Origin: a virus
Lineage: Duplodnaviria; Caudoviricetes
Direction: 5' to 3' (one strand)
Virus record (IMG/VR): IMGVR_UViG_2728369355_000004
DNA length: 64,000 bases
This document shows, one piece after another, positions 1 through 64,000 of the stretch; position 1 is the stretch's first letter, and the number at the start of each line of letters is the position of its first letter. Made by a program: the position numbers and the translations under genes. The notes beneath the pieces were generated by a model. That model made no database searches, was not told the origin of the DNA, and saw nothing but the letters and a program-made list of their open reading frames with translations.

Positions 1-25
1 ACATCAGCGTGTCTTTAACTTCCAT
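1..25 (-). CDS. 5' end of putative holin-like type I toxin peptide (runs off window)
   Basis: RBS GAAGGGAGGTGA followed by ATG GAA GTT AAA GAC ACG CTG ATG (MEVKDTLM), resembling Bacillota holin-like toxin N-termini; structured leader upstream. Confidence 0.55.
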
Positions 26-167
26 GGCGTCACCTCCCTTCCGGGAGATTAGCCGACCGCCCTTTATAGCCGTTTTGTCGCACAATCCAGATTATACCAC
101 AACCAAGCCCCAGGTAGGTCCCGAGCTTGTTTAATTAATAGAATTCAATTTTGAACTAGCGTTCTAG

Positions 168-437
168 TTAGTTATAGGGTTCCCAGTTCGGGTCGCGTAT
201 ATCTTTATCTAAGGCTTTTCTCACAAACTCTATGCATTTTTCTTCGCAAGCGCCAAATACTTTATAATTTTGCTGGCCCTGTCTTAAAGATACTATGTTT
301 GCCCCTCCATCATAATCCGGATCTGCAAACTGAATACCATCATCTTCCCAAAAACAAATTTTACAAATATCATAGGTTCCAGGCGGTTCATCGTCTAAGG
401 TTTTGTAACCACAGCAAGGACAAGTATATTTTCCCAC
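168..437 (-). CDS. CPCC-family cysteine-rich protein
   Basis: CPCCGY..YDICKICFWEDD motif; RBS AGGAGAGG. Confidence 0.85.
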   Translation of the reverse strand: MGKYTCPCCGYKTLDDEPPGTYDICKICFWEDDGIQFADPDYDGGANIVSLRQGQQNYKVFGACEEKCIEFVRKALDKDIRDPNWEPYN

Positions 438-560
438 CGCTATAAGACCTCTCCTTATTATGTATCTATTTTTTTGTTCCGTTAGCTAGTTATGTGATTC
501 CTTCATTACTTGTAATTAAAGGAGATAGGAAGATATCTTTTGGATAAACCGCTTTAAACA

Positions 561-821
561 TCAATATATCGGTCTGTATATCCTGTCCGTATCTGTATCA
601 ATCACGAAACCAACCTCTGTGTCATCTTCAAAACGTAATCGATCAAAATTATGAAGTCGACAAAATATATCAGGTAAATCTCTAATATTAAGACTCAGCA
701 TTTTTGCTTGTATATACTTTTGATATAGTTCTTCTTGTGTACATAGGGGACCAGTAATCAAATTCTGAAAAAAGTAACCTTCAATTTTAATAATCATAAT
801 ATCACCACTGGTGGTAACCAT
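561..821 (-). CDS. Hypothetical protein
   Basis: 86-aa ORF ending VIDTDTDRIY; lies between cassette-like sites. Confidence 0.6.
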   Translation of the reverse strand: MVTTSGDIMIIKIEGYFFQNLITGPLCTQEELYQKYIQAKMLSLNIRDLPDIFCRLHNFDRLRFEDDTEVGFVIDTDTDRIYRPIY

Positions 822-934
822 TCTTTATAAATTTAGAATACTTACATAACAATAGCTCAACTAAAGCGCATGTTAAGTTAACCTTTGTGAACAAGTTAAA
901 TCTCCCTTGCTACCACATTTGTTTATGATAGCTT

Positions 935-1342
935 CTATTTTTCCGTTAATTTATTAAATATCTCTCTATCATTGGAAGTGAAGTCGGAAATCCGTTTCTT
1001 TTTCACGTATGTGTTGGTACTTGAATCCAATTTAATGAAGCTATTTTCACCAACCACATATACGATATTTTTTTTTATCTTATATGACACAATATTATCA
1101 ACAGCTTTTTCCAGTGGATCAGCAAGATGATTATAAAGTATTAAAGGGTCTTGCGGCCCCCCTCTCAAAATTTGAAAAGTCCCGTCACCAAAATATTCTA
1201 CGGTATCTTTGCCTGATGGGTATTTATACTTCGTATTATCTCCAAAATTCACCAGGAAAATTAGAGTAGTAGTTGTAACTAGTATAGCAATCAAGATAAT
1301 GATGTATCTACGCTTCATCTGCAATTCATACCTCACTTCCAA
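935..1342 (-). CDS. Membrane-anchored protein, candidate immunity protein
   Basis: N-terminal hydrophobic helix; overlaps the 3' end of the upstream Hcp-like fusion. Confidence 0.6.
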   Translation of the reverse strand: MEVRYELQMKRRYIIILIAILVTTTTLIFLVNFGDNTKYKYPSGKDTVEYFGDGTFQILRGGPQDPLILYNHLADPLEKAVDNIVSYKIKKNIVYVVGENSFIKLDSSTNTYVKKKRISDFTSNDREIFNKLTEK

Positions 1343-2475
1343 GCTTTTCTTATATCAGTTACTGTAACATACGATGTATACTCATTGAGCGTTCCCCATG
1401 ATTCCATTAAATTTGTTAGATTGGCCGCAGCCCAACCAAGTTTGTTATCCCCAGTAAACATTTGTTTAAAATTATATTCGAAATTATATACATCATAATA
1501 TATTGCAGTAATTTTCCATTGCCCGTGAACGTAATCTCCATTTATTTTATAATACATGTTGTGAAAAGCATTATATAAATCTCTATTACTTTCTAGCCCC
1601 TCAGATCCATTATATGAAAAACTTTTAACTTTATTAGCTTTAGCTTTTTTGACTGCGGCATTAACTATGGCGATGTGCTCTTTAGATTTTTTAACTTGCT
1701 GCGCCTCGTATGACCATTCGTTAAAGTTTAAATTTCCTGGTTTGTAATCAAGTGAATGTTTAAGTAAATTGGCTGTGATGTCCCCGTACTTTTTTCGAGC
1801 TATAGGAACAGCTACTAATGTAAATGCTTTACGATCAGGATAATGTATTACAGTGTCTGTCGAATCTTTTACCTTCTCTACGCCTCGTACCCAAGTCTTT
1901 TCTAGTTCTACCATAGGATTTTCAAACGGAAAAGTAATATTTCCTGCATATACTAACATATTCTTACTATATGCACCTTCCAGTACTTTTTGCGAGACAT
2001 CAGACTGATCCTTTTCTCTTGTTTCCTTAGGTTCTAACTGAGGACTGTATTGAATTTTTCCCAATTGATCTTCTTTTTGTTTTAGAACAAGTTCAAACTC
2101 AAGGATCTCTTTACTGGTATCAATCTGTTCTTGATACTTAACTACATAAGCGTGTGTAAACGTAATATCTCGGATTGTGTTTTCATTTCTAACGATTTGG
2201 ATATTACATTTGCGATAGTAATCCTCACTATCAGGTTTATATTCTGTGTTTGCCCATGTATACAGCATGTTGGAATTATCCGCATTGTCTATAACTGAAG
2301 GAAGCGAATGAAGCGGAATTTTGCTTCGAATATGTAGCGAATGAGCCAAGTTTGTAGACTTAGCTGAAAGGTTTATGGAACTATTATTCTTATAAGTAAA
2401 GCCAGTGATTTCACCTTTTACAAACTCAATTGGCTCACCACCGGATTTGCGTTCTATTCTTAATGAAATACTCAT
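1333..2475 (-). CDS. Hcp/TssD-like tube domain fused to C-terminal extension (candidate effector)
   Basis: YYRKCNIQIV..IRDITFTHAYVVKYQEQ..FELVLKQK resembles Firmicute Hcp-like tube proteins; RBS AAAGGAGA before ATG 2475. Confidence 0.6.
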   Translation of the reverse strand: MSISLRIERKSGGEPIEFVKGEITGFTYKNNSSINLSAKSTNLAHSLHIRSKIPLHSLPSVIDNADNSNMLYTWANTEYKPDSEDYYRKCNIQIVRNENTIRDITFTHAYVVKYQEQIDTSKEILEFELVLKQKEDQLGKIQYSPQLEPKETREKDQSDVSQKVLEGAYSKNMLVYAGNITFPFENPMVELEKTWVRGVEKVKDSTDTVIHYPDRKAFTLVAVPIARKKYGDITANLLKHSLDYKPGNLNFNEWSYEAQQVKKSKEHIAIVNAAVKKAKANKVKSFSYNGSEGLESNRDLYNAFHNMYYKINGDYVHGQWKITAIYYDVYNFEYNFKQMFTGDNKLGWAAANLTNLMESWGTLNEYTSYVTVTDIRKAWK

Positions 2476-2689
2476 TAAAATAATCTCCTTTGTTAATTTA
2501 ATCTGGTTTTGTAGGAAAAATTTATGAAAACTAATTTCCAAATATTAATATATACGAAAAATATTAAATAGTAAACATATTTTCAACGTGGTAAAGGACG
2601 ACAATTGAGTTTCGTAACCTCGGCAAATTATATGAAGAAGCTAAAACGAAATATAATCCAGCCTAACACAGGCCTGTTAAAAACGATAA

Positions 2690-2726
2690 AAGCTCTGCCG
2701 ACCAATTAAGGTTAGCAGAGCTTTTA
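2690..2726 (-). terminator. Rho-independent terminator
   Basis: AAGCTCTGC...GCAGAGCTT hairpin flanked by A/T tracts, right after the stop at 2729. Confidence 0.7.
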
Positions 2727-2728
2727 AT

Positions 2729-3775
2729 TTATTTAGAGTATTCACTTACTTCAAATGTTAGGATACGATCAAACAGCATATAATCCTTACGGCTGCTGAA
2801 TGGGCCTTTATTGTTATCGTGCTTGTTAATAGCATATGAAGCAGATCCTGAACCTGCCTGTTTGCCCTCATACCATGAAATGAAGTCATTGACCTCTTTC
2901 ATGCTCAGGTCGAATTCTTTCTCCAAACCAGTTGTCATGGTGACTACCAGAATGGCACGGTTGCCTGAAGGTTGTTCAGGATCAGGTTGTTCGCCTCCAC
3001 CTCCTTGTGGAGTGGCAGAAGCCTCATTTGAGTATTCAGAATCGACGCCATTCACTTTAGCACTGACCACAAAATAATATTTTGTTCCGTTGGTCAGGCC
3101 GGGGATAACGAAGTTGCCGTATACATCTTTAGTAGCTGTGGCGGTTTCAGTGTATTTGCCTGATTCTGTTCCGTACTTGACTGTATAGCTTTCTGCGTTC
3201 TCAATTTTATCCCATTTTAAAGTAACCTGACTGTCTCCAGCTGTTGCTTTGAGATTAGTGGCAGTATTAACATCCAACAATTTTCCATTTTTATCAATAT
3301 CGATTGCATCCAAATCATAGACACCGGAAAACTGTGGAACAGTAATTGTTACATTATGCCTTCCTTCTGATAGTCCTGTTTTTTCAAATGTTAGATTTTG
3401 TCTTGAAAACGGTCCACTTTGAGAAAAAACTTCATTAACATTATCTATTGTAATCTGCACATTATTTGGCCTATCTGGATATCTTGTACCAATTAGTCTC
3501 AGTTTTGTTCCATAGAATGAGAACTTAATCTGCGCTCCTGATTGGCTCGTCCATTTTGAAGTGCTGTTGTATTCATCCCCAGAATAATCATCTACCCACG
3601 ATCCAAGGTACTTAATACTCTTATTCCCATCATCATAACGTTCCCATCCTTCTTCTCGTTCAGCAAGCCTTTGTCCTACTGAAGCTGCGTAAGAACTTGA
3701 GTTAAAAAACGTGATCATTACAAACAAAAGAACTCCGAACAAAATACCAAATTTTTTTGTAAAACGAATACTCAC
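2729..3775 (-). CDS. Secreted fibronectin type III domain protein with conserved C-terminal domain
   Basis: Signal peptide; FN3 motif (NLKATAGDSQVTLKW..GLTNGTKYYFVVSA); C-terminal ~75 aa shared with 4615..5403; GTG start after GGGGGA. Confidence 0.8.
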   Translation of the reverse strand: MSIRFTKKFGILFGVLLFVMITFFNSSSYAASVGQRLAEREEGWERYDDGNKSIKYLGSWVDDYSGDEYNSTSKWTSQSGAQIKFSFYGTKLRLIGTRYPDRPNNVQITIDNVNEVFSQSGPFSRQNLTFEKTGLSEGRHNVTITVPQFSGVYDLDAIDIDKNGKLLDVNTATNLKATAGDSQVTLKWDKIENAESYTVKYGTESGKYTETATATKDVYGNFVIPGLTNGTKYYFVVSAKVNGVDSEYSNEASATPQGGGGEQPDPEQPSGNRAILVVTMTTGLEKEFDLSMKEVNDFISWYEGKQAGSGSASYAINKHDNNKGPFSSRKDYMLFDRILTFEVSEYSK

Positions 3776-3949
3776 AAATATTCCCCCTAAGTAATCTCTA
3801 TAACAGATACTACGGTAATATATTCCTCGAATCATGTCTAAACATAAACTTGCTAATCTATAAATATGTTCTATATTCTTGCATATTTATTTTTTATTGG
3901 ATATTAAAAATGACTCATGCCAGCTTCTATACTGGTTGAGTCCTTATCT

Positions 3950-4378
3950 TTATTTCACTATGAATCTTACCTTAGTTCCGTCTGCATATTTATCTAACTG
4001 ATGACTTACCCATGATCCTGCTCCCCGGTTATCACTAGGCGTTATGTATCGGATATCAGCACCTGCACCGCCTTCTGCACACATTGCCATCGGCCATTCA
4101 TCGCGGTCATATCCTTTTTTCGTCGGATAGCCCTTGAGCGACTCCTTCCTATTTTCCTCGGCTCCATCCCTGTCAATCGTGCATACTGCGGAATGTCCGG
4201 CTGCAATGGCATCTCTAATATGTCCCCCTGTTTCAGGGTAGCGTGAACTTGGAAACTCCAACGTATACCCAGCTACTGCTTGTTGACTGATTACTGCCGG
4301 TTCAGCATAAACACCTTGAACAGAAAAAATAGCTGCCAACAAAAATACGATTAATCCTTTTGCGATTCCTTTTATCAT
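3950..4378 (-). CDS. nucB: NucA/NucB-family secreted deoxyribonuclease
   Basis: [26 protein letters not shown] and SDNRGAGSW motifs; signal peptide. Confidence 0.9.
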
Positions 4379-4614
4379 ATGACACCTCCATAGTATTTAA
4401 TCTTCTCAATACTATATTGGGAGAAATGTCGAAGTATCGCGTATATTGTCACATAATAAAAAGAACTCATACCAGTTTTCGGGCAGAGCTCATTACTCCA
4501 GAAATTAAAAACCACATTTAAACTTATTTTTGTATATATAGACATTAATGTTTAGACATCCCTTTTTCAATTTTGTATGATTACTGAGCAAATAAACAAA
4601 AAGGGGACTTATAC

Positions 4615-5403
4615 ATGAAAAGAAAGCTCAATTTAATTTTATGCTTCACTTTACTTATTACTATTTTTCTCCCATTGTCATCAGTGAGTGCCTATACTGG
4701 AGGGTATGCCAACGGAAAAAATGTAGTTGCAATGGTACCTGATACTTATTTTATAGGAAGACCGCATGTAAGCAAAGCAAATACAACGCTTATAACAGAT
4801 AACAATGAAGAAACAAGCTACTTACTTCCTAAAGATAAGATGATTATGATTGATTTAGGTACAGATAGAACTATTGATTCATATAAGCTTAAAAGTGATT
4901 ATAAAAGTTTAAGAATTAGTTTCTACGACCGAGACACAGGCTATATAGACCAATTAGAAACCAACGTTGGTAATGGAGAACTGACGAAGCTTCCAAATGA
5001 AAAATTGTTAGAACGTGTTAGATTTGTCACTTTGTATACGCTTAGTGGCGAAGACATTAATATTAGCGAATTCGACTTCTTTTATAGTAAAGATCCAGGG
5101 TCAACTCCAGATCCTACACCTACACCCGACCCCACACCTACTCCGGGCCCAGAACAGCCAACCGGTGAACGCGCAATCTTAGTTGTCACTATGGATACTG
5201 GTCTTGAAAAAGAGTTTGACCTGAGTATGAAAGAAGTTAATGATTTTATTGCATGGTATGAGGCTAAACAAGCGGGTTCAGGCACAGCTTCTTATGCAAT
5301 TAATAAACATAAAAATAACATAGGCCCTTTTAGCAGTCGCAATGATTACGTAATATTCAATAAAATCCTTACATTTGAAGTAAGCGAATACTCAACTAAA
5401 TAA
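4615..5403 (+). CDS. Secreted protein with PT-rich linker and conserved C-terminal domain
   Basis: Signal peptide; TPDPTPTPDPTPTP linker; RAILVVTM.TGLEKEFDLSMKEVNDFI.WYE tail. Confidence 0.8.
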   Translation: MKRKLNLILCFTLLITIFLPLSSVSAYTGGYANGKNVVAMVPDTYFIGRPHVSKANTTLITDNNEETSYLLPKDKMIMIDLGTDRTIDSYKLKSDYKSLRISFYDRDTGYIDQLETNVGNGELTKLPNEKLLERVRFVTLYTLSGEDINISEFDFFYSKDPGSTPDPTPTPDPTPTPGPEQPTGERAILVVTMDTGLEKEFDLSMKEVNDFIAWYEAKQAGSGTASYAINKHKNNIGPFSSRNDYVIFNKILTFEVSEYSTK

Positions 5404-5427
5404 ACAGTACGAAGGACTCCATTCTGG

Positions 5428-5661
5428 CTACATACCAGTGGAGTCCTTTTTCACATCTACTCTAAATTCAAATTGATTCCGTATGTAATACACCCCAGCA
5501 ATCTTAACCGAATCAGGCGAAAACTTTTCTATAGTGCCACCATAGTCTATAACCGATATAAAATCCTCACCTAACGGCTGTACAACATATACTCTCACCT
5601 GGCTTAATGCAGCTGCAAATAGTTCGATATCCGACTTTAATACTTTATATGTATGGTTCAT
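5428..5661 (-). CDS. Hypothetical protein
   Basis: 77-aa ORF with RBS GAGGTGA. Confidence 0.7.
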   Translation of the reverse strand: MNHTYKVLKSDIELFAAALSQVRVYVVQPLGEDFISVIDYGGTIEKFSPDSVKIAGVYYIRNQFEFRVDVKKDSTGM

Positions 5662-5713
5662 GCTATCACCTCAGTAATTCATTCGGCGCATGGTGGTAAA
5701 TTCCTGCAAGTAA

Positions 5714-5756
5714 AAAATTCCCCGCCAAGCAATTAAGGTTAGCGGGGAATTTATTT
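5714..5756 (-). terminator. Terminator after propeptide gene
   Basis: AAATTCCCCGC...GCGGGGAATTT hairpin with T-tract on minus strand. Confidence 0.75.
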
Positions 5757-5764
5757 GCTTACGC

Positions 5765-5887
5765 TTAAGCCCCTCCTTGTTGATCGAAAAGTACGATATT
5801 CTGATGGTGGCTATGAGTCTGAGCAGGTATAGTCACGATAAACAAAAAACTAGCTGCGACAATCAATAGCGCCATTTTTCTTAACAT
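5765..5887 (-). CDS. 40-aa secreted signalling propeptide (AloP/Phr-like); not in ORF track
   Basis: Translates MLRKMALLIVAASFLFIVTIPAQTHSHHQNIVLFDQQGGA*: basic N-terminus, hydrophobic core, polar tail; overlaps receptor 3' end and precedes a terminator. Confidence 0.8.
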   Translation of the reverse strand: MLRKMALLIVAASFLFIVTIPAQTHSHHQNIVLFDQQGGA

Positions 5888-7265
5888 CAGCTATCCACAC
5901 CCTTTCAATAAATTCTAAATATGCTGCCTTGGTTTCGGATACTGCATAAGCTCGATAACGCTCAAACAACACCATACATTTTATAAAATAAGTCTCATTA
6001 TTTAGTGTATGATAACTTACCATTGAATACATCAAGTATTTGAAGCCATCGTCGTATGTACCTCGATATAAATGATAATAAGCTAATTCATAACTCAAAC
6101 GTGCATACTGTTCTGGTATAACTTGTTTCGTATATATGTCATTAGATTGCGGAAATTGCAAAAGTGAATTAACATCCGTTTCAAAACGCTGAAGTATATC
6201 ACTTACGTCTATCTGGTATCGGTTTGCCGTCATCATAATGTTCAACAGTTGGGCAACTTTATCTTGTTCAGATGTATCTGATGGTGCACCAATGTATTCA
6301 ACATAATCATATAAGGCGTTTATATCTCCAGATAAAAGCTTATTTGCGACAGCGTTAGCTTGCGCCCAACCTTTGAATAAATTAATCCAATATAGTGTAT
6401 CCTCGTCCATCTCTCTAACCCACTCTAAATCCGCATAGGCGTATGTATATTGTAGAGCTTGCTGATAATCGCCTTTGGCTTCACAGACACCTGCACACAG
6501 CAGGTCAGCATAAGAAATGTACACAAACAGAGGACGCGTTAGCTTGTTAGTAGATTCACATTCCCGACTCTTGTGTTCGTGTTTCAAATTATATTGAATT
6601 TCCGCTTTAGCTCTCATTAATTTAGCTATTTCGTCAACCTTGTCCCATTTACGCAAAGACCTGTACACATTAGCCAAATCCTTTAACGCATCAAGTTGTT
6701 CTAAATCATCTAGGCGCTCGACATAAGGCTCAAATAGTATAGCTGCCTTGTGATTGCGGCTTTGATCGTCTCCAACTTGAATCGTAAATATACGATATTG
6801 ACAGACTGCCAATCGTTCTGAATGTTGATATTTCTCCGCTTCAGCTACCCCCTCATAGAGCAGCAATGCAGCCGCATGTCGTTCCTGCGACAACAATTCT
6901 TCTGCAATGTCAAATAGTTTGGGCGAATACAGTAGATTGTCCATGATAGCTCCCACCACTCGACGGATCGCATCCAACTTGTCCAAGTCCGCACAGCGAA
7001 ACAAAAATGGCTCGATTCGCCTCATATTTGGAGGATGTTCGATGATGTAATTTTCCACGAACAAGTCGTAAAAATGGCCTTCTGGCAAACCCATAGCCTC
7101 AGTAATTCGATCCAGTTGTTTAATAGACAAAGGCTTATTTCCTGTTACAATAGCACTTACTGCTCCCCTATTCATATCCGCAATATGACCAAATTGTGTT
7201 AAACTCAATCCTTCTTGTTGTAGGTATCTGTCTAATTCTGCTCTAATCGTAGGTGTATGCTTCAT
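5850..7265 (-). CDS. HTH plus TPR-like RRNPP-family peptide receptor (AloR-like)
   Basis: N-terminal XRE HTH, long helical body, immediately followed by propeptide; ATG 7265 after GAAGGTGG. Confidence 0.8.
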   Translation of the reverse strand: MKHTPTIRAELDRYLQQEGLSLTQFGHIADMNRGAVSAIVTGNKPLSIKQLDRITEAMGLPEGHFYDLFVENYIIEHPPNMRRIEPFLFRCADLDKLDAIRRVVGAIMDNLLYSPKLFDIAEELLSQERHAAALLLYEGVAEAEKYQHSERLAVCQYRIFTIQVGDDQSRNHKAAILFEPYVERLDDLEQLDALKDLANVYRSLRKWDKVDEIAKLMRAKAEIQYNLKHEHKSRECESTNKLTRPLFVYISYADLLCAGVCEAKGDYQQALQYTYAYADLEWVREMDEDTLYWINLFKGWAQANAVANKLLSGDINALYDYVEYIGAPSDTSEQDKVAQLLNIMMTANRYQIDVSDILQRFETDVNSLLQFPQSNDIYTKQVIPEQYARLSYELAYYHLYRGTYDDGFKYLMYSMVSYHTLNNETYFIKCMVLFERYRAYAVSETKAAYLEFIERVWIADVKKNGAIDCRS

Positions 7266-7505
7266 ATCATATCCACCTTCCACACAGAAATTCCAAAACT
7301 TTTTATTATTGCATTCTATTGTTGTCCATAATTTAGCAGTTGTCAATAAGTTTTGAAATATATGTCATGCAATACTTAAATGAAATATGTATTTTCGAAT
7401 ATTAATGGTTTGTTACCATTTTGTTAATAATAATGTACATTTTATTCCTTTTTCTGTGGTATGATTGGTTAGTAGTACAAATTATACCATTCGAGAGGAC
7501 GGTTT

Positions 7506-7967
7506 TTGATGAACTTTAAAAACACAGCAATTATCCTTACAAGTGCTTTGGCTCTAATGGCAGTAGCTCCTGTAGCTGCTTCTGCCGCACCAGTTACGGG
7601 GGTTACATTCTCGAAGGATCACGGAGGTATAGTTATCCAAAAAACTGGTCCAGAGACACATGAGGTTCTTGGTGGGACAAGTCCGTTGATGGAATTTACT
7701 GTTGAAAAAGGTTATGGGCACGTAAGTATTAAAGTGAAGAATACAGGGACATCAACAATTACGTGGAGCTTGGTGCATAAAGATTCTGGGAGACAGTACA
7801 TTACAAAGACCGTAGGCAAAAGAGACACATTACCATGGGATAGTCTCAATTCATTCCCAAATGGAATGCCTTCAGGAAAATACGAAGTTCAATTCAGAGC
7901 CAACGGAGACAGAGTTGAAGGCGAAGCTTGGGCTATTACTGGTCAGTACCCATCAGACATTAGCTAA
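7506..7967 (+). CDS. Secreted hypothetical protein
   Basis: Signal peptide ending AASA; divergent from the receptor gene. Confidence 0.75.
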   Translation: MMNFKNTAIILTSALALMAVAPVAASAAPVTGVTFSKDHGGIVIQKTGPETHEVLGGTSPLMEFTVEKGYGHVSIKVKNTGTSTITWSLVHKDSGRQYITKTVGKRDTLPWDSLNSFPNGMPSGKYEVQFRANGDRVEGEAWAITGQYPSDIS

Positions 7968-8229
7968 CCGTTACTACAAACAGGGGAGCGTCTTGGAATT
8001 AAATCCAAGGCGCTTTAATACATATGTACAAAAATCAAGTTACGTTGCTGGATTTTTATCACTTCTTTTTGCCCAAATTCCGGGTGGGCAAGGTCCTGCA
8101 CTTGGGGCTGCAATTATTGGATCAGGAGCAGGAGTGCTTGCACAACTCCTTAAAGCCAAAGACAAGGGAAAAGGAATTACAGTTAACCTGATGTGGACTG
8201 GTTACTCCATTTCAACTAATTACAACTAA
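7965..8229 (+). pseudogene. Probable 5'-truncated bacteriocin-like gene remnant
   Basis: Gly/Ala-rich amphipathic frame (GPALGAAIIGSGAGVLAQLL..KGKGITVNLMWTG) with no credible independent start. Confidence 0.4.
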
Positions 8230-8232
8230 TTA

Positions 8233-8556
8233 TTGATTGTCTTTCTTAAACAGCCCCTTGGCGGCAAGGAAAGCTACATAATAGTAAAGGGAGCTGATAT
8301 TATCTATAATTCATTTACCTCAATATTTTTTGTTGTATTGACCGCAATTTCCCTTATAACGCTTCCAAAATTGGAAGCGAGGGTAAGTAAAAGTACAATG
8401 TTAAAAGTGAGAGTTGCAATAACAGTAATAACCCTGCTTATAGGAGTCATTCTCTATATAATTGACCCTCAGTGGTGGATCATTGTTGCTTTTGCATTGT
8501 ATTTCTGTATACTTCCGATAATTTTGAAATGGCGTAGAAAATCACGTCGACCTTAG
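8233..8556 (+). CDS. Small membrane protein (3 TM), possible immunity protein
   Basis: Three hydrophobic segments and a basic tail; start uncertain. Confidence 0.55.
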   Translation: MIVFLKQPLGGKESYIIVKGADIIYNSFTSIFFVVLTAISLITLPKLEARVSKSTMLKVRVAITVITLLIGVILYIIDPQWWIIVAFALYFCILPIILKWRRKSRRP

Positions 8557-8688
8557 TATATACCTACTATTTATTTATGAGTTGCCATACTCAGCGTCAA
8601 AACAAAGCCTTCCTTTAACGGAGGGCTTTTGTAATACATATCAACACAAAAAATACCCTACCAGCTAAATGCCAGTAGGGTATTTGCT

Positions 8689-9030
8689 TTATACAGATTT
8701 AATTTTATTTGGGTTAAATTCTTCCCATGCTTTTTGGACAGCCGCTTCGACCTCTTCCGGCTTGATAGATACGCCGATCTGATCCATCTTGACAGTCAGG
8801 TACTTAACAGCTTCGTGAAATTTTTCTGCACCAGCTCCAGCATAATTACGCTCTACCCATGAATAGGCGTCTTGGGCCAGTTGTCCAATTCTGTTGCGCT
8901 GCTCGATGCTGAAACGTGCTTCATAAATTGGCTTAACTTTGCGATACAAGGAGGCCGCCAGTATAAGCATACCAAGCGTACCAAGTCCAATCAGTGACAG
9001 CGTAATATTTGTGATATATTGTTCGATCAT
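8689..9030 (-). CDS. Phage holin, LL-H-like
   Basis: One TM; GAEKFHEAV.YL and EVEAAVQKAW pattern; next to endolysin. Confidence 0.75.
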   Translation of the reverse strand: MIEQYITNITLSLIGLGTLGMLILAASLYRKVKPIYEARFSIEQRNRIGQLAQDAYSWVERNYAGAGAEKFHEAVKYLTVKMDQIGVSIKPEEVEAAVQKAWEEFNPNKIKSV

Positions 9031-9032
9031 AG

Positions 9033-9863
9033 TTATTTATCCCCCTTGAGAATGTTTTGGCGTAGACGACTTAGAGCAGCAGCCGCTTCTTCTCGTGTGA
9101 TTGGAGCGCCGGGACGCGTTCCATCAAAGTAACCATTCTTGGTCATTTCCTCCCATACATCTGCTGCCCACGGGCTAACCTTGTTAATGTCTCTCTGCTT
9201 TTCTGTCACTGTATTTTCCCCCTTCTTGTTGAACCGCGTCCGCAATTCGTCCGCCGTACCGTCAAACTCATTCAGATCCACATTTCCAGCGATGCCCTTA
9301 ATCTTACCGCTATCGCTGTACTGCCAAATATCCCAACGTTTCCACGTCGCTGTGTCGCTCGGGACGCGAGTATCACTGTACCGGGCTATCCAAAGCTTGT
9401 ACCCACCCAATGAGGCGTTAAAGTTAGCAGCAAAGGCATTACCTGTATAGATAATAGGCTTTCGTCCAGTGAGGCGTTCCAGCTCTAAGAGAAAGGCCAA
9501 CGCTACCGCGCTAATGAGCGTTTTGGATAGATTGCCGGGATTGTTTTCATAATCCATCACTGCTGGAAGGTCCAGCGCTTTTGCGCCGCCAATCTGCTCC
9601 AGCACTTCAGCGAAATGCCTTGCTTCCGCTTTTGCAGCTTCAACGCTGGTTGCATCGACAAAATGGTATGCTCCCAGTAACACCCCGGCAGCCCTGGCCC
9701 CTTTTGCATTCGTAATAAATGTCGGATCGACATAACGTTGCCCCTGGCTGGCCTTAATGAAGGCAAATGAAATTCCGTCCGCTTTGACCACCTTCCAATC
9801 AATATTGCCCTGATAGCGAGAGACGTCTATCCCCTGCGCGTTACCTTTTTTCCTTGTCTGCAT
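9033..9863 (-). CDS. Endolysin, GH25 muramidase
   Basis: GIDVSRYQG, FAFIKASQG, GAYHF, DYE, WQYSD..GNVDLN; SLH-like tail. Confidence 0.93.
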   Translation of the reverse strand: MQTRKKGNAQGIDVSRYQGNIDWKVVKADGISFAFIKASQGQRYVDPTFITNAKGARAAGVLLGAYHFVDATSVEAAKAEARHFAEVLEQIGGAKALDLPAVMDYENNPGNLSKTLISAVALAFLLELERLTGRKPIIYTGNAFAANFNASLGGYKLWIARYSDTRVPSDTATWKRWDIWQYSDSGKIKGIAGNVDLNEFDGTADELRTRFNKKGENTVTEKQRDINKVSPWAADVWEEMTKNGYFDGTRPGAPITREEAAAALSRLRQNILKGDK

Positions 9864-10296
9864 TTTCCCCGTCACCTTCCTTTTCTCCGCTTTTACTCTT
9901 TAAAACTTCCACAGCCTGCCGAATGATCGACGGGACTGGCGCACCAAGCCTGCCGCCATTTTCAACTATCGAAAGCAGCTCATTTGCCATATAAAAATAG
10001 GCAACCGCATCCCGGAATAGGTGCGAATCGCCTAAGACTCCATCAATTAGATGGGATACAGCAACCATTGCAAAAATAAAAACCTTTCGGGCAATACCGA
10101 TCAGGCCGATCTTACTTTTCAAGCCGGGTCCGGTTCCCTTCTTACCCTCGGCTCCCGCCGCGAACAGCCCTGTCACATAATCAATAATGACCAGTGCAAG
10201 CAACACCCCCAATACTCCCGACCACCCACCGTAAAAATACGTCACAGCGCTGCTCCCTAAAGCAGTGCTGAACTTAAAAACCTCCCACTTATCCAC
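9841..10296 (-). CDS. Phage holin (toxin secretion/phage lysis family)
   Basis: DYVTG, GIARKV, NELLSIVEN.GRLG.PVP motifs; GTG start after GGGGGA. Confidence 0.9.
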   Translation of the reverse strand: MDKWEVFKFSTALGSSAVTYFYGGWSGVLGVLLALVIIDYVTGLFAAGAEGKKGTGPGLKSKIGLIGIARKVFIFAMVAVSHLIDGVLGDSHLFRDAVAYFYMANELLSIVENGGRLGAPVPSIIRQAVEVLKSKSGEKEGDGENADKEKR

Positions 10297-10318
10297 CTTG
10301 CTTCCCCCGTCTCTTTGT

Positions 10319-10336
10319 TCAGGAAACTTTTCCTGA
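10319..10336. repeat. Dispersed palindrome copy 1
   Basis: TCAGGAAACTTTTCCTGA. Confidence 0.85.
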
Positions 10337-10540
10337 GCTATCATCGTCTGTTTTCTGATCCTTTTCCTCTTGGGCCTGTATCTCTGCTAATGCATTTCCT
10401 ACTGCTATATCTAATCCCTCAAGTATTTCTTTACGTTTATGTGGTTGTGAAGCAATTACAGCAGAAATGACCTCAGTCAAATCCTCAACAGGTCTGGTTA
10501 GATCCAGTTGTATATCCAATGTAGATTTTATTTTTGCCAC
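10319..10540 (-). CDS. Hypothetical phage protein
   Basis: RBS GGGAGGTGA; directly precedes the holin. Confidence 0.65.
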   Translation of the reverse strand: MAKIKSTLDIQLDLTRPVEDLTEVISAVIASQPHKRKEILEGLDIAVGNALAEIQAQEEKDQKTDDDSSGKVS

Positions 10541-10580
10541 GGGTTTCATCACCTCCCTCAGACACAAAAAAAAGACACCT

Positions 10581-11294
10581 TTAGTTTGCAGATGCCTTTG
10601 ATTGCTCCTTATTATAAATTTTCAAAAGCCATTCACGACCTAACTGTGTAAATCTACGGTGATATATCACTTTTCCGTTATCAAGAACTTCTTGTTTGAT
10701 TTCAACATAGCCGCAATCCGCAAATCTGCTATACAACAACCATGTGTCATTCTGCCTGAATTGAATCTTTCGATTGCCTAAATCATGGTTAAGAGCAATT
10801 GCTGACTTAAATCCGAGTTCTTTGGCAATCTCTGTGGCAGTATAGGTTTTGTTAACATGCATTAGGATTGCATTTGTTCTTTCCGCCTGTACTCTGGCAG
10901 CACGTTCTTCCTTGAGCTTAGTCAACAGTTCAATTCCAAAGTCAGGATTATTGAGGATATTGTCAATCACATTATCCGTAGCATATATTCCATGCTTCCT
11001 GATCGACGGCAATATTTCATCAGCTACCTTGGCCTGAAATGCTTCGGCTACTTCGTTTCTTGCCTTCATTGCCAGTCGATAAAAGATGTTTTCAGGAATA
11101 AAAGTATCTTTCGACACTTCTGTCGAAAACTTCAAATCCGATATATACTGCCTCACTCTATCCCATTTGACATACTCTGCACTTTTGGATTTGTCTGTAA
11201 ATCCTAATCCGCGAGCCACATCCTCCAAATTCAATTGCGGCGTGCCGTTTCCATCAATAAATCCTCTTACTCCGTGAATTGTAAGTATATCCAT
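10581..11294 (-). CDS. Phage antirepressor (Bro-like N-terminus plus KilAC/ANT C-terminus)
   Basis: LEDVARGLGF, FIPENIFYRL, EILPSIRKHGIY, YTATEIAKELG..FTQLGR. Confidence 0.85.
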   Translation of the reverse strand: MDILTIHGVRGFIDGNGTPQLNLEDVARGLGFTDKSKSAEYVKWDRVRQYISDLKFSTEVSKDTFIPENIFYRLAMKARNEVAEAFQAKVADEILPSIRKHGIYATDNVIDNILNNPDFGIELLTKLKEERAARVQAERTNAILMHVNKTYTATEIAKELGFKSAIALNHDLGNRKIQFRQNDTWLLYSRFADCGYVEIKQEVLDNGKVIYHRRFTQLGREWLLKIYNKEQSKASAN

Positions 11295-11422
11295 TACGAT
11301 CTCACCTTTCTTTGTACGCAAAATAAGCCCCTGAGTTATCAGAGGCTTTCATACTTGTATCTTAAATTGATTTTGTTACTATAACGCTGCGGATTTTAAA
11401 GAGAAATATTGTTCAGTGAATA

Positions 11423-13025
11423 TAAAGTTGTAGACTGATATTGACGTCATTAAGTTAACGGGCAGAAATGTTCAATCATTTACGTTTTACATGTACCCGG
11501 ATAAATGAACAAGTTGTCAGACAGCAAGAACACAGGCGAAATGTACCCGAGTAGAACGCGGATACATACCTATTAATTTGGAAGTGTTAAAGTTTTTTCT
11601 AACATGCATAAATTATCCAACCATGTCGCATAACAATCTCATACATTATTTTATTACAAAGAAGGGGGTTAATCTTCAATGCATACAAGAAAAGAGATAA
11701 GATCGCTATCACCGGAGGAACTCCTTGCGTTTCGAAGGGCTATGATTGAATTGCAGCGGCGTGATGGAACGAATAGTTACATCGATCTTGCAGGATACCA
11801 TTGGATACCACGAGAATTTTGTCCGCATGGGGAATCTATTTTCCTTCCGTGGCATAGGGTCTATATCCGCTTATTTGAACAAGCACTACAATCAATCGAC
11901 CCTTCTGTTTCTTTGCCTTTTTGGGATTGGACCTCAAGCGAATCGTTAGCTCAAGGCTTGGCTCCTGCACATGGCGATGAAATGTTCGATGACGGCGGAG
12001 TACCCCGACTGAATCCTCTCTTCTCCGGTCCAATAGAGGATCGGAGTCGTCAGACTCGCCGAAATCCTCCGCAAGCTCTCAGACGTTTAAGGGAACACGC
12101 CAGCGCAGCAATTGATGCAATGAGTGATTCAAATGATTTTATGAGTTTTACTGTTGCAATCGAGGGGCCACATGGGGACATACACGGTTGGGTTGGTGGG
12201 CCCGGTGGAGATATGTCAACAATTCTACGTTCTGCATACGACCCAATATTCTGGTCTCACCATGCTAACGTTGATCGACAGTGGGCTATTTGGCAAAAGT
12301 GTAACCCACAGGGAAATCCTCCACCTGAGATAATGTCATTATCATTGGAATCCCGCGGTTTTCCGGGGTGGTCTGTGGCTGATACGCTTGATCTCTCGTC
12401 ACCACGACTTGATTATACGTATGAAGGACTAGATACAGTTACTTGTCCTATACGGACTTTACATGAATTATTTGGTAAACCTCGAATTAAAGTGGAAATT
12501 AAAAATATAGTTATTACCAGGGGTTCCTTTATTGTTGATATCTACCTCCGTAGGAAGAACTCTGCTCTGGAGGAGGGCGTTTTCAGTGGATCGTTTAGCA
12601 TTTTCGGGCTCCCAAGCAACGAAGGGGGACATTTTCCCGGCCATCATCATCACCATACGCCCGTAAACAGGCTTATTGATGTTACGGAAGCTTTTTACGG
12701 CATGGAACTTGGCGAGGATCAATTGCATTATGTTGATATACAACTTCAGGCAGTTAATATGGATGGTGAATCCGTAGATCCTGCTGCTCTCCCGATTGAA
12801 GGGGTAGAACTAACAATCCCCGATAGGTCATGATAAGGGTTTAAATCGTTGGTATTTGAATACTAGCGTGCCTTGAAAAGAGAACTTTGTATTAGTAAGT
12901 GTTATTGCTAAGATTTCTAGTGGGTAATCGACGATATAGTTCAATAGAACCTCGGCAGTCTAGGATTTTATTTTCTCGGCCTTGGCTGCCGTTGTTTCTA
13001 TTATTGAGTGCAGTCTAATACTATT
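11423..13025 (+). mobile_element. MITE-like cassette carrier A (tyrosinase passenger)
   Basis: Left end TAAAGTTGTAGACTGA; site ATTAAGTTAACGGGCAGA at 11449; right ~90-bp segment homologous to 46790-46877 and ending in CAGTCTA. Confidence 0.6.
11679..12833 (+). CDS. Tyrosinase (type-3 copper protein)
   Basis: CuA H..CPH..FLPWHR, PFWDW; CuB HGDIH..DPIFWSHHANVDR; His-rich C-terminal domain. Confidence 0.92.
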   Translation: MHTRKEIRSLSPEELLAFRRAMIELQRRDGTNSYIDLAGYHWIPREFCPHGESIFLPWHRVYIRLFEQALQSIDPSVSLPFWDWTSSESLAQGLAPAHGDEMFDDGGVPRLNPLFSGPIEDRSRQTRRNPPQALRRLREHASAAIDAMSDSNDFMSFTVAIEGPHGDIHGWVGGPGGDMSTILRSAYDPIFWSHHANVDRQWAIWQKCNPQGNPPPEIMSLSLESRGFPGWSVADTLDLSSPRLDYTYEGLDTVTCPIRTLHELFGKPRIKVEIKNIVITRGSFIVDIYLRRKNSALEEGVFSGSFSIFGLPSNEGGHFPGHHHHHTPVNRLIDVTEAFYGMELGEDQLHYVDIQLQAVNMDGESVDPAALPIEGVELTIPDRS

Positions 13026-13066
13026 TCACCTTGAAATTCACGATTTGCTAGAGTGCAACTTGACCG

Positions 13067-13419
13067 ATACGGATTTTCCGTATTGCTAATAATCCACCAT
13101 ACGCAAATTGAGGATGGTTCAATATCTAACCGTCTTGATGTTCAAGATTAACTCGGCTGAAAATTCAGCCCAGTTCAACTCAATTTTGAGGCGATTAAAA
13201 GGACTCCTAAAATTTCAGGAGTCCTGATTTACTGACCCCAAAAATGGGGTGAGTGTGTTTACCTTAATTCGATAAGACCGTCTAGTGTAGTAATAAATTC
13301 CTTGAAGGATACATCATTTAGTTCAGCAAGTTTAACTCAAGATATTGATCAGGTGAAGAATTTAATATAAAGTCCATTATCTCTTCTTCTATTATGTTTG
13401 CCTCCAGAAAAATGGGGCA
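13067..13419. repeat. Array of non-identical short palindromes
   Basis: Eight inverted repeats at 13067, 13096, 13133, 13150, 13179, 13200, 13231 and 13399. Confidence 0.8.
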
Positions 13420-13458
13420 TACACCTCTAACAGAATCTAGGCAACAAGATAAATAATT

Positions 13459-13486
13459 TTGACTATAAATTATACTATTGTATAAT
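13459..13486 (+). promoter_or_regulatory. SigA-type promoter
   Basis: TTGACT-N16-TATAAT. Confidence 0.65.
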
Positions 13487-13492
13487 TGTCTA

Positions 13493-13597
13493 TGATTAGG
13501 TTAGAGGGTATAACCCTTGAATAAGGTCACCTTACTCCGGCCAAGAAGACAGGTGACAACTTTGTTGGGAGTCGCTTTGTTAAGCGGCTCTTTTTAA
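13493..13597 (+). ncRNA. Candidate ~100-nt sRNA
   Basis: Promoter upstream; hairpin GTCACCT..AGGTGAC; terminator GAGTCGC..GCGGCTC-TTTTT; no ORF. Confidence 0.55.
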
Positions 13598-14238
13598 TTT
13601 GCATGTTTATTTCTCGGGTGATCACCTAGATACTTATCATAGATAGTTCTAGAGACTGCAATGTCTAACTTGAACTTGTCCGACATTGTCATCAGGTTAA
13701 CAGCATCTTCTAAAACAGCTTGTCTTTCTACAAGCATCTCGGGTGTCATTTGGTCTTTCTTGATCATCTTGGGGTGACCATGCATAGAAGAAATTGCTTT
13801 GTTTGCAATGGTATTAGCTTTAATAAAGTCAACTCTTACTGGTTGTCTTAATCCACTGCAAAGTTTACCCATGGCTTCTTTTTGATGATCTTTATCTAAC
13901 ATACGAAAGATTTGGAAACCTTCAAGTCCAGTAGACTGGCGAAGCTGCTTGATTATGTCGAAAACCCAATCTTGGAAAGCCTCAGCTTCTTTACGGCGTG
14001 ATCTCATAATCATTCGGTAGACTGCTTTTTCAGAGATAATCGCAACTTCTTGCTTTCCCCCGAGGGTGTCGGTTAAAGCTACATCCTTTTGAGTATCAGG
14101 CAAGCGACCTACCGCATCACGATTGTTTCTTATGCCGAGTACCCTAGTGACATCCACGGCTACTGCCCACCAATCACCTAGTGTCTTCTCTACAAAACGA
14201 ATTTCGTGTCCCATCCAATTCTCAATACGAATATTCAT
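13594..14238 (-). CDS. BRO-N family antirepressor
   Basis: EIRFVE..WWAVAVDV..LG, ISEKAVYRMIMRSR..AEAFQDWV. Confidence 0.88.
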   Translation of the reverse strand: MNIRIENWMGHEIRFVEKTLGDWWAVAVDVTRVLGIRNNRDAVGRLPDTQKDVALTDTLGGKQEVAIISEKAVYRMIMRSRRKEAEAFQDWVFDIIKQLRQSTGLEGFQIFRMLDKDHQKEAMGKLCSGLRQPVRVDFIKANTIANKAISSMHGHPKMIKKDQMTPEMLVERQAVLEDAVNLMTMSDKFKLDIAVSRTIYDKYLGDHPRNKHAN

Positions 14239-14436
14239 ATTATTCCTCCTTTTTGGTGATACTTAAAATAGTGTACTAGGCTATAGTTAAAGTTAGATTT
14301 TTTATTTTTACCGATAGGTTTAGATAACCTTTTATTATAATTATATCCGTTTATCTAAGATGCCTACATTGTTTTTCTTATTTCTTTCCTTCTTGTCTTT
14401 TAATCCCGATATGGATTAGTATTAGACTTATAAGGA

Positions 14437-14643
14437 TTAAACTGCTTCGGAAAATAGATCATCTAAAGAGTTCACTTTAAAGATAACTTTCAGCTTCTTT
14501 GCCATGCCAACATTAATGTTCTCTGGATTTCTCTCTAGACGCCCATAGTACGCTTGAGATATCCCTAATTCCTTGGCAACATCTTCTTGAGACATGATGT
14601 TGGTTAATCTGTAGTATGCTAACTTGTTAATTGGCTTTCTCAT
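14437..14643 (-). CDS. XRE/Cro-like HTH regulator
   Basis: SQEDVAKELGISQAYYGRLE. Confidence 0.85.
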   Translation of the reverse strand: MRKPINKLAYYRLTNIMSQEDVAKELGISQAYYGRLERNPENINVGMAKKLKVIFKVNSLDDLFSEAV

Positions 14644-14726
14644 TTTCCCACCCCTTTAGTACTTAATGGTCTAAATAAATTCCATTGCAGTCTTAATATA
14701 TGCTTGTTATAGTCTAATGTCAATAC

Positions 14727-15308
14727 TTGGAGGTATTCATTTTGGAAGTTTTTTCTGCGCGCCTCAAATGGCTAAGAGAATCAAAGGGTTTTAGCCAGCA
14801 AGAAATGGCTGATATGCTAGATCTCTCGCAGTCCTATTACGGAAGATTCGAAAGAAATAAAGGCGAACCCAATCTAGAAACACTCGCAAAGATTTCTTCT
14901 ATTCTTAAAGAAAGTGTAGATTTCTTACTAGGACTTGAAGAATTGACAATAGAAGCTAAAGAGTTACTTGAGAGATCTTTAGAACTAGCAGAATCAATTA
15001 AATCCACTAATGACAGCGTGATAAGAATGTTTGAAAATAACATGTCGGCAGCCATTGAAAGTCTTGATCCAAGATTACAGAAAGCTCTTCTTAAGAATTA
15101 CCAGAAGGACTTATCTCTTTACAAAGCAAAATATAAAAAGGCAGCAACTGAATTTGCATTAATGGTAGTTAAAATTCCTTTCTCTAAGTTTTATGGAGAA
15201 GGATTAATTGATGATGAAGGTAATATTCTTTATAATCCAGAAATAGATAAAGATAATATTCTTCATGAATCAGAAAAAATAGTAGATGAGTATCTAGAAT
15301 TAGATTAA
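14727..15308 (+). CDS. XRE HTH repressor-like protein
   Basis: RLKWLRE..SQQEMADMLDLSQSYYGRFE..SVDFLLG. Confidence 0.85.
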   Translation: MEVFILEVFSARLKWLRESKGFSQQEMADMLDLSQSYYGRFERNKGEPNLETLAKISSILKESVDFLLGLEELTIEAKELLERSLELAESIKSTNDSVIRMFENNMSAAIESLDPRLQKALLKNYQKDLSLYKAKYKKAATEFALMVVKIPFSKFYGEGLIDDEGNILYNPEIDKDNILHESEKIVDEYLELD

Positions 15309-15341
15309 CTAGTTTCTTGAACTACTTAATTAATTAGTTAG

Positions 15342-15401
15342 ATAGAATAAGAACAAAAAGGACTCCTAAAACTTAGGGAGTCCTTTTTGTTCTTATTCTA
15401 T
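15342..15401. terminator. Bidirectional terminator with 25-bp perfect arms
   Basis: ATAGAATAAGAACAAAAAGGACTCC-N10-GGAGTCCTTTTTGTTCTTATTCTAT between convergent genes. Confidence 0.8.
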
Positions 15402-15524
15402 TTGAGCGATTTCTAAACAACTACTTTTCTAGTTCAGCTTTTTGCTTTTCATTTCATTCCACGAACTCATGTGGAGTGCGACTTTTAATTTGAGCAATAC
15501 TGTCTTATTCCTTTTTTTCATGAG

Positions 15525-16121
15525 TTATTTAAGTGAAGCTATAGCTTTATCTATTTCTTCTAGTTCAGTCTTATATTTAGCTATATTTGTTTCAGCTTCT
15601 TGTAATACTTCTTCCGTGCCTTTTGTCTTGGAGTCCAGAGTGTCCATCGCCTTTTTATTTCCTGCGTATTCTTCTCTAAATTTGCTGTATTTTTCAAGAG
15701 TTTTTTGCAAGTTTTCTTTATCTTTTTCTGTATCTATTACAAATTTCTCAAGCTCCAACTTTCTATCTTCCAGTTTAGAAACAGGCCATCCTTGGTATTT
15801 ATTCGAAACAGACTGTATCACATCAGCAGTTTGTTTTGAAGAAAAATTATCTGGTGATTCAATTTGAATCGTTTTTCCATCCACTTTTAAATTCGCCCCC
15901 AAAGAGTCGGTGACAGCGCGAAGCGGAACATGCGCCTTTCCGTCAACAACAATTGCGTTTTCTGATAATGAGTTGCCATTGACCTTGACTGTATATTCCC
16001 CTGCTACTGTCCGCCCAATCATGGACTTAATTTGATCCGCAAAAGCGCTACCAGCTGTGGCAATAACCGTACCGATTAGCATCCCGCTAAGTAAAACCAA
16101 CAAATAAGACCATTTTTTCAT
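15525..16121 (-). CDS. Secreted protein with copper-amine-oxidase-like N-terminal domain and coiled coil
   Basis: Signal peptide; DGKAHVPLRAV..LGA motif. Confidence 0.75.
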   Translation of the reverse strand: MKKWSYLLVLLSGMLIGTVIATAGSAFADQIKSMIGRTVAGEYTVKVNGNSLSENAIVVDGKAHVPLRAVTDSLGANLKVDGKTIQIESPDNFSSKQTADVIQSVSNKYQGWPVSKLEDRKLELEKFVIDTEKDKENLQKTLEKYSKFREEYAGNKKAMDTLDSKTKGTEEVLQEAETNIAKYKTELEEIDKAIASLK

Positions 16122-16185
16122 GTAACGTTCCTCCTACACAGTATATATGTCCTAATATTACCATCGGTAGGAGATGCAGTAAACA

Positions 16186-18336
16186 TTATGTTGTCGAACT
16201 GCTAGAGCTTCCACCAGCAGGAATATTAACTGTAGCCACGGTTTTGCCTTGGCTGAACAATTTTAGATTCCTGGAACCAGGGTCGAATGTTGCATTAACG
16301 ATCAAACCATTAAACAAATCTCCATGTATTTTGTCAATATCGTTACGTAAATCTCTAAGTTTATTTTCGAGACCATTAATGCTCCCTACCTCTAAAGCAA
16401 GTCCACTCACAAATGCTTCGGAAAAATCCACAGGACCTTTTAAATAAGTGGCATCGTCTACAGATCGAATAATAATAGGTCCCATGTTTCCCAAATGAAA
16501 TCCTTCTCTATCTCCGTAGACGCTTCCTCTTGGCGAGCTATCATCCATAAACAATAAGCCGCCACCATCATTATACTGACCTAATGAAACAGCTTCTCCA
16601 CCACGAGAGTTATAAGCAGTAAGGCCAATAGAGTTTATCTCTATGCGCCTACCCTCTTTGGCTGTTCGGAATAAGGCTCCTGTAATAATACCGCCCTCGA
16701 TCTCATTACCGATTAACTTACTACCACGTATTGTACTTGCATTAACTGTACTAGCCCTAATATCTGAAGCGTTCATTTCTGAATTGTCAATTTGGCCTGT
16801 GAGCTTGATTGATCTAGCTACTACATTACCCTGCATATCTACCCTGAACGGTGCAATAGTATAGTCGTCATTTCCAGCACTTATTCCGTTGGTATTGATT
16901 TTGGTTACGTTATCACCGCTACCAATAACCAAAGATACAAAGTTACCCAGTTGCCCGACAATCTGCTCAGCTACCACCCCGCGCGCTGTAATAGCCGTTC
17001 TTGCTGTTTTACCTCCATCTGTGGTTAAGACAACACCATTTGAGGTCATAATGACCTGATTCTGTGCATTGGTCTTGTCCTGTAGGATTATACCGCGCTG
17101 ATCGTACTTAATTTCCGTTTTTGAGTTGTCTATATCAATGACTGCCTGCTTTGCGAAGGATTCAAAAACTTCCGTCCGGATCTTACCATTAGAAAATAGA
17201 TTATTGATAATATTTTTGTTCCGCTCCAGGTCAGAAATGATATCTGCATAATCGCGTAAATTGACATTGGATATGGTAGGCTCTGAATGTTTGTCGCGAC
17301 TATACGGATACTCTGTAAGTTCTGTGATTCGAGCTTTGAGTTTGTTCATATCCATAGCCGGATCAATACACATTACCGTGTCACCTAAATGTGGTTCTGG
17401 CTCTGTATTGTCAATTTTAAATAGGTCTGCCGTTGATACCGTTACCTCCAGCGTTACATTCTCCTGTTCGGCAAGAGCCTTCCGCGTAGCCTTCAACAAA
17501 TCCTCCGGTTCCTCAATATCCTGCTCTATAATCTCACCATCATAAAACGGCACGGAATCACTGGCCCAATATTGAGCGTATGGCGATATTAAGTAATTCA
17601 CCGCCAGCTTTCCGTTTACAATAGTTCCCGATATACTGGAAAGCAAGCTCCGCTCCTCGTCGGTCAGTTTGGACGCATCCATGCCTATGAATGTCCGTCC
17701 ATCCTTCATCTGAGCAAACATGCGCGTCACTAGAGACTCGCCTTTGTCTTTGAACGAACTGGATACGATATTCTTTTTAAGCCGGTACTGTAATCCGCTG
17801 TCGGTTCCGATCTTTTTTCTAAGGTTAATAGTGAAGTTGTCTGGTTCGACCTCGCACTCATACATCTGAATGATCTTATTTAGTGCTTCAAGACAAGTGC
17901 CACGTCCGAAGTCTTTTACATCATGCAAATCGAACGTGTCATGAATAACAAACTTAAACCGTCCACCTGTAGCAACTGTAATCAGGTCTGTAAGCTGGTT
18001 AATATGGATACCATAGGCTTCTGCAATGTATGAAGCATATGGAAACTTGTAATCATTAAGTCTGAACATGATGTGGTTGCAGTAGATGTTTGCAGTCAGC
18101 TTTCGGCCTTCGCGTGACCGGCTTCGGGATTGGATAACATAAAATTGACCACGCTCATCCCGAACGTGGCCCTTGATTGCTATCTTTTCACGATAATCCT
18201 CACTGGTCATTGGAACCATGAAGGTTAATTCATAATCACTATTGATCCTGCGCCGCCGCTGAATGTCATAAGAGTCCACTAGCGTTCCAACGCGACGCAT
18301 GTTTTTATCAAACACTTGCATAGTTGGAGTAGGCAT
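16186..18336 (-). CDS. Tail-associated (Tal/endopeptidase-like) tail protein
   Basis: Position after Dit/fibre genes; PHLGDTV..ARITE and TTDGGKT..TAIT motifs. Confidence 0.82.
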   Translation of the reverse strand: MPTPTMQVFDKNMRRVGTLVDSYDIQRRRRINSDYELTFMVPMTSEDYREKIAIKGHVRDERGQFYVIQSRSRSREGRKLTANIYCNHIMFRLNDYKFPYASYIAEAYGIHINQLTDLITVATGGRFKFVIHDTFDLHDVKDFGRGTCLEALNKIIQMYECEVEPDNFTINLRKKIGTDSGLQYRLKKNIVSSSFKDKGESLVTRMFAQMKDGRTFIGMDASKLTDEERSLLSSISGTIVNGKLAVNYLISPYAQYWASDSVPFYDGEIIEQDIEEPEDLLKATRKALAEQENVTLEVTVSTADLFKIDNTEPEPHLGDTVMCIDPAMDMNKLKARITELTEYPYSRDKHSEPTISNVNLRDYADIISDLERNKNIINNLFSNGKIRTEVFESFAKQAVIDIDNSKTEIKYDQRGIILQDKTNAQNQVIMTSNGVVLTTDGGKTARTAITARGVVAEQIVGQLGNFVSLVIGSGDNVTKINTNGISAGNDDYTIAPFRVDMQGNVVARSIKLTGQIDNSEMNASDIRASTVNASTIRGSKLIGNEIEGGIITGALFRTAKEGRRIEINSIGLTAYNSRGGEAVSLGQYNDGGGLLFMDDSSPRGSVYGDREGFHLGNMGPIIIRSVDDATYLKGPVDFSEAFVSGLALEVGSINGLENKLRDLRNDIDKIHGDLFNGLIVNATFDPGSRNLKLFSQGKTVATVNIPAGGSSSSSTT

Positions 18337-18344
18337 AAGTCACC

Positions 18345-18983
18345 TCAATATAAGTATTTATCCCGGTGTGTAATGCGGAACAAAACCGTCCGGCCTGTCT
18401 CTGGGTCCGTCCAGGTCAGGTTATTATTGCCGAGATTCAAATCGAAGAAATCACCATTGTAAAGATGCGAGACGTTCTGACCATTTCTCATAATTTTGAA
18501 TTTTCCTGCATCTATAGTAATGACTTCACCAGGACGGAATACGTCCGTAAACTCAATATAATCTGTATGGAATCGGCTGGCCTCGGCAGGCTGCAATCGT
18601 CCCTCTCCCGACATCGGTAAAGCTTGTAGAATAATTTCACGAGTATACTGTGCATCTGTTACGTGTCCATCGCCGGACATTGGCATAGCTTCTAAGTCAT
18701 AAGACCGAACAAAATCAGATTGCGCCCGGCCTTCGCCTGAAAGTTCCACGCCTGCGGTCATATCCAAGTTAAAATCTAAAATGTATTCAATTGATACGCT
18801 GGAGTCTGGAGTATTGAAAGACATTAGATTGAATGCATTGTCAGTTTCGGCCCCGCTAATCTCTTTACGCTGGGAATACATTTGTGACTGACCGGATAAA
18901 TGAGCGGACAGATCTATTACATTCCCATCCGTTGAACTGCCCGAATTAAGAGCAAGGCCATTAAATCCACCTGTATTAAACAT
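18345..18983 (-). CDS. Baseplate/Dit C-terminal-like tail protein
   Basis: PGEVITID..NG.N..GDFFDL..GNN.L motif; synteny. Confidence 0.65.
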   Translation of the reverse strand: MFNTGGFNGLALNSGSSTDGNVIDLSAHLSGQSQMYSQRKEISGAETDNAFNLMSFNTPDSSVSIEYILDFNLDMTAGVELSGEGRAQSDFVRSYDLEAMPMSGDGHVTDAQYTREIILQALPMSGEGRLQPAEASRFHTDYIEFTDVFRPGEVITIDAGKFKIMRNGQNVSHLYNGDFFDLNLGNNNLTWTDPETGRTVLFRITHRDKYLY

Positions 18984-18999
18984 AGACCTCCCTCCTAAA

Positions 19000-20367
19000 T
19001 TAAGTCCTTCTTTGCCCGATACATGTAAGCCTCATCTGTGTGTTATAAACATTGTGTTCTGCCGAATCACTTTGAAAGACTTTGAATGATATTACGTCTC
19101 CTGCTGCTAGATATTGTTGATCATCCATCGTTAAAAATGTGACCAGTCCCGTACCTAGCCCAGCTCCTTGGCGAGTGGTTAAGTTGCTCCCATTTTTGTA
19201 CACTGTTATATCAGCGATTTTATTATTTGGAAGGCTTTCTATCGTGACCAGTGAATTAATGTGATACCATCCACTTTTATTAATGACCACCGTGTTTCCA
19301 TCGCGCATAGAATTGCTGTCTTCCATCACCGTTGTTATTGGTACATCAGCTGGTACAGAATTAGCTGGCAACGTATATCCTCCGCTACGAAGATACACAA
19401 AAGGCGTATTCCCAAATATTTGGCCTGATAATGGCGATTTTTCATCCGTTGCACCTTTTGGAACTGTGCCAGTCACGACGATAATAGAACCCAGCTGCGA
19501 TTGTATACCTGTAACGTTCCCGGACCCTGTGCAATTTTCGATATAGAACCAAGAACGGGCATCAGCAGCTATGCCAATATTGCGATTAGAAATTTTACAG
19601 TTTACGATTCGTGCATTAGCGTCATAGCTACTAATACCATGCTGGCCTGTTGAAGCACCTTCAATTACAACGTTTTCAATCAAAGTTCGGTTACAGTAGA
19701 CCAGAGATATACCAACCTTTTCAGTTGTTGTGATTGTCATATTGTAGATGCCTGCACGGTTTGTAAAATTGTCTAATGTGACAGATTTAACCTTGTATAA
19801 GCTAGCATCTTCTGTTTCTCCCTTTAGTTCCAGCGTCTGAGCACGCAGCTTGTGCTTCATCTCAACATCTTCATCATACGTTCCTGGTAACAGCACAATG
19901 GAGAACCGGGACAGGCTTATAGGCTTCATGACGCTCACAGCTTTGGCAATGGTCTTGAATGCCTCGGCCTTAGTCAGACCATCATTAGAGTCTGAACCGT
20001 TAACAGCATCCACGTAATATATAAAGGCATCCGTTAGCTCCATGCCTTGTAATTTATCGTCAATGGCTCCAATGTTTTTTTGTACTGCTCGCAAGTCGGA
20101 CGCGGTAAAATTACGTGCCACCACAGCCCCGGATGCCCAAGCACGCGCTACACCTTCAAACCCGCGCATACAGCCTTTAAGCGTGTTATCTTCTATGCTT
20201 GTATATGTGATCGTTTCCGCTACATCCCCATTACCTACAACCGCTATACCCTCACCTTGAAGCAATACAGCAGCGTTGGTTACCTTGATTTCGGTCTGAG
20301 TCGCGTTAATGATTTCAGCCAGTTCAGTCCGTGGTGAATTTGCTACTGGAGCGTACATTTTTTCCAT
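19000..20367 (-). CDS. Tail fibre / receptor-binding protein with beta-helix region
   Basis: YYVDAVNGSDSNDG..AFKTIAKA beta-helix start; C1q-like C-terminus. Confidence 0.75.
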   Translation of the reverse strand: MEKMYAPVANSPRTELAEIINATQTEIKVTNAAVLLQGEGIAVVGNGDVAETITYTSIEDNTLKGCMRGFEGVARAWASGAVVARNFTASDLRAVQKNIGAIDDKLQGMELTDAFIYYVDAVNGSDSNDGLTKAEAFKTIAKAVSVMKPISLSRFSIVLLPGTYDEDVEMKHKLRAQTLELKGETEDASLYKVKSVTLDNFTNRAGIYNMTITTTEKVGISLVYCNRTLIENVVIEGASTGQHGISSYDANARIVNCKISNRNIGIAADARSWFYIENCTGSGNVTGIQSQLGSIIVVTGTVPKGATDEKSPLSGQIFGNTPFVYLRSGGYTLPANSVPADVPITTVMEDSNSMRDGNTVVINKSGWYHINSLVTIESLPNNKIADITVYKNGSNLTTRQGAGLGTGLVTFLTMDDQQYLAAGDVISFKVFQSDSAEHNVYNTQMRLTCIGQRRT

Positions 20368-20376
20368 AATTATTCC

Positions 20377-20787
20377 CTACCCCTCGTCAATCGAAATCTG
20401 ACCAGACATAAAACGAAGTGTGTCATTAGTTTGGACTGTACGCGGCGTTTTCACGGCTCCGTGATACATTAGATTGCCCCCTGTTGCTGCCGTGCGAATA
20501 CCAATATGGGTAACCAAGCCCCAATCAGCCGTTGCAATCGGGAAAGATACATCTGCCGAACTGGCTGCAACTGCCCTACGATCCGCAATGACTGGCGCAC
20601 CAAACGTTACAGCACGCCGTACATAGCCGCCTCCCATCACTTCCTGTCCTGTATCTGCATCCGTTGGATTGCTTGTGTACAGAGCTATATATACAATCTG
20701 AGGGGCAGCAAAATTTGTACCCCGTAAAGCAGCGTTTATACAAGCCGTTTTCCACCAGTTTGATTTACTAAGTAATATATCTGCCAT
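20377..20787 (-). CDS. Phage tail fibre-associated protein
   Basis: YIALYTSNP..EV.GGGY.R and FP.AT.DWG.VTH motifs. Confidence 0.75.
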   Translation of the reverse strand: MADILLSKSNWWKTACINAALRGTNFAAPQIVYIALYTSNPTDADTGQEVMGGGYVRRAVTFGAPVIADRRAVAASSADVSFPIATADWGLVTHIGIRTAATGGNLMYHGAVKTPRTVQTNDTLRFMSGQISIDEG

Positions 20788-20798
20788 AAAAAGACCCC

Positions 20799-21353
20799 CT
20801 ACTCAATTTGATATTCATTTGCAATTCGAAAATTGCGTATGTCGTTTTCACCAATGTTGGTCAGGACGATAACAGGGCTGGCCCTTTCGTCTCCAACTGA
20901 AGTAACTGAAACAGTCTGCGGCGATTGTGTGATGGTGACCTCTTCAATGTTCTCGTCACTCTCGGGAAACGGATGTTCACCCATTTTGATTGGTATAGTT
21001 AACTCTCCGTCCCAAAGTATTTTTTCGATATCCAATGTTCCGGCATAGCGTCCAATATATCGCCTTCCTGGTAAGTCCGAAAACGTGAATACGATATCCC
21101 CTTTTTTGGCATTAAAAAGAGCCGCCACTTGGGCGACTCTCCTATGGTAATCAAGGGTTGTATCATCTGCCATAACGACACATTCAAGGTTAATTGTCCT
21201 CGCTCCGTAAGTACTGCCAAAGTCTAATTCCCCATCCCTCTCGGCTATTTCAAGAGAATGGTCCTTTGTTGGCGGCAGCACAGGTATATTGTGAGTTTTA
21301 AGCCCTAATCCAATGGATTTAAAGGACTTTCCATCTGCCGTAGCGTCAATCAT
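20799..21353 (-). CDS. Distal tail protein (Dit)
   Basis: Follows TMP; EI..RDG.LDFGS.YG.R.I and F.DLP.R.Y motifs. Confidence 0.8.
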   Translation of the reverse strand: MIDATADGKSFKSIGLGLKTHNIPVLPPTKDHSLEIAERDGELDFGSTYGARTINLECVVMADDTTLDYHRRVAQVAALFNAKKGDIVFTFSDLPGRRYIGRYAGTLDIEKILWDGELTIPIKMGEHPFPESDENIEEVTITQSPQTVSVTSVGDERASPVIVLTNIGENDIRNFRIANEYQIE

Positions 21354-24300
21354 TAAGACTTACCTCCCCTTGTCTGCAACCTCCGTACAAAGTTGTCCCG
21401 TTCGCTCCAGAACACCTTTGCTGCGGATTCGTCTTCAATATAAGTATCGCCTGATTTTATTACGAACTGGTTGCTGATTTGCTGCGGATTTGAACCGCCC
21501 GAAGCCATTGGCATAGAAAAGTCTGGCATGGAGAAATTAAGTGCTGGCATTTTGAAATTGATAATTTTGAACAAGTTGCTCTGCTGTTGATCATTCAGGT
21601 ACATTTCTCCTGCGCGAGCAATGACCGGAACTTCCGCGCCCCTATCCCCCCGAACGACACCGCCTGAATGGAATTTTTGAAGCTTTCCTGTGTCCTTTTT
21701 GATACCATACTTATTCCGCAGAGTGGCATTTTCCTCGTGCAGTTTGGCCTTCTCAGCAGCGCCTGCCGAATACCATTTATCAATATTAGAATTGTATCGC
21801 GCCAAATCGCTGTCCTTTTCTGATATTGAGGAACCTGTATCCAAGGATGCAGACAATGAGGTGGCATTGATTTCAGCCATTTTCATTTGATAGTCTAAGA
21901 TGAATTGATCCAACTGACGCAATATTTCTGCGTTTTTCTCAGATTCCTTTGAAATCTGAGTATTTTTCAAATCTTCAGCTTTAGATTCAACTCCATCTGA
22001 ATACTCATCATATTTCTCGGATAGCTGATCATAATGTTGTTTGGCTGCTTCAATCTGGTCATTGTAGTCCTTTTCCCGTTCAGTCTTCTCGTCTTGGAGC
22101 TTCTTCTTCTGATCCTCCAATCCACGCTTAGCAAGCGTCCGGTTATGTTCCCGCTGCAAATCTTCAATATCTTTTTCAGTCTGTTTCCGTTCAGCAATAC
22201 CTTCGGGACCGACAGCAGATTGTAGCAGGGCAAGGCGTGCTTGTTTTTCCGCCATTGCACGTTCATAATCCTCGTCTTCGTTAGCTGTCTGCATCTTAGC
22301 AAGCAAGTCGTCTATGGCCTTAATTTTAGCATCCTGAGCCTCAATAAAAGCATCCCGTTCCGCCTCAATACGCTTTACTTCCTCATCCCGAGTCTTTTCA
22401 AGCCCTTCCTTTTCCTTCTTGGCAGCTTCAGAAGCAGCCTTCTTCTGATCCTCCAAAAGTTGCTTCTTTAAGTCATGGACCTGTACATCAATTTCTATCC
22501 GTTGTTCTGATCCTTCTTTATAAAGAGCCTGCATTTTTGTCCATAAATTGAGTTGATCGGAAACAGATATGGCTTCCATACTCTTCTGGTAATTGATTCT
22601 TTTTTGGAAGTCTGACAAAAACTCATCTTCCAGAGCTTTACGTTTCTCGTAAATCTTCTGCTGCAACTCAAAACTCTGTTCGGCGGTACGTTCCTTTGCC
22701 TTACTCATACGCATATAAGCGTCATATTCCATTTTGAGGATAGCAATTTGGGTTTGCCCCGCCATTTCCATTTTGGAAGTTTCTTTATCAATCCATTTTT
22801 CCGAGTTTTGGTATCGAAGCTCGTTATACTTCACGGACAGATCATAAATTTGCTTTTGGATTTCACGCCTATTTGCTGGTAGCAAGTAAGATTTAGATTG
22901 TTCCTTCTTGTAAAAATCCAAGCTGGTTTTTACCATCTCAATTTCTTGTTTGTTGGCCTGCCGCATACGCTCGGTTCTTCGCTCAAGATTCTCCACGTCT
23001 TCCTGAAATCTTGAATCATTCAGTTTCTGAACATCGCGGCTCCATTGCTTCATTGCATCCTTATCTTCCAAAAGGTACTGCTTATGTCGTTGAGCCAGTT
23101 GTTTGTACCAAGCTATTTTCTGGTCTATAGACCATTCATTACGTTCTGCGATGTATTTGAAGTTGTCCATATCATCGCTGTAGGAATCCTTACGAGCATC
23201 CGCAGCTTCTTTAGCAGCTTTTTCAGCCGATTTTTCTGCATCACTCTTTCCTTTTCTTCCTTTTTTCTCTTTGCTTGATGAATCGCTAACTCCAAATTTA
23301 GGGTCTTTGTATAGCTTCGATAAAGCGTTAATCCGAGTATCAAAGGATTTTGCTTGATTTTCATATTCAGTGTATATTTCATCAAGCTTTTTTTTGTTAT
23401 CCAGTTTTTTCTTATCAACATCAAGTTGATTCTTAAAAGGAGCGTTTAAAACTGATCTAATGCCAGTCATGCTATTAAGTTCAGTTTGTCTTTTCGCAAC
23501 CTCCAACGAACTCTGAGCCATTACACCATTGAGAGCAGCTTTTAATTGAGCTAAATTTCTAATAGCTTCTGCTTCAATGCTATAAGCTTTTAAACGTTCA
23601 TCAGTAGACACTTTTGTGTTGAATGCTGAAGCTTTCTCGGATTTCAAATCGTCGATTGCTTTCTGAATTTTTGCTTTTCGGAGAACTTCCACAGCGTCTT
23701 TTTCAAATTTCCATCCATCACTTGTCTTATATATTTCTGCTGCCAGTTGAGGATATTTTAGTATTAGGTCCGTGGCAGCAGCGGCGTTGAGAGACTGTCC
23801 TTTTGAAAGGTCGCTCAAGAGATTATTCATCTCAGATACAGCAGTGCCATTTCCTTGAATTTGCTCCCTTAAATCTGCTAATGCTTCCGCTTGAGCTTTG
23901 GCACTTTCAGCTGCTGTACCCGACTTACCTGCGAATTGATCAACCGCATCAACTGCAACTTGGCCAAGCTGCACTGCGACTTCAGCGGCAGAGGCGGAAA
24001 GTTTATGGTTCTCCTTCTCTAAGCCATTTACTTCGTCTTGGAGAAGCTGAACGGAGTTAGAAGCTTCGTCCAAACTCTTTCCGGTAAAAACGTTTTTAAA
24101 GAACTCTCCCATTTGTGAAGCTAAGCTGTCTTTAACTTTAAGGAGTTTCTCTTTTGTTTGCTCCAGCTCTTCGGTATTCTTTTTCAGCTGATTGTTAATC
24201 TCGCTTTGTTGATCAGTAAGCATATTCTTTCGTGCTTCATTTTGCTTTGCAATCAGTGTATTCAAAGCATCAACCTGTATTTGTACAGCCTTTTCACTAA

Positions 24301-26758
24301 AGTTTGCGGATTCAAGCTGTTTAGCCCCATCCTTACCTACTGTTATAATTAAGGCTTTTGTGACCTCTTCCAGTTGTTTCTTTATCTGAGTTTGTCTCTC
24401 AATTGAGGTACCGCTAATTTTTAGTGAATCAGAAAGCGATTTATGAGCATTAACGAGTTTGGGAAGTAAGTCGATTTGTCGCTGATACTGACTTATCATT
24501 TGTTGAGCAGCCGAATCAGCATCTTTCAAGTTTTGTGCTCTTTCACGCGCTGCTTTTTCTTCTTTTCCACTTTCCCAAATGACAAGAGCAATTGCCCCAG
24601 CCAGCAAAGTCAAACCCGCTGTTGCAGCAGCCATCATTACTGTGGATAACGCTTGCGCCCTAGTCATAGCTGTAGTTGCAATTGTTGCCTCTGCTGTTGC
24701 AGCAGTAGAGGCCTGAGTTGCTGCGCTACGTTGGACGGTAGACAATGTCGCTCCTTGAGAAGAGACAATATTCACTTCGTTGGCTGTAGTGTTTGCAGCA
24801 ACAGCCACCGTTTCTGCAACCTTAGCTGTTGTAAGTACTTTCACAGCAGCTACTACATTCATAATTGGCCCGCTGAGGGCTTTATAAGCTAGAAGTAAAC
24901 CTCCAATAGCTGCCGTACCCTCAAACACTCCCGACGGTACTTTGGTAAGGCCAATAAGCAGTTGGTCAATCGCGTCCAAGACGTTCTTAATCGTTCTTCT
25001 TAGCCCGTCGTCGCCTGCATTGTTAAATATTTCAAGCAAAGAGGCTTTGGTTTGAGCAGCTTTACGCTGAATGGTATCCATTTGAACCTTCAGGTATTCC
25101 ATTGTCGATCCGGTTGAGCCTATAGAGGCCGCTGTACCAAGCAAAATATCCCCGGCATTAAGGGAAGCTGCCAATTTGGCATACTGATACACACCGCGTG
25201 AGATATCAGCATAAGACTTTGTAAGGTCATAGTTTTTGTCGATTACTTTGGTAGAAAGATCCAACAAAATATCTTCTGCTTTTCTCCATTGCTCTGAGCC
25301 ATTAACAACTTCTTTGGTTGCAACGCCCAAACGTTCAATTTCTCCCACAGCCTTGTCGGTACGAATCGTACCCAAAACTGTCTTCCACATGTTGCCGAGA
25401 TTTTCACCAGAGAGCGCTGTGTTACGTACACCGGCTGAAATAAGACCGTTCATGAAATCAAAACTTACGCCTGTTTCAGCAGCAATCTTACCTGTACGCT
25501 CGAAGGCTGCTCCCAAGTCTTTAGCTGGTGCCATCGTATCATGGGCAACTTTGGACCAAGAGTCCAGAACGCGCCCACCCAACACCATAGCGTCATTGCT
25601 GTTCTTGATTTGCACGCCATACTGAGCAAATGTAGACTCCATTGATTTTGTCGCATCTTCCAAGGATACAAGGTCAACGGTACTGAGCATTGTTGACTTA
25701 CGTACCATCTCCTGAACAACACCTGCATCCTTATACATCCGGCCCCAAAGACGTGCTGATTCGGTAACGTCCATAATTTCTGAGCCAAGGTCATGAGCCG
25801 TCCGGATAAATTTGGTCGTTTGGTCATGAAGCTTTTCGGTGTTCATAACCATCTCTTTCGTGCCAGCGTTGTATTCCAAAAAATAATGCTCATTGGTCTG
25901 GATATAACCCGCCATGTTGGACTCAATGCCGACTAATCCCTCTTTGAGTGCTTCCTGTGTTTTATGCATGGCTGCATATGCCGTGTTGAATACAAGCGCA
26001 TGAGTAGCCATATCACCTACTCTGCTAATCCAGTTAGGAGTTGTATTAAAAGTCTGCTTCATTTGCGCTTCGGTTTGGCTTAAAGAGCGCCGGATCTTCT
26101 GTTCTTCCTGAAGTACTTTCTCACGGACTTGTGCCTCTTTTTGCTCCCTGGCACGTAATGCATTCACCCAAAACTTTTCGTAGTCTTGTGCGTTCTTACG
26201 TGCCTGCTGTGCTTCTTTCTCTGCCAGTTGAGATATCTTCATCCGTATGGACTGTTCTTCCATTAAGACACGTTCGCGCGTCCTGTCGTCAGTACCAGCC
26301 CCTGAGGCCTTTGCCGATCTCTGACCCGCCAATGAAGCTTTATTCTGCAAAGCTTCCATACGCTTCAGGTGTTCGCGTTCCTGTTGTTCTATTGCGTCTT
26401 CACGCTTTTTTACAATGGCCTGCTGTGCTCTAAGCTTCTCGTCGGTTATCTTATTGGCCTGCTCCAATTGATTCTTCCGAGCAGTATTTAATTCTGCTTG
26501 TGCAGTGCGTTGCTTAACAAGAGCTTCGGATTCAGCGAGGATCTTCTTCCGTCTGTCTTCTGCACTCAAAGCAAACTTATCTGCACTACTGGCTAAGGAT
26601 TTAAAATTCTTCTCACTTAGCCCCAGTTCAGAATTTAAAACTTTAAAGGATTCAGCATTCGCCCTTGCTCCGTTGTCTATTACTTTGAAAGCTGGTAGTA
26701 TCTTGGTGGTATCCAAGCTTATACGCGCACCTACTACATCTTTACTTAAATCCGCCAC
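21353..26758 (-). CDS. Tape measure protein
   Basis: ~1800 aa, coiled-coil and Ala-rich; FHSGG near C-terminus; GTG start after GAGGTGA. Confidence 0.92.
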   Translation of the reverse strand: MADLSKDVVGARISLDTTKILPAFKVIDNGARANAESFKVLNSELGLSEKNFKSLASSADKFALSAEDRRKKILAESEALVKQRTAQAELNTARKNQLEQANKITDEKLRAQQAIVKKREDAIEQQEREHLKRMEALQNKASLAGQRSAKASGAGTDDRTRERVLMEEQSIRMKISQLAEKEAQQARKNAQDYEKFWVNALRAREQKEAQVREKVLQEEQKIRRSLSQTEAQMKQTFNTTPNWISRVGDMATHALVFNTAYAAMHKTQEALKEGLVGIESNMAGYIQTNEHYFLEYNAGTKEMVMNTEKLHDQTTKFIRTAHDLGSEIMDVTESARLWGRMYKDAGVVQEMVRKSTMLSTVDLVSLEDATKSMESTFAQYGVQIKNSNDAMVLGGRVLDSWSKVAHDTMAPAKDLGAAFERTGKIAAETGVSFDFMNGLISAGVRNTALSGENLGNMWKTVLGTIRTDKAVGEIERLGVATKEVVNGSEQWRKAEDILLDLSTKVIDKNYDLTKSYADISRGVYQYAKLAASLNAGDILLGTAASIGSTGSTMEYLKVQMDTIQRKAAQTKASLLEIFNNAGDDGLRRTIKNVLDAIDQLLIGLTKVPSGVFEGTAAIGGLLLAYKALSGPIMNVVAAVKVLTTAKVAETVAVAANTTANEVNIVSSQGATLSTVQRSAATQASTAATAEATIATTAMTRAQALSTVMMAAATAGLTLLAGAIALVIWESGKEEKAARERAQNLKDADSAAQQMISQYQRQIDLLPKLVNAHKSLSDSLKISGTSIERQTQIKKQLEEVTKALIITVGKDGAKQLESANFSEKAVQIQVDALNTLIAKQNEARKNMLTDQQSEINNQLKKNTEELEQTKEKLLKVKDSLASQMGEFFKNVFTGKSLDEASNSVQLLQDEVNGLEKENHKLSASAAEVAVQLGQVAVDAVDQFAGKSGTAAESAKAQAEALADLREQIQGNGTAVSEMNNLLSDLSKGQSLNAAAATDLILKYPQLAAEIYKTSDGWKFEKDAVEVLRKAKIQKAIDDLKSEKASAFNTKVSTDERLKAYSIEAEAIRNLAQLKAALNGVMAQSSLEVAKRQTELNSMTGIRSVLNAPFKNQLDVDKKKLDNKKKLDEIYTEYENQAKSFDTRINALSKLYKDPKFGVSDSSSKEKKGRKGKSDAEKSAEKAAKEAADARKDSYSDDMDNFKYIAERNEWSIDQKIAWYKQLAQRHKQYLLEDKDAMKQWSRDVQKLNDSRFQEDVENLERRTERMRQANKQEIEMVKTSLDFYKKEQSKSYLLPANRREIQKQIYDLSVKYNELRYQNSEKWIDKETSKMEMAGQTQIAILKMEYDAYMRMSKAKERTAEQSFELQQKIYEKRKALEDEFLSDFQKRINYQKSMEAISVSDQLNLWTKMQALYKEGSEQRIEIDVQVHDLKKQLLEDQKKAASEAAKKEKEGLEKTRDEEVKRIEAERDAFIEAQDAKIKAIDDLLAKMQTANEDEDYERAMAEKQARLALLQSAVGPEGIAERKQTEKDIEDLQREHNRTLAKRGLEDQKKKLQDEKTEREKDYNDQIEAAKQHYDQLSEKYDEYSDGVESKAEDLKNTQISKESEKNAEILRQLDQFILDYQMKMAEINATSLSASLDTGSSISEKDSDLARYNSNIDKWYSAGAAEKAKLHEENATLRNKYGIKKDTGKLQKFHSGGVVRGDRGAEVPVIARAGEMYLNDQQQSNLFKIINFKMPALNFSMPDFSMPMASGGSNPQQISNQFVIKSGDTYIEDESAAKVFWSERDNFVRRLQTRGGKS

Positions 26759-26780
26759 TTTGCTCACCTCTTCATAGGGT

Positions 26781-26798
26781 TCAGGAAACTTTTCCTGC
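26781..26798. repeat. Dispersed palindrome copy 2
   Basis: TCAGGAAACTTTTCCTGC, just upstream of the TMP RBS. Confidence 0.85.
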
Positions 26799-26848
26799 CC
26801 TGAATACAGAAAAAGAGGCATCCTGCATGATTGCGGATGCCTCTTAAT

Positions 26849-27139
26849 TTACTTGGTGAAGAAACCAAGATCAGATAATGTCTTAACCTTCTTCGGCTTT
26901 TTGTTTTCAACATTGCCACCGTGAAGAATGATTTCAAATTCCCGGTTTCTGTTCTTAGCCTTCATGAGCGCTCTAATTTTTGGAATAGTCATATTAGGCC
27001 ACTCCGAATCAGAAATACCATTGCTCACACATAAAGCCCAAAGTTCTAACCAGTCCGTTTCATGCTCATCCTCGACAGGGTTAGACTCCTCCTGTTCTGA
27101 CTCTTCATCTGGAGGAAACGACTCAGAATAGAAATCGGT
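26849..27139 (-). CDS. Tail assembly chaperone extension (gpT-like), probably reached by frameshift
   Basis: 96-codon open frame (..SESFPPDEES..DWLELWALCVSNG..MTIPKIRAL..GFFTK*) with no RBS-supported start; overlaps the end of gpG. Confidence 0.7.
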   Translation of the reverse strand, partial: TDFYSESFPPDEESEQEESNPVEDEHETDWLELWALCVSNGISDSEWPNMTIPKIRALMKAKNRNREFEIILHGGNVENKKPKKVKTLSDLGFFTK

Positions 27140-27464
27140 CTAACAAATCATCCAGTACTGCAATACCGTCCTGGTCAATCAGTTCGTACTCTTTTTCCGT
27201 TATTTCCTCAACCAGCACGAGATTAAACACCTTTTTGTACATTTCCTCCACTTTAGGCCAGTCAACTGCTTCCCGGTCTTCGGTAGCCTCCCATTTTTTC
27301 CGGCCTATCGAAAAGGAAAACTTGTGTACTACACCATCCATTTCTTCACGAACCTGACGGATCAATGCAATAGTCCCGATCTTCACATGCTTTTTGATGC
27401 CCTCTGCCAACCGAATTTCTGAACCTATATTAAGAGTTTTATCCAACTGTTTGTCTGTACTCAT
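27123..27464 (-). CDS. Tail assembly chaperone (gpG-like)
   Basis: Between major tail protein and TMP. Confidence 0.75.
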   Translation of the reverse strand: MSTDKQLDKTLNIGSEIRLAEGIKKHVKIGTIALIRQVREEMDGVVHKFSFSIGRKKWEATEDREAVDWPKVEEMYKKVFNLVLVEEITEKEYELIDQDGIAVLDDLLDRFLF

Positions 27465-27523
27465 TAAATTTCCTCCTCAATGTATGTAACCCCCTACCTG
27501 AACGATAGGGGGTTTAGTATTGA

Positions 27524-28309
27524 TTAGATACCGAAAATGATTTCTACTGCATATCCATTAGGATTCTCTGGCGTGATATCCGGCTCCATAATCTCCAGCG
27601 CCAATGTATTGGTGGTTGGCTTTTTGCGCTCTTGGGACACGTCCAAAGTCCCGCCCCCGAGAGCCTTCCAAATAGTGAGCTGGCAAGGGACTTCTTTACC
27701 GTTCCGATCATCGGTTAAGGAAAAGCGGTGTACCAGTTTAAATGGTTTCGGACGGCGTTTACCACTTAAGCTACTTCTTGTAGCATTCTCTTTTGACCAT
27801 TTGAACGTAACGGTTATTAACTTCCCTTCGTTTGCAACATCAGATGTAATTTTACCCTCGGTAATTACATACTGTTCTGCTGTTGGAGCAGATGCTACAC
27901 GAGTCAGTTCAGTGAGTTCTCCTGAGGCAGTATCTTTTAAATACACACGGTCACTCTTAGCGACAAAAGTTCCGCTATACTTTGAAGGCGCTTTTAGCTG
28001 ATAACCATCCGTAGCAGTCAAGAATCCTTGCTCCACTTCGTCAAATTGAACCGTACCTTTTTCTGATTCGGCCCCTTGAGACAACTCAGCGAGGATGTCT
28101 GAATAACGAGGAACCTCCATAGAGGCTTTATCCCCTAAATCCTTAGCAGTATAGTGGAATGCATATCCACTATCGCCGCCCATTACTTTGTCCCAATCAA
28201 ACTGTAATTGTAAAGTTACTTTAGTGATTTTGTCGTCTAGAAACTTGAGCCTTCCGCCTTCTTCATAAACCTGCGCTGACCCCACGCCATCAAATACTAA
28301 AGGTTGCAT
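27524..28309 (-). CDS. Major tail protein
   Basis: Synteny, size and beta-rich sequence; RBS AAGGAGG. Confidence 0.75.
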   Translation of the reverse strand: MQPLVFDGVGSAQVYEEGGRLKFLDDKITKVTLQLQFDWDKVMGGDSGYAFHYTAKDLGDKASMEVPRYSDILAELSQGAESEKGTVQFDEVEQGFLTATDGYQLKAPSKYSGTFVAKSDRVYLKDTASGELTELTRVASAPTAEQYVITEGKITSDVANEGKLITVTFKWSKENATRSSLSGKRRPKPFKLVHRFSLTDDRNGKEVPCQLTIWKALGGGTLDVSQERKKPTTNTLALEIMEPDITPENPNGYAVEIIFGI

Positions 28310-28355
28310 ATAGTTTCATCCTCCTTATGTGTGAATACAAAAAGAACCGATCAGA

Positions 28356-28811
28356 TTATTTGACCAGTTCCCATAAACGCTTATCAATCTCCGCAATTCG
28401 TCCGTACTCTTTAGTGAGCTTGTAGCCCTCTTTCGGATTCCAAACACCCATAATACCCAATCCTTTAGCAAGCGTGATTTTTTCAGCAATCAGCGTATCC
28501 CACTCGGTAGGTTCTGGTTTAGGAGGATTAGGTTGAGTCCAATTCAATTCGGCTTCATAAGTTGTACCAGCAAGAGTGACAACATTAAATTTGTACTTCT
28601 TGGTTGCATTTGCTTCGCTAAACCATAGAGTTTCCTGATCATCCGGTTCAATTTTAACCCCATCTTTTTCAATACTGGATATGTTGGTTTTAGCCAAAGA
28701 AACTCGCTTTTGTGTTGAATCCAGCAGCTCATATTCAACGTGGTTAATTCCATTATGATCACCGGATCTCCCGGTTGCTTTCCATACAGCTGCTTCTGCC
28801 ATTCTGCTCAC
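28356..28811 (-). CDS. Hypothetical structural-module protein
   Basis: Co-oriented ORF in the neck/tail operon. Confidence 0.65.
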   Translation of the reverse strand: MSRMAEAAVWKATGRSGDHNGINHVEYELLDSTQKRVSLAKTNISSIEKDGVKIEPDDQETLWFSEANATKKYKFNVVTLAGTTYEAELNWTQPNPPKPEPTEWDTLIAEKITLAKGLGIMGVWNPKEGYKLTKEYGRIAEIDKRLWELVK

Positions 28812-28812
28812 C

Positions 28813-29247
28813 TCAATTCATTCTCAAGTAATCAACATCGAAAATTGCTTTGTACCCCTTGGCCCCTTGGATGCCAGTAGCAAAATCTGAGTCATAGGAT
28901 AGCACACAAAGATAGGACATAAACCCCTGTGCAAACAACCTTTTTTCGTGCAATGTTTTGAATGCTCTTTCAAATAGAAGCTTTGCTTCATATGCTGTCT
29001 TACCGTAAAAGTCGATACAGAACTTACCTTCGAACACCAGTGGATTAGTGGCATATCGTCCCGGCATGACATATTGGCAGATATGTGGAACTGTATCCTT
29101 AGTAACCGTTATCTCAGGCTCCATGCCTTTCGTAAATCGCTTTACGACATCAGCAGAGGGTGATGAAGGAGTAAGCTTCAGCATGCTCATAAGTTCCGAA
29201 TCTGCTTTCAAAGCATTCTGAACAGCATCAATAAGTTGTAGGCTCAC
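28813..29247 (-). CDS. Putative tail terminator
   Basis: Synteny; size 144 aa. Confidence 0.6.
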   Translation of the reverse strand: MSLQLIDAVQNALKADSELMSMLKLTPSSPSADVVKRFTKGMEPEITVTKDTVPHICQYVMPGRYATNPLVFEGKFCIDFYGKTAYEAKLLFERAFKTLHEKRLFAQGFMSYLCVLSYDSDFATGIQGAKGYKAIFDVDYLRMN

Positions 29248-29822
29248 TCCCTCACCTCCTTGAAGTATCTGTGATACGGAAACTCAGTTATTACACGGCT
29301 AATGCCATCCAGAATACGTTTCCGGTTAGACTGAATTGCAATACGCAAAAAGTAGGTTGGCGGTGTGGCCCTGAATGAAGGATCGATGTCACCGCGCTCC
29401 GCAAGTTCCTCCAAGTCCACCCCAGCATAGCCCCCACCTGATTCCTTCATGGTTCCGTCAATCGCCCGGTACTTCCCTCTTGAGCGACCAACAATGATAC
29501 GATCACCTTTGGATCTCAGTCGGTTCCATGCTTCGCTGTTCATGTAGGTTATTAAGCCGGGATTTTGGCTACTGTCTGCCATCTTGGAGCCTTTACCGAA
29601 TTGCTCAAGCCATACTTGCCAGTAATGCGCTGTAATGTCGCCTGAAATCATCTGATTCGCTAGCACAAACATGTGCATTTCCAAGTGGTCCCGAACTGCC
29701 GGATAATACCGTATGCCGCTTTTAGCCGTAAGCATGACCAACTTTGTTAATCCGGTAATCTCAACAGCCAATTTATTCTCCAGATCCTTTGCGGCCCGCG
29801 CTGCATCATAGCCCGTAATCAT
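29244..29822 (-). CDS. Putative neck/tail-completion protein
   Basis: EQFGKGS and PTYFLR motifs; synteny. Confidence 0.6.
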   Translation of the reverse strand: MITGYDAARAAKDLENKLAVEITGLTKLVMLTAKSGIRYYPAVRDHLEMHMFVLANQMISGDITAHYWQVWLEQFGKGSKMADSSQNPGLITYMNSEAWNRLRSKGDRIIVGRSRGKYRAIDGTMKESGGGYAGVDLEELAERGDIDPSFRATPPTYFLRIAIQSNRKRILDGISRVITEFPYHRYFKEVRE

Positions 29823-30394
29823 CGACGGTCCTCCGAAAGCTGAACGTATAGCAGATTAGGGTACTTGATCTTATCTACCACATCTACCTGGTATGTCTTC
29901 CCGCCCATTACAATCCGGTCAGGCGCGGATAGACTTGAGTCTTGAGGGTCTCTTACATCGACTGTCGTCTGTAACTGCAAGATAAACACGGTACTCGGCA
30001 GCAAGCCCGGCTCCTGTTGCCGCAATTGTGCTGTGACATACTGTGCAAAGCACACAATATCAGCAGCAACAGATACAAAGTCAGGACCACCTATAGGGTT
30101 ATCGTTGGCATCATAAGCTTGCTGGTATCTTTGCACCTCGATTAAAGCATTCGTTTTAATCAGAGAGCAGTACTTGTCCTTCTCAGTTGTTGTACGTAGA
30201 GTCTGTACCAAATAAGACGATTCGTTCTGAACTATATCTCCCGGCTTTACAGATGATTTCGAAGAAAACAAACCATTGTACATATACTCTTTTCCGATAA
30301 CCGTTGTGGCTTTCGTTTCCCTAGACAATATAACGACATCGGGCTCACCATTGACAGTACAAGGTGAATGCCTATGAGCGAAGTCTTTAAACAT
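29819..30394 (-). CDS. Putative head closure protein
   Basis: DRIVMGGKTYQV C-terminus; synteny. Confidence 0.6.
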   Translation of the reverse strand: MFKDFAHRHSPCTVNGEPDVVILSRETKATTVIGKEYMYNGLFSSKSSVKPGDIVQNESSYLVQTLRTTTEKDKYCSLIKTNALIEVQRYQQAYDANDNPIGGPDFVSVAADIVCFAQYVTAQLRQQEPGLLPSTVFILQLQTTVDVRDPQDSSLSAPDRIVMGGKTYQVDVVDKIKYPNLLYVQLSEDRR

Positions 30395-30828
30395 TAGTGA
30401 CGCCGCCTTTCTCTCGCCCGGGTCGGCCCAGCTACACCGAATACCGGAACATCTGTCCCATGCTGTACTGTTGATATGGACTCGATAAACTCATAGGCTT
30501 CATCAACAAGCTGAACAGCGTACTTTTTCCAATCAACAACCTGATTTTCAAAAGAGAAGTCAAAGTCCTTTTTAGACTTCTTGATTCTCGCTGTCATGGA
30601 AGGGGCCAGTATGGCAGCAACCATACAAACGGCTGCTGCATACACATAAGTTTGATCATCACCAGTTAACTCAGCATAATCAGGAACGGCTTTTACAATC
30701 CTCGATTCTCCAATGGGCAAAACAGAAAGAGCGTCTATGTCAGCATCGGATATTACATCCTCACCAACGCCTAGACGCCCTCTAATTTCTTCATGATATG
30801 TTTCTGTAATGAGTATCTTATTTGCCAT
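30394..30828 (-). CDS. Putative head-tail adaptor
   Basis: Helical ~144-aa protein after the capsid genes. Confidence 0.6.
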   Translation of the reverse strand: MANKILITETYHEEIRGRLGVGEDVISDADIDALSVLPIGESRIVKAVPDYAELTGDDQTYVYAAAVCMVAAILAPSMTARIKKSKKDFDFSFENQVVDWKKYAVQLVDEAYEFIESISTVQHGTDVPVFGVAGPTRARERRRH

Positions 30829-31207
30829 CTGCTGCACCGCCAGCAGCACTGATAGCCTGTTTCAATTCTTCAATACTCATTTTGGTGTATCCGGGTATTT
30901 TTAATTCCTTAGCTGAGGCTTTCAATTCTTTCAACTCACCATCAGACTGAAGAATATCAATTTGCTCAAGTAATTCCGCTTCTCGCGCTTTAGACTGTTC
31001 TAATTCGGCCTGAAGTTGCAACTCCCGTTCTGAAGGAGAACCATCAACAGCCCCGTTACCATCTACAATTTCCGCAAGCAATTGTCCGGTTGCCGCATTA
31101 CGAATTTCTTTCTTTGCGATATCTACAAGACCGTCAGGGGCATCTGTTACGATGTCCCCGGCATTGTATTGTCCAACAGCATCAACCAATACTTTTACAG
31201 TTGTCAT
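30818..31207 (-). CDS. Rho-N-like domain phage protein
   Basis: LKELKASAKELKIPGYTKMSIEEL; follows the major capsid gene. Confidence 0.7.
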   Translation of the reverse strand: MTTVKVLVDAVGQYNAGDIVTDAPDGLVDIAKKEIRNAATGQLLAEIVDGNGAVDGSPSERELQLQAELEQSKAREAELLEQIDILQSDGELKELKASAKELKIPGYTKMSIEELKQAISAAGGAADGK

Positions 31208-31224
31208 AAATTGAGTTCTCCCCC

Positions 31225-32238
31225 TTACGCCACTGTAGCGAAGATATGCCAGTTGACGTATTTCAGCCGCGGCAGCACAGTCGCACCATTGATGACTTGC
31301 CATTGATCAGGGTCACCTTGAATCAGTTTGGTGAGAGCAAATTTCCCAGTATGGCCTGTAAAAATATCCTCATAGTTATTTGGACTTGTAACAAGATCCA
31401 TAATGGAGCCTGTCATGCCTTGACCGATGATAATTACGGCATTGTCAGGAATAAACGGGTAGAACGTCCCGGTATCATCAATGTAGCCACCATCGTAAAC
31501 TTCATACTGAAGCCCGCTCAAATTTTGGCTGACAATTTCAGAAAGTGAGCCATCAGTTACAACATCCTTGCCATATGTGTATCTAATCAATTCGCGAATT
31601 TTCTCATTTTGCTTCATGTAGCTGTCTACCTTTTTATTGGCCAGAATCTTAACTCCTCTTGCACCACTTCCCCGGAATAGAAGGAGCCACTCATCCAAGT
31701 TTTTCAGCGGATCAGCGGTTGCCGTATTGCTCCAGAGCACATCTGCCGTTGGCTTGTTAGTGGCAGGGACGCCGTAATCAATCGTTCTGGCAGGTTTGTT
31801 TGCTGTTGCTGGAACGATAAGGTTGCCGGTCAGGGACTGCCAACGCATCCACTCAAAACGTGTCTCAAGCCGCATATTCAAGTTGACCAGTTGATCTACC
31901 ATATACTCCTCTGCCCACTGTTGCTGCAAGTTATTACCTGGCTTTCTCAAAGTGGCAATCTTTTCACGATCAATAATGGACTTTTCTCTCCATTCCTGGT
32001 TCGTGAAGTTCATATGTTTCACCACAGGAGACGTATGAATTGGTGAAGGATCATTCAGCCCAGTAGCAGGTGTCATCCCCGTGTCGTCATAAGTAACGTC
32101 ATATTCGATGGTGAGTCCAAGTTCAGGTTTGAAGTCAACGCCATTTGTCAGTAGTTGAGCCCCGCGAAAACTGTTAATATCCGTCCGAATGTTCTGGACG
32201 ACTTCCGTAAGGAAATATGGATCAAGTACGTTTGCCAT
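31225..32238 (-). CDS. Major capsid protein (lambda E-like)
   Basis: R.EWMRWQ.L.G, IDYGVP, W.N...DP motifs. Confidence 0.88.
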   Translation of the reverse strand: MANVLDPYFLTEVVQNIRTDINSFRGAQLLTNGVDFKPELGLTIEYDVTYDDTGMTPATGLNDPSPIHTSPVVKHMNFTNQEWREKSIIDREKIATLRKPGNNLQQQWAEEYMVDQLVNLNMRLETRFEWMRWQSLTGNLIVPATANKPARTIDYGVPATNKPTADVLWSNTATADPLKNLDEWLLLFRGSGARGVKILANKKVDSYMKQNEKIRELIRYTYGKDVVTDGSLSEIVSQNLSGLQYEVYDGGYIDDTGTFYPFIPDNAVIIIGQGMTGSIMDLVTSPNNYEDIFTGHTGKFALTKLIQGDPDQWQVINGATVLPRLKYVNWHIFATVA

Positions 32239-32253
32239 GTATGTTTATCCCCC

Positions 32254-32634
32254 TTATACAAAGTAGCAAAGCTTCAGCGCTGTTTTAGCTGCTGCATCTA
32301 AGCCAGTCAATTTGGATGAATCAAAAACACCTGCAATCCACGCAGATGCGCCGATATCAGAAAGTGTTGTGTCATGATCATTATCAAGGATGCACAAAGC
32401 CACTTCGGAGCCGTTGGTTGCTGCGGAACTATAAGCTACCGCTTTATCCTTATCCGCTCCTGCTGCTGTTATCTTGCCGATAACCGTACCTTTTTTCAGT
32501 ATTCCTTGCCCTTGTTTTAGCAAAATCCCTCCTGGTAGTTTAGCTTGAAGGTCGGTAGATGCTAGAACCTCCGTAAACTCTTGAGTAATAACCTGACCGG
32601 GACCAGGAGCACCATTATACTGAGATTGCATCAT
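32254..32634 (-). CDS. Head decoration protein
   Basis: GQG.LKKGTVIGKIT..GSEVA.CIL. Confidence 0.82.
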   Translation of the reverse strand: MMQSQYNGAPGPGQVITQEFTEVLASTDLQAKLPGGILLKQGQGILKKGTVIGKITAAGADKDKAVAYSSAATNGSEVALCILDNDHDTTLSDIGASAWIAGVFDSSKLTGLDAAAKTALKLCYFV

Positions 32635-32636
32635 AA

Positions 32637-33947
32637 TTATTTATCCTCCTTCAGCAGATTACCTCTGCCTGTATTCTTAAGTGCCGCCCGAGCTTCTTCA
32701 CGAGCCAATGCTTTAAGTTGTTCTGGCGTTTTCTCGCCACCATCATTATTTTGTGAGTTAGTTGGTGGTGTTCCATTCAGCGCTCCCTCAGGAAGGTTTA
32801 CATCGTCACCTTGTGTATGGCGACCACCACCGCCCAAAGCAGCTTGTGCCTGTGCTTCATACGTTGCTCCAATCTTTTCAATTTCAGATACCGGCAAATG
32901 AGAAAATGCCGTTTTCATAGCTTCTACATTAAAGGCTTCACCAAGAGCGCGGATACCAGCTCCACATGCTTGTTCAGTGACCTTCACCTTATATGTTGCT
33001 CCATCAGCGGCCTGGGCGCTCAACGATGTCAGTCTGCTCAAAATTTCAGTATCATTCTCCACACTTAGCGCCGCCCGGATTTGTCCGAGTACATTATTAG
33101 CCGCTGCCAATGCAGTAGCTTGTGTTTGTTGTGCTGCCAAAGCAGCAGCTTTTTGTTCGTCTGTCACAGTGTCATCTCCTTGGGCCAGTGTCTCGGCCTG
33201 TTCTTTTGTTTGATGCTGCTTAGATACAAAAGCATTCATACCGCCTTTGTTGCTGAAAAAATAAAAGACGCGTTCATCGCCATCAAGCGATTTCGCATCT
33301 AAAGGTAATGGTTCGTATTCAGTTTGTCGCTGCTGCTCAGCTTCAGCATGTTGTTTCACCGACAGAGATTCACGTGTTATTCCAGCACCTTCATATCCTC
33401 CATCAAATACAATGGAGTTTTCCATGATATATCCATCATCCGCGAGAACAAGACATTCTTTGTCATCGTACGTTTGCCCACGAATGTGTGAACATGCTGA
33501 GGAACCATAATAATCACTGCCACAAATGCTACACGTATGCTTCGTAGTAACAAACCCTGCCGAGGTATCAAAGATAGTTCCTGAATCAATACCGGTAGCC
33601 AGTTGATCCGTTGAGATCCCATTAGCTTCTAGCCCTTTTGCCATGTAATGATCACCGTAAAGTTCCAGTTCCCCTCCCTCTTCGATAATTCGGCTGTCAA
33701 AAGTTCTGCCATACGGGAAAGATAAGGCTTCCCACTTCTGCCACGGATGGTCAACCAGCAAGGCTACTCCCTCTTTAACTTGATCAGCCATTTTACGTAG
33801 GAAGTTTGGGGTAATCTTCATTTTGTACTTATCAATACGCTTGGTTCCAATGATTCTCGCTTGAAACACATGAGTTTGTTCATCGGTCAATGGGACTAAT
33901 GCTTTTTGATTGATCTTTGCCAGTTGTTCCTGTGTAGGTTTTGCCAT
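32637..33947 (-). CDS. Prohead protease/scaffold
   Basis: LLVDH, GIDSGTIFDTSAG, CSICG, ENSIV; Ala-rich C-terminus. Confidence 0.75.
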   Translation of the reverse strand: MAKPTQEQLAKINQKALVPLTDEQTHVFQARIIGTKRIDKYKMKITPNFLRKMADQVKEGVALLVDHPWQKWEALSFPYGRTFDSRIIEEGGELELYGDHYMAKGLEANGISTDQLATGIDSGTIFDTSAGFVTTKHTCSICGSDYYGSSACSHIRGQTYDDKECLVLADDGYIMENSIVFDGGYEGAGITRESLSVKQHAEAEQQRQTEYEPLPLDAKSLDGDERVFYFFSNKGGMNAFVSKQHQTKEQAETLAQGDDTVTDEQKAAALAAQQTQATALAAANNVLGQIRAALSVENDTEILSRLTSLSAQAADGATYKVKVTEQACGAGIRALGEAFNVEAMKTAFSHLPVSEIEKIGATYEAQAQAALGGGGRHTQGDDVNLPEGALNGTPPTNSQNNDGGEKTPEQLKALAREEARAALKNTGRGNLLKEDK

Positions 33948-33953
33948 AATGTT

Positions 33954-35414
33954 TTATTCACCTCCTTCTGGTGGAGTCTGTACTTTATTTGAATCAGATT
34001 CAAGCTTTTTCATAAGCAGCGGGAGTAACTCAGCCGGAACTTTGGCATTAATACCAAGAGTCCAACGTATTTCCTCAGCAGCTTCCAACGGTGTGATGTA
34101 GAAATTCTTCTCCGCTGTGATGTAGTTATCGATCTTTGAACGTCGGTCACGTTCAATCTCATTTTCAGAGCGTAGATCAATGGGGAGGTAGTCAGCTTCA
34201 ACTTTTGTTTGAGTCCCTTTTACTCTTGCGGACAACGAAAAAGCCCGCTGCCAGAAACGTTTGGTTACGCTCCGCGCGGACTCTACATTTTTGATATATA
34301 TTTGAGTGTCAATTGAACTGTATGTTTCGGTTGATCCTTGATGCCTGGAAAGGATGGTGAGCAGCGTCTTGAGTGAAGTCGCCATTTGGGTATCAATAAT
34401 ATCGATGAGCTTTTTAATATCAATCATCGGCCCTGAATTACCGCCTTTGAGATATTCGACTTTTACAGTATCCCAGTGGACAAGGGCATCGTCTGGATTG
34501 AGTGAGTTGAAATGGTTTATCATCTCTTCCATTCGCTCTTTGAGCCATTTCTGTTGACCATCGGGATTACTTTTCAAGTTGTTCGGCATATTCTTCAGCA
34601 TGATTTCTTCCAACATGGAGATATCAAGCCGTGGATATCCTTGGTTGTGCACTACTGCTTTTAGATCAGCCAGCACTTGGAGGTGGAAGAAAACTACTTG
34701 CAGCACTGGAAGCATGGGCGTTCGTCCATAAGGATCATCAGCCATCGGATCAAACTCTTCATATATGAATGTTGGTGTATCGATCTTTTTGTAATTGCCA
34801 AACCACTCTTCATTCGCGTTCCTTCGTGGGTTCTTGACATATTGCCACGGCGTGAGCCGGTTGGTATCCGGTTGCCTTCGGAACCAAATTAGAGCCGGAT
34901 CAACCGGGACGATATCAATTACATCGTTACATCGCTCATTCAGTACTACTTCCCCAGCACAAGCTCCGCGAACCATGATCATCATCCGCTGGATCGTGTC
35001 TAGTTTACCTAATGACCTTCCATGCTGGTATCCCGGCGAAGGTAGCGGTGTATTAAGCATAGCTTTGAGTTCATCCAGTACCCGTTGTCCGCCCTTATCT
35101 GCATTTCCGTTTGGCTTCTTAGCTGTAAATGTTAATTCGGTATCTCCCATACGTAAGTATGTGTATAGAGCATAGGATACGTCTGGATGAACAGATATTA
35201 GAAGTTCAAGTAACTCCTCTGCCGTGTAGCTCTGCAACTTAGTAAGGTCAATATTATGAGCGTGCTGATGTTTTTTAGGCAGCCAGTTAAATATACCCCA
35301 CGGGTTAGCGTTATTAGGTACTGATGCTCTGCCCACACCCATCATCTGACGCTTTACCGCTGTTGGAAGAACAGCATTAGCAAATGAATATACAGCTCTA
35401 TGATACCATTTCAA
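33954..35414 (-). CDS. Portal protein
   Basis: DDPYGR.P motif, size, first gene of the head module. Confidence 0.8.
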   Translation of the reverse strand: MKWYHRAVYSFANAVLPTAVKRQMMGVGRASVPNNANPWGIFNWLPKKHQHAHNIDLTKLQSYTAEELLELLISVHPDVSYALYTYLRMGDTELTFTAKKPNGNADKGGQRVLDELKAMLNTPLPSPGYQHGRSLGKLDTIQRMMIMVRGACAGEVVLNERCNDVIDIVPVDPALIWFRRQPDTNRLTPWQYVKNPRRNANEEWFGNYKKIDTPTFIYEEFDPMADDPYGRTPMLPVLQVVFFHLQVLADLKAVVHNQGYPRLDISMLEEIMLKNMPNNLKSNPDGQQKWLKERMEEMINHFNSLNPDDALVHWDTVKVEYLKGGNSGPMIDIKKLIDIIDTQMATSLKTLLTILSRHQGSTETYSSIDTQIYIKNVESARSVTKRFWQRAFSLSARVKGTQTKVEADYLPIDLRSENEIERDRRSKIDNYITAEKNFYITPLEAAEEIRWTLGINAKVPAELLPLLMKKLESDSNKVQTPPEGGE

Positions 35415-35550
35415 GATTTCACCGCCTTTCATTGCAAACTTCTATGAATAAAGGATAACATCCTTTTTATTCGGATTTACTACTGATTTTCGAGAGGATA
35501 GGCATTATGCTTACATATATCTTTTTTTAATGCGGAATATTGGAACAAAA

Positions 35551-35580
35551 AAGTGGTCAGGAAAAGTTTCCTGACCACTT
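35551..35580. repeat. Dispersed palindrome copy 3, also terminator of the SLH gene
   Basis: AAGTGGTCAGGAAAAGTTTCCTGACCACTT, 14-bp arms, T-tract on minus strand. Confidence 0.88.
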
Positions 35581-35623
35581 ATAATATCGTAATGCTTAGT
35601 CCACGTACCTACGGCATTACGTT

Positions 35624-38050
35624 TTATTCTACAATTTCCAGATCCAAGTATTGTCCATCCCAAACATCAAGTTTATACTTTCCGGGCGGCAACTCGCCTG
35701 TAGAAATAATAACTGGTTTATTTACTTCATCATCCGTAACAATTATCTTTTTACCCCAGTTTTCTGCGACCAAATCGTCGTAGTTACCTTGGCCTCCCCA
35801 AACAAATGTATTTAGCAGATACACTTCTGAAACATCTGAAAGAGAGAATGTAATATCGCCTCCTTTTTTAACCTTTAATATATCCCCGATAGGTTGAATC
35901 ATTGTAATTCTGACCGTTCTTCTATTTCCCCAGGTCTGAAATTCTTTATTGAATTCACCATTGGATGTAACCACAGCGTCTGTGACTAAACGGAAATTAT
36001 AAACCAACCGATCCTCCAAATGTTTAGGCAATATAAAGACTTTATTGTCCTCAACTCTTACAGTCCCATTTTCCTTTGTGAAAGGCGTAAAAGGACTGTC
36101 ACCAACAGACCACTGAACGATATCTTCTGTTGTCTTCCCGTCCGCAAGCTGTAATAAGCGATTATAATCAAAAGAGAATTGATCAAGTCTATCCTTTCTT
36201 TCAGGATATTGTACAAATATCGGTGACTGATCCAGAGGCTCGTTCTCATCCAAAACCGTTATTTCCTTGCTATGAAAGTTACTATTTTTGTCATAAACCG
36301 TCAGATCAAACTCATAGTTTTTGGGATAATTCCAATGATTAATATCATATGTCGCGAAACTGACGGTTTTATTAGCCGGAACCTCCATTTTCAAAACCTC
36401 GCCGCTTTCGACACCCAACTCAAGGGATTGGAGATTACGGTAATCTATGAATTCACTTGAAAAGTAAGCAGTGCCATCATAAGAGCTAGTAAAATAAACG
36501 GACTCTCCGACTGTTACTATTTTTTTAGGAACAGAAATGTTAGCGCCCCCATTATGCTCTGGTGCTTGAGGTGTATCATCTTTCTTGTCGTCACTTTTTT
36601 TATGATCATCTTTTTTGGAATTATCGAATTCATTAGAGTTACTAGAAGAACCCCCACCGCCACCTGATGTTGTTGGCCCCTGTAATCCCAAAGTTTTTGA
36701 CGAATCGCCTATTGTGACTTTAACATCACTACTTACCTTGTCGCCATTTGTCAGAGATTTAGGTTTTGTTTGAAAAGAAACATTTTCAGCATTAACTACG
36801 GCTTTATCAACAGAACCTAATCCTATTACTTTGGCAGCAGCATTAAGAACTAACGAGAGAATAGAAGACTCTTTTGCTGTATCTATGGTTGTACCCGTAG
36901 CGTTATCAGCTACGTTTAATGCATCAATCTGTCCATTTGGGATATTTACATTAATAGCGAATGCTTCTACATTCACAGTGTGAAAATAACCTGTAAGGCT
37001 CACATTAGATTTTGCGGGGAGCTCATTTGTTAGAGTAACTCGATCAACACTTGCTCCTTGTGAGACATCGAGGGCTGCGCCCGTCTTGATTTTTACTTCG
37101 CTAATGGACGTTGCTCCTTCTGCCACCAAACGAACAGTTCCATCCACTTTGTTTACAATGATGCTAACCAGCATAGAATTGTTCAGATGAACGCTATGCT
37201 CTCCACCGCCGTAAACGTAGGTTTGACCGTGAATTTTAACATTTTTCAAGAATACGTCGCCGTTCCCGACGGCTTTCCCGATAATTAAATCACCCGCGAT
37301 TTCCGTATTTTGAAGCGTTACACCCGTTGTGTTGATGATAACATTGCCTGCCTGCTTGTCGAGTCCAGTCGAAGGCCCATATGTTCCTGATTCTCCATAC
37401 CAAGCACCAAAATGATTAACAGCACGATCAAGAATCGTAACCGCCTCAGCACGAGTCAACGATTTTTGTGGCTGAAATGTACCATTCTGGTAACCCTCAA
37501 TAATACCGGCTGCAACTACAGCATTAACGGCCTTTTGGGACCAATTGTGCAGTGATGTGCTATCTTTAAAGGTTTTATTGGTATCAGAAGAAGAGATCTG
37601 AAGTAATTGGTTTACAGTAACAGCCGCTTCTTCTCTACTCAATACTTGCGTAGGACGAAAGCTACCATCTTCAAATCCTTTCATATATCCAGCATAAACT
37701 GCATCAGTAACGGTTGAAGCAAACCAATCATCTTTATTCACATCGGTAAAAGATGCTGCTTGTCCTGGCTGAATTTGAAATGCACGATTTAGTAAAGCAG
37801 CCCATTCACTTCTCGTAATCGGACGATTCGGTTCAAAACGAGCGTTTTCTACACCTGAAACCACACCTCGGTGGCTCCATTTTGTAACGTTATCCGTTGC
37901 CCAATGGTTCACCATATCCCCATAAGGTTGAGATACAGTAGAACTTTCTTCCTTTGTTACTTGGTGTGAACTATCGGCTGCGAATATGGGGCTAGCCCAT
38001 ACAGAGGTCGCTAAAATTCCAGCCGTGAAAACATTAACCCACTTCTTCAT
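35624..38050 (-). CDS. S-layer homology (SLH) domain surface protein
   Basis: Signal peptide; three SLH repeats (F.PN.PITR.E, GF.DGSFRP, GY.NGTFQP..TRAEA). Confidence 0.9.
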   Translation of the reverse strand: MKKWVNVFTAGILATSVWASPIFAADSSHQVTKEESSTVSQPYGDMVNHWATDNVTKWSHRGVVSGVENARFEPNRPITRSEWAALLNRAFQIQPGQAASFTDVNKDDWFASTVTDAVYAGYMKGFEDGSFRPTQVLSREEAAVTVNQLLQISSSDTNKTFKDSTSLHNWSQKAVNAVVAAGIIEGYQNGTFQPQKSLTRAEAVTILDRAVNHFGAWYGESGTYGPSTGLDKQAGNVIINTTGVTLQNTEIAGDLIIGKAVGNGDVFLKNVKIHGQTYVYGGGEHSVHLNNSMLVSIIVNKVDGTVRLVAEGATSISEVKIKTGAALDVSQGASVDRVTLTNELPAKSNVSLTGYFHTVNVEAFAINVNIPNGQIDALNVADNATGTTIDTAKESSILSLVLNAAAKVIGLGSVDKAVVNAENVSFQTKPKSLTNGDKVSSDVKVTIGDSSKTLGLQGPTTSGGGGGSSSNSNEFDNSKKDDHKKSDDKKDDTPQAPEHNGGANISVPKKIVTVGESVYFTSSYDGTAYFSSEFIDYRNLQSLELGVESGEVLKMEVPANKTVSFATYDINHWNYPKNYEFDLTVYDKNSNFHSKEITVLDENEPLDQSPIFVQYPERKDRLDQFSFDYNRLLQLADGKTTEDIVQWSVGDSPFTPFTKENGTVRVEDNKVFILPKHLEDRLVYNFRLVTDAVVTSNGEFNKEFQTWGNRRTVRITMIQPIGDILKVKKGGDITFSLSDVSEVYLLNTFVWGGQGNYDDLVAENWGKKIIVTDDEVNKPVIISTGELPPGKYKLDVWDGQYLDLEIVE

Positions 38051-38355
38051 CTTTTTTGTCCTCTCATTTATGTAGTGTTAAACCAAGACTATGTACCTAA
38101 TATTTTAGGTATATAGAATCACTTACCTATTATTACAAGATTAATCGATGATGTCACTACTTTTTAATTCATAAGAGGATTTTTCTTGAATAAATATCAA
38201 AAGGAAGACGTATATTCGTATACCAGTCAACATGATCACGAAACGCGTACATGCCTTCCCTGAACTCCTTACACATTTCGTTCATAAACAGAAGTAAAGC
38301 TTAAGACATACATTCAATCCTACAAAATCAAAAAAAGAGCCCCCGAAGGTTGCTC

Positions 38356-38559
38356 CTAATTGAGAAACAGCTTAGCCCAATAATATAAAATAACCAGAAC
38401 ACCTACACTTGCTAGGATTCCAGTTAATCTTTTTCCAAGTATTTTTTTAATGGGAATGCATACTACACACCAAAAGACTGAGGCTAAAATAAATATTAAT
38501 AGCTTGTTTCCTCCTACAGCACCCCACATATCTACATTTGCACCTTCAAAAACATTCAA
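38356..38559 (-). CDS. Small membrane protein
   Basis: Two TM segments; RBS GGGAGG. Confidence 0.65.
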   Translation of the reverse strand: MNVFEGANVDMWGAVGGNKLLIFILASVFWCVVCIPIKKILGKRLTGILASVGVLVILYYWAKLFLN

Positions 38560-38621
38560 AAAGATTCCTCCCTAGTTTTTGTCTAATTCCAAAATTATAT
38601 ATCCACTCCCTTTCTCGCTTT

Positions 38622-39212
38622 TTATCCTGCTTTCCTGGTTACAGAATTCTTTTGTTTAACCTGCATAATCATTTCAATAAGCTGCTCTCGGTTAATCAAG
38701 CGAACGTTATTGGATCTTGCTAGTCTGTATGCTTGCTCAGTGTAATCGCTATTTGTCACGACCCATGCTGAAGATGCACGGTAATGTGCTACCGCACCGT
38801 AAACCTCCTGAACCGCTTTAAGCCCAACATTTTTACTGTACCGTTTCGCCTGAACTACGATACGCTGACCGTTTTTTGTAAGAACCAGATCGGCACCGTA
38901 ATCTCCAGAAGCTTGTGTAACCTCAGCTTTGTATCCTTGAGCTCTGAACAGATGTCCTAAATATTTTTCGAATTGATGACCATCCATTTTATCAATTTCA
39001 GCAATTCCAGAATTACGTAGCCTTGTTGCAGCAGCCATTTGACGATAAAAGATAAATGCTATGACCATTGCTACTGCTACAAAAGATGCAAAAACAGAGG
39101 CACCGATTGAACCCGTAACTGAGTAGATAAAGAAAAACGGGGCTATTAGCGCAATCCCTGCAATAGCCTCTTCAATAGAATTTTTCTGCTTTCTTCTCCG
39201 TCTTCTAGCCAT
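38622..39212 (-). CDS. Mrr-catalytic-domain restriction endonuclease with N-terminal TM
   Basis: MDG.QFE..L, SGDYGADL, VVQAKRY, VTNS.YT. Confidence 0.88.
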   Translation of the reverse strand: MARRRRRKQKNSIEEAIAGIALIAPFFFIYSVTGSIGASVFASFVAVAMVIAFIFYRQMAAATRLRNSGIAEIDKMDGHQFEKYLGHLFRAQGYKAEVTQASGDYGADLVLTKNGQRIVVQAKRYSKNVGLKAVQEVYGAVAHYRASSAWVVTNSDYTEQAYRLARSNNVRLINREQLIEMIMQVKQKNSVTRKAG

Positions 39213-39277
39213 TAATAATTCCCCCTTATTCTGTATATATCGTCAATAAAGTGATTGGAATTAATAGGTAGAAGGAA

Positions 39278-39368
39278 AGCACGCTGCGGAATTGAACCGC
39301 GCAAGGGTTCTGACCAGGCTGTTTCATGTTTCCGCTGGTTAACTGGTTCCTTGCCGCCTGCGCGTGCC
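39278..39368 (-). ncRNA. tRNA-like structured RNA
   Basis: Acceptor-like stem GGCACGC/GCGTGCT; T-arm GCGG-TTCAATT-CCGC; helix GCAAGG/CCTTGC; no canonical D or anticodon arm. Confidence 0.55.
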
Positions 39369-39414
39369 GTAAAGCCCCGGAATGATCCGGGGAGCAATGT
39401 GGGGTCATGCTTAA

Positions 39415-39705
39415 TTACTTGAGCGCCAGAGCTGCTGCCTTAACGTGAGCTGGAATGGTGTATCCGTCCTTTTCCGTCAGGCTGCCATCAGCATGCACGG
39501 TTACTGCGAGCTGCTCGTACTCGTCGCCACTTGCTGGGATAACTGGATGATCGTATGCGTGTTGGCCTTCAAATTTAATGGCGGTACTGTACTCGCTCTT
39601 AGACTCTGCTGCTTCCTGTGTACTTTCAATGTGCAAGATTCTAAACCGATCCAAATATGCGTACCCACCGTTTCTTACTGCGCTTGCTTCTGTAGACATA
39701 TTCAT
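39415..39705 (-). CDS. Small hypothetical protein (YAYLD..ILH family, paralog of 46430..46684)
   Basis: RBS AGGAGG; shared motifs YAYLDxxxILH, PVI, IP..KA.A. Confidence 0.75.
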   Translation of the reverse strand: MNMSTEASAVRNGGYAYLDRFRILHIESTQEAAESKSEYSTAIKFEGQHAYDHPVIPASGDEYEQLAVTVHADGSLTEKDGYTIPAHVKAAALALK

Positions 39706-39922
39706 TTCCTCCTAATATGGTTTTATAGAGAAATCAAAAAAGGCCGGCACATTGGCCGACCTGATCACCGAGGCTCAAAAGCTAAGGTGTGTTCCTTATT
39801 TGATTTTCCATGCTATAAATTTACCACATGAAAAGTCCAGTAGCAGTTCATAAAACGGTCAATTTCCAATCAAATAGCAGTCAACAAAAAAGGAACCCAT
39901 TATCAGGCTCCTTATCAAAACA

Positions 39923-40747
39923 TTAAACTTTTAAGGCTTTTCTTAATGAATCTTTCATGTTACTAACAAAATTATCGCGTGTCTCAGGAGATAACTCCAA
40001 AAGAGAAAGATAAGGATTTAAATCCTCCAATTCAACTAATAATAGTTCTCCCGAAGGTGTACGACATGCATCAACACGTTGAATACCACAATCAAGGTTA
40101 TTCCAATCAATGAATTTTTGAGCAAAGGACAAGTCTTGTTCAGTTGGTGCATATTCTTTCAATTCCCAGCGTTTATCTTTATCAGGCGCATTCATTGCAT
40201 ATTGAAAGTTCTTGTCAATGAAGTAAAATGATACTTCGTATTCAAAAGGAATAAACGGCTGGACCAGGATACTATGGTTCTCATTATCTATTTCATTAGT
40301 TACTTCCGCTTGAGAAATACGCTTCATGCCAATGGAATCGGCACCATCTTTTGGTTTAACAATGAAGTCTTCAACATTGGGTAGATGTTTAATATTTTCA
40401 ATGGAATCTATTGTAGGTATGACAGGGAAATTCGCGTTTGTTAACTCAAGCAAATACTCTTTTCCATTCATATCTGCCTTGCCATTAAATGAATTGTAAG
40501 TATTTAATCCCTTGCCCACTATTCTTTTTCGAAAAGCTTCATACTTTTCTTTAAAGTTCGCAACAGGGCCTGCATTTCGAAAGACGATTAAATCGATAAC
40601 ATCCTCGAAGCTCTCTATATCCTCCGGATGGCAAATTACCAAATCAAACTCTTCTCTAAGTTGGGAAGTGAGGTAGAGGTCTTCTTCATAATAGTTCCTA
40701 CCTTTAGCTGGATAGTAAAGGTCTGTTACAAATAACAACTTCTTCAC
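39923..40747 (-). CDS. ATP-grasp fold protein (RimK/GshB-like)
   Basis: IVKPKDGADS, LVQPFI..E.S, RVD, LLVELE.LNP. Confidence 0.85.
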   Translation of the reverse strand: MKKLLFVTDLYYPAKGRNYYEEDLYLTSQLREEFDLVICHPEDIESFEDVIDLIVFRNAGPVANFKEKYEAFRKRIVGKGLNTYNSFNGKADMNGKEYLLELTNANFPVIPTIDSIENIKHLPNVEDFIVKPKDGADSIGMKRISQAEVTNEIDNENHSILVQPFIPFEYEVSFYFIDKNFQYAMNAPDKDKRWELKEYAPTEQDLSFAQKFIDWNNLDCGIQRVDACRTPSGELLLVELEDLNPYLSLLELSPETRDNFVSNMKDSLRKALKV

Positions 40748-40986
40748 GTAGGAGCACCTAACTTTCGTATTAATTTTATTAACTCATTCTTAACATATTA
40801 TACGATGCTAATCTCCTATTCAAAGAAAACAAAGAAAAGGCAAAAGAGGAACGCCCGGTCATGTGCCGCCTTTTGCGGCCGTGCGCTTCATTCTCGCCCG
40901 ATTTCCACAGTACAAATATATCACGTAAAAAGTCTAACGAACGGCAACAAAACGGCAAGATTCTGGCAAAAAACCGGAACCCCTTT

Positions 40987-41335
40987 TTACACGACTGAGC
41001 TGGCTGGAACTGAGTTTTCAACAAGGACGGTTAAGCGGAGCATTCCGGCAAGTGTGTCCAGTGCTGCCTGTTTAATCTCTCTTAACCTGCGATCACTCAT
41101 GTGCAGTTCCCCCGCAATGATATAGTCAAACTCTCCCTCATTGTCCAGGTAACTCCGCTGGATAACCTCACGTTGAATGCTGGAAAGTTTACTCATCGCC
41201 AGTTCCAGTAGCTCATCCTTTGCTTGAAACTTTGCTTCCTTGTCCACATTGAATATGGCGATTTCCTCCGTCTGCTTGCTGATCGTATTGGTGGGTTGAT
41301 GCTCTCTATATGAATACTCCTGTGCAACCGCTATC
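40987..41335 (-). pseudogene. 5'-truncated ArpU-family late transcription regulator
   Basis: Frame reads ..YREHQPTNTISKQTEEIAIFNVD..QREVIQRSYL..ELHMSDR..IKQAAL; N-terminus and start missing at the terL junction. Confidence 0.65.
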
Positions 41336-41363
41336 TTTTATCTTATAAAACCGCTCTACCACA

Positions 41364-42824
41364 TTATCTTTTTACTGCCACACTACCTATTGAAGGAAGC
41401 ATAATATGTGTATCTGGTTCCATTAAATATTCTCCGAATGTCAAAACAAAAGCGTCAGCTCTGTCTGGAGACTTAAGCCCACGCCTTTTCATATCTTTCT
41501 TACTTTCAAGCAGTATTTTCCCTTTACTGGTCATGTTCCATTTACGTGCTGTAAGTTGGGTTATAAGAACATCATCATCAGGCAATTGCAGAACGCTCAC
41601 ATCTCCATTTATAAAATTGCTCATATTCTGTTCTAATTGTTCCTTTATGGATGCCCACATTTCAGTAACCAGGTTCCCATAGTGCTCATCTAAAGAAGAA
41701 GAGCCATTGTTAATTGGAATGATCTCATATGGTAGCCCTTCTTCAGCTACGATTTCATTTAGTCGATCCGTTACTCCTCCACCTACACCGCTATCATCTA
41801 CTCTTATTCTGATTCGATTTAAATATGGATGAGCTTTATGTAGCTCTTTAGCCAGGCTGATTACCCAACCAGCAGTAACCATTGTGTCTTTCTTGAAATG
41901 ATGGTGTTCTCCTACAACTCTTGGCCCTATACCAGCAAACATTGAGGTTTCATCATCACCAAATCGTGCAACGTCAACGCCTATGGTTAGCGTATCTCCG
42001 CTGGGGTCCAGCTTCACTTCTTTAGCTGCAAATTCAGCCACTTCCAACGAAATAAATGTATCCGATTCTCCACGGGGGAATTCACCTTCAACCCGGACTC
42101 TCCATACATCACTGCCTTCACCATACTTACGCTTGAGCATAGCGATATTATCCTTGCTTGTTCTTGGACTGTCCAAGCATGAAACCTTGCGTGTCTTATA
42201 ATCCGCTCTGTCCTTATTGTGCGAATCATAAAAAACACCCGACGTTTTTGTCGGGTTGCCGCACATCAATATTTTATTGAACTCACCCGACAGAGTACCT
42301 AAAATGGCTTCCATGATTGGATCAGCAACACCCGATGCCTCATCCACAATAAATAGCATGTAGTCCTCGTGAAAGCCTTGCATATTCTCAGGCTTGGTAG
42401 CTGTACGAGCTGTAGCGAACCAGCGTTCCTCGTAGTTCTTCATGTAGATTTTGGTTTTAGTCCATTTAAGGATTCTTTTCAGCACTGGGCTTTTGGACTG
42501 CCATTTATTTATCTCAGCCCATAACACGTCATGTAGCTGCTGTCTTGTAGGAGCTGTACAAATCACTTTTGGATAAGGGAAGCAGGACAGAAACCAAAGG
42601 GCTGTTGCAGCTTCCAGCCCAGTTTTTCCTACGCCTTGACCTGAACGTACTGAAACGCGCGGATTATTAGCTAAATCCATTAGAGTGCTTGCCTGCCAAT
42701 CATCAGGATAGAACTTAAGCATCTCTTGGCAGAACAATGTGGGATTCTTGCGATACTCAGGAATCCGTTTCTTGAATGCTTGAAGCCTCCGTTTCGTCTC
42801 CGGTGAATCCTTCTGTTTCATCAC
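41364..42824 (-). CDS. terL: Terminase large subunit
   Basis: SGQGVGKT Walker A, IVDEASG Walker B, GNP, GVDVARFGDD, SPDRADA. Confidence 0.95.
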   Translation of the reverse strand: MMKQKDSPETKRRLQAFKKRIPEYRKNPTLFCQEMLKFYPDDWQASTLMDLANNPRVSVRSGQGVGKTGLEAATALWFLSCFPYPKVICTAPTRQQLHDVLWAEINKWQSKSPVLKRILKWTKTKIYMKNYEERWFATARTATKPENMQGFHEDYMLFIVDEASGVADPIMEAILGTLSGEFNKILMCGNPTKTSGVFYDSHNKDRADYKTRKVSCLDSPRTSKDNIAMLKRKYGEGSDVWRVRVEGEFPRGESDTFISLEVAEFAAKEVKLDPSGDTLTIGVDVARFGDDETSMFAGIGPRVVGEHHHFKKDTMVTAGWVISLAKELHKAHPYLNRIRIRVDDSGVGGGVTDRLNEIVAEEGLPYEIIPINNGSSSLDEHYGNLVTEMWASIKEQLEQNMSNFINGDVSVLQLPDDDVLITQLTARKWNMTSKGKILLESKKDMKRRGLKSPDRADAFVLTFGEYLMEPDTHIMLPSIGSVAVKR

Positions 42825-44046
42825 CTACCACCGCCTCTACCCAATCGTCAATTAGATCATCCTCTGTATTGCCTTCTCCCGTAACCTTGGCCCTTTCGAG
42901 TTCAAGTTTCTCACGCTGAATCTTAAGTTTTTCGTCCTCAAGCATCCGTTTATGTTTGTCTGGGAGCAGATCCATGTATTTAGTCAGTACGTCCAAAGCC
43001 TTAGTTTTATCGTGTAGTTTAACACTTACACCATCCTTGCCCTGCTTCACCTCTGAAACCAGAGTCCCATCAATTTCATCACTATTTTTGAAAGCTACAA
43101 AATTATATCTGTACTTCTTAGTGTCTCCAGTGTCTGGATCAAAGACTGGCTCACCTTCCAGTCCTAGAATATCTTCTTCCTTTTGACCAAACTCTACGTA
43201 ATCAGTAATGTCTGCAAAAGCGATCTTCATATATTCCATCAGCACACGTTGTGCATTCAACCCCACCTCGTGGATCATGGATTCCTTATGCTGTCGAATA
43301 ATGTTTTGAATTTCAACTTTCTTCAACAGAGCGAAACCAATTTGATAGGCGGTTTTCTTACTGTATCCCGCCGCAATCGCTGACCTGGTAGCATTGAAGT
43401 CTCGAAGGTATTCATAAGTGAATATCCTTTGCTTAGGCGTTAATCCGTCCTCATCGGGAATTTCCGGTTCAGGTTCTTCAACAGTCGCTGGAACGCTCTG
43501 TACTTTTTTGGAACGTTCCATATTACCGGAGCGTTCCGGTATTTTTTTCGGAACGTTCCGTATTTCTGGAGCAGCGTCTTTTAGCTCTTTAGAGAGCGCA
43601 TCAACTGTTAGCAGGGTAGCATATACCTCTCTTGGCTTATCACCTTGATATGTACCAACGAATTTACGCCGCTCCATTTCATCAATCAGTCGGGCCGCGC
43701 TGCTATAACCTATCCTCATTCTTCTCTGCAATAAAGAAACCGAGGCTTGTTTGGCCTCGGCTATAATTTGGACAGCTTTTAGAAAAAGCTCATCCGAATA
43801 TGATGTTGGTTCTTCATCTTTATTTGGAGGTTCCTTTTTTTGATTAGTTTCATTTTCATTAGAACGTTCCGTATGTTTTCCTTCCCCAACAATCAAACTC
43901 TCCCACTTATCTTTAGCCTTCCATCCTCTTACCGTACCTTCAGATACACTAAGTTGAGAGGCTATTTCTGTGAGACGTATTTTGCCGGAACTGGCTTTGT
44001 ATAAATCAAATGCTTCGTCCCGTTTCGGATCTCTCTTTCGTCCCAT
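42757..44046 (-). CDS. terS: Terminase small subunit with inserted FtsK-gamma domain
   Basis: N-terminal HTH (TVRGWKAKDKW); ASVSLLQRRMRIGYSSAARLIDEME; LTPKQRIF..NATRSAIAAGYS; KLHDKTKAL. Confidence 0.88.
   Translation of the reverse strand: MGRKRDPKRDEAFDLYKASSGKIRLTEIASQLSVSEGTVRGWKAKDKWESLIVGEGKHTERSNENETNQKKEPPNKDEEPTSYSDELFLKAVQIIAEAKQASVSLLQRRMRIGYSSAARLIDEMERRKFVGTYQGDKPREVYATLLTVDALSKELKDAAPEIRNVPKKIPERSGNMERSKKVQSVPATVEEPEPEIPDEDGLTPKQRIFTYEYLRDFNATRSAIAAGYSKKTAYQIGFALLKKVEIQNIIRQHKESMIHEVGLNAQRVLMEYMKIAFADITDYVEFGQKEEDILGLEGEPVFDPDTGDTKKYRYNFVAFKNSDEIDGTLVSEVKQGKDGVSVKLHDKTKALDVLTKYMDLLPDKHKRMLEDEKLKIQREKLELERAKVTGEGNTEDDLIDDWVEAVVGDETEGFTGDETEASSIQETDS
43490..43870. repeat. GGAACGTTCC-type palindromic repeats in terS (candidate pac region)
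   Basis: Copies at 43490, 43510, 43528, 43550 and 43861. Confidence 0.65.
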
Positions 44047-44084
44047 ATCTTATTATTCACCCCTTTTGATAATGTATCTGAAGC

Positions 44085-44102
44085 TAAGGAAAAGTTTCCT
44101 GA
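44085..44102. repeat. Dispersed palindrome copy 4
   Basis: TAAGGAAAAGTTTCCTGA, ~40 bp upstream of the terS start. Confidence 0.8.
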
Positions 44103-44289
44103 ACGAAGAAAAAACGCCTTATTAGACGCTGTTGTAGATGAATTTACTATATGTATAATGTATCATCTTCTCGGTTCACGTTTACTACGTATTTAGTGTT
44201 TTTTAATTTATAAAAGTGATAGAATTTACTTGGGAATTATTTCAAAGTAGTGGTGAAAAACCCACAGAGATTCATCTAAATAAAAGGCG

Positions 44290-45915
44290 GTGGCTAAATT
44301 GATAAACACATCTAATTACGTGAAAACCTATACCACTTTAAGTGACTTAACAGGCGGGGAAAAAAATAGTAAGGAAGAAATTATTAAAAAAATTAGTAAA
44401 GTTCCACTTGGCGGCGTATTTATAATACTGTCACAAATGAATTCTTATGGGGGAGAAAACCTTGAAATAAGAAAGATATTTCTCGATTATCTTAAAAGCA
44501 TAGGAAGCAAAGATCTATCTCAAGTTTTAGGTGATAGTTCATTATATTCAGAGCAAGGACTTTTAACATTATGGAAATGGTTTTTCGTTTATGGAAATTA
44601 CAACTCAATCAACGAAAGCGTAGATCCAATTATTGGAGTAAACCAGATCATTCATCTTTGTATTGCTGTTTCTGATTACCTGTGTGATGAGATATCGGAG
44701 GAGAAAGCAAATAATTATTTTTTCTCAAATTCTGTGTTTAACAATAAGTCAAATCTAGGTTCCGATTTAGCGAGGTCTTCTCTAATTTTTGGAGAAATAG
44801 CCCAAAATGAAAATAATTTTGTATCTAAGGACTTTATAGATATTAACAAGATGTTTTCTGATAAATATGGTTACTCAATACAGGATTATCTAGCTATAAT
44901 TTATGGTCTTATTGCTGGTTTTCTAAATAAAGGAACTAGCAATGCCGCTATAAGATCTGATTGGAATAAATCTATTAATTATTTTGATAAAACTCATAAT
45001 CCAGATTTAGGAAAGAAAATAATTGATGAAATTTCTACTTCATTTCTAGACGCAAAAATATGGGCTCAAACATCCATAAACAATCCATGGGATTATACTT
45101 TGTTTCGTCAGAAACCATTACTAAAATTAGAAAACGGAAATTTTTATCCTATAAATCTATCGCTGTTATTTGATAAAGTTTTAAGTGATTTATATTTTAA
45201 AATCAGAGAAACCTCCCCTAAAAACAGTACACAAATAATAAGTTTTTTCGGAAAATGTTTCGAAAAATACGTGGAGATAATAACCAAAGAAACACTTGGG
45301 AGCCGAAAGAACAATATTCCATATGAGTTTATTCCTGAATTTAGTTATGGAAATAAAAGATCTAATAAATCCCCTGATGCACTTATAAGAGTTAAAGACA
45401 CTTTGTTAGCAGTAGAAGCAAAGGTTTATCGTTTAAAGATGGACTCACTTTTTGGAGTTAAACCTGCTATTGAGTCGGATACAAAGAGGTTTGCTATAGA
45501 CCCTATAAATCAAATGCAAAACCGATTAAGCGAATTGAAGACACGATCTCATCAAATTATGAATGGTATTTCCAAAATATATCTAATATCACTTACATTC
45601 GGGTACTATCCTACGCTTAAACCTTTTGAAGAGATGATTGATCAGATGATTGATGCGTCTGATTTACCGATCAAGGGAATTATTCACATGGATATAGAAG
45701 AGTATGAATTCTTTTTAGAGTTAATTTCTAGAAAAGCCTCGTCACCTGCATCTCATTATCTTGAGAACAAAAAACAACTTGCTCCTTATACTTCTTTTAA
45801 AAATTTCTTATTTTCTAGCTCTTTGTATCCTAAAAGACCTCAATACATTAAAGATAAGATACTGGAACACAGTAATAATATGAGGGAGACATTGTTTCAA
45901 ACTGCACTGCGCTAA
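44290..45915 (+). CDS. AT-rich moron with C-terminal PD-(D/E)XK-like nuclease motif
   Basis: FGKCFEKYV..KSPDALI..LAVEAK; opposite strand to the late genes. Confidence 0.7.
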   Translation: MAKLINTSNYVKTYTTLSDLTGGEKNSKEEIIKKISKVPLGGVFIILSQMNSYGGENLEIRKIFLDYLKSIGSKDLSQVLGDSSLYSEQGLLTLWKWFFVYGNYNSINESVDPIIGVNQIIHLCIAVSDYLCDEISEEKANNYFFSNSVFNNKSNLGSDLARSSLIFGEIAQNENNFVSKDFIDINKMFSDKYGYSIQDYLAIIYGLIAGFLNKGTSNAAIRSDWNKSINYFDKTHNPDLGKKIIDEISTSFLDAKIWAQTSINNPWDYTLFRQKPLLKLENGNFYPINLSLLFDKVLSDLYFKIRETSPKNSTQIISFFGKCFEKYVEIITKETLGSRKNNIPYEFIPEFSYGNKRSNKSPDALIRVKDTLLAVEAKVYRLKMDSLFGVKPAIESDTKRFAIDPINQMQNRLSELKTRSHQIMNGISKIYLISLTFGYYPTLKPFEEMIDQMIDASDLPIKGIIHMDIEEYEFFLELISRKASSPASHYLENKKQLAPYTSFKNFLFSSSLYPKRPQYIKDKILEHSNNMRETLFQTALR

Positions 45916-45934
45916 TATTACTTTGAAGGCAAAT

Positions 45935-46420
45935 AACAAAAGCCGATGGTTCTCAGGTTCTAACACGCTCATCGAGTGTGTAACCGATCAATCCATCAGC
46001 TGCTTTTTGATGTGCTTATAACTTTGAGTACAGGCAGCATGTTATTAAGCGGTAATTTGTAACATGCTGCTACCGCTAATCCGCCATGCCTGCAATGGAC
46101 CTTCAGTGGACATCCTTCTTGATCCAGGTTTATATTACCCTCTGAGTCCTGTCTCCGATTTAGTTTTAAATACGCCCTAACCCTCCGTCATGCGCTTGCC
46201 ACTGCCGCCCCCATATACATGCGGTATGGTTCCCAACGGGAATTATTTCACAGCGATTACCGTCAATCGCTATAGTCCGCATTACGTGCGGAACAATCTG
46301 CCGCCCTTATTGATGGGGTGTTATTACCCTCTTTACGGCTGTCTCCAATTAGTTGTAGTTAGTTTCGATGTGGGCGAGGCGTGTATCGGGCCTTGCGTCT
46401 ATTCCGCCACCACATTTAAA
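45935..46420 (-). ncRNA. Candidate long structured RNA region
   Basis: GC-rich, many hairpins, one H-type pseudoknot, internal direct repeats; no convincing ORF. Confidence 0.5.
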
Positions 46421-46429
46421 TCTTAACGA

Positions 46430-46684
46430 TTACAGAAGTTGACCGGCTAGTGCTTTAAGGCCACTTGGTATAGCAATTTGTTTGCCATTATCCTCATTTC
46501 CGTTTACATAAGCTGTGTCTTTGTCTGCATAATAGATTACACCTTCGCCGCCGATAACCGGAAAACCGCTTTCGTCGTAATCCAGATTTGTACCCACATA
46601 CTTGCCATGCTTAACTGCTTCATCTACCAATGGATGGAGATGGAGAATTTTTTCCTTGTCCAAGTAAGCGTAACTATGTGCCAT
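46430..46684 (-). CDS. Small hypothetical protein (YAYLD..ILH family)
   Basis: RBS AGGAGG; paralog of 39415..39705. Confidence 0.75.
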   Translation of the reverse strand: MAHSYAYLDKEKILHLHPLVDEAVKHGKYVGTNLDYDESGFPVIGGEGVIYYADKDTAYVNGNEDNGKQIAIPSGLKALAGQLL

Positions 46685-46789
46685 GTTTATTGCCTCCTAA
46701 AATAGTTTTAATTTGTTCCTGAATAAAGTGTAAATCCTTTCTACTCCGTACCTACTACGGATTTGCTAGTTCCTACTATCAGCAGAAAA

Positions 46790-48140
46790 TAAAGTGGTAG
46801 ACTGAGCCTAGAAATTGAAAACAGCGACAACCAAGGACGAAAAAAAGTCCTAGACTGTCGCTGTTCCATTGAACTAACGTTTCCCGTTAGCGTAATCAGC
46901 GATAAATAAATAAGCTCAAATTTTTTTAATATACGCGGCGGATATATTTTTGTTCAAATCTTGTTTCTCTACTTATTGTGTAGAAACAGCCCTTTATGCT
47001 TATTGAAAAAATCAAAGTACACTTTTGGGTTTTCTAATTCCCACCATTGCTTTATGTCGACTGGATTAGCTTCTAAATCATATATTTTTGTAAACTCCAT
47101 CGCCAGTAAAAACGGTGAGTGCGTTGCAATGATAAATTGACATCCGCAATAGTGAGCCATTTCCTCTATCATTTTGACAAGTTCAAGCTGCATTTTAGGA
47201 GATAGACTGTTCTCCGGTTCATCCAAACAATATAATGTGTCATTTTTAAATTTGGAATTAAAATAACTCAGGGCTGTCTCCCCATTGCTGTTCAGTTTAA
47301 TTTCGGTGCCGGCGACTCTGCGAATAAACTCCCTGCGTGAAATTGATTTTTTTCTTGAGAGCACCTGTAACCTCAATGCTTCATAATCATCCATGCTATT
47401 CATTTTCACTGTATTGCCGAATTTCAGATTTCCCCATTCCGATCTTATATCTTCTGTGCTATCCACGATTTCATCGTTGTTTGTGCGGACTGTAAGCATA
47501 TAATCAAAAATATCGTCACTTGTGATTATCCTGCTTCCATTTGGAATTCGATGTTTAAATCCCTCGTCGTCAAGTCCAAGTTCAAATTTACAATGTTCAA
47601 CATATGAACTGAACAATTCACTTGAATTGAATGGTGCAATACGATTTAGTTCCAATTTATTCGCTATGAGATTTAGAAGTGTGCTTTTCCCCGAGCCGTT
47701 TCCTCCATATAAAATTGTGATTTTTGAAAAGCTCAATTCGGAAAACCGATTTTTTGAGAAAATGCCACATGGGTAAGTTTCGTCGACATATCCAAACCTA
47801 CCGCCATTGTATGCCATTCTTTGTTCTATCAATGAGGATTCTTCATCTATAGGCAATATGAATTTATCTAAATACATTTTCATTCCTCCGTAATTCATCT
47901 AACCTGCTCTTATGTTTTCTCTTCCGTTTCAATTTGAAGTTTTCAACTAGTAAACCTCCCTCAATAATGTGGGAGCTTCCTCTTTTAAAAGCATTGATTG
48001 CTCAATCCCCTTCCATTCATAGTCGATGTAGGTATTATAGCAGACGAAATCTACTTATCTTATCTTGGTTGTGCTAATCTGCCCGTTAGCTTAATGAAGC
48101 ACCCTCAAGACTATTACTTTATTTTCAGTCTAGAACTTTA
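46790..48140 (-). mobile_element. MITE-like cassette carrier B (ATPase passenger)
   Basis: 16-bp terminal inverted repeats TAAAGTGGTAGACTGA / TCAGTCTAGAACTTTA; internal sites at 46869-46896 and 48069-48095. Confidence 0.65.
46969..47877 (-). CDS. AAA/ABC-type ATPase
   Basis: GGNGSGKST, SNGE, LDEPENSLSP, IIATHSP. Confidence 0.88.
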   Translation of the reverse strand: MYLDKFILPIDEESSLIEQRMAYNGGRFGYVDETYPCGIFSKNRFSELSFSKITILYGGNGSGKSTLLNLIANKLELNRIAPFNSSELFSSYVEHCKFELGLDDEGFKHRIPNGSRIITSDDIFDYMLTVRTNNDEIVDSTEDIRSEWGNLKFGNTVKMNSMDDYEALRLQVLSRKKSISRREFIRRVAGTEIKLNSNGETALSYFNSKFKNDTLYCLDEPENSLSPKMQLELVKMIEEMAHYCGCQFIIATHSPFLLAMEFTKIYDLEANPVDIKQWWELENPKVYFDFFNKHKGLFLHNK

Positions 48141-48182
48141 GACACCTAAAGTTAAGACCGCAAAGGCTTAAGCCCTTACGGT

Positions 48183-48821
48183 CTAATTTACTTCTGGCAT
48201 CCTCAGTCCGATTTCACCTTCCCGGTTACGCCCTCTCCCGTAGTCTATAACCACAAGATCCAAAGTGCGATTTATTTTCAGACTGTTTGCTATATTGGCA
48301 ATGGCTCTGCGCCGCTTGTCCGCAAAAGTAGTTTCTGAAATACTTGGAATATCACTGCGATAACCGTTTTTCATGTACTGTTGTGCTTTGAGATATTTCA
48401 TGCCATCTAGAAACAACAGTTTGGCTATCAATCCCTCGTGCTTGTCGCGCATATTGTTTACTGCAAATTTAACGTTATTTGTGATGAATTTATAAAATTT
48501 ATAGTTCACGTGACGCTGATCCTTGAGGATAACCGTATTAGCTGTCACATCTGCCGTTAATTCTTGCCCAGTTACCCGTTTAGCAACCGATCCTTCAGCC
48601 GCGAGTATATCATAGGCCGACATTCCATTTTCAATCTGTTGGAGGGAATATTCATAATTTTTTATCACATCGACTAGATCAGCGTATTTGCCCAGCAACC
48701 ATTTCGTTTTTCGAATATCATCTTGTTCAAGATCATCGAAAAAATTTACCTGGATTATCTTCTGAGTATCGGCAGAATCATCTTCTTTGCTACGTATAAT
48801 TACAGACTGTTCGTTATCCAT
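48183..48821 (-). CDS. Putative late transcriptional activator (ArpU/RinA-like)
   Basis: Last early gene; C-terminal ISETTF..RRRAI HTH-like pattern. Confidence 0.6.
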   Translation of the reverse strand: MDNEQSVIIRSKEDDSADTQKIIQVNFFDDLEQDDIRKTKWLLGKYADLVDVIKNYEYSLQQIENGMSAYDILAAEGSVAKRVTGQELTADVTANTVILKDQRHVNYKFYKFITNNVKFAVNNMRDKHEGLIAKLLFLDGMKYLKAQQYMKNGYRSDIPSISETTFADKRRRAIANIANSLKINRTLDLVVIDYGRGRNREGEIGLRMPEVN

Positions 48822-48945
48822 ATTTGTTCACTCCTTGCAAAACTAAATGTATCCGGTATAATCTGCTCAATCAACATATACCTATCTATACTGACTACAC
48901 CCACATATAACAGTAATGCGCATAATATAGAGGTATAGGCTCTTA

Positions 48946-49302
48946 TCATGGGGTGTCTCCTGTAGGATGAAGGAGAGCTCTTATCCTGGCTATCTCTGCA
49001 TTAGCTTCAGTTAACTCTTTTTCAAGCCGGACACATTCTTCTGCGAGAGCATAGGTGTCTTTATCTGCTTTTTCTCGAATTTTACGAATTAATTCAAATC
49101 GTTTGGATTGCTTCAGCTCGGCTATCAGGGATTCAGATTCCTTTTGAGTATCGACGAGTACCTTTATATTATTTTTCAATATTTTATTTTCGGTTTCCAA
49201 AAAATACAGTCGTTTTGCTGCACCATCTGCCCGATTCTTTTCTTTTTCGGCTTCCAGTATCCAGTAATCCATGCGTTTTTCCCAGTCTGGTTTATCTGTC
49301 AT
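48946..49302 (-). CDS. Hypothetical coiled-coil phage protein
   Basis: ORF in early operon. Confidence 0.65.
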   Translation of the reverse strand: MTDKPDWEKRMDYWILEAEKEKNRADGAAKRLYFLETENKILKNNIKVLVDTQKESESLIAELKQSKRFELIRKIREKADKDTYALAEECVRLEKELTEANAEIARIRALLHPTGDTP

Positions 49303-49625
49303 TGTTGTTCCTCCCCAGGTTCATATTTACCGAAAGCAACATCAGCAAGAAATTTATTTGGCCTACGGTCGTGCTTTTCCTGAATCAATTTGTACAACTG
49401 CACACAAGAAGGGCAAAATTCAAATCCCGTGTAATTCGTAGCGCATTCCTTGCACATTCCGTTGTTACAAGTCTGATGCTGCCCTCCGATCATGCGACCT
49501 CTTTCATCTTTCATGCTGGTCCAACTGTACCCAATGACGAAATCGCATAGCTGGGTAGACTCTCTTTTTTTACAGAATGAACATGGATACTTTGGCATTT
49601 TAAATACTTCCGGCATACCATTCAT
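49299..49625 (-). CDS. Cys-rich hypothetical phage protein
   Basis: CxxC pairs; RBS GGGAGG. Confidence 0.7.
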   Translation of the reverse strand: MNGMPEVFKMPKYPCSFCKKRESTQLCDFVIGYSWTSMKDERGRMIGGQHQTCNNGMCKECATNYTGFEFCPSCVQLYKLIQEKHDRRPNKFLADVAFGKYEPGEEQQ

Positions 49626-49682
49626 CCTCCCTTAGTGGGTACCCAAACCATAAGGCATGAGTACCCATGTATGATGTTTTGG

Positions 49683-49979
49683 TTACATTCCCGATGTGAA
49701 TGCCAACAGCGGTTCCCCTAGCCAACGATTATTAACGATCTCTCGGACTGTTATCATCCCAACCTTGTCTTCATCCTCATAAACCTGAAGATTCATACTG
49801 ACAATTTCTACTTCTTCATCTGGGTAAAGGTCGCTGTCCTCCAGCCCGGTTAAACTCTTGTACCACTCTTTGGCTTCCTCCAACGAATAGGCGGCTACAG
49901 CGTCGCATTCGCATATCTGGTACACACGAACATCCACAAGACCCTTTGTTTCCGCTATCTGCAATTCATTCATTCTCAT
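49683..49979 (-). CDS. Hypothetical phage protein
   Basis: RBS GGGAGG; VAAYSLEEAKEWY. Confidence 0.7.
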   Translation of the reverse strand: MRMNELQIAETKGLVDVRVYQICECDAVAAYSLEEAKEWYKSLTGLEDSDLYPDEEVEIVSMNLQVYEDEDKVGMITVREIVNNRWLGEPLLAFTSGM

Positions 49980-50145
49980 TCATCCTCCCTTAGTGGGTGT
50001 AGGTCCTACACCCTGTATTGGTTTAATCATCATAAGTGTTGAGTTAAAACTTCGGATCTCATATTGTCTACTACAACTTCATTTAACATATTGTTCACCT
50101 CAATTAAATCTGGTAAAATTAAATTCAAAAAATTAGGAGAAAAAT

Positions 50146-50346
50146 ATGAACCTTTTAACAGTACTTCTTATGTGTATTCCGCTTTATGCTGCATTCAGAG
50201 CTTTTATAATCACTCGTGATCCAGAAGCAAAAAAAAGAATTCCAAAAACGACACTAAAAGCTCTAACTTTTTTTGCTTATTTTATATTTATCGTTTTGGG
50301 ATTTTTTATAATTACAGAAGGTATAGAATACCTCTCTCAGTTATAA
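50146..50346 (+). CDS. Small 2-TM membrane moron
   Basis: RBS AGGAG; opposite strand, AT-rich. Confidence 0.65.
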   Translation: MNLLTVLLMCIPLYAAFRAFIITRDPEAKKRIPKTTLKALTFFAYFIFIVLGFFIITEGIEYLSQL

Positions 50347-50432
50347 TTGAATTGGTAGTTGCAAGTAGTTTTATAAATCTGAAGGGATTTAGAGTACGGG
50401 GTAAAGGCTGTTATGCCTCAACCCTCTTTGAT

Positions 50433-50618
50433 TTATCTAATATCTATGTCAATCAGCTCTAATCCCCCTAATTCCTCTATTTCTTGTGGGCTTAGGCTCA
50501 TTTTGGGCTTTTCAGACCGAATCTGCGCTCCAATCTCACGTATGCTATTCCCTTCGTATTCTCCTAGATATACCAACTGTCTCACCGCTACTGTTCCATA
50601 CGCTTTGTATTTCCTCAT
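50433..50618 (-). CDS. Hypothetical phage protein
   Basis: RBS AAAGGAGAG. Confidence 0.6.
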   Translation of the reverse strand: MRKYKAYGTVAVRQLVYLGEYEGNSIREIGAQIRSEKPKMSLSPQEIEELGGLELIDIDIR

Positions 50619-50647
50619 TGTTTATCTCTCCTTTATAGGTAGTAGGC

Positions 50648-50863
50648 TTAGGTCTCTTCCTCGTAATCATCTTCATAAGACTCAATATGCTGCACATCAT
50701 CACCTTCTGAGGTTCCCATAAATTCGCCATTGATATAGTAGGTATAGGCTGTATATGGTTGCGTCTGAACGCAATCAGTGCAGTATACTTTGCCGTCAAC
50801 GACGAAATGCTCTGTATCTGGCTGGATTTCATTAGGGCAGTTACTACAGACCCGCTTACTCAC
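50648..50863 (-). CDS. Zn-finger-like small protein
   Basis: CSNC..YCTDC; RBS AAAGGAGAG. Confidence 0.65.
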   Translation of the reverse strand: MSKRVCSNCPNEIQPDTEHFVVDGKVYCTDCVQTQPYTAYTYYINGEFMGTSEGDDVQHIESYEDDYEEET

Positions 50864-50892
50864 GTTATCTCTCCTTTGATATAGGGGATGCC

Positions 50893-51645
50893 CTAAAATA
50901 GTGTTAATTGCATATTCTCAATGCGCTGTATACCAGCTTCAGCAAAATCTTTGTCTCGTTCGATAACAATGTATTTACGGTTGGTACGGATAGCTGCTGC
51001 AGCCGTGACGCAGCTCCCACCGCAATTGTCCAGCACCGTTTCACCTTCATTCGTGTAGGTGCGTATAAGGTATTCACACAGCTCCACGGGCTTCTGATTG
51101 GGGTGTATTCGCTCCGGGTCGTCATTGTTAACGACTGGGAAATACAGCACGCTCCGGGGCAATCTGTCAGTCTGACCAGCTTCATTTGTCCAAGGTGTTC
51201 CGGAACCATACACAGTTGATTTATGGTTATTTGTCGCCTTGTTCATCGGCTTGTGGCCTTGTGTCATTTGCGGGTTATAAGTAGGAGGCCGCTTATAAAA
51301 CACCAAGATATTTTCATGAGCCTGCAGCGGCATGCTTGCCGAGTTCAAATGCCCGGTCGCCTTATTTTTCTCCCAGATCCACTCATATCTGAATAGCTTG
51401 AGATTGCTGGCTGCCAACGTCTTATCAAATGGTGCCTTGGCGAACAGGACAATCGCTCCGTTATCCTTTATGATCCGTTCGTAATGCCGCCATAGAGGGG
51501 CAAACGGCAGGACTGCATCCCACGGGCTTTTTGTTGTGCCGAACGGTAGATCACACAGGATCATGTTCACGCTACCTGAAGGTATGCTTGGGAATACATC
51601 GAAGCAGTTGGCGTTTATTATTTGATTTAACATTGGTTCAGACAT
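50893..51645 (-). CDS. DNA methyltransferase (N4C/N6A, beta class)
   Basis: ILCDLPFG, YEWIWEK, HENILVFY, HPNQKP, VLDNCGGS. Confidence 0.88.
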   Translation of the reverse strand: MSEPMLNQIINANCFDVFPSIPSGSVNMILCDLPFGTTKSPWDAVLPFAPLWRHYERIIKDNGAIVLFAKAPFDKTLAASNLKLFRYEWIWEKNKATGHLNSASMPLQAHENILVFYKRPPTYNPQMTQGHKPMNKATNNHKSTVYGSGTPWTNEAGQTDRLPRSVLYFPVVNNDDPERIHPNQKPVELCEYLIRTYTNEGETVLDNCGGSCVTAAAAIRTNRKYIVIERDKDFAEAGIQRIENMQLTLF

Positions 51646-51808
51646 CCTCGGCTTCCCAATGTTCAACATAATCAAACGATTCCTCCGTTTCATACCGCCC
51701 TTGGTAATCCCACGTGAAGGTTCCCTTATTAAAATCAATTGATGTTACCTGTACTGGCTCCGACTGGTTGATAAGTTTTGCCTTTAGCGATTCGATATTT
51801 ATTTTCAT
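51638..51808 (-). CDS. 56-aa hypothetical protein (below ORF-track cutoff)
   Basis: MKINIESLKAKL..HWEAEDV*; RBS AAGGAGGG. Confidence 0.6.
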   Translation of the reverse strand: MKINIESLKAKLINQSEPVQVTSIDFNKGTFTWDYQGRYETEESFDYVEHWEAEDV

Positions 51809-51850
51809 TGTGCTGTTCCCTCCTTCTTATCCCCTATGGGGCTATACTGT

Positions 51851-52534
51851 TTAATCCTCGAAACGTTCTCCATAACCATAAGATGGAGCCGGCTTACTAA
51901 AATTGTTCAAGGCATCAGATATCATATTTGTAAAAACAAGCATTTCTTTATCATCCATCGCTTCCAACAAACGCACTTCCCTAGCTTTCAAAGTTCGTCC
52001 TGCCGCTGAAGTAATCAGTTCAATGACTGGCTTTATGCTCTCCAAGCGTTCATTTTTATCGAATTCCACACGCTGCCGCGCCGCCAGTTTACGGTTGTGC
52101 TCTTCCCAATCCTGTTCATCGAACCAAAAGTAATCGCCGTATTTATCACGGAATGCCGATATCCAAAATTGAAGGAGTTCTTCATTTATTTGTATCCGAT
52201 CATGGCAAGGCCAGCAGAGTCGTAGTCCGTTCGTCTTTACGCCACGTCCTTTCCTGCCGCGTGGGTAAACGTGATGAGTAGTTGTAGCTTCGGCAGCTTT
52301 ACAGCATTCGCAGATTCCGTTTGAATCAGCAATCAGTTCCGCTATTACATCCTTCGGGAATTCTCCACGCTCCTTGGTATTAGGCCGTGACTGGTGGTGA
52401 GAGAGAATATCTTTCTTCCATTCAGGAACAGGTTTTTTATCCTTTTTCCGTTGTCCAAGGCTGCTGTAAGCCTTCTTTTGCTTGGGCTTTTTCTCCGGCT
52501 TCCAAAATGTTTGATGGGACATTCCCCTCGCCAC
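51851..52534 (-). CDS. HNH-like endonuclease domain protein
   Basis: CECC..HHVYPR..NGLRLCWPCH. Confidence 0.75.
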   Translation of the reverse strand: MARGMSHQTFWKPEKKPKQKKAYSSLGQRKKDKKPVPEWKKDILSHHQSRPNTKERGEFPKDVIAELIADSNGICECCKAAEATTTHHVYPRGRKGRGVKTNGLRLCWPCHDRIQINEELLQFWISAFRDKYGDYFWFDEQDWEEHNRKLAARQRVEFDKNERLESIKPVIELITSAAGRTLKAREVRLLEAMDDKEMLVFTNMISDALNNFSKPAPSYGYGERFED

Positions 52535-52594
52535 CTTTCCGACAATTTAAATTCGTTTTTCCTTTGCTTATGCTTATATTTTGAGCCTAAACCA

Positions 52595-52783
52595 CTACGG
52601 CTCCACTACGGATTTTAGAGGTTTGAGCAACCCCACTTCCTCTAAAACGGAATAATGTTTATACCTTTCTTCCGTTGTTACACGCACTTTATTTATCGTA
52701 TGTGATGCGTAGAAAGCTACAGCCTGCTGGACCTCAACAGGCTCATCTTCGAGCTTGTTTAAATCGAGCTTTTTCACAAGCAT
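52595..52783 (-). CDS. Hypothetical phage protein
   Basis: RBS GGGAGG. Confidence 0.6.
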   Translation of the reverse strand: MLVKKLDLNKLEDEPVEVQQAVAFYASHTINKVRVTTEERYKHYSVLEEVGLLKPLKSVVEP

Positions 52784-52962
52784 CCCTCCCTTATGCGCCG
52801 ATTATATTTTTCTTGAAAATCACCCTTTATTTTAGGCGGTAAGGTATCAATTACCTCATTCCATATGTTTAATAATTCGCTGTTAAGCGAAGCGAACTTT
52901 TGTATATTCACGTAACGTTCCACCAATGCTGTAGTGAACTCATCCATTTCTTGTTCTGTCAT
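52774..52962 (-). CDS. Hypothetical phage protein
   Basis: ATG 52962 after GGAGG (MTEQEMDEF). Confidence 0.6.
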   Translation of the reverse strand: MTEQEMDEFTTALVERYVNIQKFASLNSELLNIWNEVIDTLPPKIKGDFQEKYNRRIREGCL

Positions 52963-53028
52963 ACACCATGCCTCCATTACGTTTTTTGGTTCCAGTACAA
53001 TGTTGCTCGTTCGGATACAATGTAGAGC

Positions 53029-53046
53029 GTAGGAAAAGTTTCCTGA
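53029..53046. repeat. Dispersed palindrome copy 5
   Basis: GTAGGAAAAGTTTCCTGA. Confidence 0.8.
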
Positions 53047-53111
53047 GTTGATCATTTGGCTTGTATCAATCTCGCCTGAGAATCTCGCAATGCTGTGGAC
53101 TTGATACGTTA

Positions 53112-53212
53112 TTCTGTATCGTATATCGAATTGTAGTTCTTGACCTAATAATATACGATATCGAATATAGAGTCAATGCATGTTGCTAATAAATATTCGG
53201 TATCGTATAATT
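53112..53212. promoter_or_regulatory. Putative operators of the adjacent HTH regulator
   Basis: Related imperfect palindromes ATCGTATATCGAAT, ATACGATATCGAAT, ATTCGGTATCGTAT between divergent genes. Confidence 0.55.
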
Positions 53213-53232
53213 CGACTGAGAGGTGAATTGCA

Positions 53233-53442
53233 TTGCTTAAAGTGAAACCGAATTTGACGCCTTTGTTAAAAAAGAAAGGTATCATTCAAATGGAATTGTC
53301 TGAAATGACTGGAATTCCACAAGGTTCAATTAGTAGATTTGATAAAAATAGTCGCCATGAAGCCTGGCATTTATTTGCTATCGCTAAAGCGCTAGATGTT
53401 ACCATTGAAGATTTGTTTATTACTGAGGAGCAAGAGGATTAA
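53233..53442 (+). CDS. XRE HTH regulator
   Basis: QMELSEMTGIPQGSISRF..IAKALDVTIEDLF. Confidence 0.85.
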   Translation: MLKVKPNLTPLLKKKGIIQMELSEMTGIPQGSISRFDKNSRHEAWHLFAIAKALDVTIEDLFITEEQED

Positions 53443-53473
53443 TTAAGAACCCTCTATGCTCCTTTTGTTTTGC

Positions 53474-53701
53474 CTAAATCGGATTAAGAAGTCTTTCAAG
53501 CCGTATAACCTCTTTCTGAAGGTACTAAATTAAATCAGCTGCCTCCTCCAGCGCCATGAGCTTCCAGTCATAGGACATATCTGGTACCTGGTCTATGGTG
53601 GTTCCATACTTCTTGAGGCCTTTCTCATTTTGTTTGTCCAGCAATTCTATGATCCGTCGTGTTACTTCTGGACGTTCAATTTCATTTTGAGAGTGCTTCA
53701 T
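53474..53701 (-). pseudogene. MazG-like small protein with in-frame TAG
   Basis: ..KGLKKYGTT..ALEEAADLI*YLQKEV..; stop at 53525-53527. Confidence 0.55.
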
Positions 53702-54012
53702 TTAATCGCCTCCTCCGTCTCCGGTAGAATAAGCATATCTCCGTCATACTTCAACTCCGCCTGATTAGGGTCAATCACTGGTCCCCAATGGTTATTAGCC
53801 TGCATGATGTGGACTATATCAGCCGCATATGTTTCGTCGATGTTAACTACCAGATAGGTATTTAAAGCTGGCTTTCCATTCAGATGTCGCAACTCTTGGA
53901 TCTTCCAAAGAATGCGGGACAACTCACTTTTATCCCGATCATCAAGGTATTTCTCAGCATCCTCATTTTTGATTACGGTGAATCTGACTTTTATTCCGGC
54001 CAGTTCTGACAT
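53698..54012 (-). CDS. Hypothetical phage protein
   Basis: KNED..YL and N.YLVVNIDE.YA motifs. Confidence 0.7.
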   Translation of the reverse strand: MSELAGIKVRFTVIKNEDAEKYLDDRDKSELSRILWKIQELRHLNGKPALNTYLVVNIDETYAADIVHIMQANNHWGPVIDPNQAELKYDGDMLILPETEEAIK

Positions 54013-54481
54013 TTTTAATCTCTCCTTCGGCTCGTTTTACTAATTTATTGATTGCTCGCTTTCGATCTGCCCGTTCTTTCTTGGCCTGCTGTGTAGGGAT
54101 AAATTCGCCACGCCGCTTTACAAGTATTTCAATTGGTAAAGTCGGGTATTTTAGTAGGAAAAGCTTCAGCTTCACTCTAAAGGTAGCCGTTTCAACTCCC
54201 TTTATGTCAATTACTCGCTGGCTTCCGTCAAGATCAGTAACAAGGAAATCTGCAATGTAGGTCACCTTCGGGCTTTCCTGTAAGACGTATTTGGGCTGAC
54301 AGACAAAATCCTTTATTTCCCCCAGCTGCTTCTGCAAGAGCAATTCCTGATAGTACTCACCTTCCATTTTGCTGTCGAAGCGAATACCAGTTACATCAAG
54401 GTTATATTTCTTTACCAACCATTCCTCGAATAGTGTTCCATCGGCTGTAACAATCACTTTTTTGGCATTGTATTTACTCAT
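53963..54481 (-). CDS. DUF1064-family PD-(D/E)XK nuclease
   Basis: SKYNAKK, FDSKMEG.YY, YIADF, VIDIKG. Confidence 0.85.
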   Translation of the reverse strand: MSKYNAKKVIVTADGTLFEEWLVKKYNLDVTGIRFDSKMEGEYYQELLLQKQLGEIKDFVCQPKYVLQESPKVTYIADFLVTDLDGSQRVIDIKGVETATFRVKLKLFLLKYPTLPIEILVKRRGEFIPTQQAKKERADRKRAINKLVKRAEGEIKNVRTGRNKSQIHRNQK

Positions 54482-55600
54482 CTATCCAGCCACCCTATAA
54501 GGGAGTACAATGTAGAAACTAGACTCGTCACTCCGAAGAGTGAGAGGTTTTAAAGAACCAGTGTACCCGAGTGTAATTACATCGTTTTCTAAGACCTTCA
54601 ATGCATCCAACACATATTTTGCATTCAACGTCAGGTTGAAATTTTCTCCGTTGAAACTGATTGGTGTTATGCTTTCTGTTGCCTTGCCCGTTTCCTTCCC
54701 CTTACCTCGAATGTTAATTTCTTTTTCTGAAACAGAGAATGTGACAGCGTTATTTTTTTCCTCTTTCGCCAGAGTGAAAATAAGCTCCAATGATTCGATC
54801 AGTTCTTTTCGGTTAACAGTTATTTCGGTAACTAATTTAATAGCCATAGCATGGGTTGTATCAGGATAAATACCTTCTAGGACACGAGAATAAAATATAA
54901 ATCTTTCTGTTCGTGCGAACGCATATATCACTTCTCCGCTAGTAGACTTGGAAAAACCGAATTCTACCTCATCGTTGTCATTTACGATCTTCTGTAACTC
55001 AATTATTCCTCTAGCTTCAATAACAGCCGTGCCGATATTTCCAATATCAAATTCTCTCTCAGCATGGGCCAGTCGGTGTCGGTTCGTTGCCACCATCTGA
55101 ATTTTCCCGGTCTGAAGAATAACGTTTACCCCTGTAATGATAGGCAATGATTTTCCGTCTATATCTGCCGCGAAAACTGTCTTTTTGATTAGATTTTTTA
55201 AGTCTTTTCCCTTAATCTCAACAAACTCATTTTCATTTATCTCTGGAGGAGCAGGATATTCTTCTGGAGGCATTCCAGTAATCTCAATCTCCTTATTCCG
55301 TGACTTTATGGTGACTTGATCCCCATTTTTAACTTGCAGTTCTATTTTCCCATTGATCTTCTGGAGAATATCCAATAGAACTTTGGGCAGTGCCGCGGAA
55401 CCAGTCTCTTTGATGTCTATGTTTTCCTCGACAAATGATTGGATAGTTGCTCGGTCATCGGTACCAGTAACGGTTACCCTGTCCTCCGTTGCTTCGATCA
55501 AAAAGCAACTCAATATGGGGATTATTACTTTTGTTGAAATTGCCTTGCTGGCATCTTCTAAAGCCTCAGCTAATAGAGAACTGTCCACTACTATATTCAT
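54482..55600 (-). CDS. dnaN: DNA polymerase III beta sliding clamp (phage copy)
   Basis: IPILSC, ATNRHRLA, SRVLEG.YPD, NAKYVLDAL, VLP.R. Confidence 0.88.
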   Translation of the reverse strand: MNIVVDSSLLAEALEDASKAISTKVIIPILSCFLIEATEDRVTVTGTDDRATIQSFVEENIDIKETGSAALPKVLLDILQKINGKIELQVKNGDQVTIKSRNKEIEITGMPPEEYPAPPEINENEFVEIKGKDLKNLIKKTVFAADIDGKSLPIITGVNVILQTGKIQMVATNRHRLAHAEREFDIGNIGTAVIEARGIIELQKIVNDNDEVEFGFSKSTSGEVIYAFARTERFIFYSRVLEGIYPDTTHAMAIKLVTEITVNRKELIESLELIFTLAKEEKNNAVTFSVSEKEINIRGKGKETGKATESITPISFNGENFNLTLNAKYVLDALKVLENDVITLGYTGSLKPLTLRSDESSFYIVLPYRVAG

Positions 55601-55716
55601 AAGGTTTGATCTCCTTTTTCGCATTAGGATTGCACTCTGGGCAAGGTCCCAGCATTACGATGGAGCCTTTGAACTGATAAGCCACCTTACTGCCGCTGCA
55701 AGTGCTACACATACCC

Positions 55717-56673
55717 TTAATCCCTCCGTCTATTTCTACCACCCACCGGCAGTATCTTTACAAATGGTTCTATTCGCTCAAAGATCCGGGCCGCTTTTTT
55801 GTCATTCTGTTTCTGTTCGCTCGGCTTGCTGTCTTTCACATTCGCCAAGTGCTGTTTTAACTCAATCATAGTTAGGTTTGACGTATAGATCGTCGGTAAC
55901 CTCTCCATGCGCCGCTGGAGTATAGGCCCCAACACTTCATCCCTCGTCCATGTGGTAAGCGTTTCAGCTCCAATGTCGTCAAGTATGAGTACAGGCGCCG
56001 TTCTGAGAGCATCCAGTTTGCTCTCCACCGTTTCCGTCTTGGAACCGATAGCGTCCTTGACCTCTAGCAAAAAGTCGGGCACATAGACCATGAGTACATC
56101 TACATCACATTTTGCAAGCTCTTGAACAATTGCTCCGGCAATCCTGCTCTTGCCCACACCCATTTGCCCATAAAGATATAATCCTTCAACCGTTTCACCT
56201 GGAACGAACGTGCTACAGAATATTACTGCTGCCGTGATCGCAGCCAGCCTCTGCGGATCTGGCTCTATGTCATCAAAGGTAGCCTCCAGTATGTGTGATG
56301 GTATATAGTGGCTCTTGATCCTCTGTCCGATTCCCTGCTGCTTCTCATACTGCTTCAGCAAATCGCATTTCCGAAACCGGAATACCAGCTCGTCCGATTG
56401 GGTTGGACTCGGTTCCTCAACGCTCATGTGCCCCTTCTGTTCGTTTTGACATGCTTTTAAGCCGGGGCAAGCGTCGCATGCATCGCAGTATGAAAGATGC
56501 TGTGATACATCCCTGTAGTGCCTTGGACTTGTTAAATCTGCTGTCCGATCAGGGTATTTCTGTTTTAGTCGTTGGATCTCAGGGTGGTTCTCTATGTGCT
56601 GAATGGCAGCAGCTTGGCGTTCGTGAAATCGTGAAGGTACTAAAGCCTTTAATTCTTCTTGGAAGCTTCCCAC
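55717..56673 (-). CDS. dnaI: DnaI-like helicase loader
   Basis: Zn-binding N-terminus; GLYLYGQMGVGKS, LILDDIGAE..W.RDEVL, PTIYTSN. Confidence 0.88.
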   Translation of the reverse strand: MGSFQEELKALVPSRFHERQAAAIQHIENHPEIQRLKQKYPDRTADLTSPRHYRDVSQHLSYCDACDACPGLKACQNEQKGHMSVEEPSPTQSDELVFRFRKCDLLKQYEKQQGIGQRIKSHYIPSHILEATFDDIEPDPQRLAAITAAVIFCSTFVPGETVEGLYLYGQMGVGKSRIAGAIVQELAKCDVDVLMVYVPDFLLEVKDAIGSKTETVESKLDALRTAPVLILDDIGAETLTTWTRDEVLGPILQRRMERLPTIYTSNLTMIELKQHLANVKDSKPSEQKQNDKKAARIFERIEPFVKILPVGGRNRRRD

Positions 56674-56677
56674 ATTA

Positions 56678-57733
56678 TCAGCCTCCCTGCTTTGCTCTTA
56701 ACTTAGCCAGCATTTTTTGTAAATCATCCGTGTTGTATTGCTCGTCCGATTGAAGCACAGAATCACTTTCCTGTTCACACTCAACTGTGACAGCGCTTTG
56801 ATCAGCAGTTTGATGAAATGCATGCAGTGAATAAATGACCGTAGCACAGTAGCTTACACTTCTAATCTCGTCGCGCTTATGCTTGGGTTTGAAATTGTCA
56901 AATGCCTGGTCAATGCCATCTAAAACAGTTTGAAGTGGTACACCTTCTTTGATTAGCTCGTCGATCGTTTGATCATCAGCAATCGTTATTTCTAGGCCCT
57001 TCCCACGACGACGAAGATATTTATCAGCTACAGCCTGCCGATAATCAATATCCGAAGATGATATTTCATTCTGTTCAGAGTCAGTATCTGTTTCAGAAGT
57101 GGCAGGAACGGTACCTTGCCGGGAAGACGGTATCCCCTCATCTTTGGAATTGATTTCATTATCAGACGTTAAACAACAACTACTGTCTTTAATATTGTCT
57201 TTAAACATGTCTTTAGGAGTGCCTTCGTCCTTACTCCCACAAGGGTTTTCATCCTCTTTGACTTCCACTTTTCGTAAGTCGCCACTTACACTTTTCGTAA
57301 CTCCTGACTTACACTTTTCGTAACTTTTCACTTCATCACCCGCCTGTTTACTTACACTTTTCGTAACTTTATATACAGCAAGATTTATTGAAATAAGTTC
57401 TTTGAATTTTTCCTCGTTCCATTCTTTAACGAGACTTACACGCCATTCATCATAATTTTTATTTAAAGAATAAATTTGCTTGCCATCCCACTCTATTACT
57501 TTGCACTGCTTCAGATAGGTAATTTCCTTCTTAGCATCCTGTATACGTACACCACACAGCTCAAAATTAGTTAGTAGAGGGATTGTTGCACTTTTCTTCT
57601 GGCATCCGTAGGAAAGCCGCAAAATGAGTTTTAATATCTTTTGCTGCCTCTCAGTAAACTTCCGGCTTATGATCTCATCCCAAATGCTGTTGGCTATTCC
57701 TATGAACCCGTCTTTTAATTGGGGACTTACCAC
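56678..57733 (-). CDS. Phage replication initiator (lambda O-like N-terminus)
   Basis: PQL.DGF..IAN, ILRLSYG, NKNYDEW; contains iterons. Confidence 0.85.
   Translation of the reverse strand: MVSPQLKDGFIGIANSIWDEIISRKFTERQQKILKLILRLSYGCQKKSATIPLLTNFELCGVRIQDAKKEITYLKQCKVIEWDGKQIYSLNKNYDEWRVSLVKEWNEEKFKELISINLAVYKVTKSVSKQAGDEVKSYEKCKSGVTKSVSGDLRKVEVKEDENPCGSKDEGTPKDMFKDNIKDSSCCLTSDNEINSKDEGIPSSRQGTVPATSETDTDSEQNEISSSDIDYRQAVADKYLRRRGKGLEITIADDQTIDELIKEGVPLQTVLDGIDQAFDNFKPKHKRDEIRSVSYCATVIYSLHAFHQTADQSAVTVECEQESDSVLQSDEQYNTDDLQKMLAKLRAKQGG
57261..57368. repeat. Replication origin iterons
   Basis: ACTTACACTTTTCGTAACT at 57284, 57307, 57350 and a variant at 57261. Confidence 0.88.
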
Positions 57734-57760
57734 TCACCTCACCCCGGTACTTTCTGATTA

Positions 57761-58168
57761 CTATCTAGTTCCGCTGGCGTTGTTTCCAAACTCCGCTAGC
57801 AGAACCTTGAGGCTATATTTTAAAGAGTTTATTACCTGGTCATTACTTTCTACAGCATTACTCCAGCGGACCTTATCAGCTTCAGCATCTGCTTCTTGGT
57901 TGCGAAGTTTGATTACCGCCAACTCCGCTCGCTGCTCCCTAAGATTCTCTGCCGCAATATACGCTTCTGCATAAACACGCTTTCTCTCAGCATAGATCCG
58001 CTTATACTCTCTTACGGCATCAGCAGCCTTACGCCCCAAGATAACCTGGACTTCTGTCAACAATTCAATCTTACGAGCCAGGGTAGCAGGGTAATCATGG
58101 CTGCATTGATCCGCAAGACTATAAAGCTCTCCGAGCGTATATTGTTTTTGTAGAGACAATGCAGCCAC
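57761..58168 (-). CDS. Hypothetical coiled-coil phage protein
   Basis: ORF in early operon. Confidence 0.7.
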   Translation of the reverse strand: MAALSLQKQYTLGELYSLADQCSHDYPATLARKIELLTEVQVILGRKAADAVREYKRIYAERKRVYAEAYIAAENLREQRAELAVIKLRNQEADAEADKVRWSNAVESNDQVINSLKYSLKVLLAEFGNNASGTR

Positions 58169-58182
58169 TCCTTAACCCTCTA

Positions 58183-58881
58183 TTAATATTCTTCGCCGTA
58201 ATAAGTATCAACTTCGTCTTCATCCACGATAACCTTGGCTCCAGTCGCAAAAATTTGGAACATCAATTTTTCAAAATGGTAGAACGATGTCATAATATCT
58301 TTGTTATTGGAAAGGTTTTGACCATCAATTTTAGAGTCATAGACGTGTCCTTCTTTGTCCAAGTGGAGTTGATATTTGTATCTGTACTTTGATTTTTCAG
58401 AACCCCACGAATCTCTACTTTCGCTTTCTGGATCAAAATAGATGTGACGATACCCATCCTCCTCGCCTTCCAAAATGAAAGATATTTTTTCACCATCTCG
58501 TTCGTGGTCATCATTCTCATCTTTCTTCATTGCTTCAATCAATTCAGACAACTTGTATTCAGGTTTAATACCGACAAGCATTTGTTCCATGTTTTCTTTA
58601 ATTTTTTGCACACCTTGAATATGGAGAGCCGCATTCAGCTGAGATTTAACTTCATTCAAAACCATGAGGTTATATCCGCTTATACCCAGTTTTCTCATAT
58701 CGATTTGCAATTGCTCTTTTACATGATTTTCTAACTCTTTACGGAAATCTCCGTAACTGCCAAAGTAATCTTCTATCACTTTTTTGATAGTAGTCTCAAG
58801 TTGCTTTTTAATGACCTCCTCAACAAAACCGTCTTTTTGAATTGTTTGCATCGCATCATTTACTAAATTATTTAAGTTCAT
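58183..58881 (-). CDS. Hypothetical phage protein
   Basis: RBS AGGAG; 232 aa. Confidence 0.75.
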   Translation of the reverse strand: MNLNNLVNDAMQTIQKDGFVEEVIKKQLETTIKKVIEDYFGSYGDFRKELENHVKEQLQIDMRKLGISGYNLMVLNEVKSQLNAALHIQGVQKIKENMEQMLVGIKPEYKLSELIEAMKKDENDDHERDGEKISFILEGEEDGYRHIYFDPESESRDSWGSEKSKYRYKYQLHLDKEGHVYDSKIDGQNLSNNKDIMTSFYHFEKLMFQIFATGAKVIVDEDEVDTYYGEEY

Positions 58882-58941
58882 ATTATTACGCTCCTATTTT
58901 CAATTTTTAAATTACGTGATATACTGCCGTTGAAATGTTTA

Positions 58942-59340
58942 TTAAATGATCGTGTTGGTAGCACGATTGTTTGTCTGGGCTTCTCTGTCTTTTCTTTTGC
59001 GGTATAACTTACGGCAATAGTAATTACAGAAAAGTCCTTCTTCATTTGGAATGGGGTGTTTCTGACCTTCGAATATCTCTTTACCACAATGATCGCAGCA
59101 ACCTATTCCTTTACCGGATATCTTGTATCCTGATTTCTTAGGAGCCTCTAGCCCTTCATATTCTTCATTTTTAAATTCCTCAAGTTCACTTAATTCAGCA
59201 GTAAGCAAATCTATTTGAGCATGAATTTCGTCAGTCGATAATCCGAATTTGATAGCGTCAATGCTGTCTTCATATAACTCACGTAATTGCGCTGTAAGCA
59301 CTCTAGATCGTTTATGATCGTCCAACTCTCTCAGCTCCAT
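58942..59340 (-). CDS. Hypothetical protein with Zn-finger-like C-terminus
   Basis: CDHCG..FCNYYC. Confidence 0.65.
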   Translation of the reverse strand: MELRELDDHKRSRVLTAQLRELYEDSIDAIKFGLSTDEIHAQIDLLTAELSELEEFKNEEYEGLEAPKKSGYKISGKGIGCCDHCGKEIFEGQKHPIPNEEGLFCNYYCRKLYRKRKDREAQTNNRATNTII

Positions 59341-59690
59341 ATCTCCGCCTCAAGTTCGGATATTTTAGCCTTCAATTGCCTTTCTTGTTCCTTCAAAGGT
59401 TTCATCTTCTGAATACATACGTGATTAGGCCATGGACTATCTGTAATAGCATATTGAGTTTTATAAATGGCCTGAAGCTTTTGTTCAGTAAGTTCTTTTT
59501 CCTTTTGAAGAGAAAGCTTTTCCTTATCCTGCTCTGTTAGCTCTAGCATCTCAATATCTACTGAATGTTGACAATTCAACCAGCGATTCATGAGTAATAC
59601 AGCGGCTATAAGTGAGTCTGCTGGTTGATCTAATGTAAACTTGATGCCTTCATCATCCACGATTGGAATAGAGTAAATCTTGCTGCTCAT
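59331..59690 (-). CDS. Hypothetical phage protein
   Basis: ORF in early operon. Confidence 0.65.
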   Translation of the reverse strand: MSSKIYSIPIVDDEGIKFTLDQPADSLIAAVLLMNRWLNCQHSVDIEMLELTEQDKEKLSLQKEKELTEQKLQAIYKTQYAITDSPWPNHVCIQKMKPLKEQERQLKAKISELEAEIWS

Positions 59691-59782
59691 TTTGACTTGT
59701 CCTTACGCCGGATGTTACGAACGATAATGGCATGCTGTAATTCATTTTCGAACCAGATACGAGCCAGTTCCGGTAGAGTCAT
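59687..59782 (-). CDS. 31-aa hypothetical peptide
   Basis: MTLPELARIWFENELQHAIIVRNIRRKDKSK*; RBS GAGGTGAAGGA; ATGA coupling to next gene. Confidence 0.55.
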   Translation of the reverse strand: MTLPELARIWFENELQHAIIVRNIRRKDKSK

Positions 59783-59795
59783 AATCCTTCACCTC

Positions 59796-60227
59796 TTAGA
59801 TATAGTCTTCTGGACGAAAGTCTTTAACGAAGTAAATGGAATCATCAAAATCAATACGCCGGATGTGACTGTACTTCGCAACTGAGAACAAAACTTTCAA
59901 CTTACTCCAAATCATGCGGCGATATTTTCCGACCGTTTCGTTAAATTTTTCATCTGTCTCCTTGTAACGATCTTTTGTGAGAGTAATGGACCTGATTCTT
60001 ACTGCATCCTGTAACTGATAGCATTCAGCATCTGTAAGCGTCACGCTATCCCGAACCTCTTGAACCATCATCTGAACTTCTTCCACTTTTTCAGTAACAT
60101 CCAAATGCATTTGCTTAATACCGTCCACAAGACCACGAATCGCCATGCCTTGAGCCTCAGTTAGTTGCATTTGCTTTTCAACTACAGACAAGAAATCTGG
60201 CTGTTGATTAGGATTAATTAGCGTCAT
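59796..60227 (-). CDS. ORF6C-like phage regulatory protein
   Basis: IWSKLK.LF.V.KY..IRR.DFD motif; overlaps the ParB-like gene end. Confidence 0.65.
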   Translation of the reverse strand: MTLINPNQQPDFLSVVEKQMQLTEAQGMAIRGLVDGIKQMHLDVTEKVEEVQMMVQEVRDSVTLTDAECYQLQDAVRIRSITLTKDRYKETDEKFNETVGKYRRMIWSKLKVLFSVAKYSHIRRIDFDDSIYFVKDFRPEDYI

Positions 60228-61345
60228 TTTTCTACCACCTTTCTGCTGTTTACAGCTGGACGAATCTGTTCGATAAAGGCTTCCAACATGTCCAAACTTT
60301 CAGACAACCGTTTCTTTTCAGAGCTACTTGCACTGCCTATTGCACCCAACATGAATGAAGTAATTCCAACCTTTTGCAGAAACTGTTTCACATGGATACT
60401 CACTTGGATCGTATTACTGTCCGCTTCAAAGCGAAGCTTCTTCATTTGAGCAGCAGCCTCCTGTTCGTTGAAGTCGTCTGGCTGCTGGAGTTTGATAGTC
60501 TCAAGTTCTTCTTTAGCTCTTTGGTAGCCACTCTTCAATTGTTCAACCTTTAAACGTTCTTTTTCCAAATCATCATTGAGCTTGTTTTTCCAATATTCAT
60601 CGCGTTGCTTGAGCTGCGCCTCTGCCTCTTTTTCTTTTTGACGAATGAAAATGCCTGTTTCTTCCTCATGACGCTCTACAGCCGCAGATACGGCATCCTC
60701 AAGTTGATCCGCAGGAATGGCATCCTTGTACTGTCTTTGCAGCTCAAGCTTGTCAAGTTCTGCTTGCTCCGCTCTCTCTTCGGCTTCACGGACAGCGGCC
60801 TCCAATCGGTTTTTTGTCTCCACGAACGCTTTATGAGTGCTAATCAATCCTTCATCAAGCTGCTGGATAATCTCCGGTGTGGCATTCTCAGCGATGAACT
60901 TCGCCTTATCGTACTGTCTACCAGAGCCGAACCCTGCTTGATCCGCTACAATGTCTCGTACTTGCCCGGTAGGTTGGTCAGGAAAATTTTCCGTACCTCC
61001 AGCCATGCGCTCTTTGGCTTTCAAACGTTCGGCCTCTTCAAGTCGCCGCGCCCATTCTACTCGTTCAGAAAAAGTGAACTCTTTACGATGTTCATTTTCA
61101 GAAATCTCAAGCTGAAGCTGATGTTCAAAGTCTTTGATTTCCATAATTCTTACTGTCACTTCTGAGCGTCCAAGGAACTGATGCGCTCTCAAACGCCGCT
61201 CTCCGGCAATAAGCTGATAATCCGGTGTTACTACAATAGGGTTAATGAGTCCGTTTTGTTCTATATCTCGGGCCAGTTCTTCAATTCCACCAAAATCTTT
61301 GCGGATACGATCACTGACCTTGATTTTGTTAATGTCAACTTGCAA
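60224..61345 (-). CDS. ParB-like protein (ParB N-terminal domain, HTH, coiled coil)
   Basis: GLINPI, LIAGERRLRA, EISENEHRK, HTH VRDIVADQAGFGSGRQYDKA. Confidence 0.88.
   Translation of the reverse strand: MQVDINKIKVSDRIRKDFGGIEELARDIEQNGLINPIVVTPDYQLIAGERRLRAHQFLGRSEVTVRIMEIKDFEHQLQLEISENEHRKEFTFSERVEWARRLEEAERLKAKERMAGGTENFPDQPTGQVRDIVADQAGFGSGRQYDKAKFIAENATPEIIQQLDEGLISTHKAFVETKNRLEAAVREAEERAEQAELDKLELQRQYKDAIPADQLEDAVSAAVERHEEETGIFIRQKEKEAEAQLKQRDEYWKNKLNDDLEKERLKVEQLKSGYQRAKEELETIKLQQPDDFNEQEAAAQMKKLRFEADSNTIQVSIHVKQFLQKVGITSFMLGAIGSASSSEKKRLSESLDMLEAFIEQIRPAVNSRKVVEK
60978..60995. repeat. Dispersed palindrome copy 6 (inside ParB-like gene)
   Basis: TCAGGAAAATTTTCCGTA, encoding TENFPD just before the HTH. 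Confidence 0.75.
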
Positions 61346-61596
61346 GTTGATTCTCCTTTCTTTACATCCCCTCTGTGATAAAATGTAAGTTGTTGTAGCT
61401 TATCAAATCATCAAAGGAAAGAGGTGCTATTTTGTATAGATATTCTCGCTAGTTGTTGATGGAGTAGAACGTGCTTACATTCTTTATATCATTCAGTCGG
61501 TTATCCAGTTGTCATATATTGGGTATAGTCATACTATTTCTTCTTTCTTGAGTGTTTTGATTCAACTAAGTAATCGAGAGTCGGCAGCGGTAGTCG

Positions 61597-61869
61597 TCAT
61601 TTAGGCTGATCTAGCAGCCATTGCTCCAAAAACTTCCGAGTCTCCCTCGCAGGGAAGTACCATTTGCTGCTCACTTTTCGCTTTGGAAAATCGGGATGAA
61701 AAAAAAATTGCTCTTGTATGAAATTCCAACTCATACATGTGCGACGCTTTAATTCAGCCGCATCCCAAAATACGTACTCTACATCAGCTTCTTTTAAGAC
61801 CTCCGCTATCTTCGATTTGACCAGTTGAAAGGCTTCTTTTTCGTCAATGCTGACTGACAACATGTTCAT
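61597..61869 (-). CDS. Excisionase-like/DNA-binding protein
   Basis: FWD..ELKRRTCMSW..FF..FP....KWYFP. Confidence 0.65.
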   Translation of the reverse strand: MNMLSVSIDEKEAFQLVKSKIAEVLKEADVEYVFWDAAELKRRTCMSWNFIQEQFFFHPDFPKRKVSSKWYFPARETRKFLEQWLLDQPK

Positions 61870-61875
61870 CCCTCC

Positions 61876-62088
61876 TTAACTGTTGCTTTCTGTTAATTTT
61901 TTGGGAACCAGCTTGATCTCCAGCCCCAAAGCATCGCAAGCTTTTCTAAGCGTGGTTTCGTTCCACCGACGACTTCCATTTAGCAAATTGTGCATGTACT
62001 GCGGGGAACATCCAACTAAATGAGCTAAATCAGAAGGATTTAATCCTTTTTCATTTATAAGTGGCCTCATTTGTTCAGAAACCTTCAT
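61876..62088 (-). CDS. Cro-like HTH protein
   Basis: HTH, divergent from the repressor. Confidence 0.8.
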   Translation of the reverse strand: MKVSEQMRPLINEKGLNPSDLAHLVGCSPQYMHNLLNGSRRWNETTLRKACDALGLEIKLVPKKLTESNS

Positions 62089-62111
62089 TTCATCACCTCC
62101 GTTGAATCAAT

Positions 62112-62275
62112 ATTAATCTATTTGATTAATTAAATCAAACGAAAAATTAATCAAATAGATTCAAATTGAAGCATTTTAGATTATTAATCATATAGATTAA
62201 TATAAATGCTCTTTTTTTCGCCTATTTGCTTCTTTTTAATCTATTTGCTGTTTGTATTTTAATCTATTTGTTGAT
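62112..62275. promoter_or_regulatory. cI/cro operator array
   Basis: TTAATCTATTTG or its reverse complement near 62112, 62146, 62183, 62236 and 62259. Confidence 0.75.
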
Positions 62276-62318
62276 ATCATTAATTCATCAATTAGTTTAA
62301 AAGGAGCGGTCACAGGAC

Positions 62319-62702
62319 ATGTCTAGTTATCCTAACCGGATAAGAGAGATTAGAAAATCAAAAAAGAAATCAGGAGTACAAGTAGCGGAATTTTTAGGAA
62401 TTACCCCTCAATTTCTATACAACATTGAAAAAGGAAGCCGAACCTTAAATACTGAGGTGGCTTCAAAATTAGCCGAGTATTTTGATGTAACTGTAGATTA
62501 CCTCCTTGGCCGTACAGAAGCCGATGATCTCCAGTACCCAGAGTGGGCCACATCAAAGGACATTCGAGATTTTAAAACAATACTTGAAGAAGATGTGCCG
62601 GTAATGTTCGACGGCGTACTAATCTCAGAAGATGACAAAGAAAAAATTAAACGGGTCATGGAAGCTATGTTCTGGGATGCTAAAAAGAACAAAAAAGATT
62701 AG
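62319..62702 (+). CDS. CI/ImmR-like prophage repressor
   Basis: XRE HTH, YFDVTVDYLLGR; no S24 peptidase domain. Confidence 0.88.
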   Translation: MSSYPNRIREIRKSKKKSGVQVAEFLGITPQFLYNIEKGSRTLNTEVASKLAEYFDVTVDYLLGRTEADDLQYPEWATSKDIRDFKTILEEDVPVMFDGVLISEDDKEKIKRVMEAMFWDAKKNKKD

Positions 62703-62783
62703 TTGTATTTGAATAAAATAGCTTCTTTAAATATTCACTTTGCGCTTTCACCGCTGCGAGGCGGTTTAACATACACAAAAAAC

Positions 62784-62797
62784 GGAACGCATGTTCC
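62784..62797. promoter_or_regulatory. Putative LexA (Cheo) box upstream of integrase
   Basis: GGAACGCATGTTCC matches GAAC-N4-GTTC. Confidence 0.55.
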
Positions 62798-62812
62798 ATT
62801 GGAGGAATAAAT

Positions 62813-64000
62813 ATGGCAAACTTTAAAAGATTAAAGAGTGGATGGCGGTATCGGTTAAAGTACACCGATCCGTTTACACAGCAGCAAAAGGAGAAATCAG
62901 AACGGGGGTTCCGTACAAAACCGGAAGCAGAGTTAGCTGCAGCAGAATTTTTAAAGAAAATAAAACAAGGCTACGAACAGATTGATATGCCTCTCGTTGA
63001 TTATATAGAAAGTTGGATCATTAACTATAAAAAAGGAGATGTTAGAAAAAACACACTTAAACAACATATGAATAATCTAAAAACACACATCAAGCCTTAT
63101 TTTAAACAATTAATGATAAAAGATTTAAAACCAGATATGTACCAAAAATTTTTAGATGCTTGTTTAGAAAAAAACTTAAGCCGAAGAACAGTCGAAATAA
63201 TTAACTCAACAGTTTACAGTGCTTTAGAACTCGCAGTAATTCAAGGAAAGTTAGAACGTAATCCATGCATAGGATCAATTATTAAGGGAGAGAGGAAACA
63301 AAAAACTATTGATTTCATTGATTCTGAGGATATTCCTCGTTTTCTTTATACAGCAAGAGGATATGGTTATATCTACTGGATATTTTTCAAGTTACTGTTG
63401 GAGACTGGCATGCGTAAGGGTGAAGCCGCTGCTTTAAAGTGGTCTGATATTAATTTTAAGGAGAAAAAAATTCACATTAATGAAACTTTGGATTTTCAAC
63501 CTGATAACGAGGACGAGCTATTCGGGGAAACAAAAACCTTTAGATCAAAACGAACAATCAGTGTAAGTACATCTCTAATCAACGATTTGAAATATCATGC
63601 TAGTTGGCAGAATCAGAATAAAATTAATCTTGGAGAAACAATGTACCGACATGATTTAAATCTCGTTCTATGCCGGAATGACGGGCGTCCTATGCCGAAG
63701 TCAACACTATTTAACGCATTTAAGCGTATCTTGAAACGTGCTAGTCTCGATGAGGTTTTACGTATCCATTCTCTTCGTCACACCTACGCAGTGCTCATGC
63801 TTGAAGCTGGAGCCGATATAAAGTTTGTCCAGGAACAGCTTGGTCATGGTAGTGTGCAGATTACATCTGATGTATACGCACACATTTCTAAAAAGTTAGA
63901 GAAACGTAACATAGATAGATATGAGGAATATACAAGCAAAATTCTCGGCTCAAACAATTTGAAGTTGGGGGACGTTTGGGGGACACCCCAGAAGAATTGA
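62813..64000 (+). CDS. int: Tyrosine integrase
   Basis: Arm-binding N-terminus; TGMRKGE, HSLRHTYA, QLGH..IT..VYAH. Confidence 0.96.
   Translation: MANFKRLKSGWRYRLKYTDPFTQQQKEKSERGFRTKPEAELAAAEFLKKIKQGYEQIDMPLVDYIESWIINYKKGDVRKNTLKQHMNNLKTHIKPYFKQLMIKDLKPDMYQKFLDACLEKNLSRRTVEIINSTVYSALELAVIQGKLERNPCIGSIIKGERKQKTIDFIDSEDIPRFLYTARGYGYIYWIFFKLLLETGMRKGEAAALKWSDINFKEKKIHINETLDFQPDNEDELFGETKTFRSKRTISVSTSLINDLKYHASWQNQNKINLGETMYRHDLNLVLCRNDGRPMPKSTLFNAFKRILKRASLDEVLRIHSLRHTYAVLMLEAGADIKFVQEQLGHGSVQITSDVYAHISKKLEKRNIDRYEEYTSKILGSNNLKLGDVWGTPQKN

Follow-up and report, generated by a model that had tools for sequence, protein, structure and literature searches.

We analyzed a window of 64,000 nucleotides (genome coordinates 239551–303550) from the 5,756,938-bp genome of a Paenibacillus, which contains an integrated temperate phage. 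The window carries six copies of one palindrome, TCAGGAAANNTTTCCTGA, one of them inside the gene of an orphan ParB-like protein and five at the heads of gene modules. The relevant features were as follows.

10319–10336: site 1, overlapping the stop codon of ORF 10319–10567 and about 10 nt before the ribosome-binding site of the holin-like gene (9841–10344).
26781–26798: site 2, behind a strong hairpin plus T-run (about 26808–26845, minus strand) and 8 nt before the ribosome-binding site of the tape-measure gene.
35551–35580, minus strand: a 13-pair terminator-like hairpin followed by a T-run, between the SLH-domain gene and the portal gene (33954–35432), whose stem is formed by site 3 (35557–35574).
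44085–44102: site 4, directly behind a terminator-like hairpin (44113–44130, minus strand) and 38 nt before the start of the small terminase gene (42757–44046).
48183–48821, minus strand: gene of a 212-aa protein weakly similar to phage transcription regulators (phrog_36, E=4.5e-4), without a Pfam or NCBIfam hit.
53029–53046: site 5, after the replication module and before small ORFs 52774–53055 and 52595–52783, with a sigma-70-like promoter match about 100 nt upstream (53148–53176, minus strand).
59796–60227, minus strand: gene of an ORF6C-domain protein (143 aa; Pfam ORF6C, E=3e-9), overlapping the stop of the ParB-like gene.
60224–61345, minus strand: gene of the orphan ParB-like protein (373 aa), near the start of the leftward early lytic operon, after the DUF771-like gene 61597–61869 (about 250 nt between them).
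60978–60995: site 6, the in-gene copy (core GGAAAATTTTCC), at codons 117–123 of the ParB-like gene and encoding residues GTENFPD.
62319–64000, plus strand: gene of a CI-like HTH repressor (62319–62702) and tyrosine integrase gene (62813 to beyond 64000).

The observation made in the sequence-only reading, that a palindrome recurs along the prophage with one copy inside a ParB-like gene, was confirmed. Allowing up to 2 mismatches, the 18-mer was found exactly 6 times, at the positions listed above (mismatches 0, 1, 0, 1, 2 and 2 in order of position), whereas shuffled sequences gave a mean of 0.02 and none of 100 reached 6. The core GGAAANNTTTCC was exact in all six sites (0.12 expected). In the whole genome, the 18-mer with up to 2 mismatches occurred 8 times, 6 of them in this prophage, and the core occurred 18 times, 6 in this prophage and 4 in a second prophage. 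The motif is phage-specific rather than a host motif. The flanks of the six sites were not alike, so this is a short stand-alone palindrome and not part of a longer repeat. The gaps of 16462, 8776, 8528, 8944 and 7949 bp were also as originally described. However, a regular period of 8–9 kb is not a conserved property: in relatives the gaps ranged from about 1.8 to 18.6 kb and followed gene-module boundaries, and we rejected periodicity as a property of the system. No AAA_31 or CbiA match was found within the window, which agrees with the earlier remark that no ParA ATPase is evident there. A search of the window with Rfam and a tRNA scan returned nothing.

The ParB-like protein matched Pfam ParB_N (E=5.8e-11; 42.7 bits against a cut-off of 26.3) and phrog_12047 (E=3.8e-64), and the ParB/Noc/KorB-type N-domain carries intact GxxR and ENxxR motifs. 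GERRLRA and ENEHRK were invariant in our alignment of homologues and aligned with AGERRYRA and ENLQRE of solved ParB; solved Noc chains were also aligned. In an AlphaFold2 model (mean pLDDT 75.7), the N-domain is followed by a disordered linker (residues 117–126, pLDDT below 50), predicted HTH helices (128–137, 142–154 and 157–164), a long coiled coil (170–287, roughly 115 residues) and a helical C-terminal domain (292–366). Foldseek top hits of the model were Noc, ParB and KorB over about 180–236 columns including the predicted HTH, and alignments to Noc-DNA and KorB chains spanned about 230 columns. The protein starts directly with the N-domain and has no ParA-binding N-terminal peptide.

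We then examined whether the palindrome and the protein are associated in other genomes. In 401 Paenibacillaceae genomes (designated G followed by a number), all 14 with the ParB-like gene had 3–13 exact AGGAAANNTTTCCT matches, whereas 17 of the 387 without it had 3 or more, and only one of those 17 (G270) had 3 within 60 kb. All 10 related ParB-positive prophages fetched with 40 kb or more of flank showed 5–8 sites with up to 1 mismatch, as did the window's own with 6. Sites were located at homologous module starts; for example, a site at the position homologous to site 5 was seen in 12 related prophages (G394, G246, G369, G278, G363, G054, G213, G234, G174, G182, G314 and G270). Dispersed copies (4–8 per prophage) were found only in one Paenibacillaceae phage lineage. 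Relatives with 56–60% identity over the N-domain and HTH in four other families (G626, G488, G498 and G712) and Staphylococcus phage 85 had no dispersed or enriched palindrome in 44–60 kb (55–60 kb beside the ParB-like genes of the former four), and phage 85 also lacked a linker palindrome, so the protein works without dispersed sites. Similarly, only the in-gene copy was found within 10 kb on either side of 17 non-Paenibacillus relatives. An exact-pattern scan of IMG/VR gave at least 119 hits, mostly single chance hits, and was not used.

The in-gene copy is under selection at the DNA level. Codons K118 (AAG 12/12), E119 (GAA 14/14), N120 (AAT 14/14) and P122 (CCT 14/14) showed no synonymous variation among 14 homologues, although they encode a predicted disordered linker; only 4.5% of 292 codon columns are like this, and the mean entropy is 1.14 bits. 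In distant relatives across Bacillota, the same linker carries long palindromes of different sequence. In 12 of 22 non-Paenibacillus loci the linker-coding stretch held a palindrome with 9–11 symmetric pairs per arm and at most 1 mismatch; seven of these were perfect and two extended to 30 bp. Of 138 perfect palindromes with arms of 8 or more in 697 kb, 8 fell in the 120-nt linker window, against about 0.9 expected. In addition, the palindrome changed together with the predicted recognition helix: helices G-K/R-x-Y/F-D/E-K go with GGAAA half-sites, G-E-x-Y-R-K/Q with GCAAA or CCAAA, and S-G-K/R-x-Y-D-R with GGAC or GTGAC half-sites and a G+C-rich centre. Two relatives showed mirror-image double changes that keep the dyad while changing amino acids. 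Co-variation of this type had been proposed beforehand as a test, and here it was applied to the in-gene site. This correlation is nevertheless confounded by phylogeny, and since all dispersed sites belong to one lineage and share one sequence, co-variation between in-gene and dispersed copies could not be assessed.

One observation against the association came from G270. Its prophage is syntenic (40–80% amino-acid identity) and keeps 3 exact sites and one with a single mismatch at the same module starts, yet its gene in the ParB position encodes a DUF3102 domain plus only the shared coiled coil and C-terminal domain. It has no ParB_N, no detectable similarity to the HTH part (hhalign aligned only the C-terminal halves, 183–375) and no in-gene palindrome. 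No hidden ParB HTH was found in this genome by relaxed tblastn or ORF inspection, no other gene of this type was found, and its second ParB-like gene is of another type. The DUF3102-type phages Pd_22F and G141:C12 had no motif. A second prophage of the Paenibacillus genome analyzed here (4509523 to about 4543880, inserted in prkA) has 3 exact and 2 near sites but no such protein. We first considered it as evidence against the link to ParB; however, two of its sites carry flanks shared with ParB-type phages and three lie in modules shared with them, so that they may have arrived by recombination, and we gave it less weight.

These observations raise the possibility that the dispersed copies are operators of another protein shared by the lineage, marking late transcription units, with the ParB-like protein using only its in-gene copy or the likeness being secondary. 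The main candidate is the 212-aa regulator-like protein encoded before the packaging genes, although an unrecognized small protein is also conceivable. The 212-aa protein was present in every motif-bearing prophage with enough sequence fetched, including G270, and absent from the motif-free ParB-like prophages. In a remnant in G349 one site travels with the regulator gene, and in the second prophage one site precedes a weak ArpU-like relative of that regulator (E=0.006). The position of sites at the start of transcription units, behind terminators, is also consistent with this view. On the other hand, it requires a coincidence, namely a second protein recognizing exactly the palindrome that the ParB-like family maintains in its own linker codons. 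There is no room for a promoter between most sites and the next ribosome-binding site (8–25 nt), sigma-70-type matches were absent at 4 of 5 sites, the 212-aa protein belongs to no recognized DNA-binding family, and G345 has a 50%-identical regulator homologue but no motif within the 5 kb of contig available downstream. As ParB-free members of the lineage, neither G349 (only 5.5 kb) nor G345 was informative. We consider this explanation unlikely, though it is the leading alternative.

A second alternative is that the element acts in RNA, as a stem-loop at the 5' end of each module's message or part of a terminator that would stabilize, process or terminate transcripts. Sites lie between a terminator and the next ribosome-binding site, and site 3 is itself a terminator-like stem. 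However, predicted stems ranged from 4 to 13 pairs with z-scores from −0.2 to −6, and sites 1, 5 and 6 folded no better than shuffles. It is the sequence that is conserved within the lineage, rather than a co-varying hairpin, and the central dinucleotide occurs in both orientations relative to the genes. One RNA-library contig of a related strain ended, with adapter attached, at the upstream edge of site 5 (53046), and the early region was apparently covered, but the former was one contig in one run, and all contigs came from related strains sharing 0.18 or less of the sampled words; depth in such data cannot rank genes and contig ends do not show RNA ends, and neither observation was used as evidence. 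An RNA element would also not explain linker palindromes that track the HTH across the protein family, and this explanation appears improbable. Finally, the palindromes could be module-boundary linkers mainly serving as short homologies for recombination between related phages, with mosaicism as their function. Sites do lie at module borders, the second prophage shares modules and the G349 remnant shares genes with ParB-type phages, and in the second prophage one junction lies next to a site, where 22 identical bases run from site 4 into its flank. But 14–22 bp is very short for homologous exchange, and neither the dyad symmetry, the in-gene copy nor the family-wide linker palindromes would be explained. 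Recombination is more likely a side effect than a function, and we regard this possibility as very unlikely.

We therefore favor, with moderate confidence, the interpretation that the palindrome (extended consensus about G-N-T-C/A-AGGAAA-NN-TTTCCT-G/T-A-N-C, 18–22 bp) is the cognate DNA site of the prophage's own orphan ParB-like protein. In this view, the single in-gene site would be the ancestral state, common to the whole protein family, whereas in one lineage of Paenibacillaceae temperate phages the site would have been copied to the head of each functional module: a small gene after the replication module, the small terminase, the portal, the tape measure, sometimes a tail-fibre gene, and the holin, usually a few bases behind an intrinsic terminator. 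After induction, dimers would bind the sites through the predicted HTH, nucleotide binding would close the N-terminal gate, and clamps would leave the site into the flanking module. With one loading site per transcription unit they would set or coordinate transcription across module borders, as KorB does by repression and BisD by activation, possibly with the adjacent ORF6C protein as partner; a homologue of the latter lies next to the ParB-like or DUF3102-type gene in related prophages, and the neighbour in Pd_22F is annotated as ORF6C-domain. It is not a partition system, because there is no ParA and the phage integrates. Our analysis establishes the sites, their phage specificity and positional conservation, the motifs and modelled fold of the protein, selection on the in-gene site and, with the reservation noted above, co-variation of linker palindrome and helix. 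Binding, in particular to the dispersed copies, CTP use and hydrolysis, clamp closure and sliding, the direction of any regulatory effect and the identity of the partner are inferred.

The interpretation offered in the sequence-only reading, a ParA-less loading system that tiles the phage genome with clamps, was thus supported only in part. The type of protein, the absence of ParA and the phage specificity of the motif held, whereas a fixed period, or tiling as such, was not supported, and no evidence was found for shielding from nucleases. A broader hypothesis, which remains tentative, is that a tailed temperate phage has turned an orphan nucleotide-switch clamp into a genome-wide controller, with one loading site in its own gene and one at the head of every late module, right behind that module's upstream terminator. 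Clamps loaded module by module would time, insulate or restart transcription over about 50 kb, or condense or mark the phage DNA, and the whole family, spread over Bacillota phages, would hide its cognate site in the codons of its own disordered linker. ParB-fold CTP switches acting as long-range gene regulators are so far known from a plasmid (KorB), a virulence plasmid (VirB) and an ICE (BisD), and our literature searches found no paper describing a phage system of this type. Our results give a widespread phage family a predicted cognate site, a simple rule for finding it (the linker codons of its own gene) and natural specificity variants with which to test how the helix reads DNA, as well as a lineage in which the site has multiplied to one per module, making long-range control or organization of a phage genome by a sliding clamp directly testable.

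Several known systems may be compared with this one. A survey published in PNAS in 2025 reported that divergent ParB-like proteins lacking the ParA-binding motif are common on plasmids and prophages, with unknown roles, and that this fold can bind ATP or GTP instead of CTP (PMC12704722); we found no cognate, in-gene or dispersed sites named there for phage proteins of this type, its supplements, which may list members of this family, excepted. Chromosomal ParB (Spo0J) and Noc of Bacillota share the N-domain motifs and the predicted HTH fold (best sequence and fold matches 1vz0, 7ol9, 7nfu and 6sdk) and use palindromic sites of the 16-bp class, as is inferred for the protein described here. A parS site lies inside spo0J, and Noc has many dispersed sites. 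However, the site sequence differs from parS and from the Noc site, the ParA-binding peptide and ParA are missing here, and NCBIfam scores were far below the family cut-offs (noc, 51 bits against 315; parB_part, 45 against 58). KorB of IncP plasmid RK2 is a ParB-family CTP clamp with an HTH that binds a palindromic operator at many places on a mobile replicon and acts on transcription at a distance by sliding, with a small partner protein, KorA, locking it (PMC11790492). RK2 carries 12 KorB operators. KorB chains 8qa9 and 8qa8 were among our fold matches, and the many copies spread over the prophage and its 10 relatives resemble this arrangement. Unlike the protein described here, KorB is also the partition protein of a ParA (IncC) system; in addition, the predicted long coiled coil plus helical domain is not seen in KorB, and our sites lie behind terminators at module heads rather than beside promoters. 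BisD of ICEclc from Pseudomonas, which acts with BisC, is an orphan ParB-like CTPase on an integrated mobile element, has an extra all-helical C-terminal domain joined by a long linker, loads at long palindromes inside genes, spreads over about 50 kb and acts on about 11 promoters (PMC12409273). In the protein described here, the predicted C-terminal half is shared with DUF3102-type proteins. BisD has two sites 2 kb apart, whereas here 5–8 sites are spread over 40–55 kb, one of them in the protein's own gene, and the host is a tailed phage of Bacillota.

The 18-mer TCAGGAAANNTTTCCTGA with up to 2 mismatches was found exactly six times in the window, at 10319, 26781, 35557, 44085, 53029 and 60978 (sites 1 to 6 in this order), whereas shuffled sequences gave a mean of 0.02 and none of 100 shuffles reached six. 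The 12-base core GGAAANNTTTCC was exact in all six copies. The flanks of the six copies were unrelated, so this is a short stand-alone dyad and not a piece of a longer repeat. In the whole 5.76-Mb genome, the 18-mer with up to 2 mismatches occurred 8 times, 6 of them in the prophage, and the core occurred 18 times, including 6 in the prophage, 4 in a second prophage and 8 elsewhere. The observation made in the sequence-only reading was real and highly non-random.

Genes of the element run on the minus strand, from a CI-like repressor gene and a tyrosine integrase gene at 62.3-64 kb to the lysis genes at 8.7-10.3 kb. Their order is as follows.

DUF771-like gene
ParB-like gene, 60224-61345, with site 6 inside it
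ORF6C-domain gene
Replication genes: a replication protein O homologue, a DnaC-like helicase loader, a phage DnaN (54482-55624, minus strand) and a DUF1064 protein
Site 5
Small ORFs, an HNH endonuclease, a DNA methyltransferase and a 212-aa regulator-like protein
Accessory genes, followed by site 4 and the small and large terminase genes
Accessory genes, including an 808-aa SLH-domain protein (35624-38050, minus strand)
Site 3, then the portal and capsid genes
Site 2, then the tape measure and tail genes
Anti-repressor-like genes and plus-strand accessory genes
Site 1, then holin, endolysin and holin

No ParA-type ATPase family matched inside the window's genome coordinates. The earlier description of where the copies lie, with one copy in the ParB-like gene, five at gene boundaries and no evident ParA, is therefore correct. 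The DnaN gene encodes the phage's own DNA polymerase III beta sliding clamp with all three DnaN domains, and it is conserved across the lineage at 29-96% identity. The 808-aa protein has three S-layer-homology domains; it is an unusual accessory gene inside a head module, between the terminase and portal genes, and is not conserved in the related prophages. A tyrosinase-domain gene (11679-12833, plus strand) lies on the opposite strand between two anti-repressor-like genes and is a likely lysogenic-conversion gene. A low-G+C (0.32) ORF of 541 aa with no family match (44290-45915, plus strand) also lies on the opposite strand, near an AAA_21/AAA_15 ATPase gene (46969-47898, minus strand) of a family often seen in abortive-infection or defence systems, and both are located between the late regulator gene and the small terminase gene. 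Besides, two copies of ATTAATC-N5-GATTAAT, at 62112 and 62183, lie between the divergent repressor gene and the early genes and are probably CI/Cro operators. An analogous pair, TCTAATTTAATTAGA, was present in genome G270, which is discussed below, at positions 183685 and 183924 of its contig C24.

In the ParB-like protein, Pfam ParB_N covered residues 15-81, and the protein matched phrog_12047 (“ParB-like partition nuclease”). The motifs GERRLRA and ENEHRK aligned with the nucleotide-binding boxes of solved ParB proteins and were invariant in relatives. An AlphaFold2 model based on a 16-sequence alignment (mean pLDDT 75.7, pTM 0.35) predicted five parts: an alpha/beta N-domain, a disordered linker at 117-126, three short helices at 128-164, one very long helical stretch at 170-287, and a helical C-terminal domain at 292-366. 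A Foldseek search of this model against the PDB returned Noc, ParB, pNOB8 ParB and KorB over about 180-236 columns. However, NCBIfam scores for noc and parB_part were far below their cut-offs, and the protein is a divergent orphan rather than a chromosomal ParB or Noc.

To examine whether the motif is tied to this protein, we analyzed 401 Paenibacillaceae genomes (one per species, the window's own included). Fourteen of them encoded a homologue with 69-100% identity, and all 14 had 3-13 exact AGGAAANNTTTCCT matches. In contrast, 17 of the other 387 genomes had 3 or more, and inspection of the positions in all 17 showed that only G270 had three within 60 kb. In two genomes without the ParB-like gene, pairs of exact AGGAAANNTTTCCT matches were located 1.6-3 kb apart (G311, contig C32, 545795 and 548781; G366, contig C1, 5721742 and 5723388). 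We also retrieved 40 kb or more beside the homologue in 10 related genomes. All 10, like the window's own prophage, showed 5-8 sites with up to 1 mismatch, with an extended consensus of about G-N-T-C/A-AGGAAA-NN-TTTCCT-G/T-A-N-C. The sites recurred at homologous places: in the gene, before a small gene after the replication module, before the small terminase, before the portal, before the tape measure, sometimes before a tail-fibre gene, and before the holin. In genome G369, the related prophage was present twice in tandem (contig C21, 83379-203118), and all its sites and the ParB-like gene repeated at an offset of 59,740 bp. Gaps between sites ranged from about 1.8 to 18.6 kb, and the spacing of 8-9 kb that had been proposed as a period reflects module sizes in the window and is not a rule.

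The copy inside the gene is a selected DNA element. In 14 homologues, the codons under the site showed no synonymous variation (AAG 12/12, GAA 14/14, AAT 14/14 and CCT 14/14), although only 4.5% of 292 comparable codon columns were invariant and neighbouring codons varied freely. The only 5-codon window that was more constrained is at the 3' end of the gene, where the next gene starts. The residues encoded by the site are the predicted disordered linker, so the protein can tolerate a DNA-level constraint there.

The decisive comparison came from more distant relatives. A scan of one genome per species returned 46 loci with relatives from Paenibacillus, Brevibacillus, Clostridium, Robinsoniella, Ammonifex, Ruminococcus and others, and the linker-coding stretch just before the HTH could be aligned in 22 non-Paenibacillus loci. 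In 12 of these 22, it held a palindrome with 9-11 symmetric pairs per arm and at most one mismatch; seven were perfect and two extended to 30 perfect bases. The palindrome sequences differed by lineage and included GGAAA-type, GCAAA- or CCAAA-type, and GGAC- or GTGAC-type half-sites. Helices of the form G-K/R-x-Y/F-D/E-K went with GGAAA, those of the form G-E-x-Y-R-K/Q with GCAAA or CCAAA, and those of the form S-G-K/R-x-Y-D-R with GGAC or GTGAC and a G+C-rich centre. Two relatives showed mirror-image double substitutions that kept the dyad while changing the amino acids. In addition, the Ammonifex thiophilus relative had a 43-residue insertion in the linker and carried, 427 nt into the match, a second perfect palindrome of 26 bp about 40 nt after the first one. 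As a control, we counted perfect palindromes with arms of 8 or more in the 697 kb of 39 loci; there were 138, and eight of them fell in the 120-nt linker window, where about 0.9 would be expected. Although the correlation between helix and half-site is not corrected for phylogeny, and Staphylococcus phage 85 had no linker palindrome, this is the signature of a cognate site that co-evolves with its DNA-binding domain.

Dispersal of the site was lineage-specific. Around the non-Paenibacillus relatives, only the in-gene copy was found within 10 kb on either side, and no enriched palindrome was found in four relatives for which 55-60 kb was analyzed (G626, G488, G498 and G712) or in phage 85. The protein would therefore normally work with a single site in its own gene, and one Paenibacillaceae phage lineage has multiplied that site.

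However, some evidence argued against the link. The prophage in G270 was syntenic with that of the window (40-80% amino acid identity) and kept three exact sites and one one-mismatch site at the same module starts. Its gene in the ParB position, however, encoded DUF3102 (residues 14-80) fused to the same coiled coil and C-terminal domain, and hhalign gave 98.8% probability over 183-375 only. This gene had no in-gene palindrome, no hidden HTH of the ParB-like type was found, and no other gene of this type was found in that genome. Besides, other DUF3102-type phages (Pd_22F and the one on contig 12 of genome G141) had no such motif. The sites in G270 are an unexplained exception. In addition, a second prophage of about 34 kb in the window's own genome (4509523-4543880) had three exact and two near sites and no such protein. 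It is inserted in the sporulation gene prkA by a serine recombinase, with a large serine recombinase gene at one end and the two prkA halves at 4508541-4509521 and 4543888-4544943, and resembles the sporulation-excised elements of Bacillus. It shares tail-tip and lysis modules and an 84-95-aa protein with the window's prophage. One of its sites shared 22 identical bases with site 4 and its flank, and another had a context identical to a site in G394, one of the related genomes. These sites probably arrived with exchanged modules.

We further examined where the sites are located relative to possible transcription signals. Site 4 lies directly behind a terminator-like hairpin, site 2 lies behind a strong hairpin with a T-run, and site 3 is itself the stem of a 13-pair terminator-like hairpin. 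Many sites in relatives followed the same plan, i.e., hairpin and T-run, then the site, then 8-25 nt, then a ribosome-binding site and start codon. Only site 5 had a sigma-70-type match nearby, about 100 nt upstream. An RNA-library contig from a related strain ended at 53046, within 2 nt of the upstream edge of site 5, with sequencing adapter attached, and a neighbouring contig ended at 53144, close to the promoter-like match at 53148-53176. However, this came from one contig in one run, and RNA-library contigs from related strains could not be used as evidence. An alternative explanation is that the element acts as an RNA structure. Predicted RNA stems at the sites ranged from 4 to 13 pairs, three of the six folded no better than shuffles, the central dinucleotide occurred in both orientations, and a search of Rfam found nothing. 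A symmetric DNA-binding dimer fits these facts better than an RNA structure does.

We propose that dimers of the ParB-like protein, which is encoded near the start of the early operon, would recognise the palindrome through the HTH, that nucleotide binding at the GERR and ENEHR pocket would close the N-terminal gate, and that the clamp would then move into flanking DNA. With one loading site per transcription unit, placed just behind the upstream terminator of that unit, the clamps could hold back or promote transcription of each module. A partner may take part, as the ORF6C-domain gene stays next to both the ParB-type and the DUF3102-type genes. In this model, binding, nucleotide use, sliding, the sign of the effect and the partner are all inferred, whereas the palindromes themselves, their distribution and the DNA-level selection on the in-gene copy were shown by the sequence analysis. 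The earlier interpretation that the palindrome belongs to the ParB-like protein was partly supported: the link is well supported for the in-gene copy and, with the one exception of G270, probable, though by no means certain, for the dispersed copies, while regular spacing was not a property of the system.

The system is best placed among ParB-fold regulators of mobile elements, as a form with a site in its own gene and, in one lineage, dispersed copies of it; it is not a partition system. Full-text literature searches found no paper describing the sites of this family or the dispersed arrangement. A 2025 survey records many orphan ParB-fold proteins in prophages but, in the parts consulted, which did not include its supplements, gives no sites or function for this type (PMC12704722). 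The closest precedents are KorB with KorA (PMC11790492) and BisD with BisC (PMC12409273).

Follow-up and report, generated by a model that had tools for sequence, protein, structure and literature searches.

The window analysed here, a 64-kb (64,000-nt) stretch of DNA, is part of a 5.76-Mb single-contig genome (G000) and holds a prophage. The genes and gene blocks needed to place the locus are the following:

62813-64000, integrase gene.
62319-62702, main cI-like gene of the prophage.
42757-44046, small terminase gene, alongside early and replication genes.
Extending down to 16186, head and tail genes.
15525-16121, - strand, secreted-looking gene (198 aa) in the accessory region.
14727-15308, + strand, and 14437-14643, - strand, second cI/cro-like pair in the accessory region.
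13594-14238, - strand, Bro-N gene in the accessory region.
11679-12833, + strand, tyrosinase gene (PF00264, E = 3.5e-37), cargo in the accessory region.
10581-11321, - strand, Bro-N/ANT antirepressor gene in the accessory region.
8689-10344, lysis genes.

The accessory region spans 5.5 kb and separates the tail genes from the lysis genes. Within it, a 760-bp gap bounded by the tyrosinase gene on one side and the Bro-N gene on the other carries an array of palindromes. The first-pass annotation had set this array between two antirepressor genes, and it does lie between the Bro-N/ANT gene and the Bro-N gene, with the tyrosinase gene interposed between the ANT gene and the array. That annotation also saw no Rha gene here; by profile hits, Rha (PF09669) is absent from the whole G000 genome. 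Among the 92 other species genomes of the genus that were searched, one, G017, has the orthologous gap; it likewise has no Rha gene, and ORF6N (PF10543) gave no hit in G000 or G017. Where G000 has the tyrosinase gene, G017 carries genes for proteins of 517 aa and 1371 aa, the latter with an LPD38 domain. Elsewhere in the prophage, genes for an Mrr-type restriction endonuclease and an AbiEii-like AAA ATPase (38622-39212, 46969-47898) are possible defence cargo, and ATTAATC/GATTAAT-type palindromes clustered at 62030-62205 beside the main cI-like gene are probably its operators.

Inverted-repeat lists returned all eight palindromes that the first-pass annotation had located:

h1, 13067..13083, unstranded: palindrome ATACGGA-ttt-TCCGTAT; loop change only in G017.
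h2, 13096..13122, + strand: imperfect palindrome, copy of the ORF6N-ANT in-gene palindrome, sense on the + strand, coding HTQIEDGS.
h3, 13133..13147, unstranded: palindrome TCTTGA-tgt-TCAAGA; loop change only in G017.
h4, 13150..13175, unstranded: AACTCGGCTGAA-aa-TTCAGCCCAGTT with one C.C mismatch, tentatively Rha-like.
h5, 13173..13194, + strand: CTCAA-tt-TTGAG with flanks, copy of the Rha 'x-L-N-F-E-A' in-gene palindrome.
h6, 13200..13225, unstranded: AGGACTCCT-aaaatttc-AGGAGTCCT, 9-bp arms, Rha-type, terminator-like on the - strand.
h7, 13231..13255, + strand: ACTGACCCCA-aaaa-TGGGGTGAGT, one mismatch; copy of the second palindrome inside Rha genes.
h8, 13399..13419, - strand: 5'-leader hairpin of a small, decayed ORF, pairing with its GGAGG.

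The locus had been described as an array of eight. Seven units do form one, as different, near-perfect palindromes packed into about 13067-13255 with no ORF longer than 39 aa, as that description held, but the eighth is a separate element. In G017, the h8 hairpin precedes an intact 47-codon ORF (L013 6806-6949) and pairs with its GGAGG; the G000 copy of this ORF has ATA as start codon and is missing 7 nt. h8 is unrelated to the array; it masks the ribosome-binding site of this ORF, decayed in G000. By our reading, a T>C change at 13390 in sequencing run X2 restores the ATG of that ORF. The small ORF with its hairpin-masked ribosome-binding site (about 13260-13392, - strand) stands back-to-back with a candidate sRNA of ~100 nt at 13459-13597 (+ strand), which has a near-consensus promoter (TTGACT-16-TATAAT) and a strong terminator and overlaps the Bro-N gene at its 3' end. 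The sRNA-like piece and similar small ORFs lie downstream of the Bro-N genes of G082 and G084.

On the tyrosinase side of the gap, a 90-nt element at 12937-13026 consists of a long hairpin with a T-rich tail, ends in CAGTCTAATACT and is likely the terminator of the tyrosinase gene. It has 7 other genome copies with 75-88% identity, and similarity to G017 stops there. Isolate X2 carries ~1.07 kb extra between this element and the array, and the DNA contigs of sequencing runs contained no unit indels within the array.

Units of the array are spaced 24-45 nt apart with no repeat between them, and each is single-copy in G000 at up to 2-3 mismatches. The 231 nt from 13040 to 13270 fold to -80.3 kcal/mol on the + strand, compared to a shuffle mean of -47.9 (z -7.55), and to -76.5 kcal/mol on the - strand (z -6.40), with 0/200 shuffles as good on either strand. 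We also scored hairpin density genome-wide, counting perfect hairpins with a stem of at least 6 and a loop of 2-8. A density of 5 within 200 bp is reached at only 32 of 11,168 hairpin positions, in ~20 genome loci, about half of which are rRNA-operon spacers by our reading of the list. A known structured RNA or tRNA was rejected as an explanation: no Rfam model reached its gathering score anywhere in the window (0 matches), those in 12700-13700 were all sub-threshold, and no tRNA was found.

A site between convergent genes could be occupied by intrinsic terminators or insulators, or else by CRISPR-repeat mimics (RNA anti-CRISPR hairpins), a pair of explanations that we take together and consider extremely unlikely. 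For terminators, the units speak one by one. A simple terminator scan called h7 alone, on the + strand. On the - strand h6 is followed by TTTTAAT, a partial, T-rich tail, yet the scan made no call; h6 also comes within 3 mismatches of the hairpin at 15359-15385 downstream of the cI-like gene. The other five of the seven units have no T tract, and we rejected intrinsic terminators as an account of the array as a whole. The evidence on CRISPR-repeat mimics is given below.

Similarity to in-gene palindromes of phage regulators, which the first-pass annotation had noticed for Rha-type proteins, proved to be well founded and extends to ORF6N-ANT and Bro-N genes. In Jersey-type Salmonella phages, the palindrome of the Rha/Ant gene codes for QSAEKSAD directly before a conserved YKDSKGR; h4 matches this palindrome at 28/34, at the same domain position, with a chance-level E of 9. 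As the h4 match lay inside a Rha/Ant gene, we collected all PF09669 domains of the genus, which number 15 in 14 of the 93 genomes. In 11 of these 15 domains the conserved N-F codons, at one fixed domain position, are spanned by a perfect palindrome whose arms measure 6-9 bp. Two more genes have one-mismatch versions (by eye), and in two Rha genes a second palindrome lies a few codons upstream. Arms of at least 6 bp were present at nt 75-135 in 11/15 domains, at nt 0-70 in 0/15 and after nt 140 in 2/15. When codons were resampled synonymously, the observed arm length was reached in at most 13 of 300 trials for 9/15 genes, and was not unusual for the other 6. The arms vary by allele via paired codons (L/E, R/A, S/G, H/V, P/G), so the constraint acts on the nucleic acid.

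Comparable elements occur in the two other families. Four of six ORF6N domains form 7-11 pairs at nt 166-193, over H-Q-N/I-D codons, and 4 of 9 Bro-N orthologues have a palindrome at residues 52-60. The A/T centre is set by conserved residues, N-F in Rha and Q-N/I-D in ORF6N. Codon choice keeps these in-gene palindromes, and their arms are allele-specific yet complementary. No second copy of the Rha in-gene palindrome was found within 1.5 kb at 11 loci, and near-identical Rha helix-turn-helix sequences go with quite different palindrome arms. Searches by sequence for a solved structure matching a Rha domain returned none, and a full-text literature search, with most subscription journals outside its coverage, found no paper on Rha in-gene palindromes. 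The ANT gene at 10581-11321 contains a palindrome of its own, TTTCGACA-cttc-TGTCGAAA, with 8-bp arms, at 11109-11128; it falls in the part coding for residues 65-71 of the Bro-N domain and may be a similar in-gene element.

The first-pass annotation had proposed looking for the units inside regulator coding sequences, and such matches exist. h2 agrees with the ORF6N+ANT gene of G024 over nt 182-208 at 26/27 positions and scores 46.1 bits by BLAST, where the best of 50 shuffles of the set containing this ORF6N match reached 28.2 bits. The homologous frame of h2 is HTQIEDGS of the ORF6N domain, and the TIRKLRMV frame suggested earlier was wrong. h5 is identical over 16/16 positions to nt 112-127 in the G079 Rha domain, with a BLAST score of 32.2 bits, compared to 30.2 bits for the best of 50 shuffles of the Rha set. 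Two further units scored 26.3 bits each, under that best shuffle: h7, at 22/25 to nt 73-97 of the same G079 domain, and h6, which matches the G089 Rha domain over nt 93-113 (coding SLLNFQES) at 19/21. Units of G017 match three Rha alleles (17/17, 22/23, 16/16) and the Bro-N gene of G084 (25/27, 18/19), and by direct comparison its unit GTCGTCAAAATGACGAC is the palindrome of the ORF6N gene L096. The h2, h5 and best G017 matches score above all 50 shuffles. Every strong match between array and gene falls on the position of the gene's palindrome and runs a few bases past it, and the units are oriented either way with respect to the genes they derive from. In G017, one piece still shows 10 of 14 residues of a Rha domain around the palindrome, which indicates that the units are captured gene fragments. 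For h1 and h3, the searches made yielded no source gene family; h1 has a look-alike (22/23) in G054, inside an ORF without a Pfam family.

BLAST of the array against a phage database gave no match at E <= 0.01; at E <= 10 it returned 104 records, nearly all from the one Jersey-type Salmonella phage lineage at E = 9. Paenibacillus-phage matches (20/20 in an integrase gene, E = 3) were set aside as chance, and exact-pattern scans of viral contigs for h6 and h7 gave 0 matches. Family-wide, 153 of 401 genomes had some match to the array at E <= 0.5, most by chance; at 28 such loci, the 26 ORFs scanned comprised 1 antirepressor gene and mostly housekeeping genes otherwise.

At least four of the seven units are copies of the palindrome from antirepressor-type genes of other phages. 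The array mixes different alleles although the prophage and the host genome have no Rha or ORF6N gene. We are thus highly confident that it is a non-coding, modular pile of copies of antirepressor-type in-gene palindromes, from Rha and ORF6N-ANT genes and, in G017, also from Bro-N genes.

Given that a Bro-N gene is the immediate neighbour of the array and the cI/cro-like pair is 1.2 kb away, the units could instead be binding sites for the prophage's own Bro-N, Bro-N/ANT or local cI/cro-like proteins. We consider this very unlikely. No unit matches the window's own Bro-N and ANT genes above chance, and the Bro-N genes of the window and of G017 have no palindrome at residues 52-60, the family position. 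The seven units are also mutually different, unlike the operators of one protein, and by our reading the cI-cro spacer at 14644-14726 shows AGTCTAA-type repeats instead.

Comparison with G017 answered positively the question, raised in the first-pass annotation, of whether units are gained or lost at the orthologous locus: whole units have been added, lost and swapped. Outside the palindromes the two genomes are ~95% identical. G017 has two extra units between h1 and h2 and another after h7, and at the position of h4 it has a different palindrome, of ORF6N type. h7 is identical in both genomes, and h2 is decaying in G017. A second palindrome cluster lies further on in the G017 gap, bringing the total to ~17 palindromes in 660 nt, and a 55-nt two-hairpin module is present twice. 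In some paralogous G017 units the outer frame, ACTCA...TCAGT, is constant and the two inner arms vary in concert; these inner-arm variants share the frame of h7. Among the 93 genomes, G000 and G017 are the only ones in which a true hairpin with this frame was found, and there it is confined to this locus. Between the two genomes, 2 of 88 arm positions are substituted, compared to 10 of 114 in loops and spacers (p = 0.07, one genome pair).

The array is like REP/BIME-type repeats and MITEs in being composed of small intergenic palindromes, clustered and in both orientations. We rejected a dispersed REP/BIME/MITE or mobile hairpin family as its origin, given that the units are single-copy and that the hairpin frame is found only here, in 2 of 93 genomes.

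Non-coding palindrome clusters are also found in three other genomes, from other genera of the family. The cluster in G214 lies between a Rha gene and a P22_AR_N-ORF6C gene and has 18 bases in common with h5, including its left flank; that in G155 contains an h4 look-alike (20/21).

We considered the palindromes as mimics of CRISPR repeats because the host has a type I-C repeat and G017 has repeat-like units. The G000 host contains three CRISPR arrays with a 32-nt repeat. We assign this repeat to type I-C because it flanks cas5d genes in relatives, Cas5d being present in 37 of the 92 other genomes of the genus. In G000 itself the arrays are present, cas5d and csd1 are absent, and cas1 is broken. 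A solitary type I-C repeat at 15451-15482 (- strand), 2.2 kb from the palindromes, matches the host-genus repeat at 28/32 and is the only non-array site in G000 above the genome background maximum of 21/32. It lies 42 nt past the stop of the gene at 15525-16121 and ahead of the bidirectional terminator at 15359-15385. By its sequence and position, it is a candidate RNA anti-CRISPR. RNA anti-CRISPRs (Racr) are solitary repeat units in prophages that mimic the CRISPR repeat (Camara-Wilpert et al. 2023, PMC10651486), and the layout of gene then repeat is like that of the validated RacrIC1 (PMC10651486).

The palindromes of the array did not behave in this way. Their 3' flanks resemble the I-C handle at background level only, with mean scores of 5.1 and 5.35 compared to 5.51 in 5,688 background hairpins; the sole exception is one G017 hairpin (10/12). 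The spacing of 24-45 nt is off the ~66-nt CRISPR period, and we rejected a CRISPR array on that account, as well as CRISPR-repeat mimics on account of the flanks. A possible repeat remnant at 13030-13062 (- strand) was also rejected, as it matches at about 20/32 by count, not above the 21/32 background. Racr elements (PMC10651486) and the array are alike as short nucleic-acid mimics of a rival's recognition element in non-coding prophage slots, but the seven palindromes are modelled on antirepressor genes, and not on a CRISPR repeat or 3' handle.

Two further observations concern G017. In L013 at 4757-4900, in the slot of the solitary CRISPR repeat of G000, it has four palindromes followed by the same terminator hairpin as in G000; two of these are Rha-type and belong to a piece of a Rha gene that is 42 nt or longer. 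Inside the palindrome gap of G017, at about 7291-7455 of L013 (+ strand), is a phage-borne mini CRISPR array of three degenerate I-C repeats with a ~66-nt period, two of which match at 28/32 and 25/32 (by count), and whose 33-nt 'spacer' holds the palindrome CTTCAAATTGAAG. Neither cas5d nor a further array with this I-C repeat is present in G017. The mini array may act as a regulatory RNA resembling a crRNA, or as a decoy RNA (see bioRxiv 10.1101/2024.10.29.618823).

Alternatively, the array may be an RNA element from the operon of the cro-like and Bro-N genes, serving as antisense to rival antirepressor mRNAs, as a sponge that titrates a hairpin-binding factor, or as hairpins that protect or process small RNAs nearby. 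Its very stable fold on both strands would suit this role, as would the variable arms with a constant A/U loop, a classic RNA hairpin signature. The Rha- and ORF6N-derived units of the window are antisense to Bro-N transcription, and the G017 palindromes lie in the transcribed 3' region where G000 has its CRISPR-repeat mimic, and flank the mini CRISPR array. Orientation is mixed, however, with ~6 units antisense and 4 sense to local transcription by our tally, and the loops of many palindromes are no longer than 2-3 nt. Terminator-like by eye, h6 would stop - strand transcripts before h5-h1, and no Rfam family matches. We therefore regard an RNA element as unlikely. As the units stand in both orientations, DNA sites fit better than one RNA.

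A more serious competitor, although still rather unlikely in our view, is that the array is a by-product that serves no function itself. Functional in-gene palindromes would provoke template switching, breakage and duplication, and the pieces would pile up in a dispensable gap. This would account for units that are captured gene fragments, for the module present twice in G017, for the decay of h2 there and the non-significant conservation of arms (p = 0.07), for the placement of the array in an accessory region with different cargo in the two prophages, and for the absence of the cognate Rha and ORF6N genes. It accounts less well for the perfect arms of 6/7 units, which are under no coding constraint, and for the recurrence of an h5-type unit with its flank in a different genus. 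The G017 paralogues, with their kept ACTCA...TCAGT frame and co-changing inner arms, would require selection or conversion, and by our reading the G000/G017 indel junctions have no target-site duplication or copying signature. Pure deletion debris is unlikely, since random deletion within genes of ~700 nt would not be expected to spare, over and over, only the 20-40 nt surrounding the palindrome.

We conclude from these comparisons that the array is probably a store of putative protein-binding sites taken over from other phages. The best explanation overall, which we hold tentatively and at somewhat less than even probability, is that stored copies of in-gene palindromes act as 'foreign' operators at the DNA level. 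It is possible, though short of probable, that each palindrome is a double-stranded DNA site to which proteins of its source gene family bind as a dimer. Through the array, the resident prophage would then bind, sense or exploit the antirepressor-type proteins of co-resident phages.

Our preference for DNA-level binding sites comes from a precedent: the Roi protein of phage HK022 reportedly binds a site inside its own gene, roi, a Rha-family regulator gene. We know of no other experimental precedent for the possible nature of the in-gene palindromes. The Roi site is, like the models for the array, an intragenic site in a Rha-family gene, and its equivalence to the palindrome is putative. It is a single site, in the gene, next to an IHF site, in an enterobacterial phage, whereas the array brings together, outside any gene, copies of several alleles drawn from two or more gene families (three if G017 is counted), and its genome lacks those genes.

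Several points count against stored operators. Near-identical helix-turn-helix sequences go with different arms, which selection for structure fits at least as well, and each gene palindrome is single, unlike usual operators. One chromosomal copy per site makes a poor decoy. Conservation of the arms exceeds that of loops and spacers only weakly, and the decay of h2 in G017 points the same way; h6 may simply be a terminator.

We further hypothesize, as a speculative and rather unlikely generalization, that the Rha, ORF6N and Bro-N domains carry a private binding site in the codons of a variable loop and that prophages collect the sites of their rivals in 'decoy islands'. If so, protein and site would be inseparable by recombination, and specificity would change jointly in both; the decoy islands would stand beside the CRISPR-repeat mimics as a means to bind, sense or hijack the regulators of competitors.

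Few phage regulators are as common and as poorly understood as the antirepressor-like Rha, Bro-N, ORF6N-ANT and KilA-N proteins, and little is known of what their N-terminal DNA-binding domains do. Three families with a covarying palindrome inside the domain, together with prophages that lack the genes and hold mixed collections of the palindromes, provide defined candidate protein-site pairs. If binding does occur, these pairs would point to a layer of phage-phage interaction built on borrowed DNA sites.

Follow-up and report, generated by a model that had tools for sequence, protein, structure and literature searches.

Two unrelated genes in one non-coding frame

A tyrosinase gene and an ATPase gene in a single prophage are set in what looks like the same non-coding sequence, which raises the question of what this shared frame is and how it came to hold different genes. 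The window (the whole stretch of viral DNA analysed, 64,000 nucleotides) carries identifiable integrase, terminase, tape measure and Ant-like genes of the host prophage, and in it the frame appears as element A (11410-13036, plus strand) and element B (46777-48144, minus strand). Left and right frames of the two align pairwise around the unrelated genes, and motif counts exceed chance expectation for the window: CATTAAGYTAACGGGCAGA occurs exactly twice, at 11448 on the plus strand and 48096 on the minus strand (0.03 expected), and the 29-mer TAGTTCAATRGAACNNCGRCAGTCTAGGA also twice (0.00 expected). The motif TAAAGTTNTAGACTGA lies at 11423 (plus) and 48140 (minus); a third copy, inverted, at 46790 (plus) forms the other terminus of B, which therefore has terminal inverted repeats. 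A preliminary description of this DNA had proposed a common frame from these motifs, all of which lie where it placed them, and alignments and counts both bear the proposal out.

The cargo of A is a 384-aa tyrosinase (11679..12833, plus; Pfam PF00264, 3.5e-37), and that of B a 309-aa ABC/AAA_21-type ATPase (46969..47898, minus; Pfam AAA_21 2.4e-16, AAA_15 3e-13) with partial PADLOC matches to PtuA/AriA-type ATPases. Downstream of each gene is a homologous hairpin. That of B (46823..46862, minus) is terminator-like, with an inverted TnsB-type repeat (CAGTCTAGGAC...) contained in its 5' arm and loop; that of A (12953..12991, plus), supported by covariation analysis, likewise embeds an inverted TnsB-type repeat. 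A stem segment reads CGGCAG/CTGCCG in A and CGACAG/TTGTCG in B, a compensatory change, and when 11 copies from this genome are compared, double changes are seen at 8 of the 17 base pairs of the consensus hairpin; the covariation noticed earlier between two copies is present in this larger set too.

Ends of the Tn7 type

What identifies the frame is the anatomy of its ends. Most copies of the family have TGT...ACA termini, and all are built on 20-22-bp repeats (GAAAATAAAGTnnTAGACTG) that are, as read from their sequence and arrangement, putative TnsB-type sites. One end is packed, as in Tn7-R, with one to five head-to-tail repeats starting at the TGT terminus; the other is spaced, as in Tn7-L, with up to three inverted repeats about 55-70 bp apart, the innermost of them built into the terminator-like hairpin. 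The Tn7R primer printed in PMC1475584 (tgtgggcggacaataaagtcttaaactgaa) and the family consensus TGTyCnnnGAAAATAAAGTnnTAGACTGA have TGT and repeat at the same offset, with 17 of 19 specified repeat positions identical.

Element B shows this anatomy well. Its Tn7-R-like end (48106..48144, minus) has a TGTC terminus and two adjacent TnsB-type repeats, TAAAGTTCTAGACTG and AAAATAAAGTAATAGTCTTG, the same repeat that ends tnsABCD(E) elements. The Tn7-L-like end carries the matching terminal repeat TCAGTCTACCACTTTATTTTCTGCTGATA (46777..46805, minus), with a terminus ...ATA mutated from ...ACA, so that B runs from TGTC to ...GATA (TAT instead of TGT). The target duplication is TTAGG on the left (48145..48149, minus) and GTAGG on the right (46772..46776, minus), a match at 4 of 5 positions; the empty site in a related genome (G010) reads TGTTAGAAC. 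Element A is more worn. A single terminal repeat, TGTTCAGTGAATATAAAGTTGTAGACTGA (11410..11438, plus), matches the family at its Tn7-R-like end, which begins with TGTTC; the Tn7-L-like terminal repeat (GCAGTCTAATACTATTTCACCTTGAAA; 13010..13036, plus) and its terminus are decayed, and there is no recognisable target duplication around the element. Across all sources, 23 of 42 non-redundant end pairs have perfect 5-bp target duplications and two more match at 4 of 5 positions (0 of 42 with shifted flanks as control); some of the 17 pairs without a duplication are probably mispaired or rearranged. Perfect duplications in this genome flank the copies at 1558558-1561189 (TTTGT), 3596874-3599564 (GCGAT), 3724872-3730310 (CTTTT) and 4630004-4631837 (ACTAT).

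A and B are thus very probably non-autonomous members of a Tn7-like family, natural "mini-Tn7" elements made of transposon ends and cargo. The preliminary description had called the carrier MITE-like, and much of this survives, in that the elements are mobile, lack a transposase and have terminal inverted repeats; what does not survive is the notion of a new kind of MITE, as the ends are of the Tn7 type with arrays of TnsB sites.

Transposition machinery in relatives

The matching machinery exists, in other genomes. A scan of genome contigs for the family ends gave at least 120 loci, at 22 of which a TnsA homologue lies just inside the packed repeats. Four of these elements (L152, L198, L223 and L209), in other Paenibacillaceae, have tnsA-tnsB-tnsC-tnsD adjoining glmS and the same end repeats, and one element (L242) additionally encodes TnsE_C. 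Pfam matches of the cognate Tns proteins are PF08722 with PF08721, PF09299, AAA_22/TniB, and PF15978 with TniQ. A complete autonomous element is 14.4 kb long, with five packed repeats at one end and three spaced repeats at the other.

Nothing equivalent is found here. As the preliminary description had noted, no transposase lies inside A or B, and profile searches and tblastn find no tnsB, tnsC or tnsD in either element or elsewhere in this genome; neither A nor B encodes the set of an autonomous Tn7-like element (TnsA, TnsB and TnsC together with TnsD/TniQ or TnsE). With the four cognate Tns proteins as queries, tblastn on this genome returns just a degraded piece of TnsA, 3' of glmS and associated with different end repeats, and PF09299 and PF08722 have no match in G000. 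Matches to PF00665 (rve) in this genome are confined to IS3-type ORFs, which we reject as partner transposases since they are at most 350 aa long and lack the repeats. The cognate TnsB itself falls short of the PF00665 threshold (E<=0.001), so the absence of TnsB is judged by PF09299 and tblastn. The roughly 15 copies here are consequently non-autonomous, the genome being without tnsB, tnsC and tnsD. Among 93 genomes representing the genus, TnsA is found in 28 and Mu-transpos_C in 18; the family repeat is absent from the TnsA/TnsB-proximal stretches examined in them, and none of these representatives has a cognate tnsB. A G068-type tnsABC-tniQ element and a glmS-linked element were considered as partners and set aside because their end repeats differ.

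Since cognate tnsB is missing both here and from the 93 genus representatives, it is from anatomy that we infer mobilisation of A/B-type elements in trans by cognate Tns machinery. Movement would depend on core proteins TnsA, TnsB and TnsC supplied by a cognate tnsABCD(E) element, together with a target selector. Insertion produces the 5-bp duplication, and prophages and plasmids are among the targets. The ends enclose one accessory gene, sometimes several, apparently with expression signals of its own and with an internal site on either side (L2 on the left and R1 on the right); cargo turns over at the L2 and R1 boundaries while ends and insertion site stay. With no cognate tnsABCD(E) element present, the copies in this genome appear to be stranded at the moment.

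Copies, cargoes and mobility

Profiles of the two ends find further copies in this genome, with 15 matches to the right-end profile (E<=2e-6) and 8 to the left-end profile (E<=2e-8). Their cargoes are all different: patatin; LysR with cupin; aldo/keto reductase with DUF3829; MerR with a metallo-beta-lactamase fold; TetR with dehydrogenases. The terminal motif is found in 38 of the 93 genus genomes (control 0) and, unannotated, on 11 plasmid records (8 from Paenibacillus, the others from Thermobacillus, Cohnella and Priestia). Altogether the non-autonomous lineage spans several genera, namely Paenibacillus, Brevibacillus, Cohnella, Thermobacillus and Priestia/"Bacillus".

The prophage site of B differs among related prophages. 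It is empty in four genomes (G010, G020, G024 and G031), and in four others (G012, G026, G034 and G033) the ends found there are those of B but enclose different cargo; B itself occurs at 99% identity at a different locus in G035. Another cargo element is found at two different sites, with duplications ACAGG and ATATC. The delivery of "morons" to prophages that had been suggested for these elements is well borne out by such comparisons, and other passengers between the same ends, for which it was proposed to look, are abundant. Since no copy of B's end occurs among 50,697 phage records, phage delivery is documented in prophages only.

These distributions also dispose of a simpler account, by which the frame is a vertically inherited phage "moron" expression frame, a promoter and a terminator that do not move. 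Such an account would fit the presence of A and B in one prophage and the terminator-like hairpin at the end of each, but the same frame surrounds genes on chromosomes and plasmids that are remote from phages, its termini are inverted and flanked by 5-bp duplications, and related prophages have the site empty, all of which makes it extremely improbable.

The internal dyad sites

Inside the ends, cargo is bracketed by a second conserved feature, a 27-bp dyad with 10-bp arms TTrArCTAAC and GTTAGyTyAA and a 7-bp spacer, present once on each side. The spacer is GGGCAGG in L2 and GGGAAAC in R1, and its asymmetry shows the two sites to be in direct orientation. In B both are clear, with the form CTAAC-spacer-GTTAG: L2 at 48073..48098 (minus; TTCATTAAGCTAAC GGGCAGA TTAGC), identified by sequence and motif count, and R1 at 46868..46896 (minus; ATTACGCTAACG GGAAA CGTTAGTTCAAT), identified by sequence and alignment. 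The CTAA-spacer-TTAG dyads of the preliminary description are therefore sound for B, but weak at the left site of A (GTCATTAAGTTAACGGGCAGAAATGTTCAAT; 11446..11476, plus), where homology to copies in other genomes ends (query 617-766), and decayed at its right site, where sequence and alignment leave just ...TAGTTCAAT (12922..12945, plus). The accompanying idea of promoterless cassettes fares worse, as a putative extended -10 box, TGCTATAAT (48034..48042, minus), can be read in B after the left site and ahead of the ORF, and similar TGCTAnAAT-like boxes lie 3' of L2 in further copies. L2 itself does not look like a sigma-factor, operator or promoter site, copies having no consistent -35/-10 pattern by eye.

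The earlier proposal was that an empty element carries one such site as a platform for gene cassettes, and integron- or pdif-like capture is plausible. Stated more fully, the carrier would hold a docking site at which a tyrosine-type recombinase inserts, excises and swaps cassettes as in integrons and pdif modules, while Tn7-type ends spread the docked cargo. The dyad is laid out like the core site of a recombinase. Autonomous elements lack the sites, while in other genomes an L2-type site stands behind 53 of the 117 packed ends, and the carrier-side halves of the sites are more conserved than the cargo-side halves. The empty one-site element that had been called for exists at least once, as a clean cargo-free element with one hybrid site (L205), and three more (L045, L183 and L207) look the same by eye; two short "empty" end pairs (L076, 139 bp; L077, 252 bp) have neither dyad site nor duplication and so are uninformative. 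Two-cassette arrays with n+1 sites occur in the genome at 3972520-3973662 and 4613362-4614400. A one-site empty platform, n+1 arrays and varied cargo at one locus, the marks of integron-like behaviour, are thus all observed. The B cassette recurs at 98% identity in other contexts in two genomes (G043 and G054), with homology bounded by the sites (BLAST breakpoints at site edges are of little information, because the sites are conserved everywhere). Genomes without the carrier have array-like site-terminator-site modules between small co-oriented ORFs (SUKH immunity-like, GNAT, CPT-like and methyltransferase-like). There is also a precedent in Tn6022, with a dif-like site and a XerC-like recombinase (Correa et al. 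2024, PMC11014353).

Several observations pull against docking. The linked recombinase that had been anticipated did not turn up: no element contains or adjoins a recombinase gene, and the 13 tyrosine recombinase genes of the genome all lie outside the site clusters without immediately adjoining one. The closest approach is that of a 176-aa fragment, which is separated by about 2.4 kb from the site at 5,707,256. Simple insertion at one site does not predict the consistent spacer difference between L2 and R1; one array begins with an R1-type site; in G056 the sites are spread over 835 kb (32 forward, 0 reverse) and form no single array; and the cargo has its own promoter-like box. We regard docking of this kind as possible, if on the doubtful side.

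The same data may be read with the dyads as a genus-wide intergenic repeat (site, terminator hairpin, site) that has a transcriptional role or spreads as a small repeat, was held by chance in an ancestral cargo-bearing mini-Tn7, and had no part in cargo replacement, which would have come about by homologous recombination between 100-200-bp ends or by deletion and insertion. The R1-type site is found in 80 of the 93 genus genomes (control near 0), many of them without the carrier, versus 38 for the Tn7-type ends. Its usual setting is a site-terminator-site module between small accessory genes, just 3' of stop codons and 5' of a terminator, co-oriented with the genes (as in the one-way set of G056). 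R1 can fold into a stem of 8 bp closed by a purine-rich loop, and has the covarying hairpin as its neighbour; the length of the conserved ends suffices for homologous recombination, and replacement at one prophage site keeps them contiguous with the flanks. Homologous recombination, however, reshuffles cargoes already present and offers no way of bringing a new gene in between fixed sites, yet in several genera unrelated cargoes by the dozen have these two boundaries in common. The sites are conserved in sequence beyond structure, with changes in one arm uncompensated in the other, which argues for recognition by a protein. L2 stands upstream of the cargo promoter box, making a role at transcript level unlikely, and no Rfam family matches, which also removes known RNA families as an identity. 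We hold the intergenic-repeat reading as a tentative one, with prospects somewhat short of even. An IS200/IS605-type or REP/RAYT interpretation of the hairpins was rejected as well: the genome has no Y1 transposase (PF01797, 0 matches), and empty elements keep a site that such a mechanism would remove.

For the exchange of cargo taken by itself, the route we tentatively favour is one in which an unlinked recombinase acts site-specifically on the dyads; plain homologous recombination between the conserved ends is a real if doubtful possibility, and what confidence these two leave over goes to dyads that are merely transcriptional or intergenic-repeat modules. A broader picture can be drawn, in which Paenibacillus and relatives have an integron-analogous cassette system based on the 27-bp dyad (usually in site-terminator-site modules, and bracketing accessory genes that drive their own expression, both in arrays and at dispersed loci), one site was captured as a docking point on a mini-Tn7, an unlinked recombinase loads and swaps cassettes, and Tn7 machinery shuttles them into prophages and plasmids. 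So much taken together is rather unlikely to be right in every part.

Significance and comparison with known systems

The transposase-less lineage outnumbers its autonomous parent among the matches listed. Carrying redox, regulator, lipase and ATPase genes and sitting in prophages and plasmids, it represents an unannotated route for the movement of accessory genes, phage "morons" included; should the bracketing sites be recombination sites, it would amount to a Gram-positive cassette-capture system riding on Tn7 ends. Surveys of Tn7-like elements start from TnsB and so miss elements of the A/B type; the terms "non-autonomous", "nonautonomous" and "miniature" are absent from the available portion of one such survey (Benler et al., PMC8649781). 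We found no description of this family in the literature searched, the nearest being remarks in PMC11837452 on possible movement in trans of decayed Tn7-like elements, and the dif-like site of Tn6022.

With Tn7 and Tn7-like elements the family shares TGT...ACA termini, 20-22-bp repeats packed on the right and spaced on the left, and a 5-bp duplication. The two window elements and the roughly 15 genome copies differ in having no transposition genes, in being 0.3-5 kb long, and in lying at many sites and not at glmS; conversely, autonomous Tn7-like elements lack the two internal dyad sites and the hairpin-embedded repeat of the window elements. In the mobile insertion cassettes (MIC231), transposon ends enclose passenger genes, a transposase is lacking, and movement in trans is presumed; these cassettes and the Tn3-derived TIMEs, which are passenger-carrying non-autonomous elements, follow the same plan as A/B-type elements. 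The ends here are of the Tn7 multi-repeat type, however, not IS231 or Tn3 inverted repeats, and the cargo is bracketed by additional conserved sites. In pdif modules, which depend on Xer, 28-bp XerC-XerD sites flank the module in inverted orientation, whereas the sites around cassettes here are direct.

Tn6022, as described by Correa et al. 2024 (PMC11014353), is likewise a Tn7-like element with a recombinase core-type site, and there the dif-like site and XerC-like recombinase diversify the content of the element; its recombinase gene lies beside the site and has experimentally shown activity, whereas A/B-type elements have two direct sites and no linked recombinase. Benler et al. (PMC8649781) describe an integron within Tn7 itself. 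Integrons differ from the present system in having IntI with an adjacent attI, where here no tyrosine recombinase is in or next to the elements, and in having an attC, an imperfect inverted repeat of about 57-141 nt, at the 3' end of each promoterless cassette, where here a 27-bp dyad lies on either side of the cargo; A/B-type cassettes also appear to bring their own promoter-like boxes and terminators. What the system has in common with integrons and pdif modules is the arrangement itself: unrelated small accessory genes between conserved sites, in co-oriented arrays, with a one-site platform on a transposon.

A cargo family with Tn7-type ends

Elements A (11410-13036, plus strand) and B (46777-48144, minus strand) lie in a prophage in which an integrase, a small terminase subunit and a tape measure gene were identified. 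As the preliminary description claimed, a common non-coding frame surrounds two unrelated genes: the 19-mer CATTAAGYTAACGGGCAGA and the 29-mer TAGTTCAATRGAACNNCGRCAGTCTAGGA each occur exactly twice in the window, against 0.03 and 0.00 copies expected. Both left ends carry TAAAGTTNTAGACTGA, and one further, inverted copy at the far end of B gives that element terminal inverted repeats. The cargo of A is a tyrosinase (PF00264), that of B a 309-aa AAA_21/AAA_15 ATPase with only partial likeness to defence-system ATPases. On either side of element A stands an anti-repressor (Ant)-like phage gene; the two are paralogues and lie on the minus strand (10584-11321, phrog_130 at 2e-44; 13597-14238, phrog_9976 at 1.5e-62). 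Between the small terminase gene and B, on the strand opposite to B, a 541-aa ORF (44290-45912, plus strand) with no match in PHROG and PADLOC comparison may be another moron, one without the Tn7-type frame.

In the whole genome (G000), a right-end profile detects 15 copies (E<=2e-6) and a left-end profile 8 (E<=2e-8). Other passengers were expected in the same ends and are present: cargo differs in every paired copy, and family copies carry patatin, LysR with cupin, aldo/keto reductase with DUF3829, MerR with a metallo-beta-lactamase fold, and TetR with dehydrogenases. The ends are built from the repeat unit TGTyCnnnGAAAATAAAGTnnTAGACTGA. The packed end has 1-5 repeats head-to-tail from the TGT terminus; the spaced end has up to 3 inverted repeats spaced by 55-70 bp, the innermost contained in a hairpin that covaries across 11 copies (17 pairs, double changes in 8). 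Perfect 5-bp target duplications flank 4 elements of G000, and over all fetched non-redundant end pairs 23 of 42 are perfect and 2 of 42 match at 4 of 5 positions (shifted-flank control, 0 of 42). The primer printed for the Tn7 right end in PMC1475584, tgtgggcggacaataaagtcttaaactgaa, is like the family repeat in its TGT and offset and agrees at 17 of the 19 specified repeat positions. Repeat arrays, duplications and likeness to this primer thus make the ends of the carrier, originally called MITE-like, Tn7-type instead.

An autonomous partner, absent from this host

A scan for pairs of adjacent repeats, with each species represented by a single genome, gives at least 120 loci, from Paenibacillus, Brevibacillus, Cohnella, Fontibacillus, Lysinibacillus and "Bacillus sp." Among the loci listed, a TnsA homologue lies directly inside the repeats at 22 of 120 (tblastn), and in L152, L198, L223 and L209 the genes tnsA-tnsB-tnsC-tnsD stand directly downstream of glmS. 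Pfam assigns the partner proteins as TnsA (PF08722+PF08721), TnsB (PF09299), TnsC (AAA_22/TniB) and TnsD (PF15978+TniQ). One complete element of 14.4 kb (L242), with 5 packed repeats on one side and 3 spaced repeats on the other, additionally encodes a TnsE_C protein, a C5 methylase and a GHKL ATPase. Short copies are numerous in genomes holding the autonomous element, as in G093 with 53 repeat matches.

G000 has no tnsB, tnsC or tnsD by tblastn, nor any match to PF09299 and PF08722, and every TnsA/TnsB locus fetched from the 93 genus representatives lacks the family repeat, which marks the copies as non-autonomous and stranded in this host. The terminal motif occurs in 38 of these 93 genomes (control, 0). 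We consider it very likely that A, B and their kin are non-autonomous Tn7-like cargo elements that are moved in trans and insert into prophages and plasmids.

Outside the window, downstream of glmS in G000 (contig C1, 2065600-2069717), lies a decayed Tn7-like element whose TnsA fragment shares about 50% identity with the cognate TnsA; the element lacks tnsB, tnsC and tnsD and has a differing end repeat, TGTCTGGTGATAAAAAAGTGTGGAAC.... A second end-repeat type, GACAATAAAGTTGTGTAC, in up to 3 copies, occurs near insertion sites of the family (L061, L063 and L070 in G010; L095/L101 in G034; L102 in G035); it is closer to the printed Tn7R repeat than the family repeat is, and is absent from G000. 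In G010 (L059-L075, clearest in L065, contig C12, 1-2107) an IS110-family IS (PF01548, 4e-25) lies inside the TnsB-type repeat, reading ...AAATAAAGTATTAGAC / IS / TATTAGACTG. At least 12 such repeats are hit, mostly at contig ends; the repeat of the transposon end seems to serve this IS as its target.

Insertion sites and mobility

At the B site of G010 the flanking phage sequence is contiguous, with no more than a 23-nt stretch replacing the element, and G020, G024 and G031 show the same arrangement; these are therefore empty sites. The empty site reads TGTTAGAAC; the pentamers on either side of B are TTAGG and GTAGG. The B site is occupied by the same ends around cargo of other length in G012, G033, G034 and G026 (the last with two prophage copies), and B itself recurs at an unrelated locus of G035 at 99% identity. 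At A, a 150-bp stretch that runs from phage intergenic sequence through the terminal repeat into the left site is shared with many genomes and with a second G000 prophage (383535-383677), homology breaking off exactly after GGGCAG; the tyrosinase gene is found elsewhere in one genome only, at 66% identity. The far end of A is decayed, and A shows no recognisable target duplication.

Directly outside the A terminus, some 95 bp of intergenic phage DNA (window 11316-11409) accompanies the terminal repeat and left site in many genomes. The stretch is also found at genome position 383535-383622 and in several genus genomes, and a similar one adjoins the far end of an element at 3394992. Either a phage family has an insertion hot spot here, or the end is longer and includes this stretch.

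The terminal motif is present, unannotated, on 11 plasmid records. TnsE-type targeting directs insertion to actively replicating mobile DNA, and could be the reason for copies in prophages and on plasmids.

Dyad sites and exchange of cargo

The sites left (L2) and right (R1) of the cargo are one 27-bp dyad, in direct orientation, with arms TTrArCTAAC / GTTAGyTyAA and a 7-bp spacer (GGGCAGG in L2, GGGAAAC in R1). We tentatively suppose that an unlinked recombinase may load and exchange cargo site-specifically at these sites. Autonomous elements are without them, at both ends and inside, and among the loci listed an L2-type site comes next after 53 of 117 packed ends, a tnsA leader (by pattern) after 18 of 117. 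The anticipated cargo-free element with one internal site exists: L205, about 270-290 bp long, has one hybrid dyad site, and L045, L183 and L207 resemble it by eye. Two-cassette arrays carry three dyad sites, and the B cassette is found site-to-site at 98% identity in other surroundings in G043 and G054. However, a linked recombinase, also sought, did not emerge: none of the 13 tyrosine recombinases of G000 lies inside or directly beside a dyad-site cluster. G000 has no Y1 transposase either. Simple one-site insertion, moreover, predicts neither the consistently unlike L2 and R1 spacers nor the array that opens with an R1-type site; under site-specific exchange, differing spacers would permit cassette exchange and disfavour loss. 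Cargo might instead be swapped by homologous recombination between the conserved ends, which we hold to be only slightly less probable.

A further point against site-specific exchange is that the dyad sites are not carrier-specific. The R1-type 23-mer (up to 3 mismatches) occurs in 80 of the 93 genus genomes (control near zero), many of them without any Tn7-type end. In G056 there are 32 forward and 0 reverse R1-type sites, 27 of the 32 scattered across 835 kb on contig C11 (37513-872394); the one-strand bias suggests a link with the direction of genes or of replication. In G014, G016 and G015 a module of about 95 nt, consisting of R1, some 12 nt, a terminator hairpin and L2, separates consecutive small co-oriented accessory genes (L257, at G014 contig C20, 19000-36000; L258; L259); its neighbours are SUKH/SMI1-KNR4 immunity-like, GNAT, chloramphenicol-phosphotransferase-like (CPT-like), methyltransferase-like and DUF7674 genes. 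These rows, in genomes without Tn7-type ends, look like a cassette array. Rfam comparison gave no family. We leave the rest of the probability to a reading of the dyad sites as modules of transcription, or repeats, and nothing more.

Comparison with known systems

No description of the family was found in the literature searched. The Tn7-like survey of Benler et al. (PMC8649781) is anchored on TnsB, and its available text has no instance of terms for non-autonomous elements; that of PMC11837452 goes no further than to raise movement of decayed elements in trans as a possibility. It is unlikely, in our estimate, that the family conceals a new cassette system. For a recombinase site within a Tn7-like element, the nearest precedent is Tn6022, which has a dif-like site with a XerC-like protein (PMC11014353).
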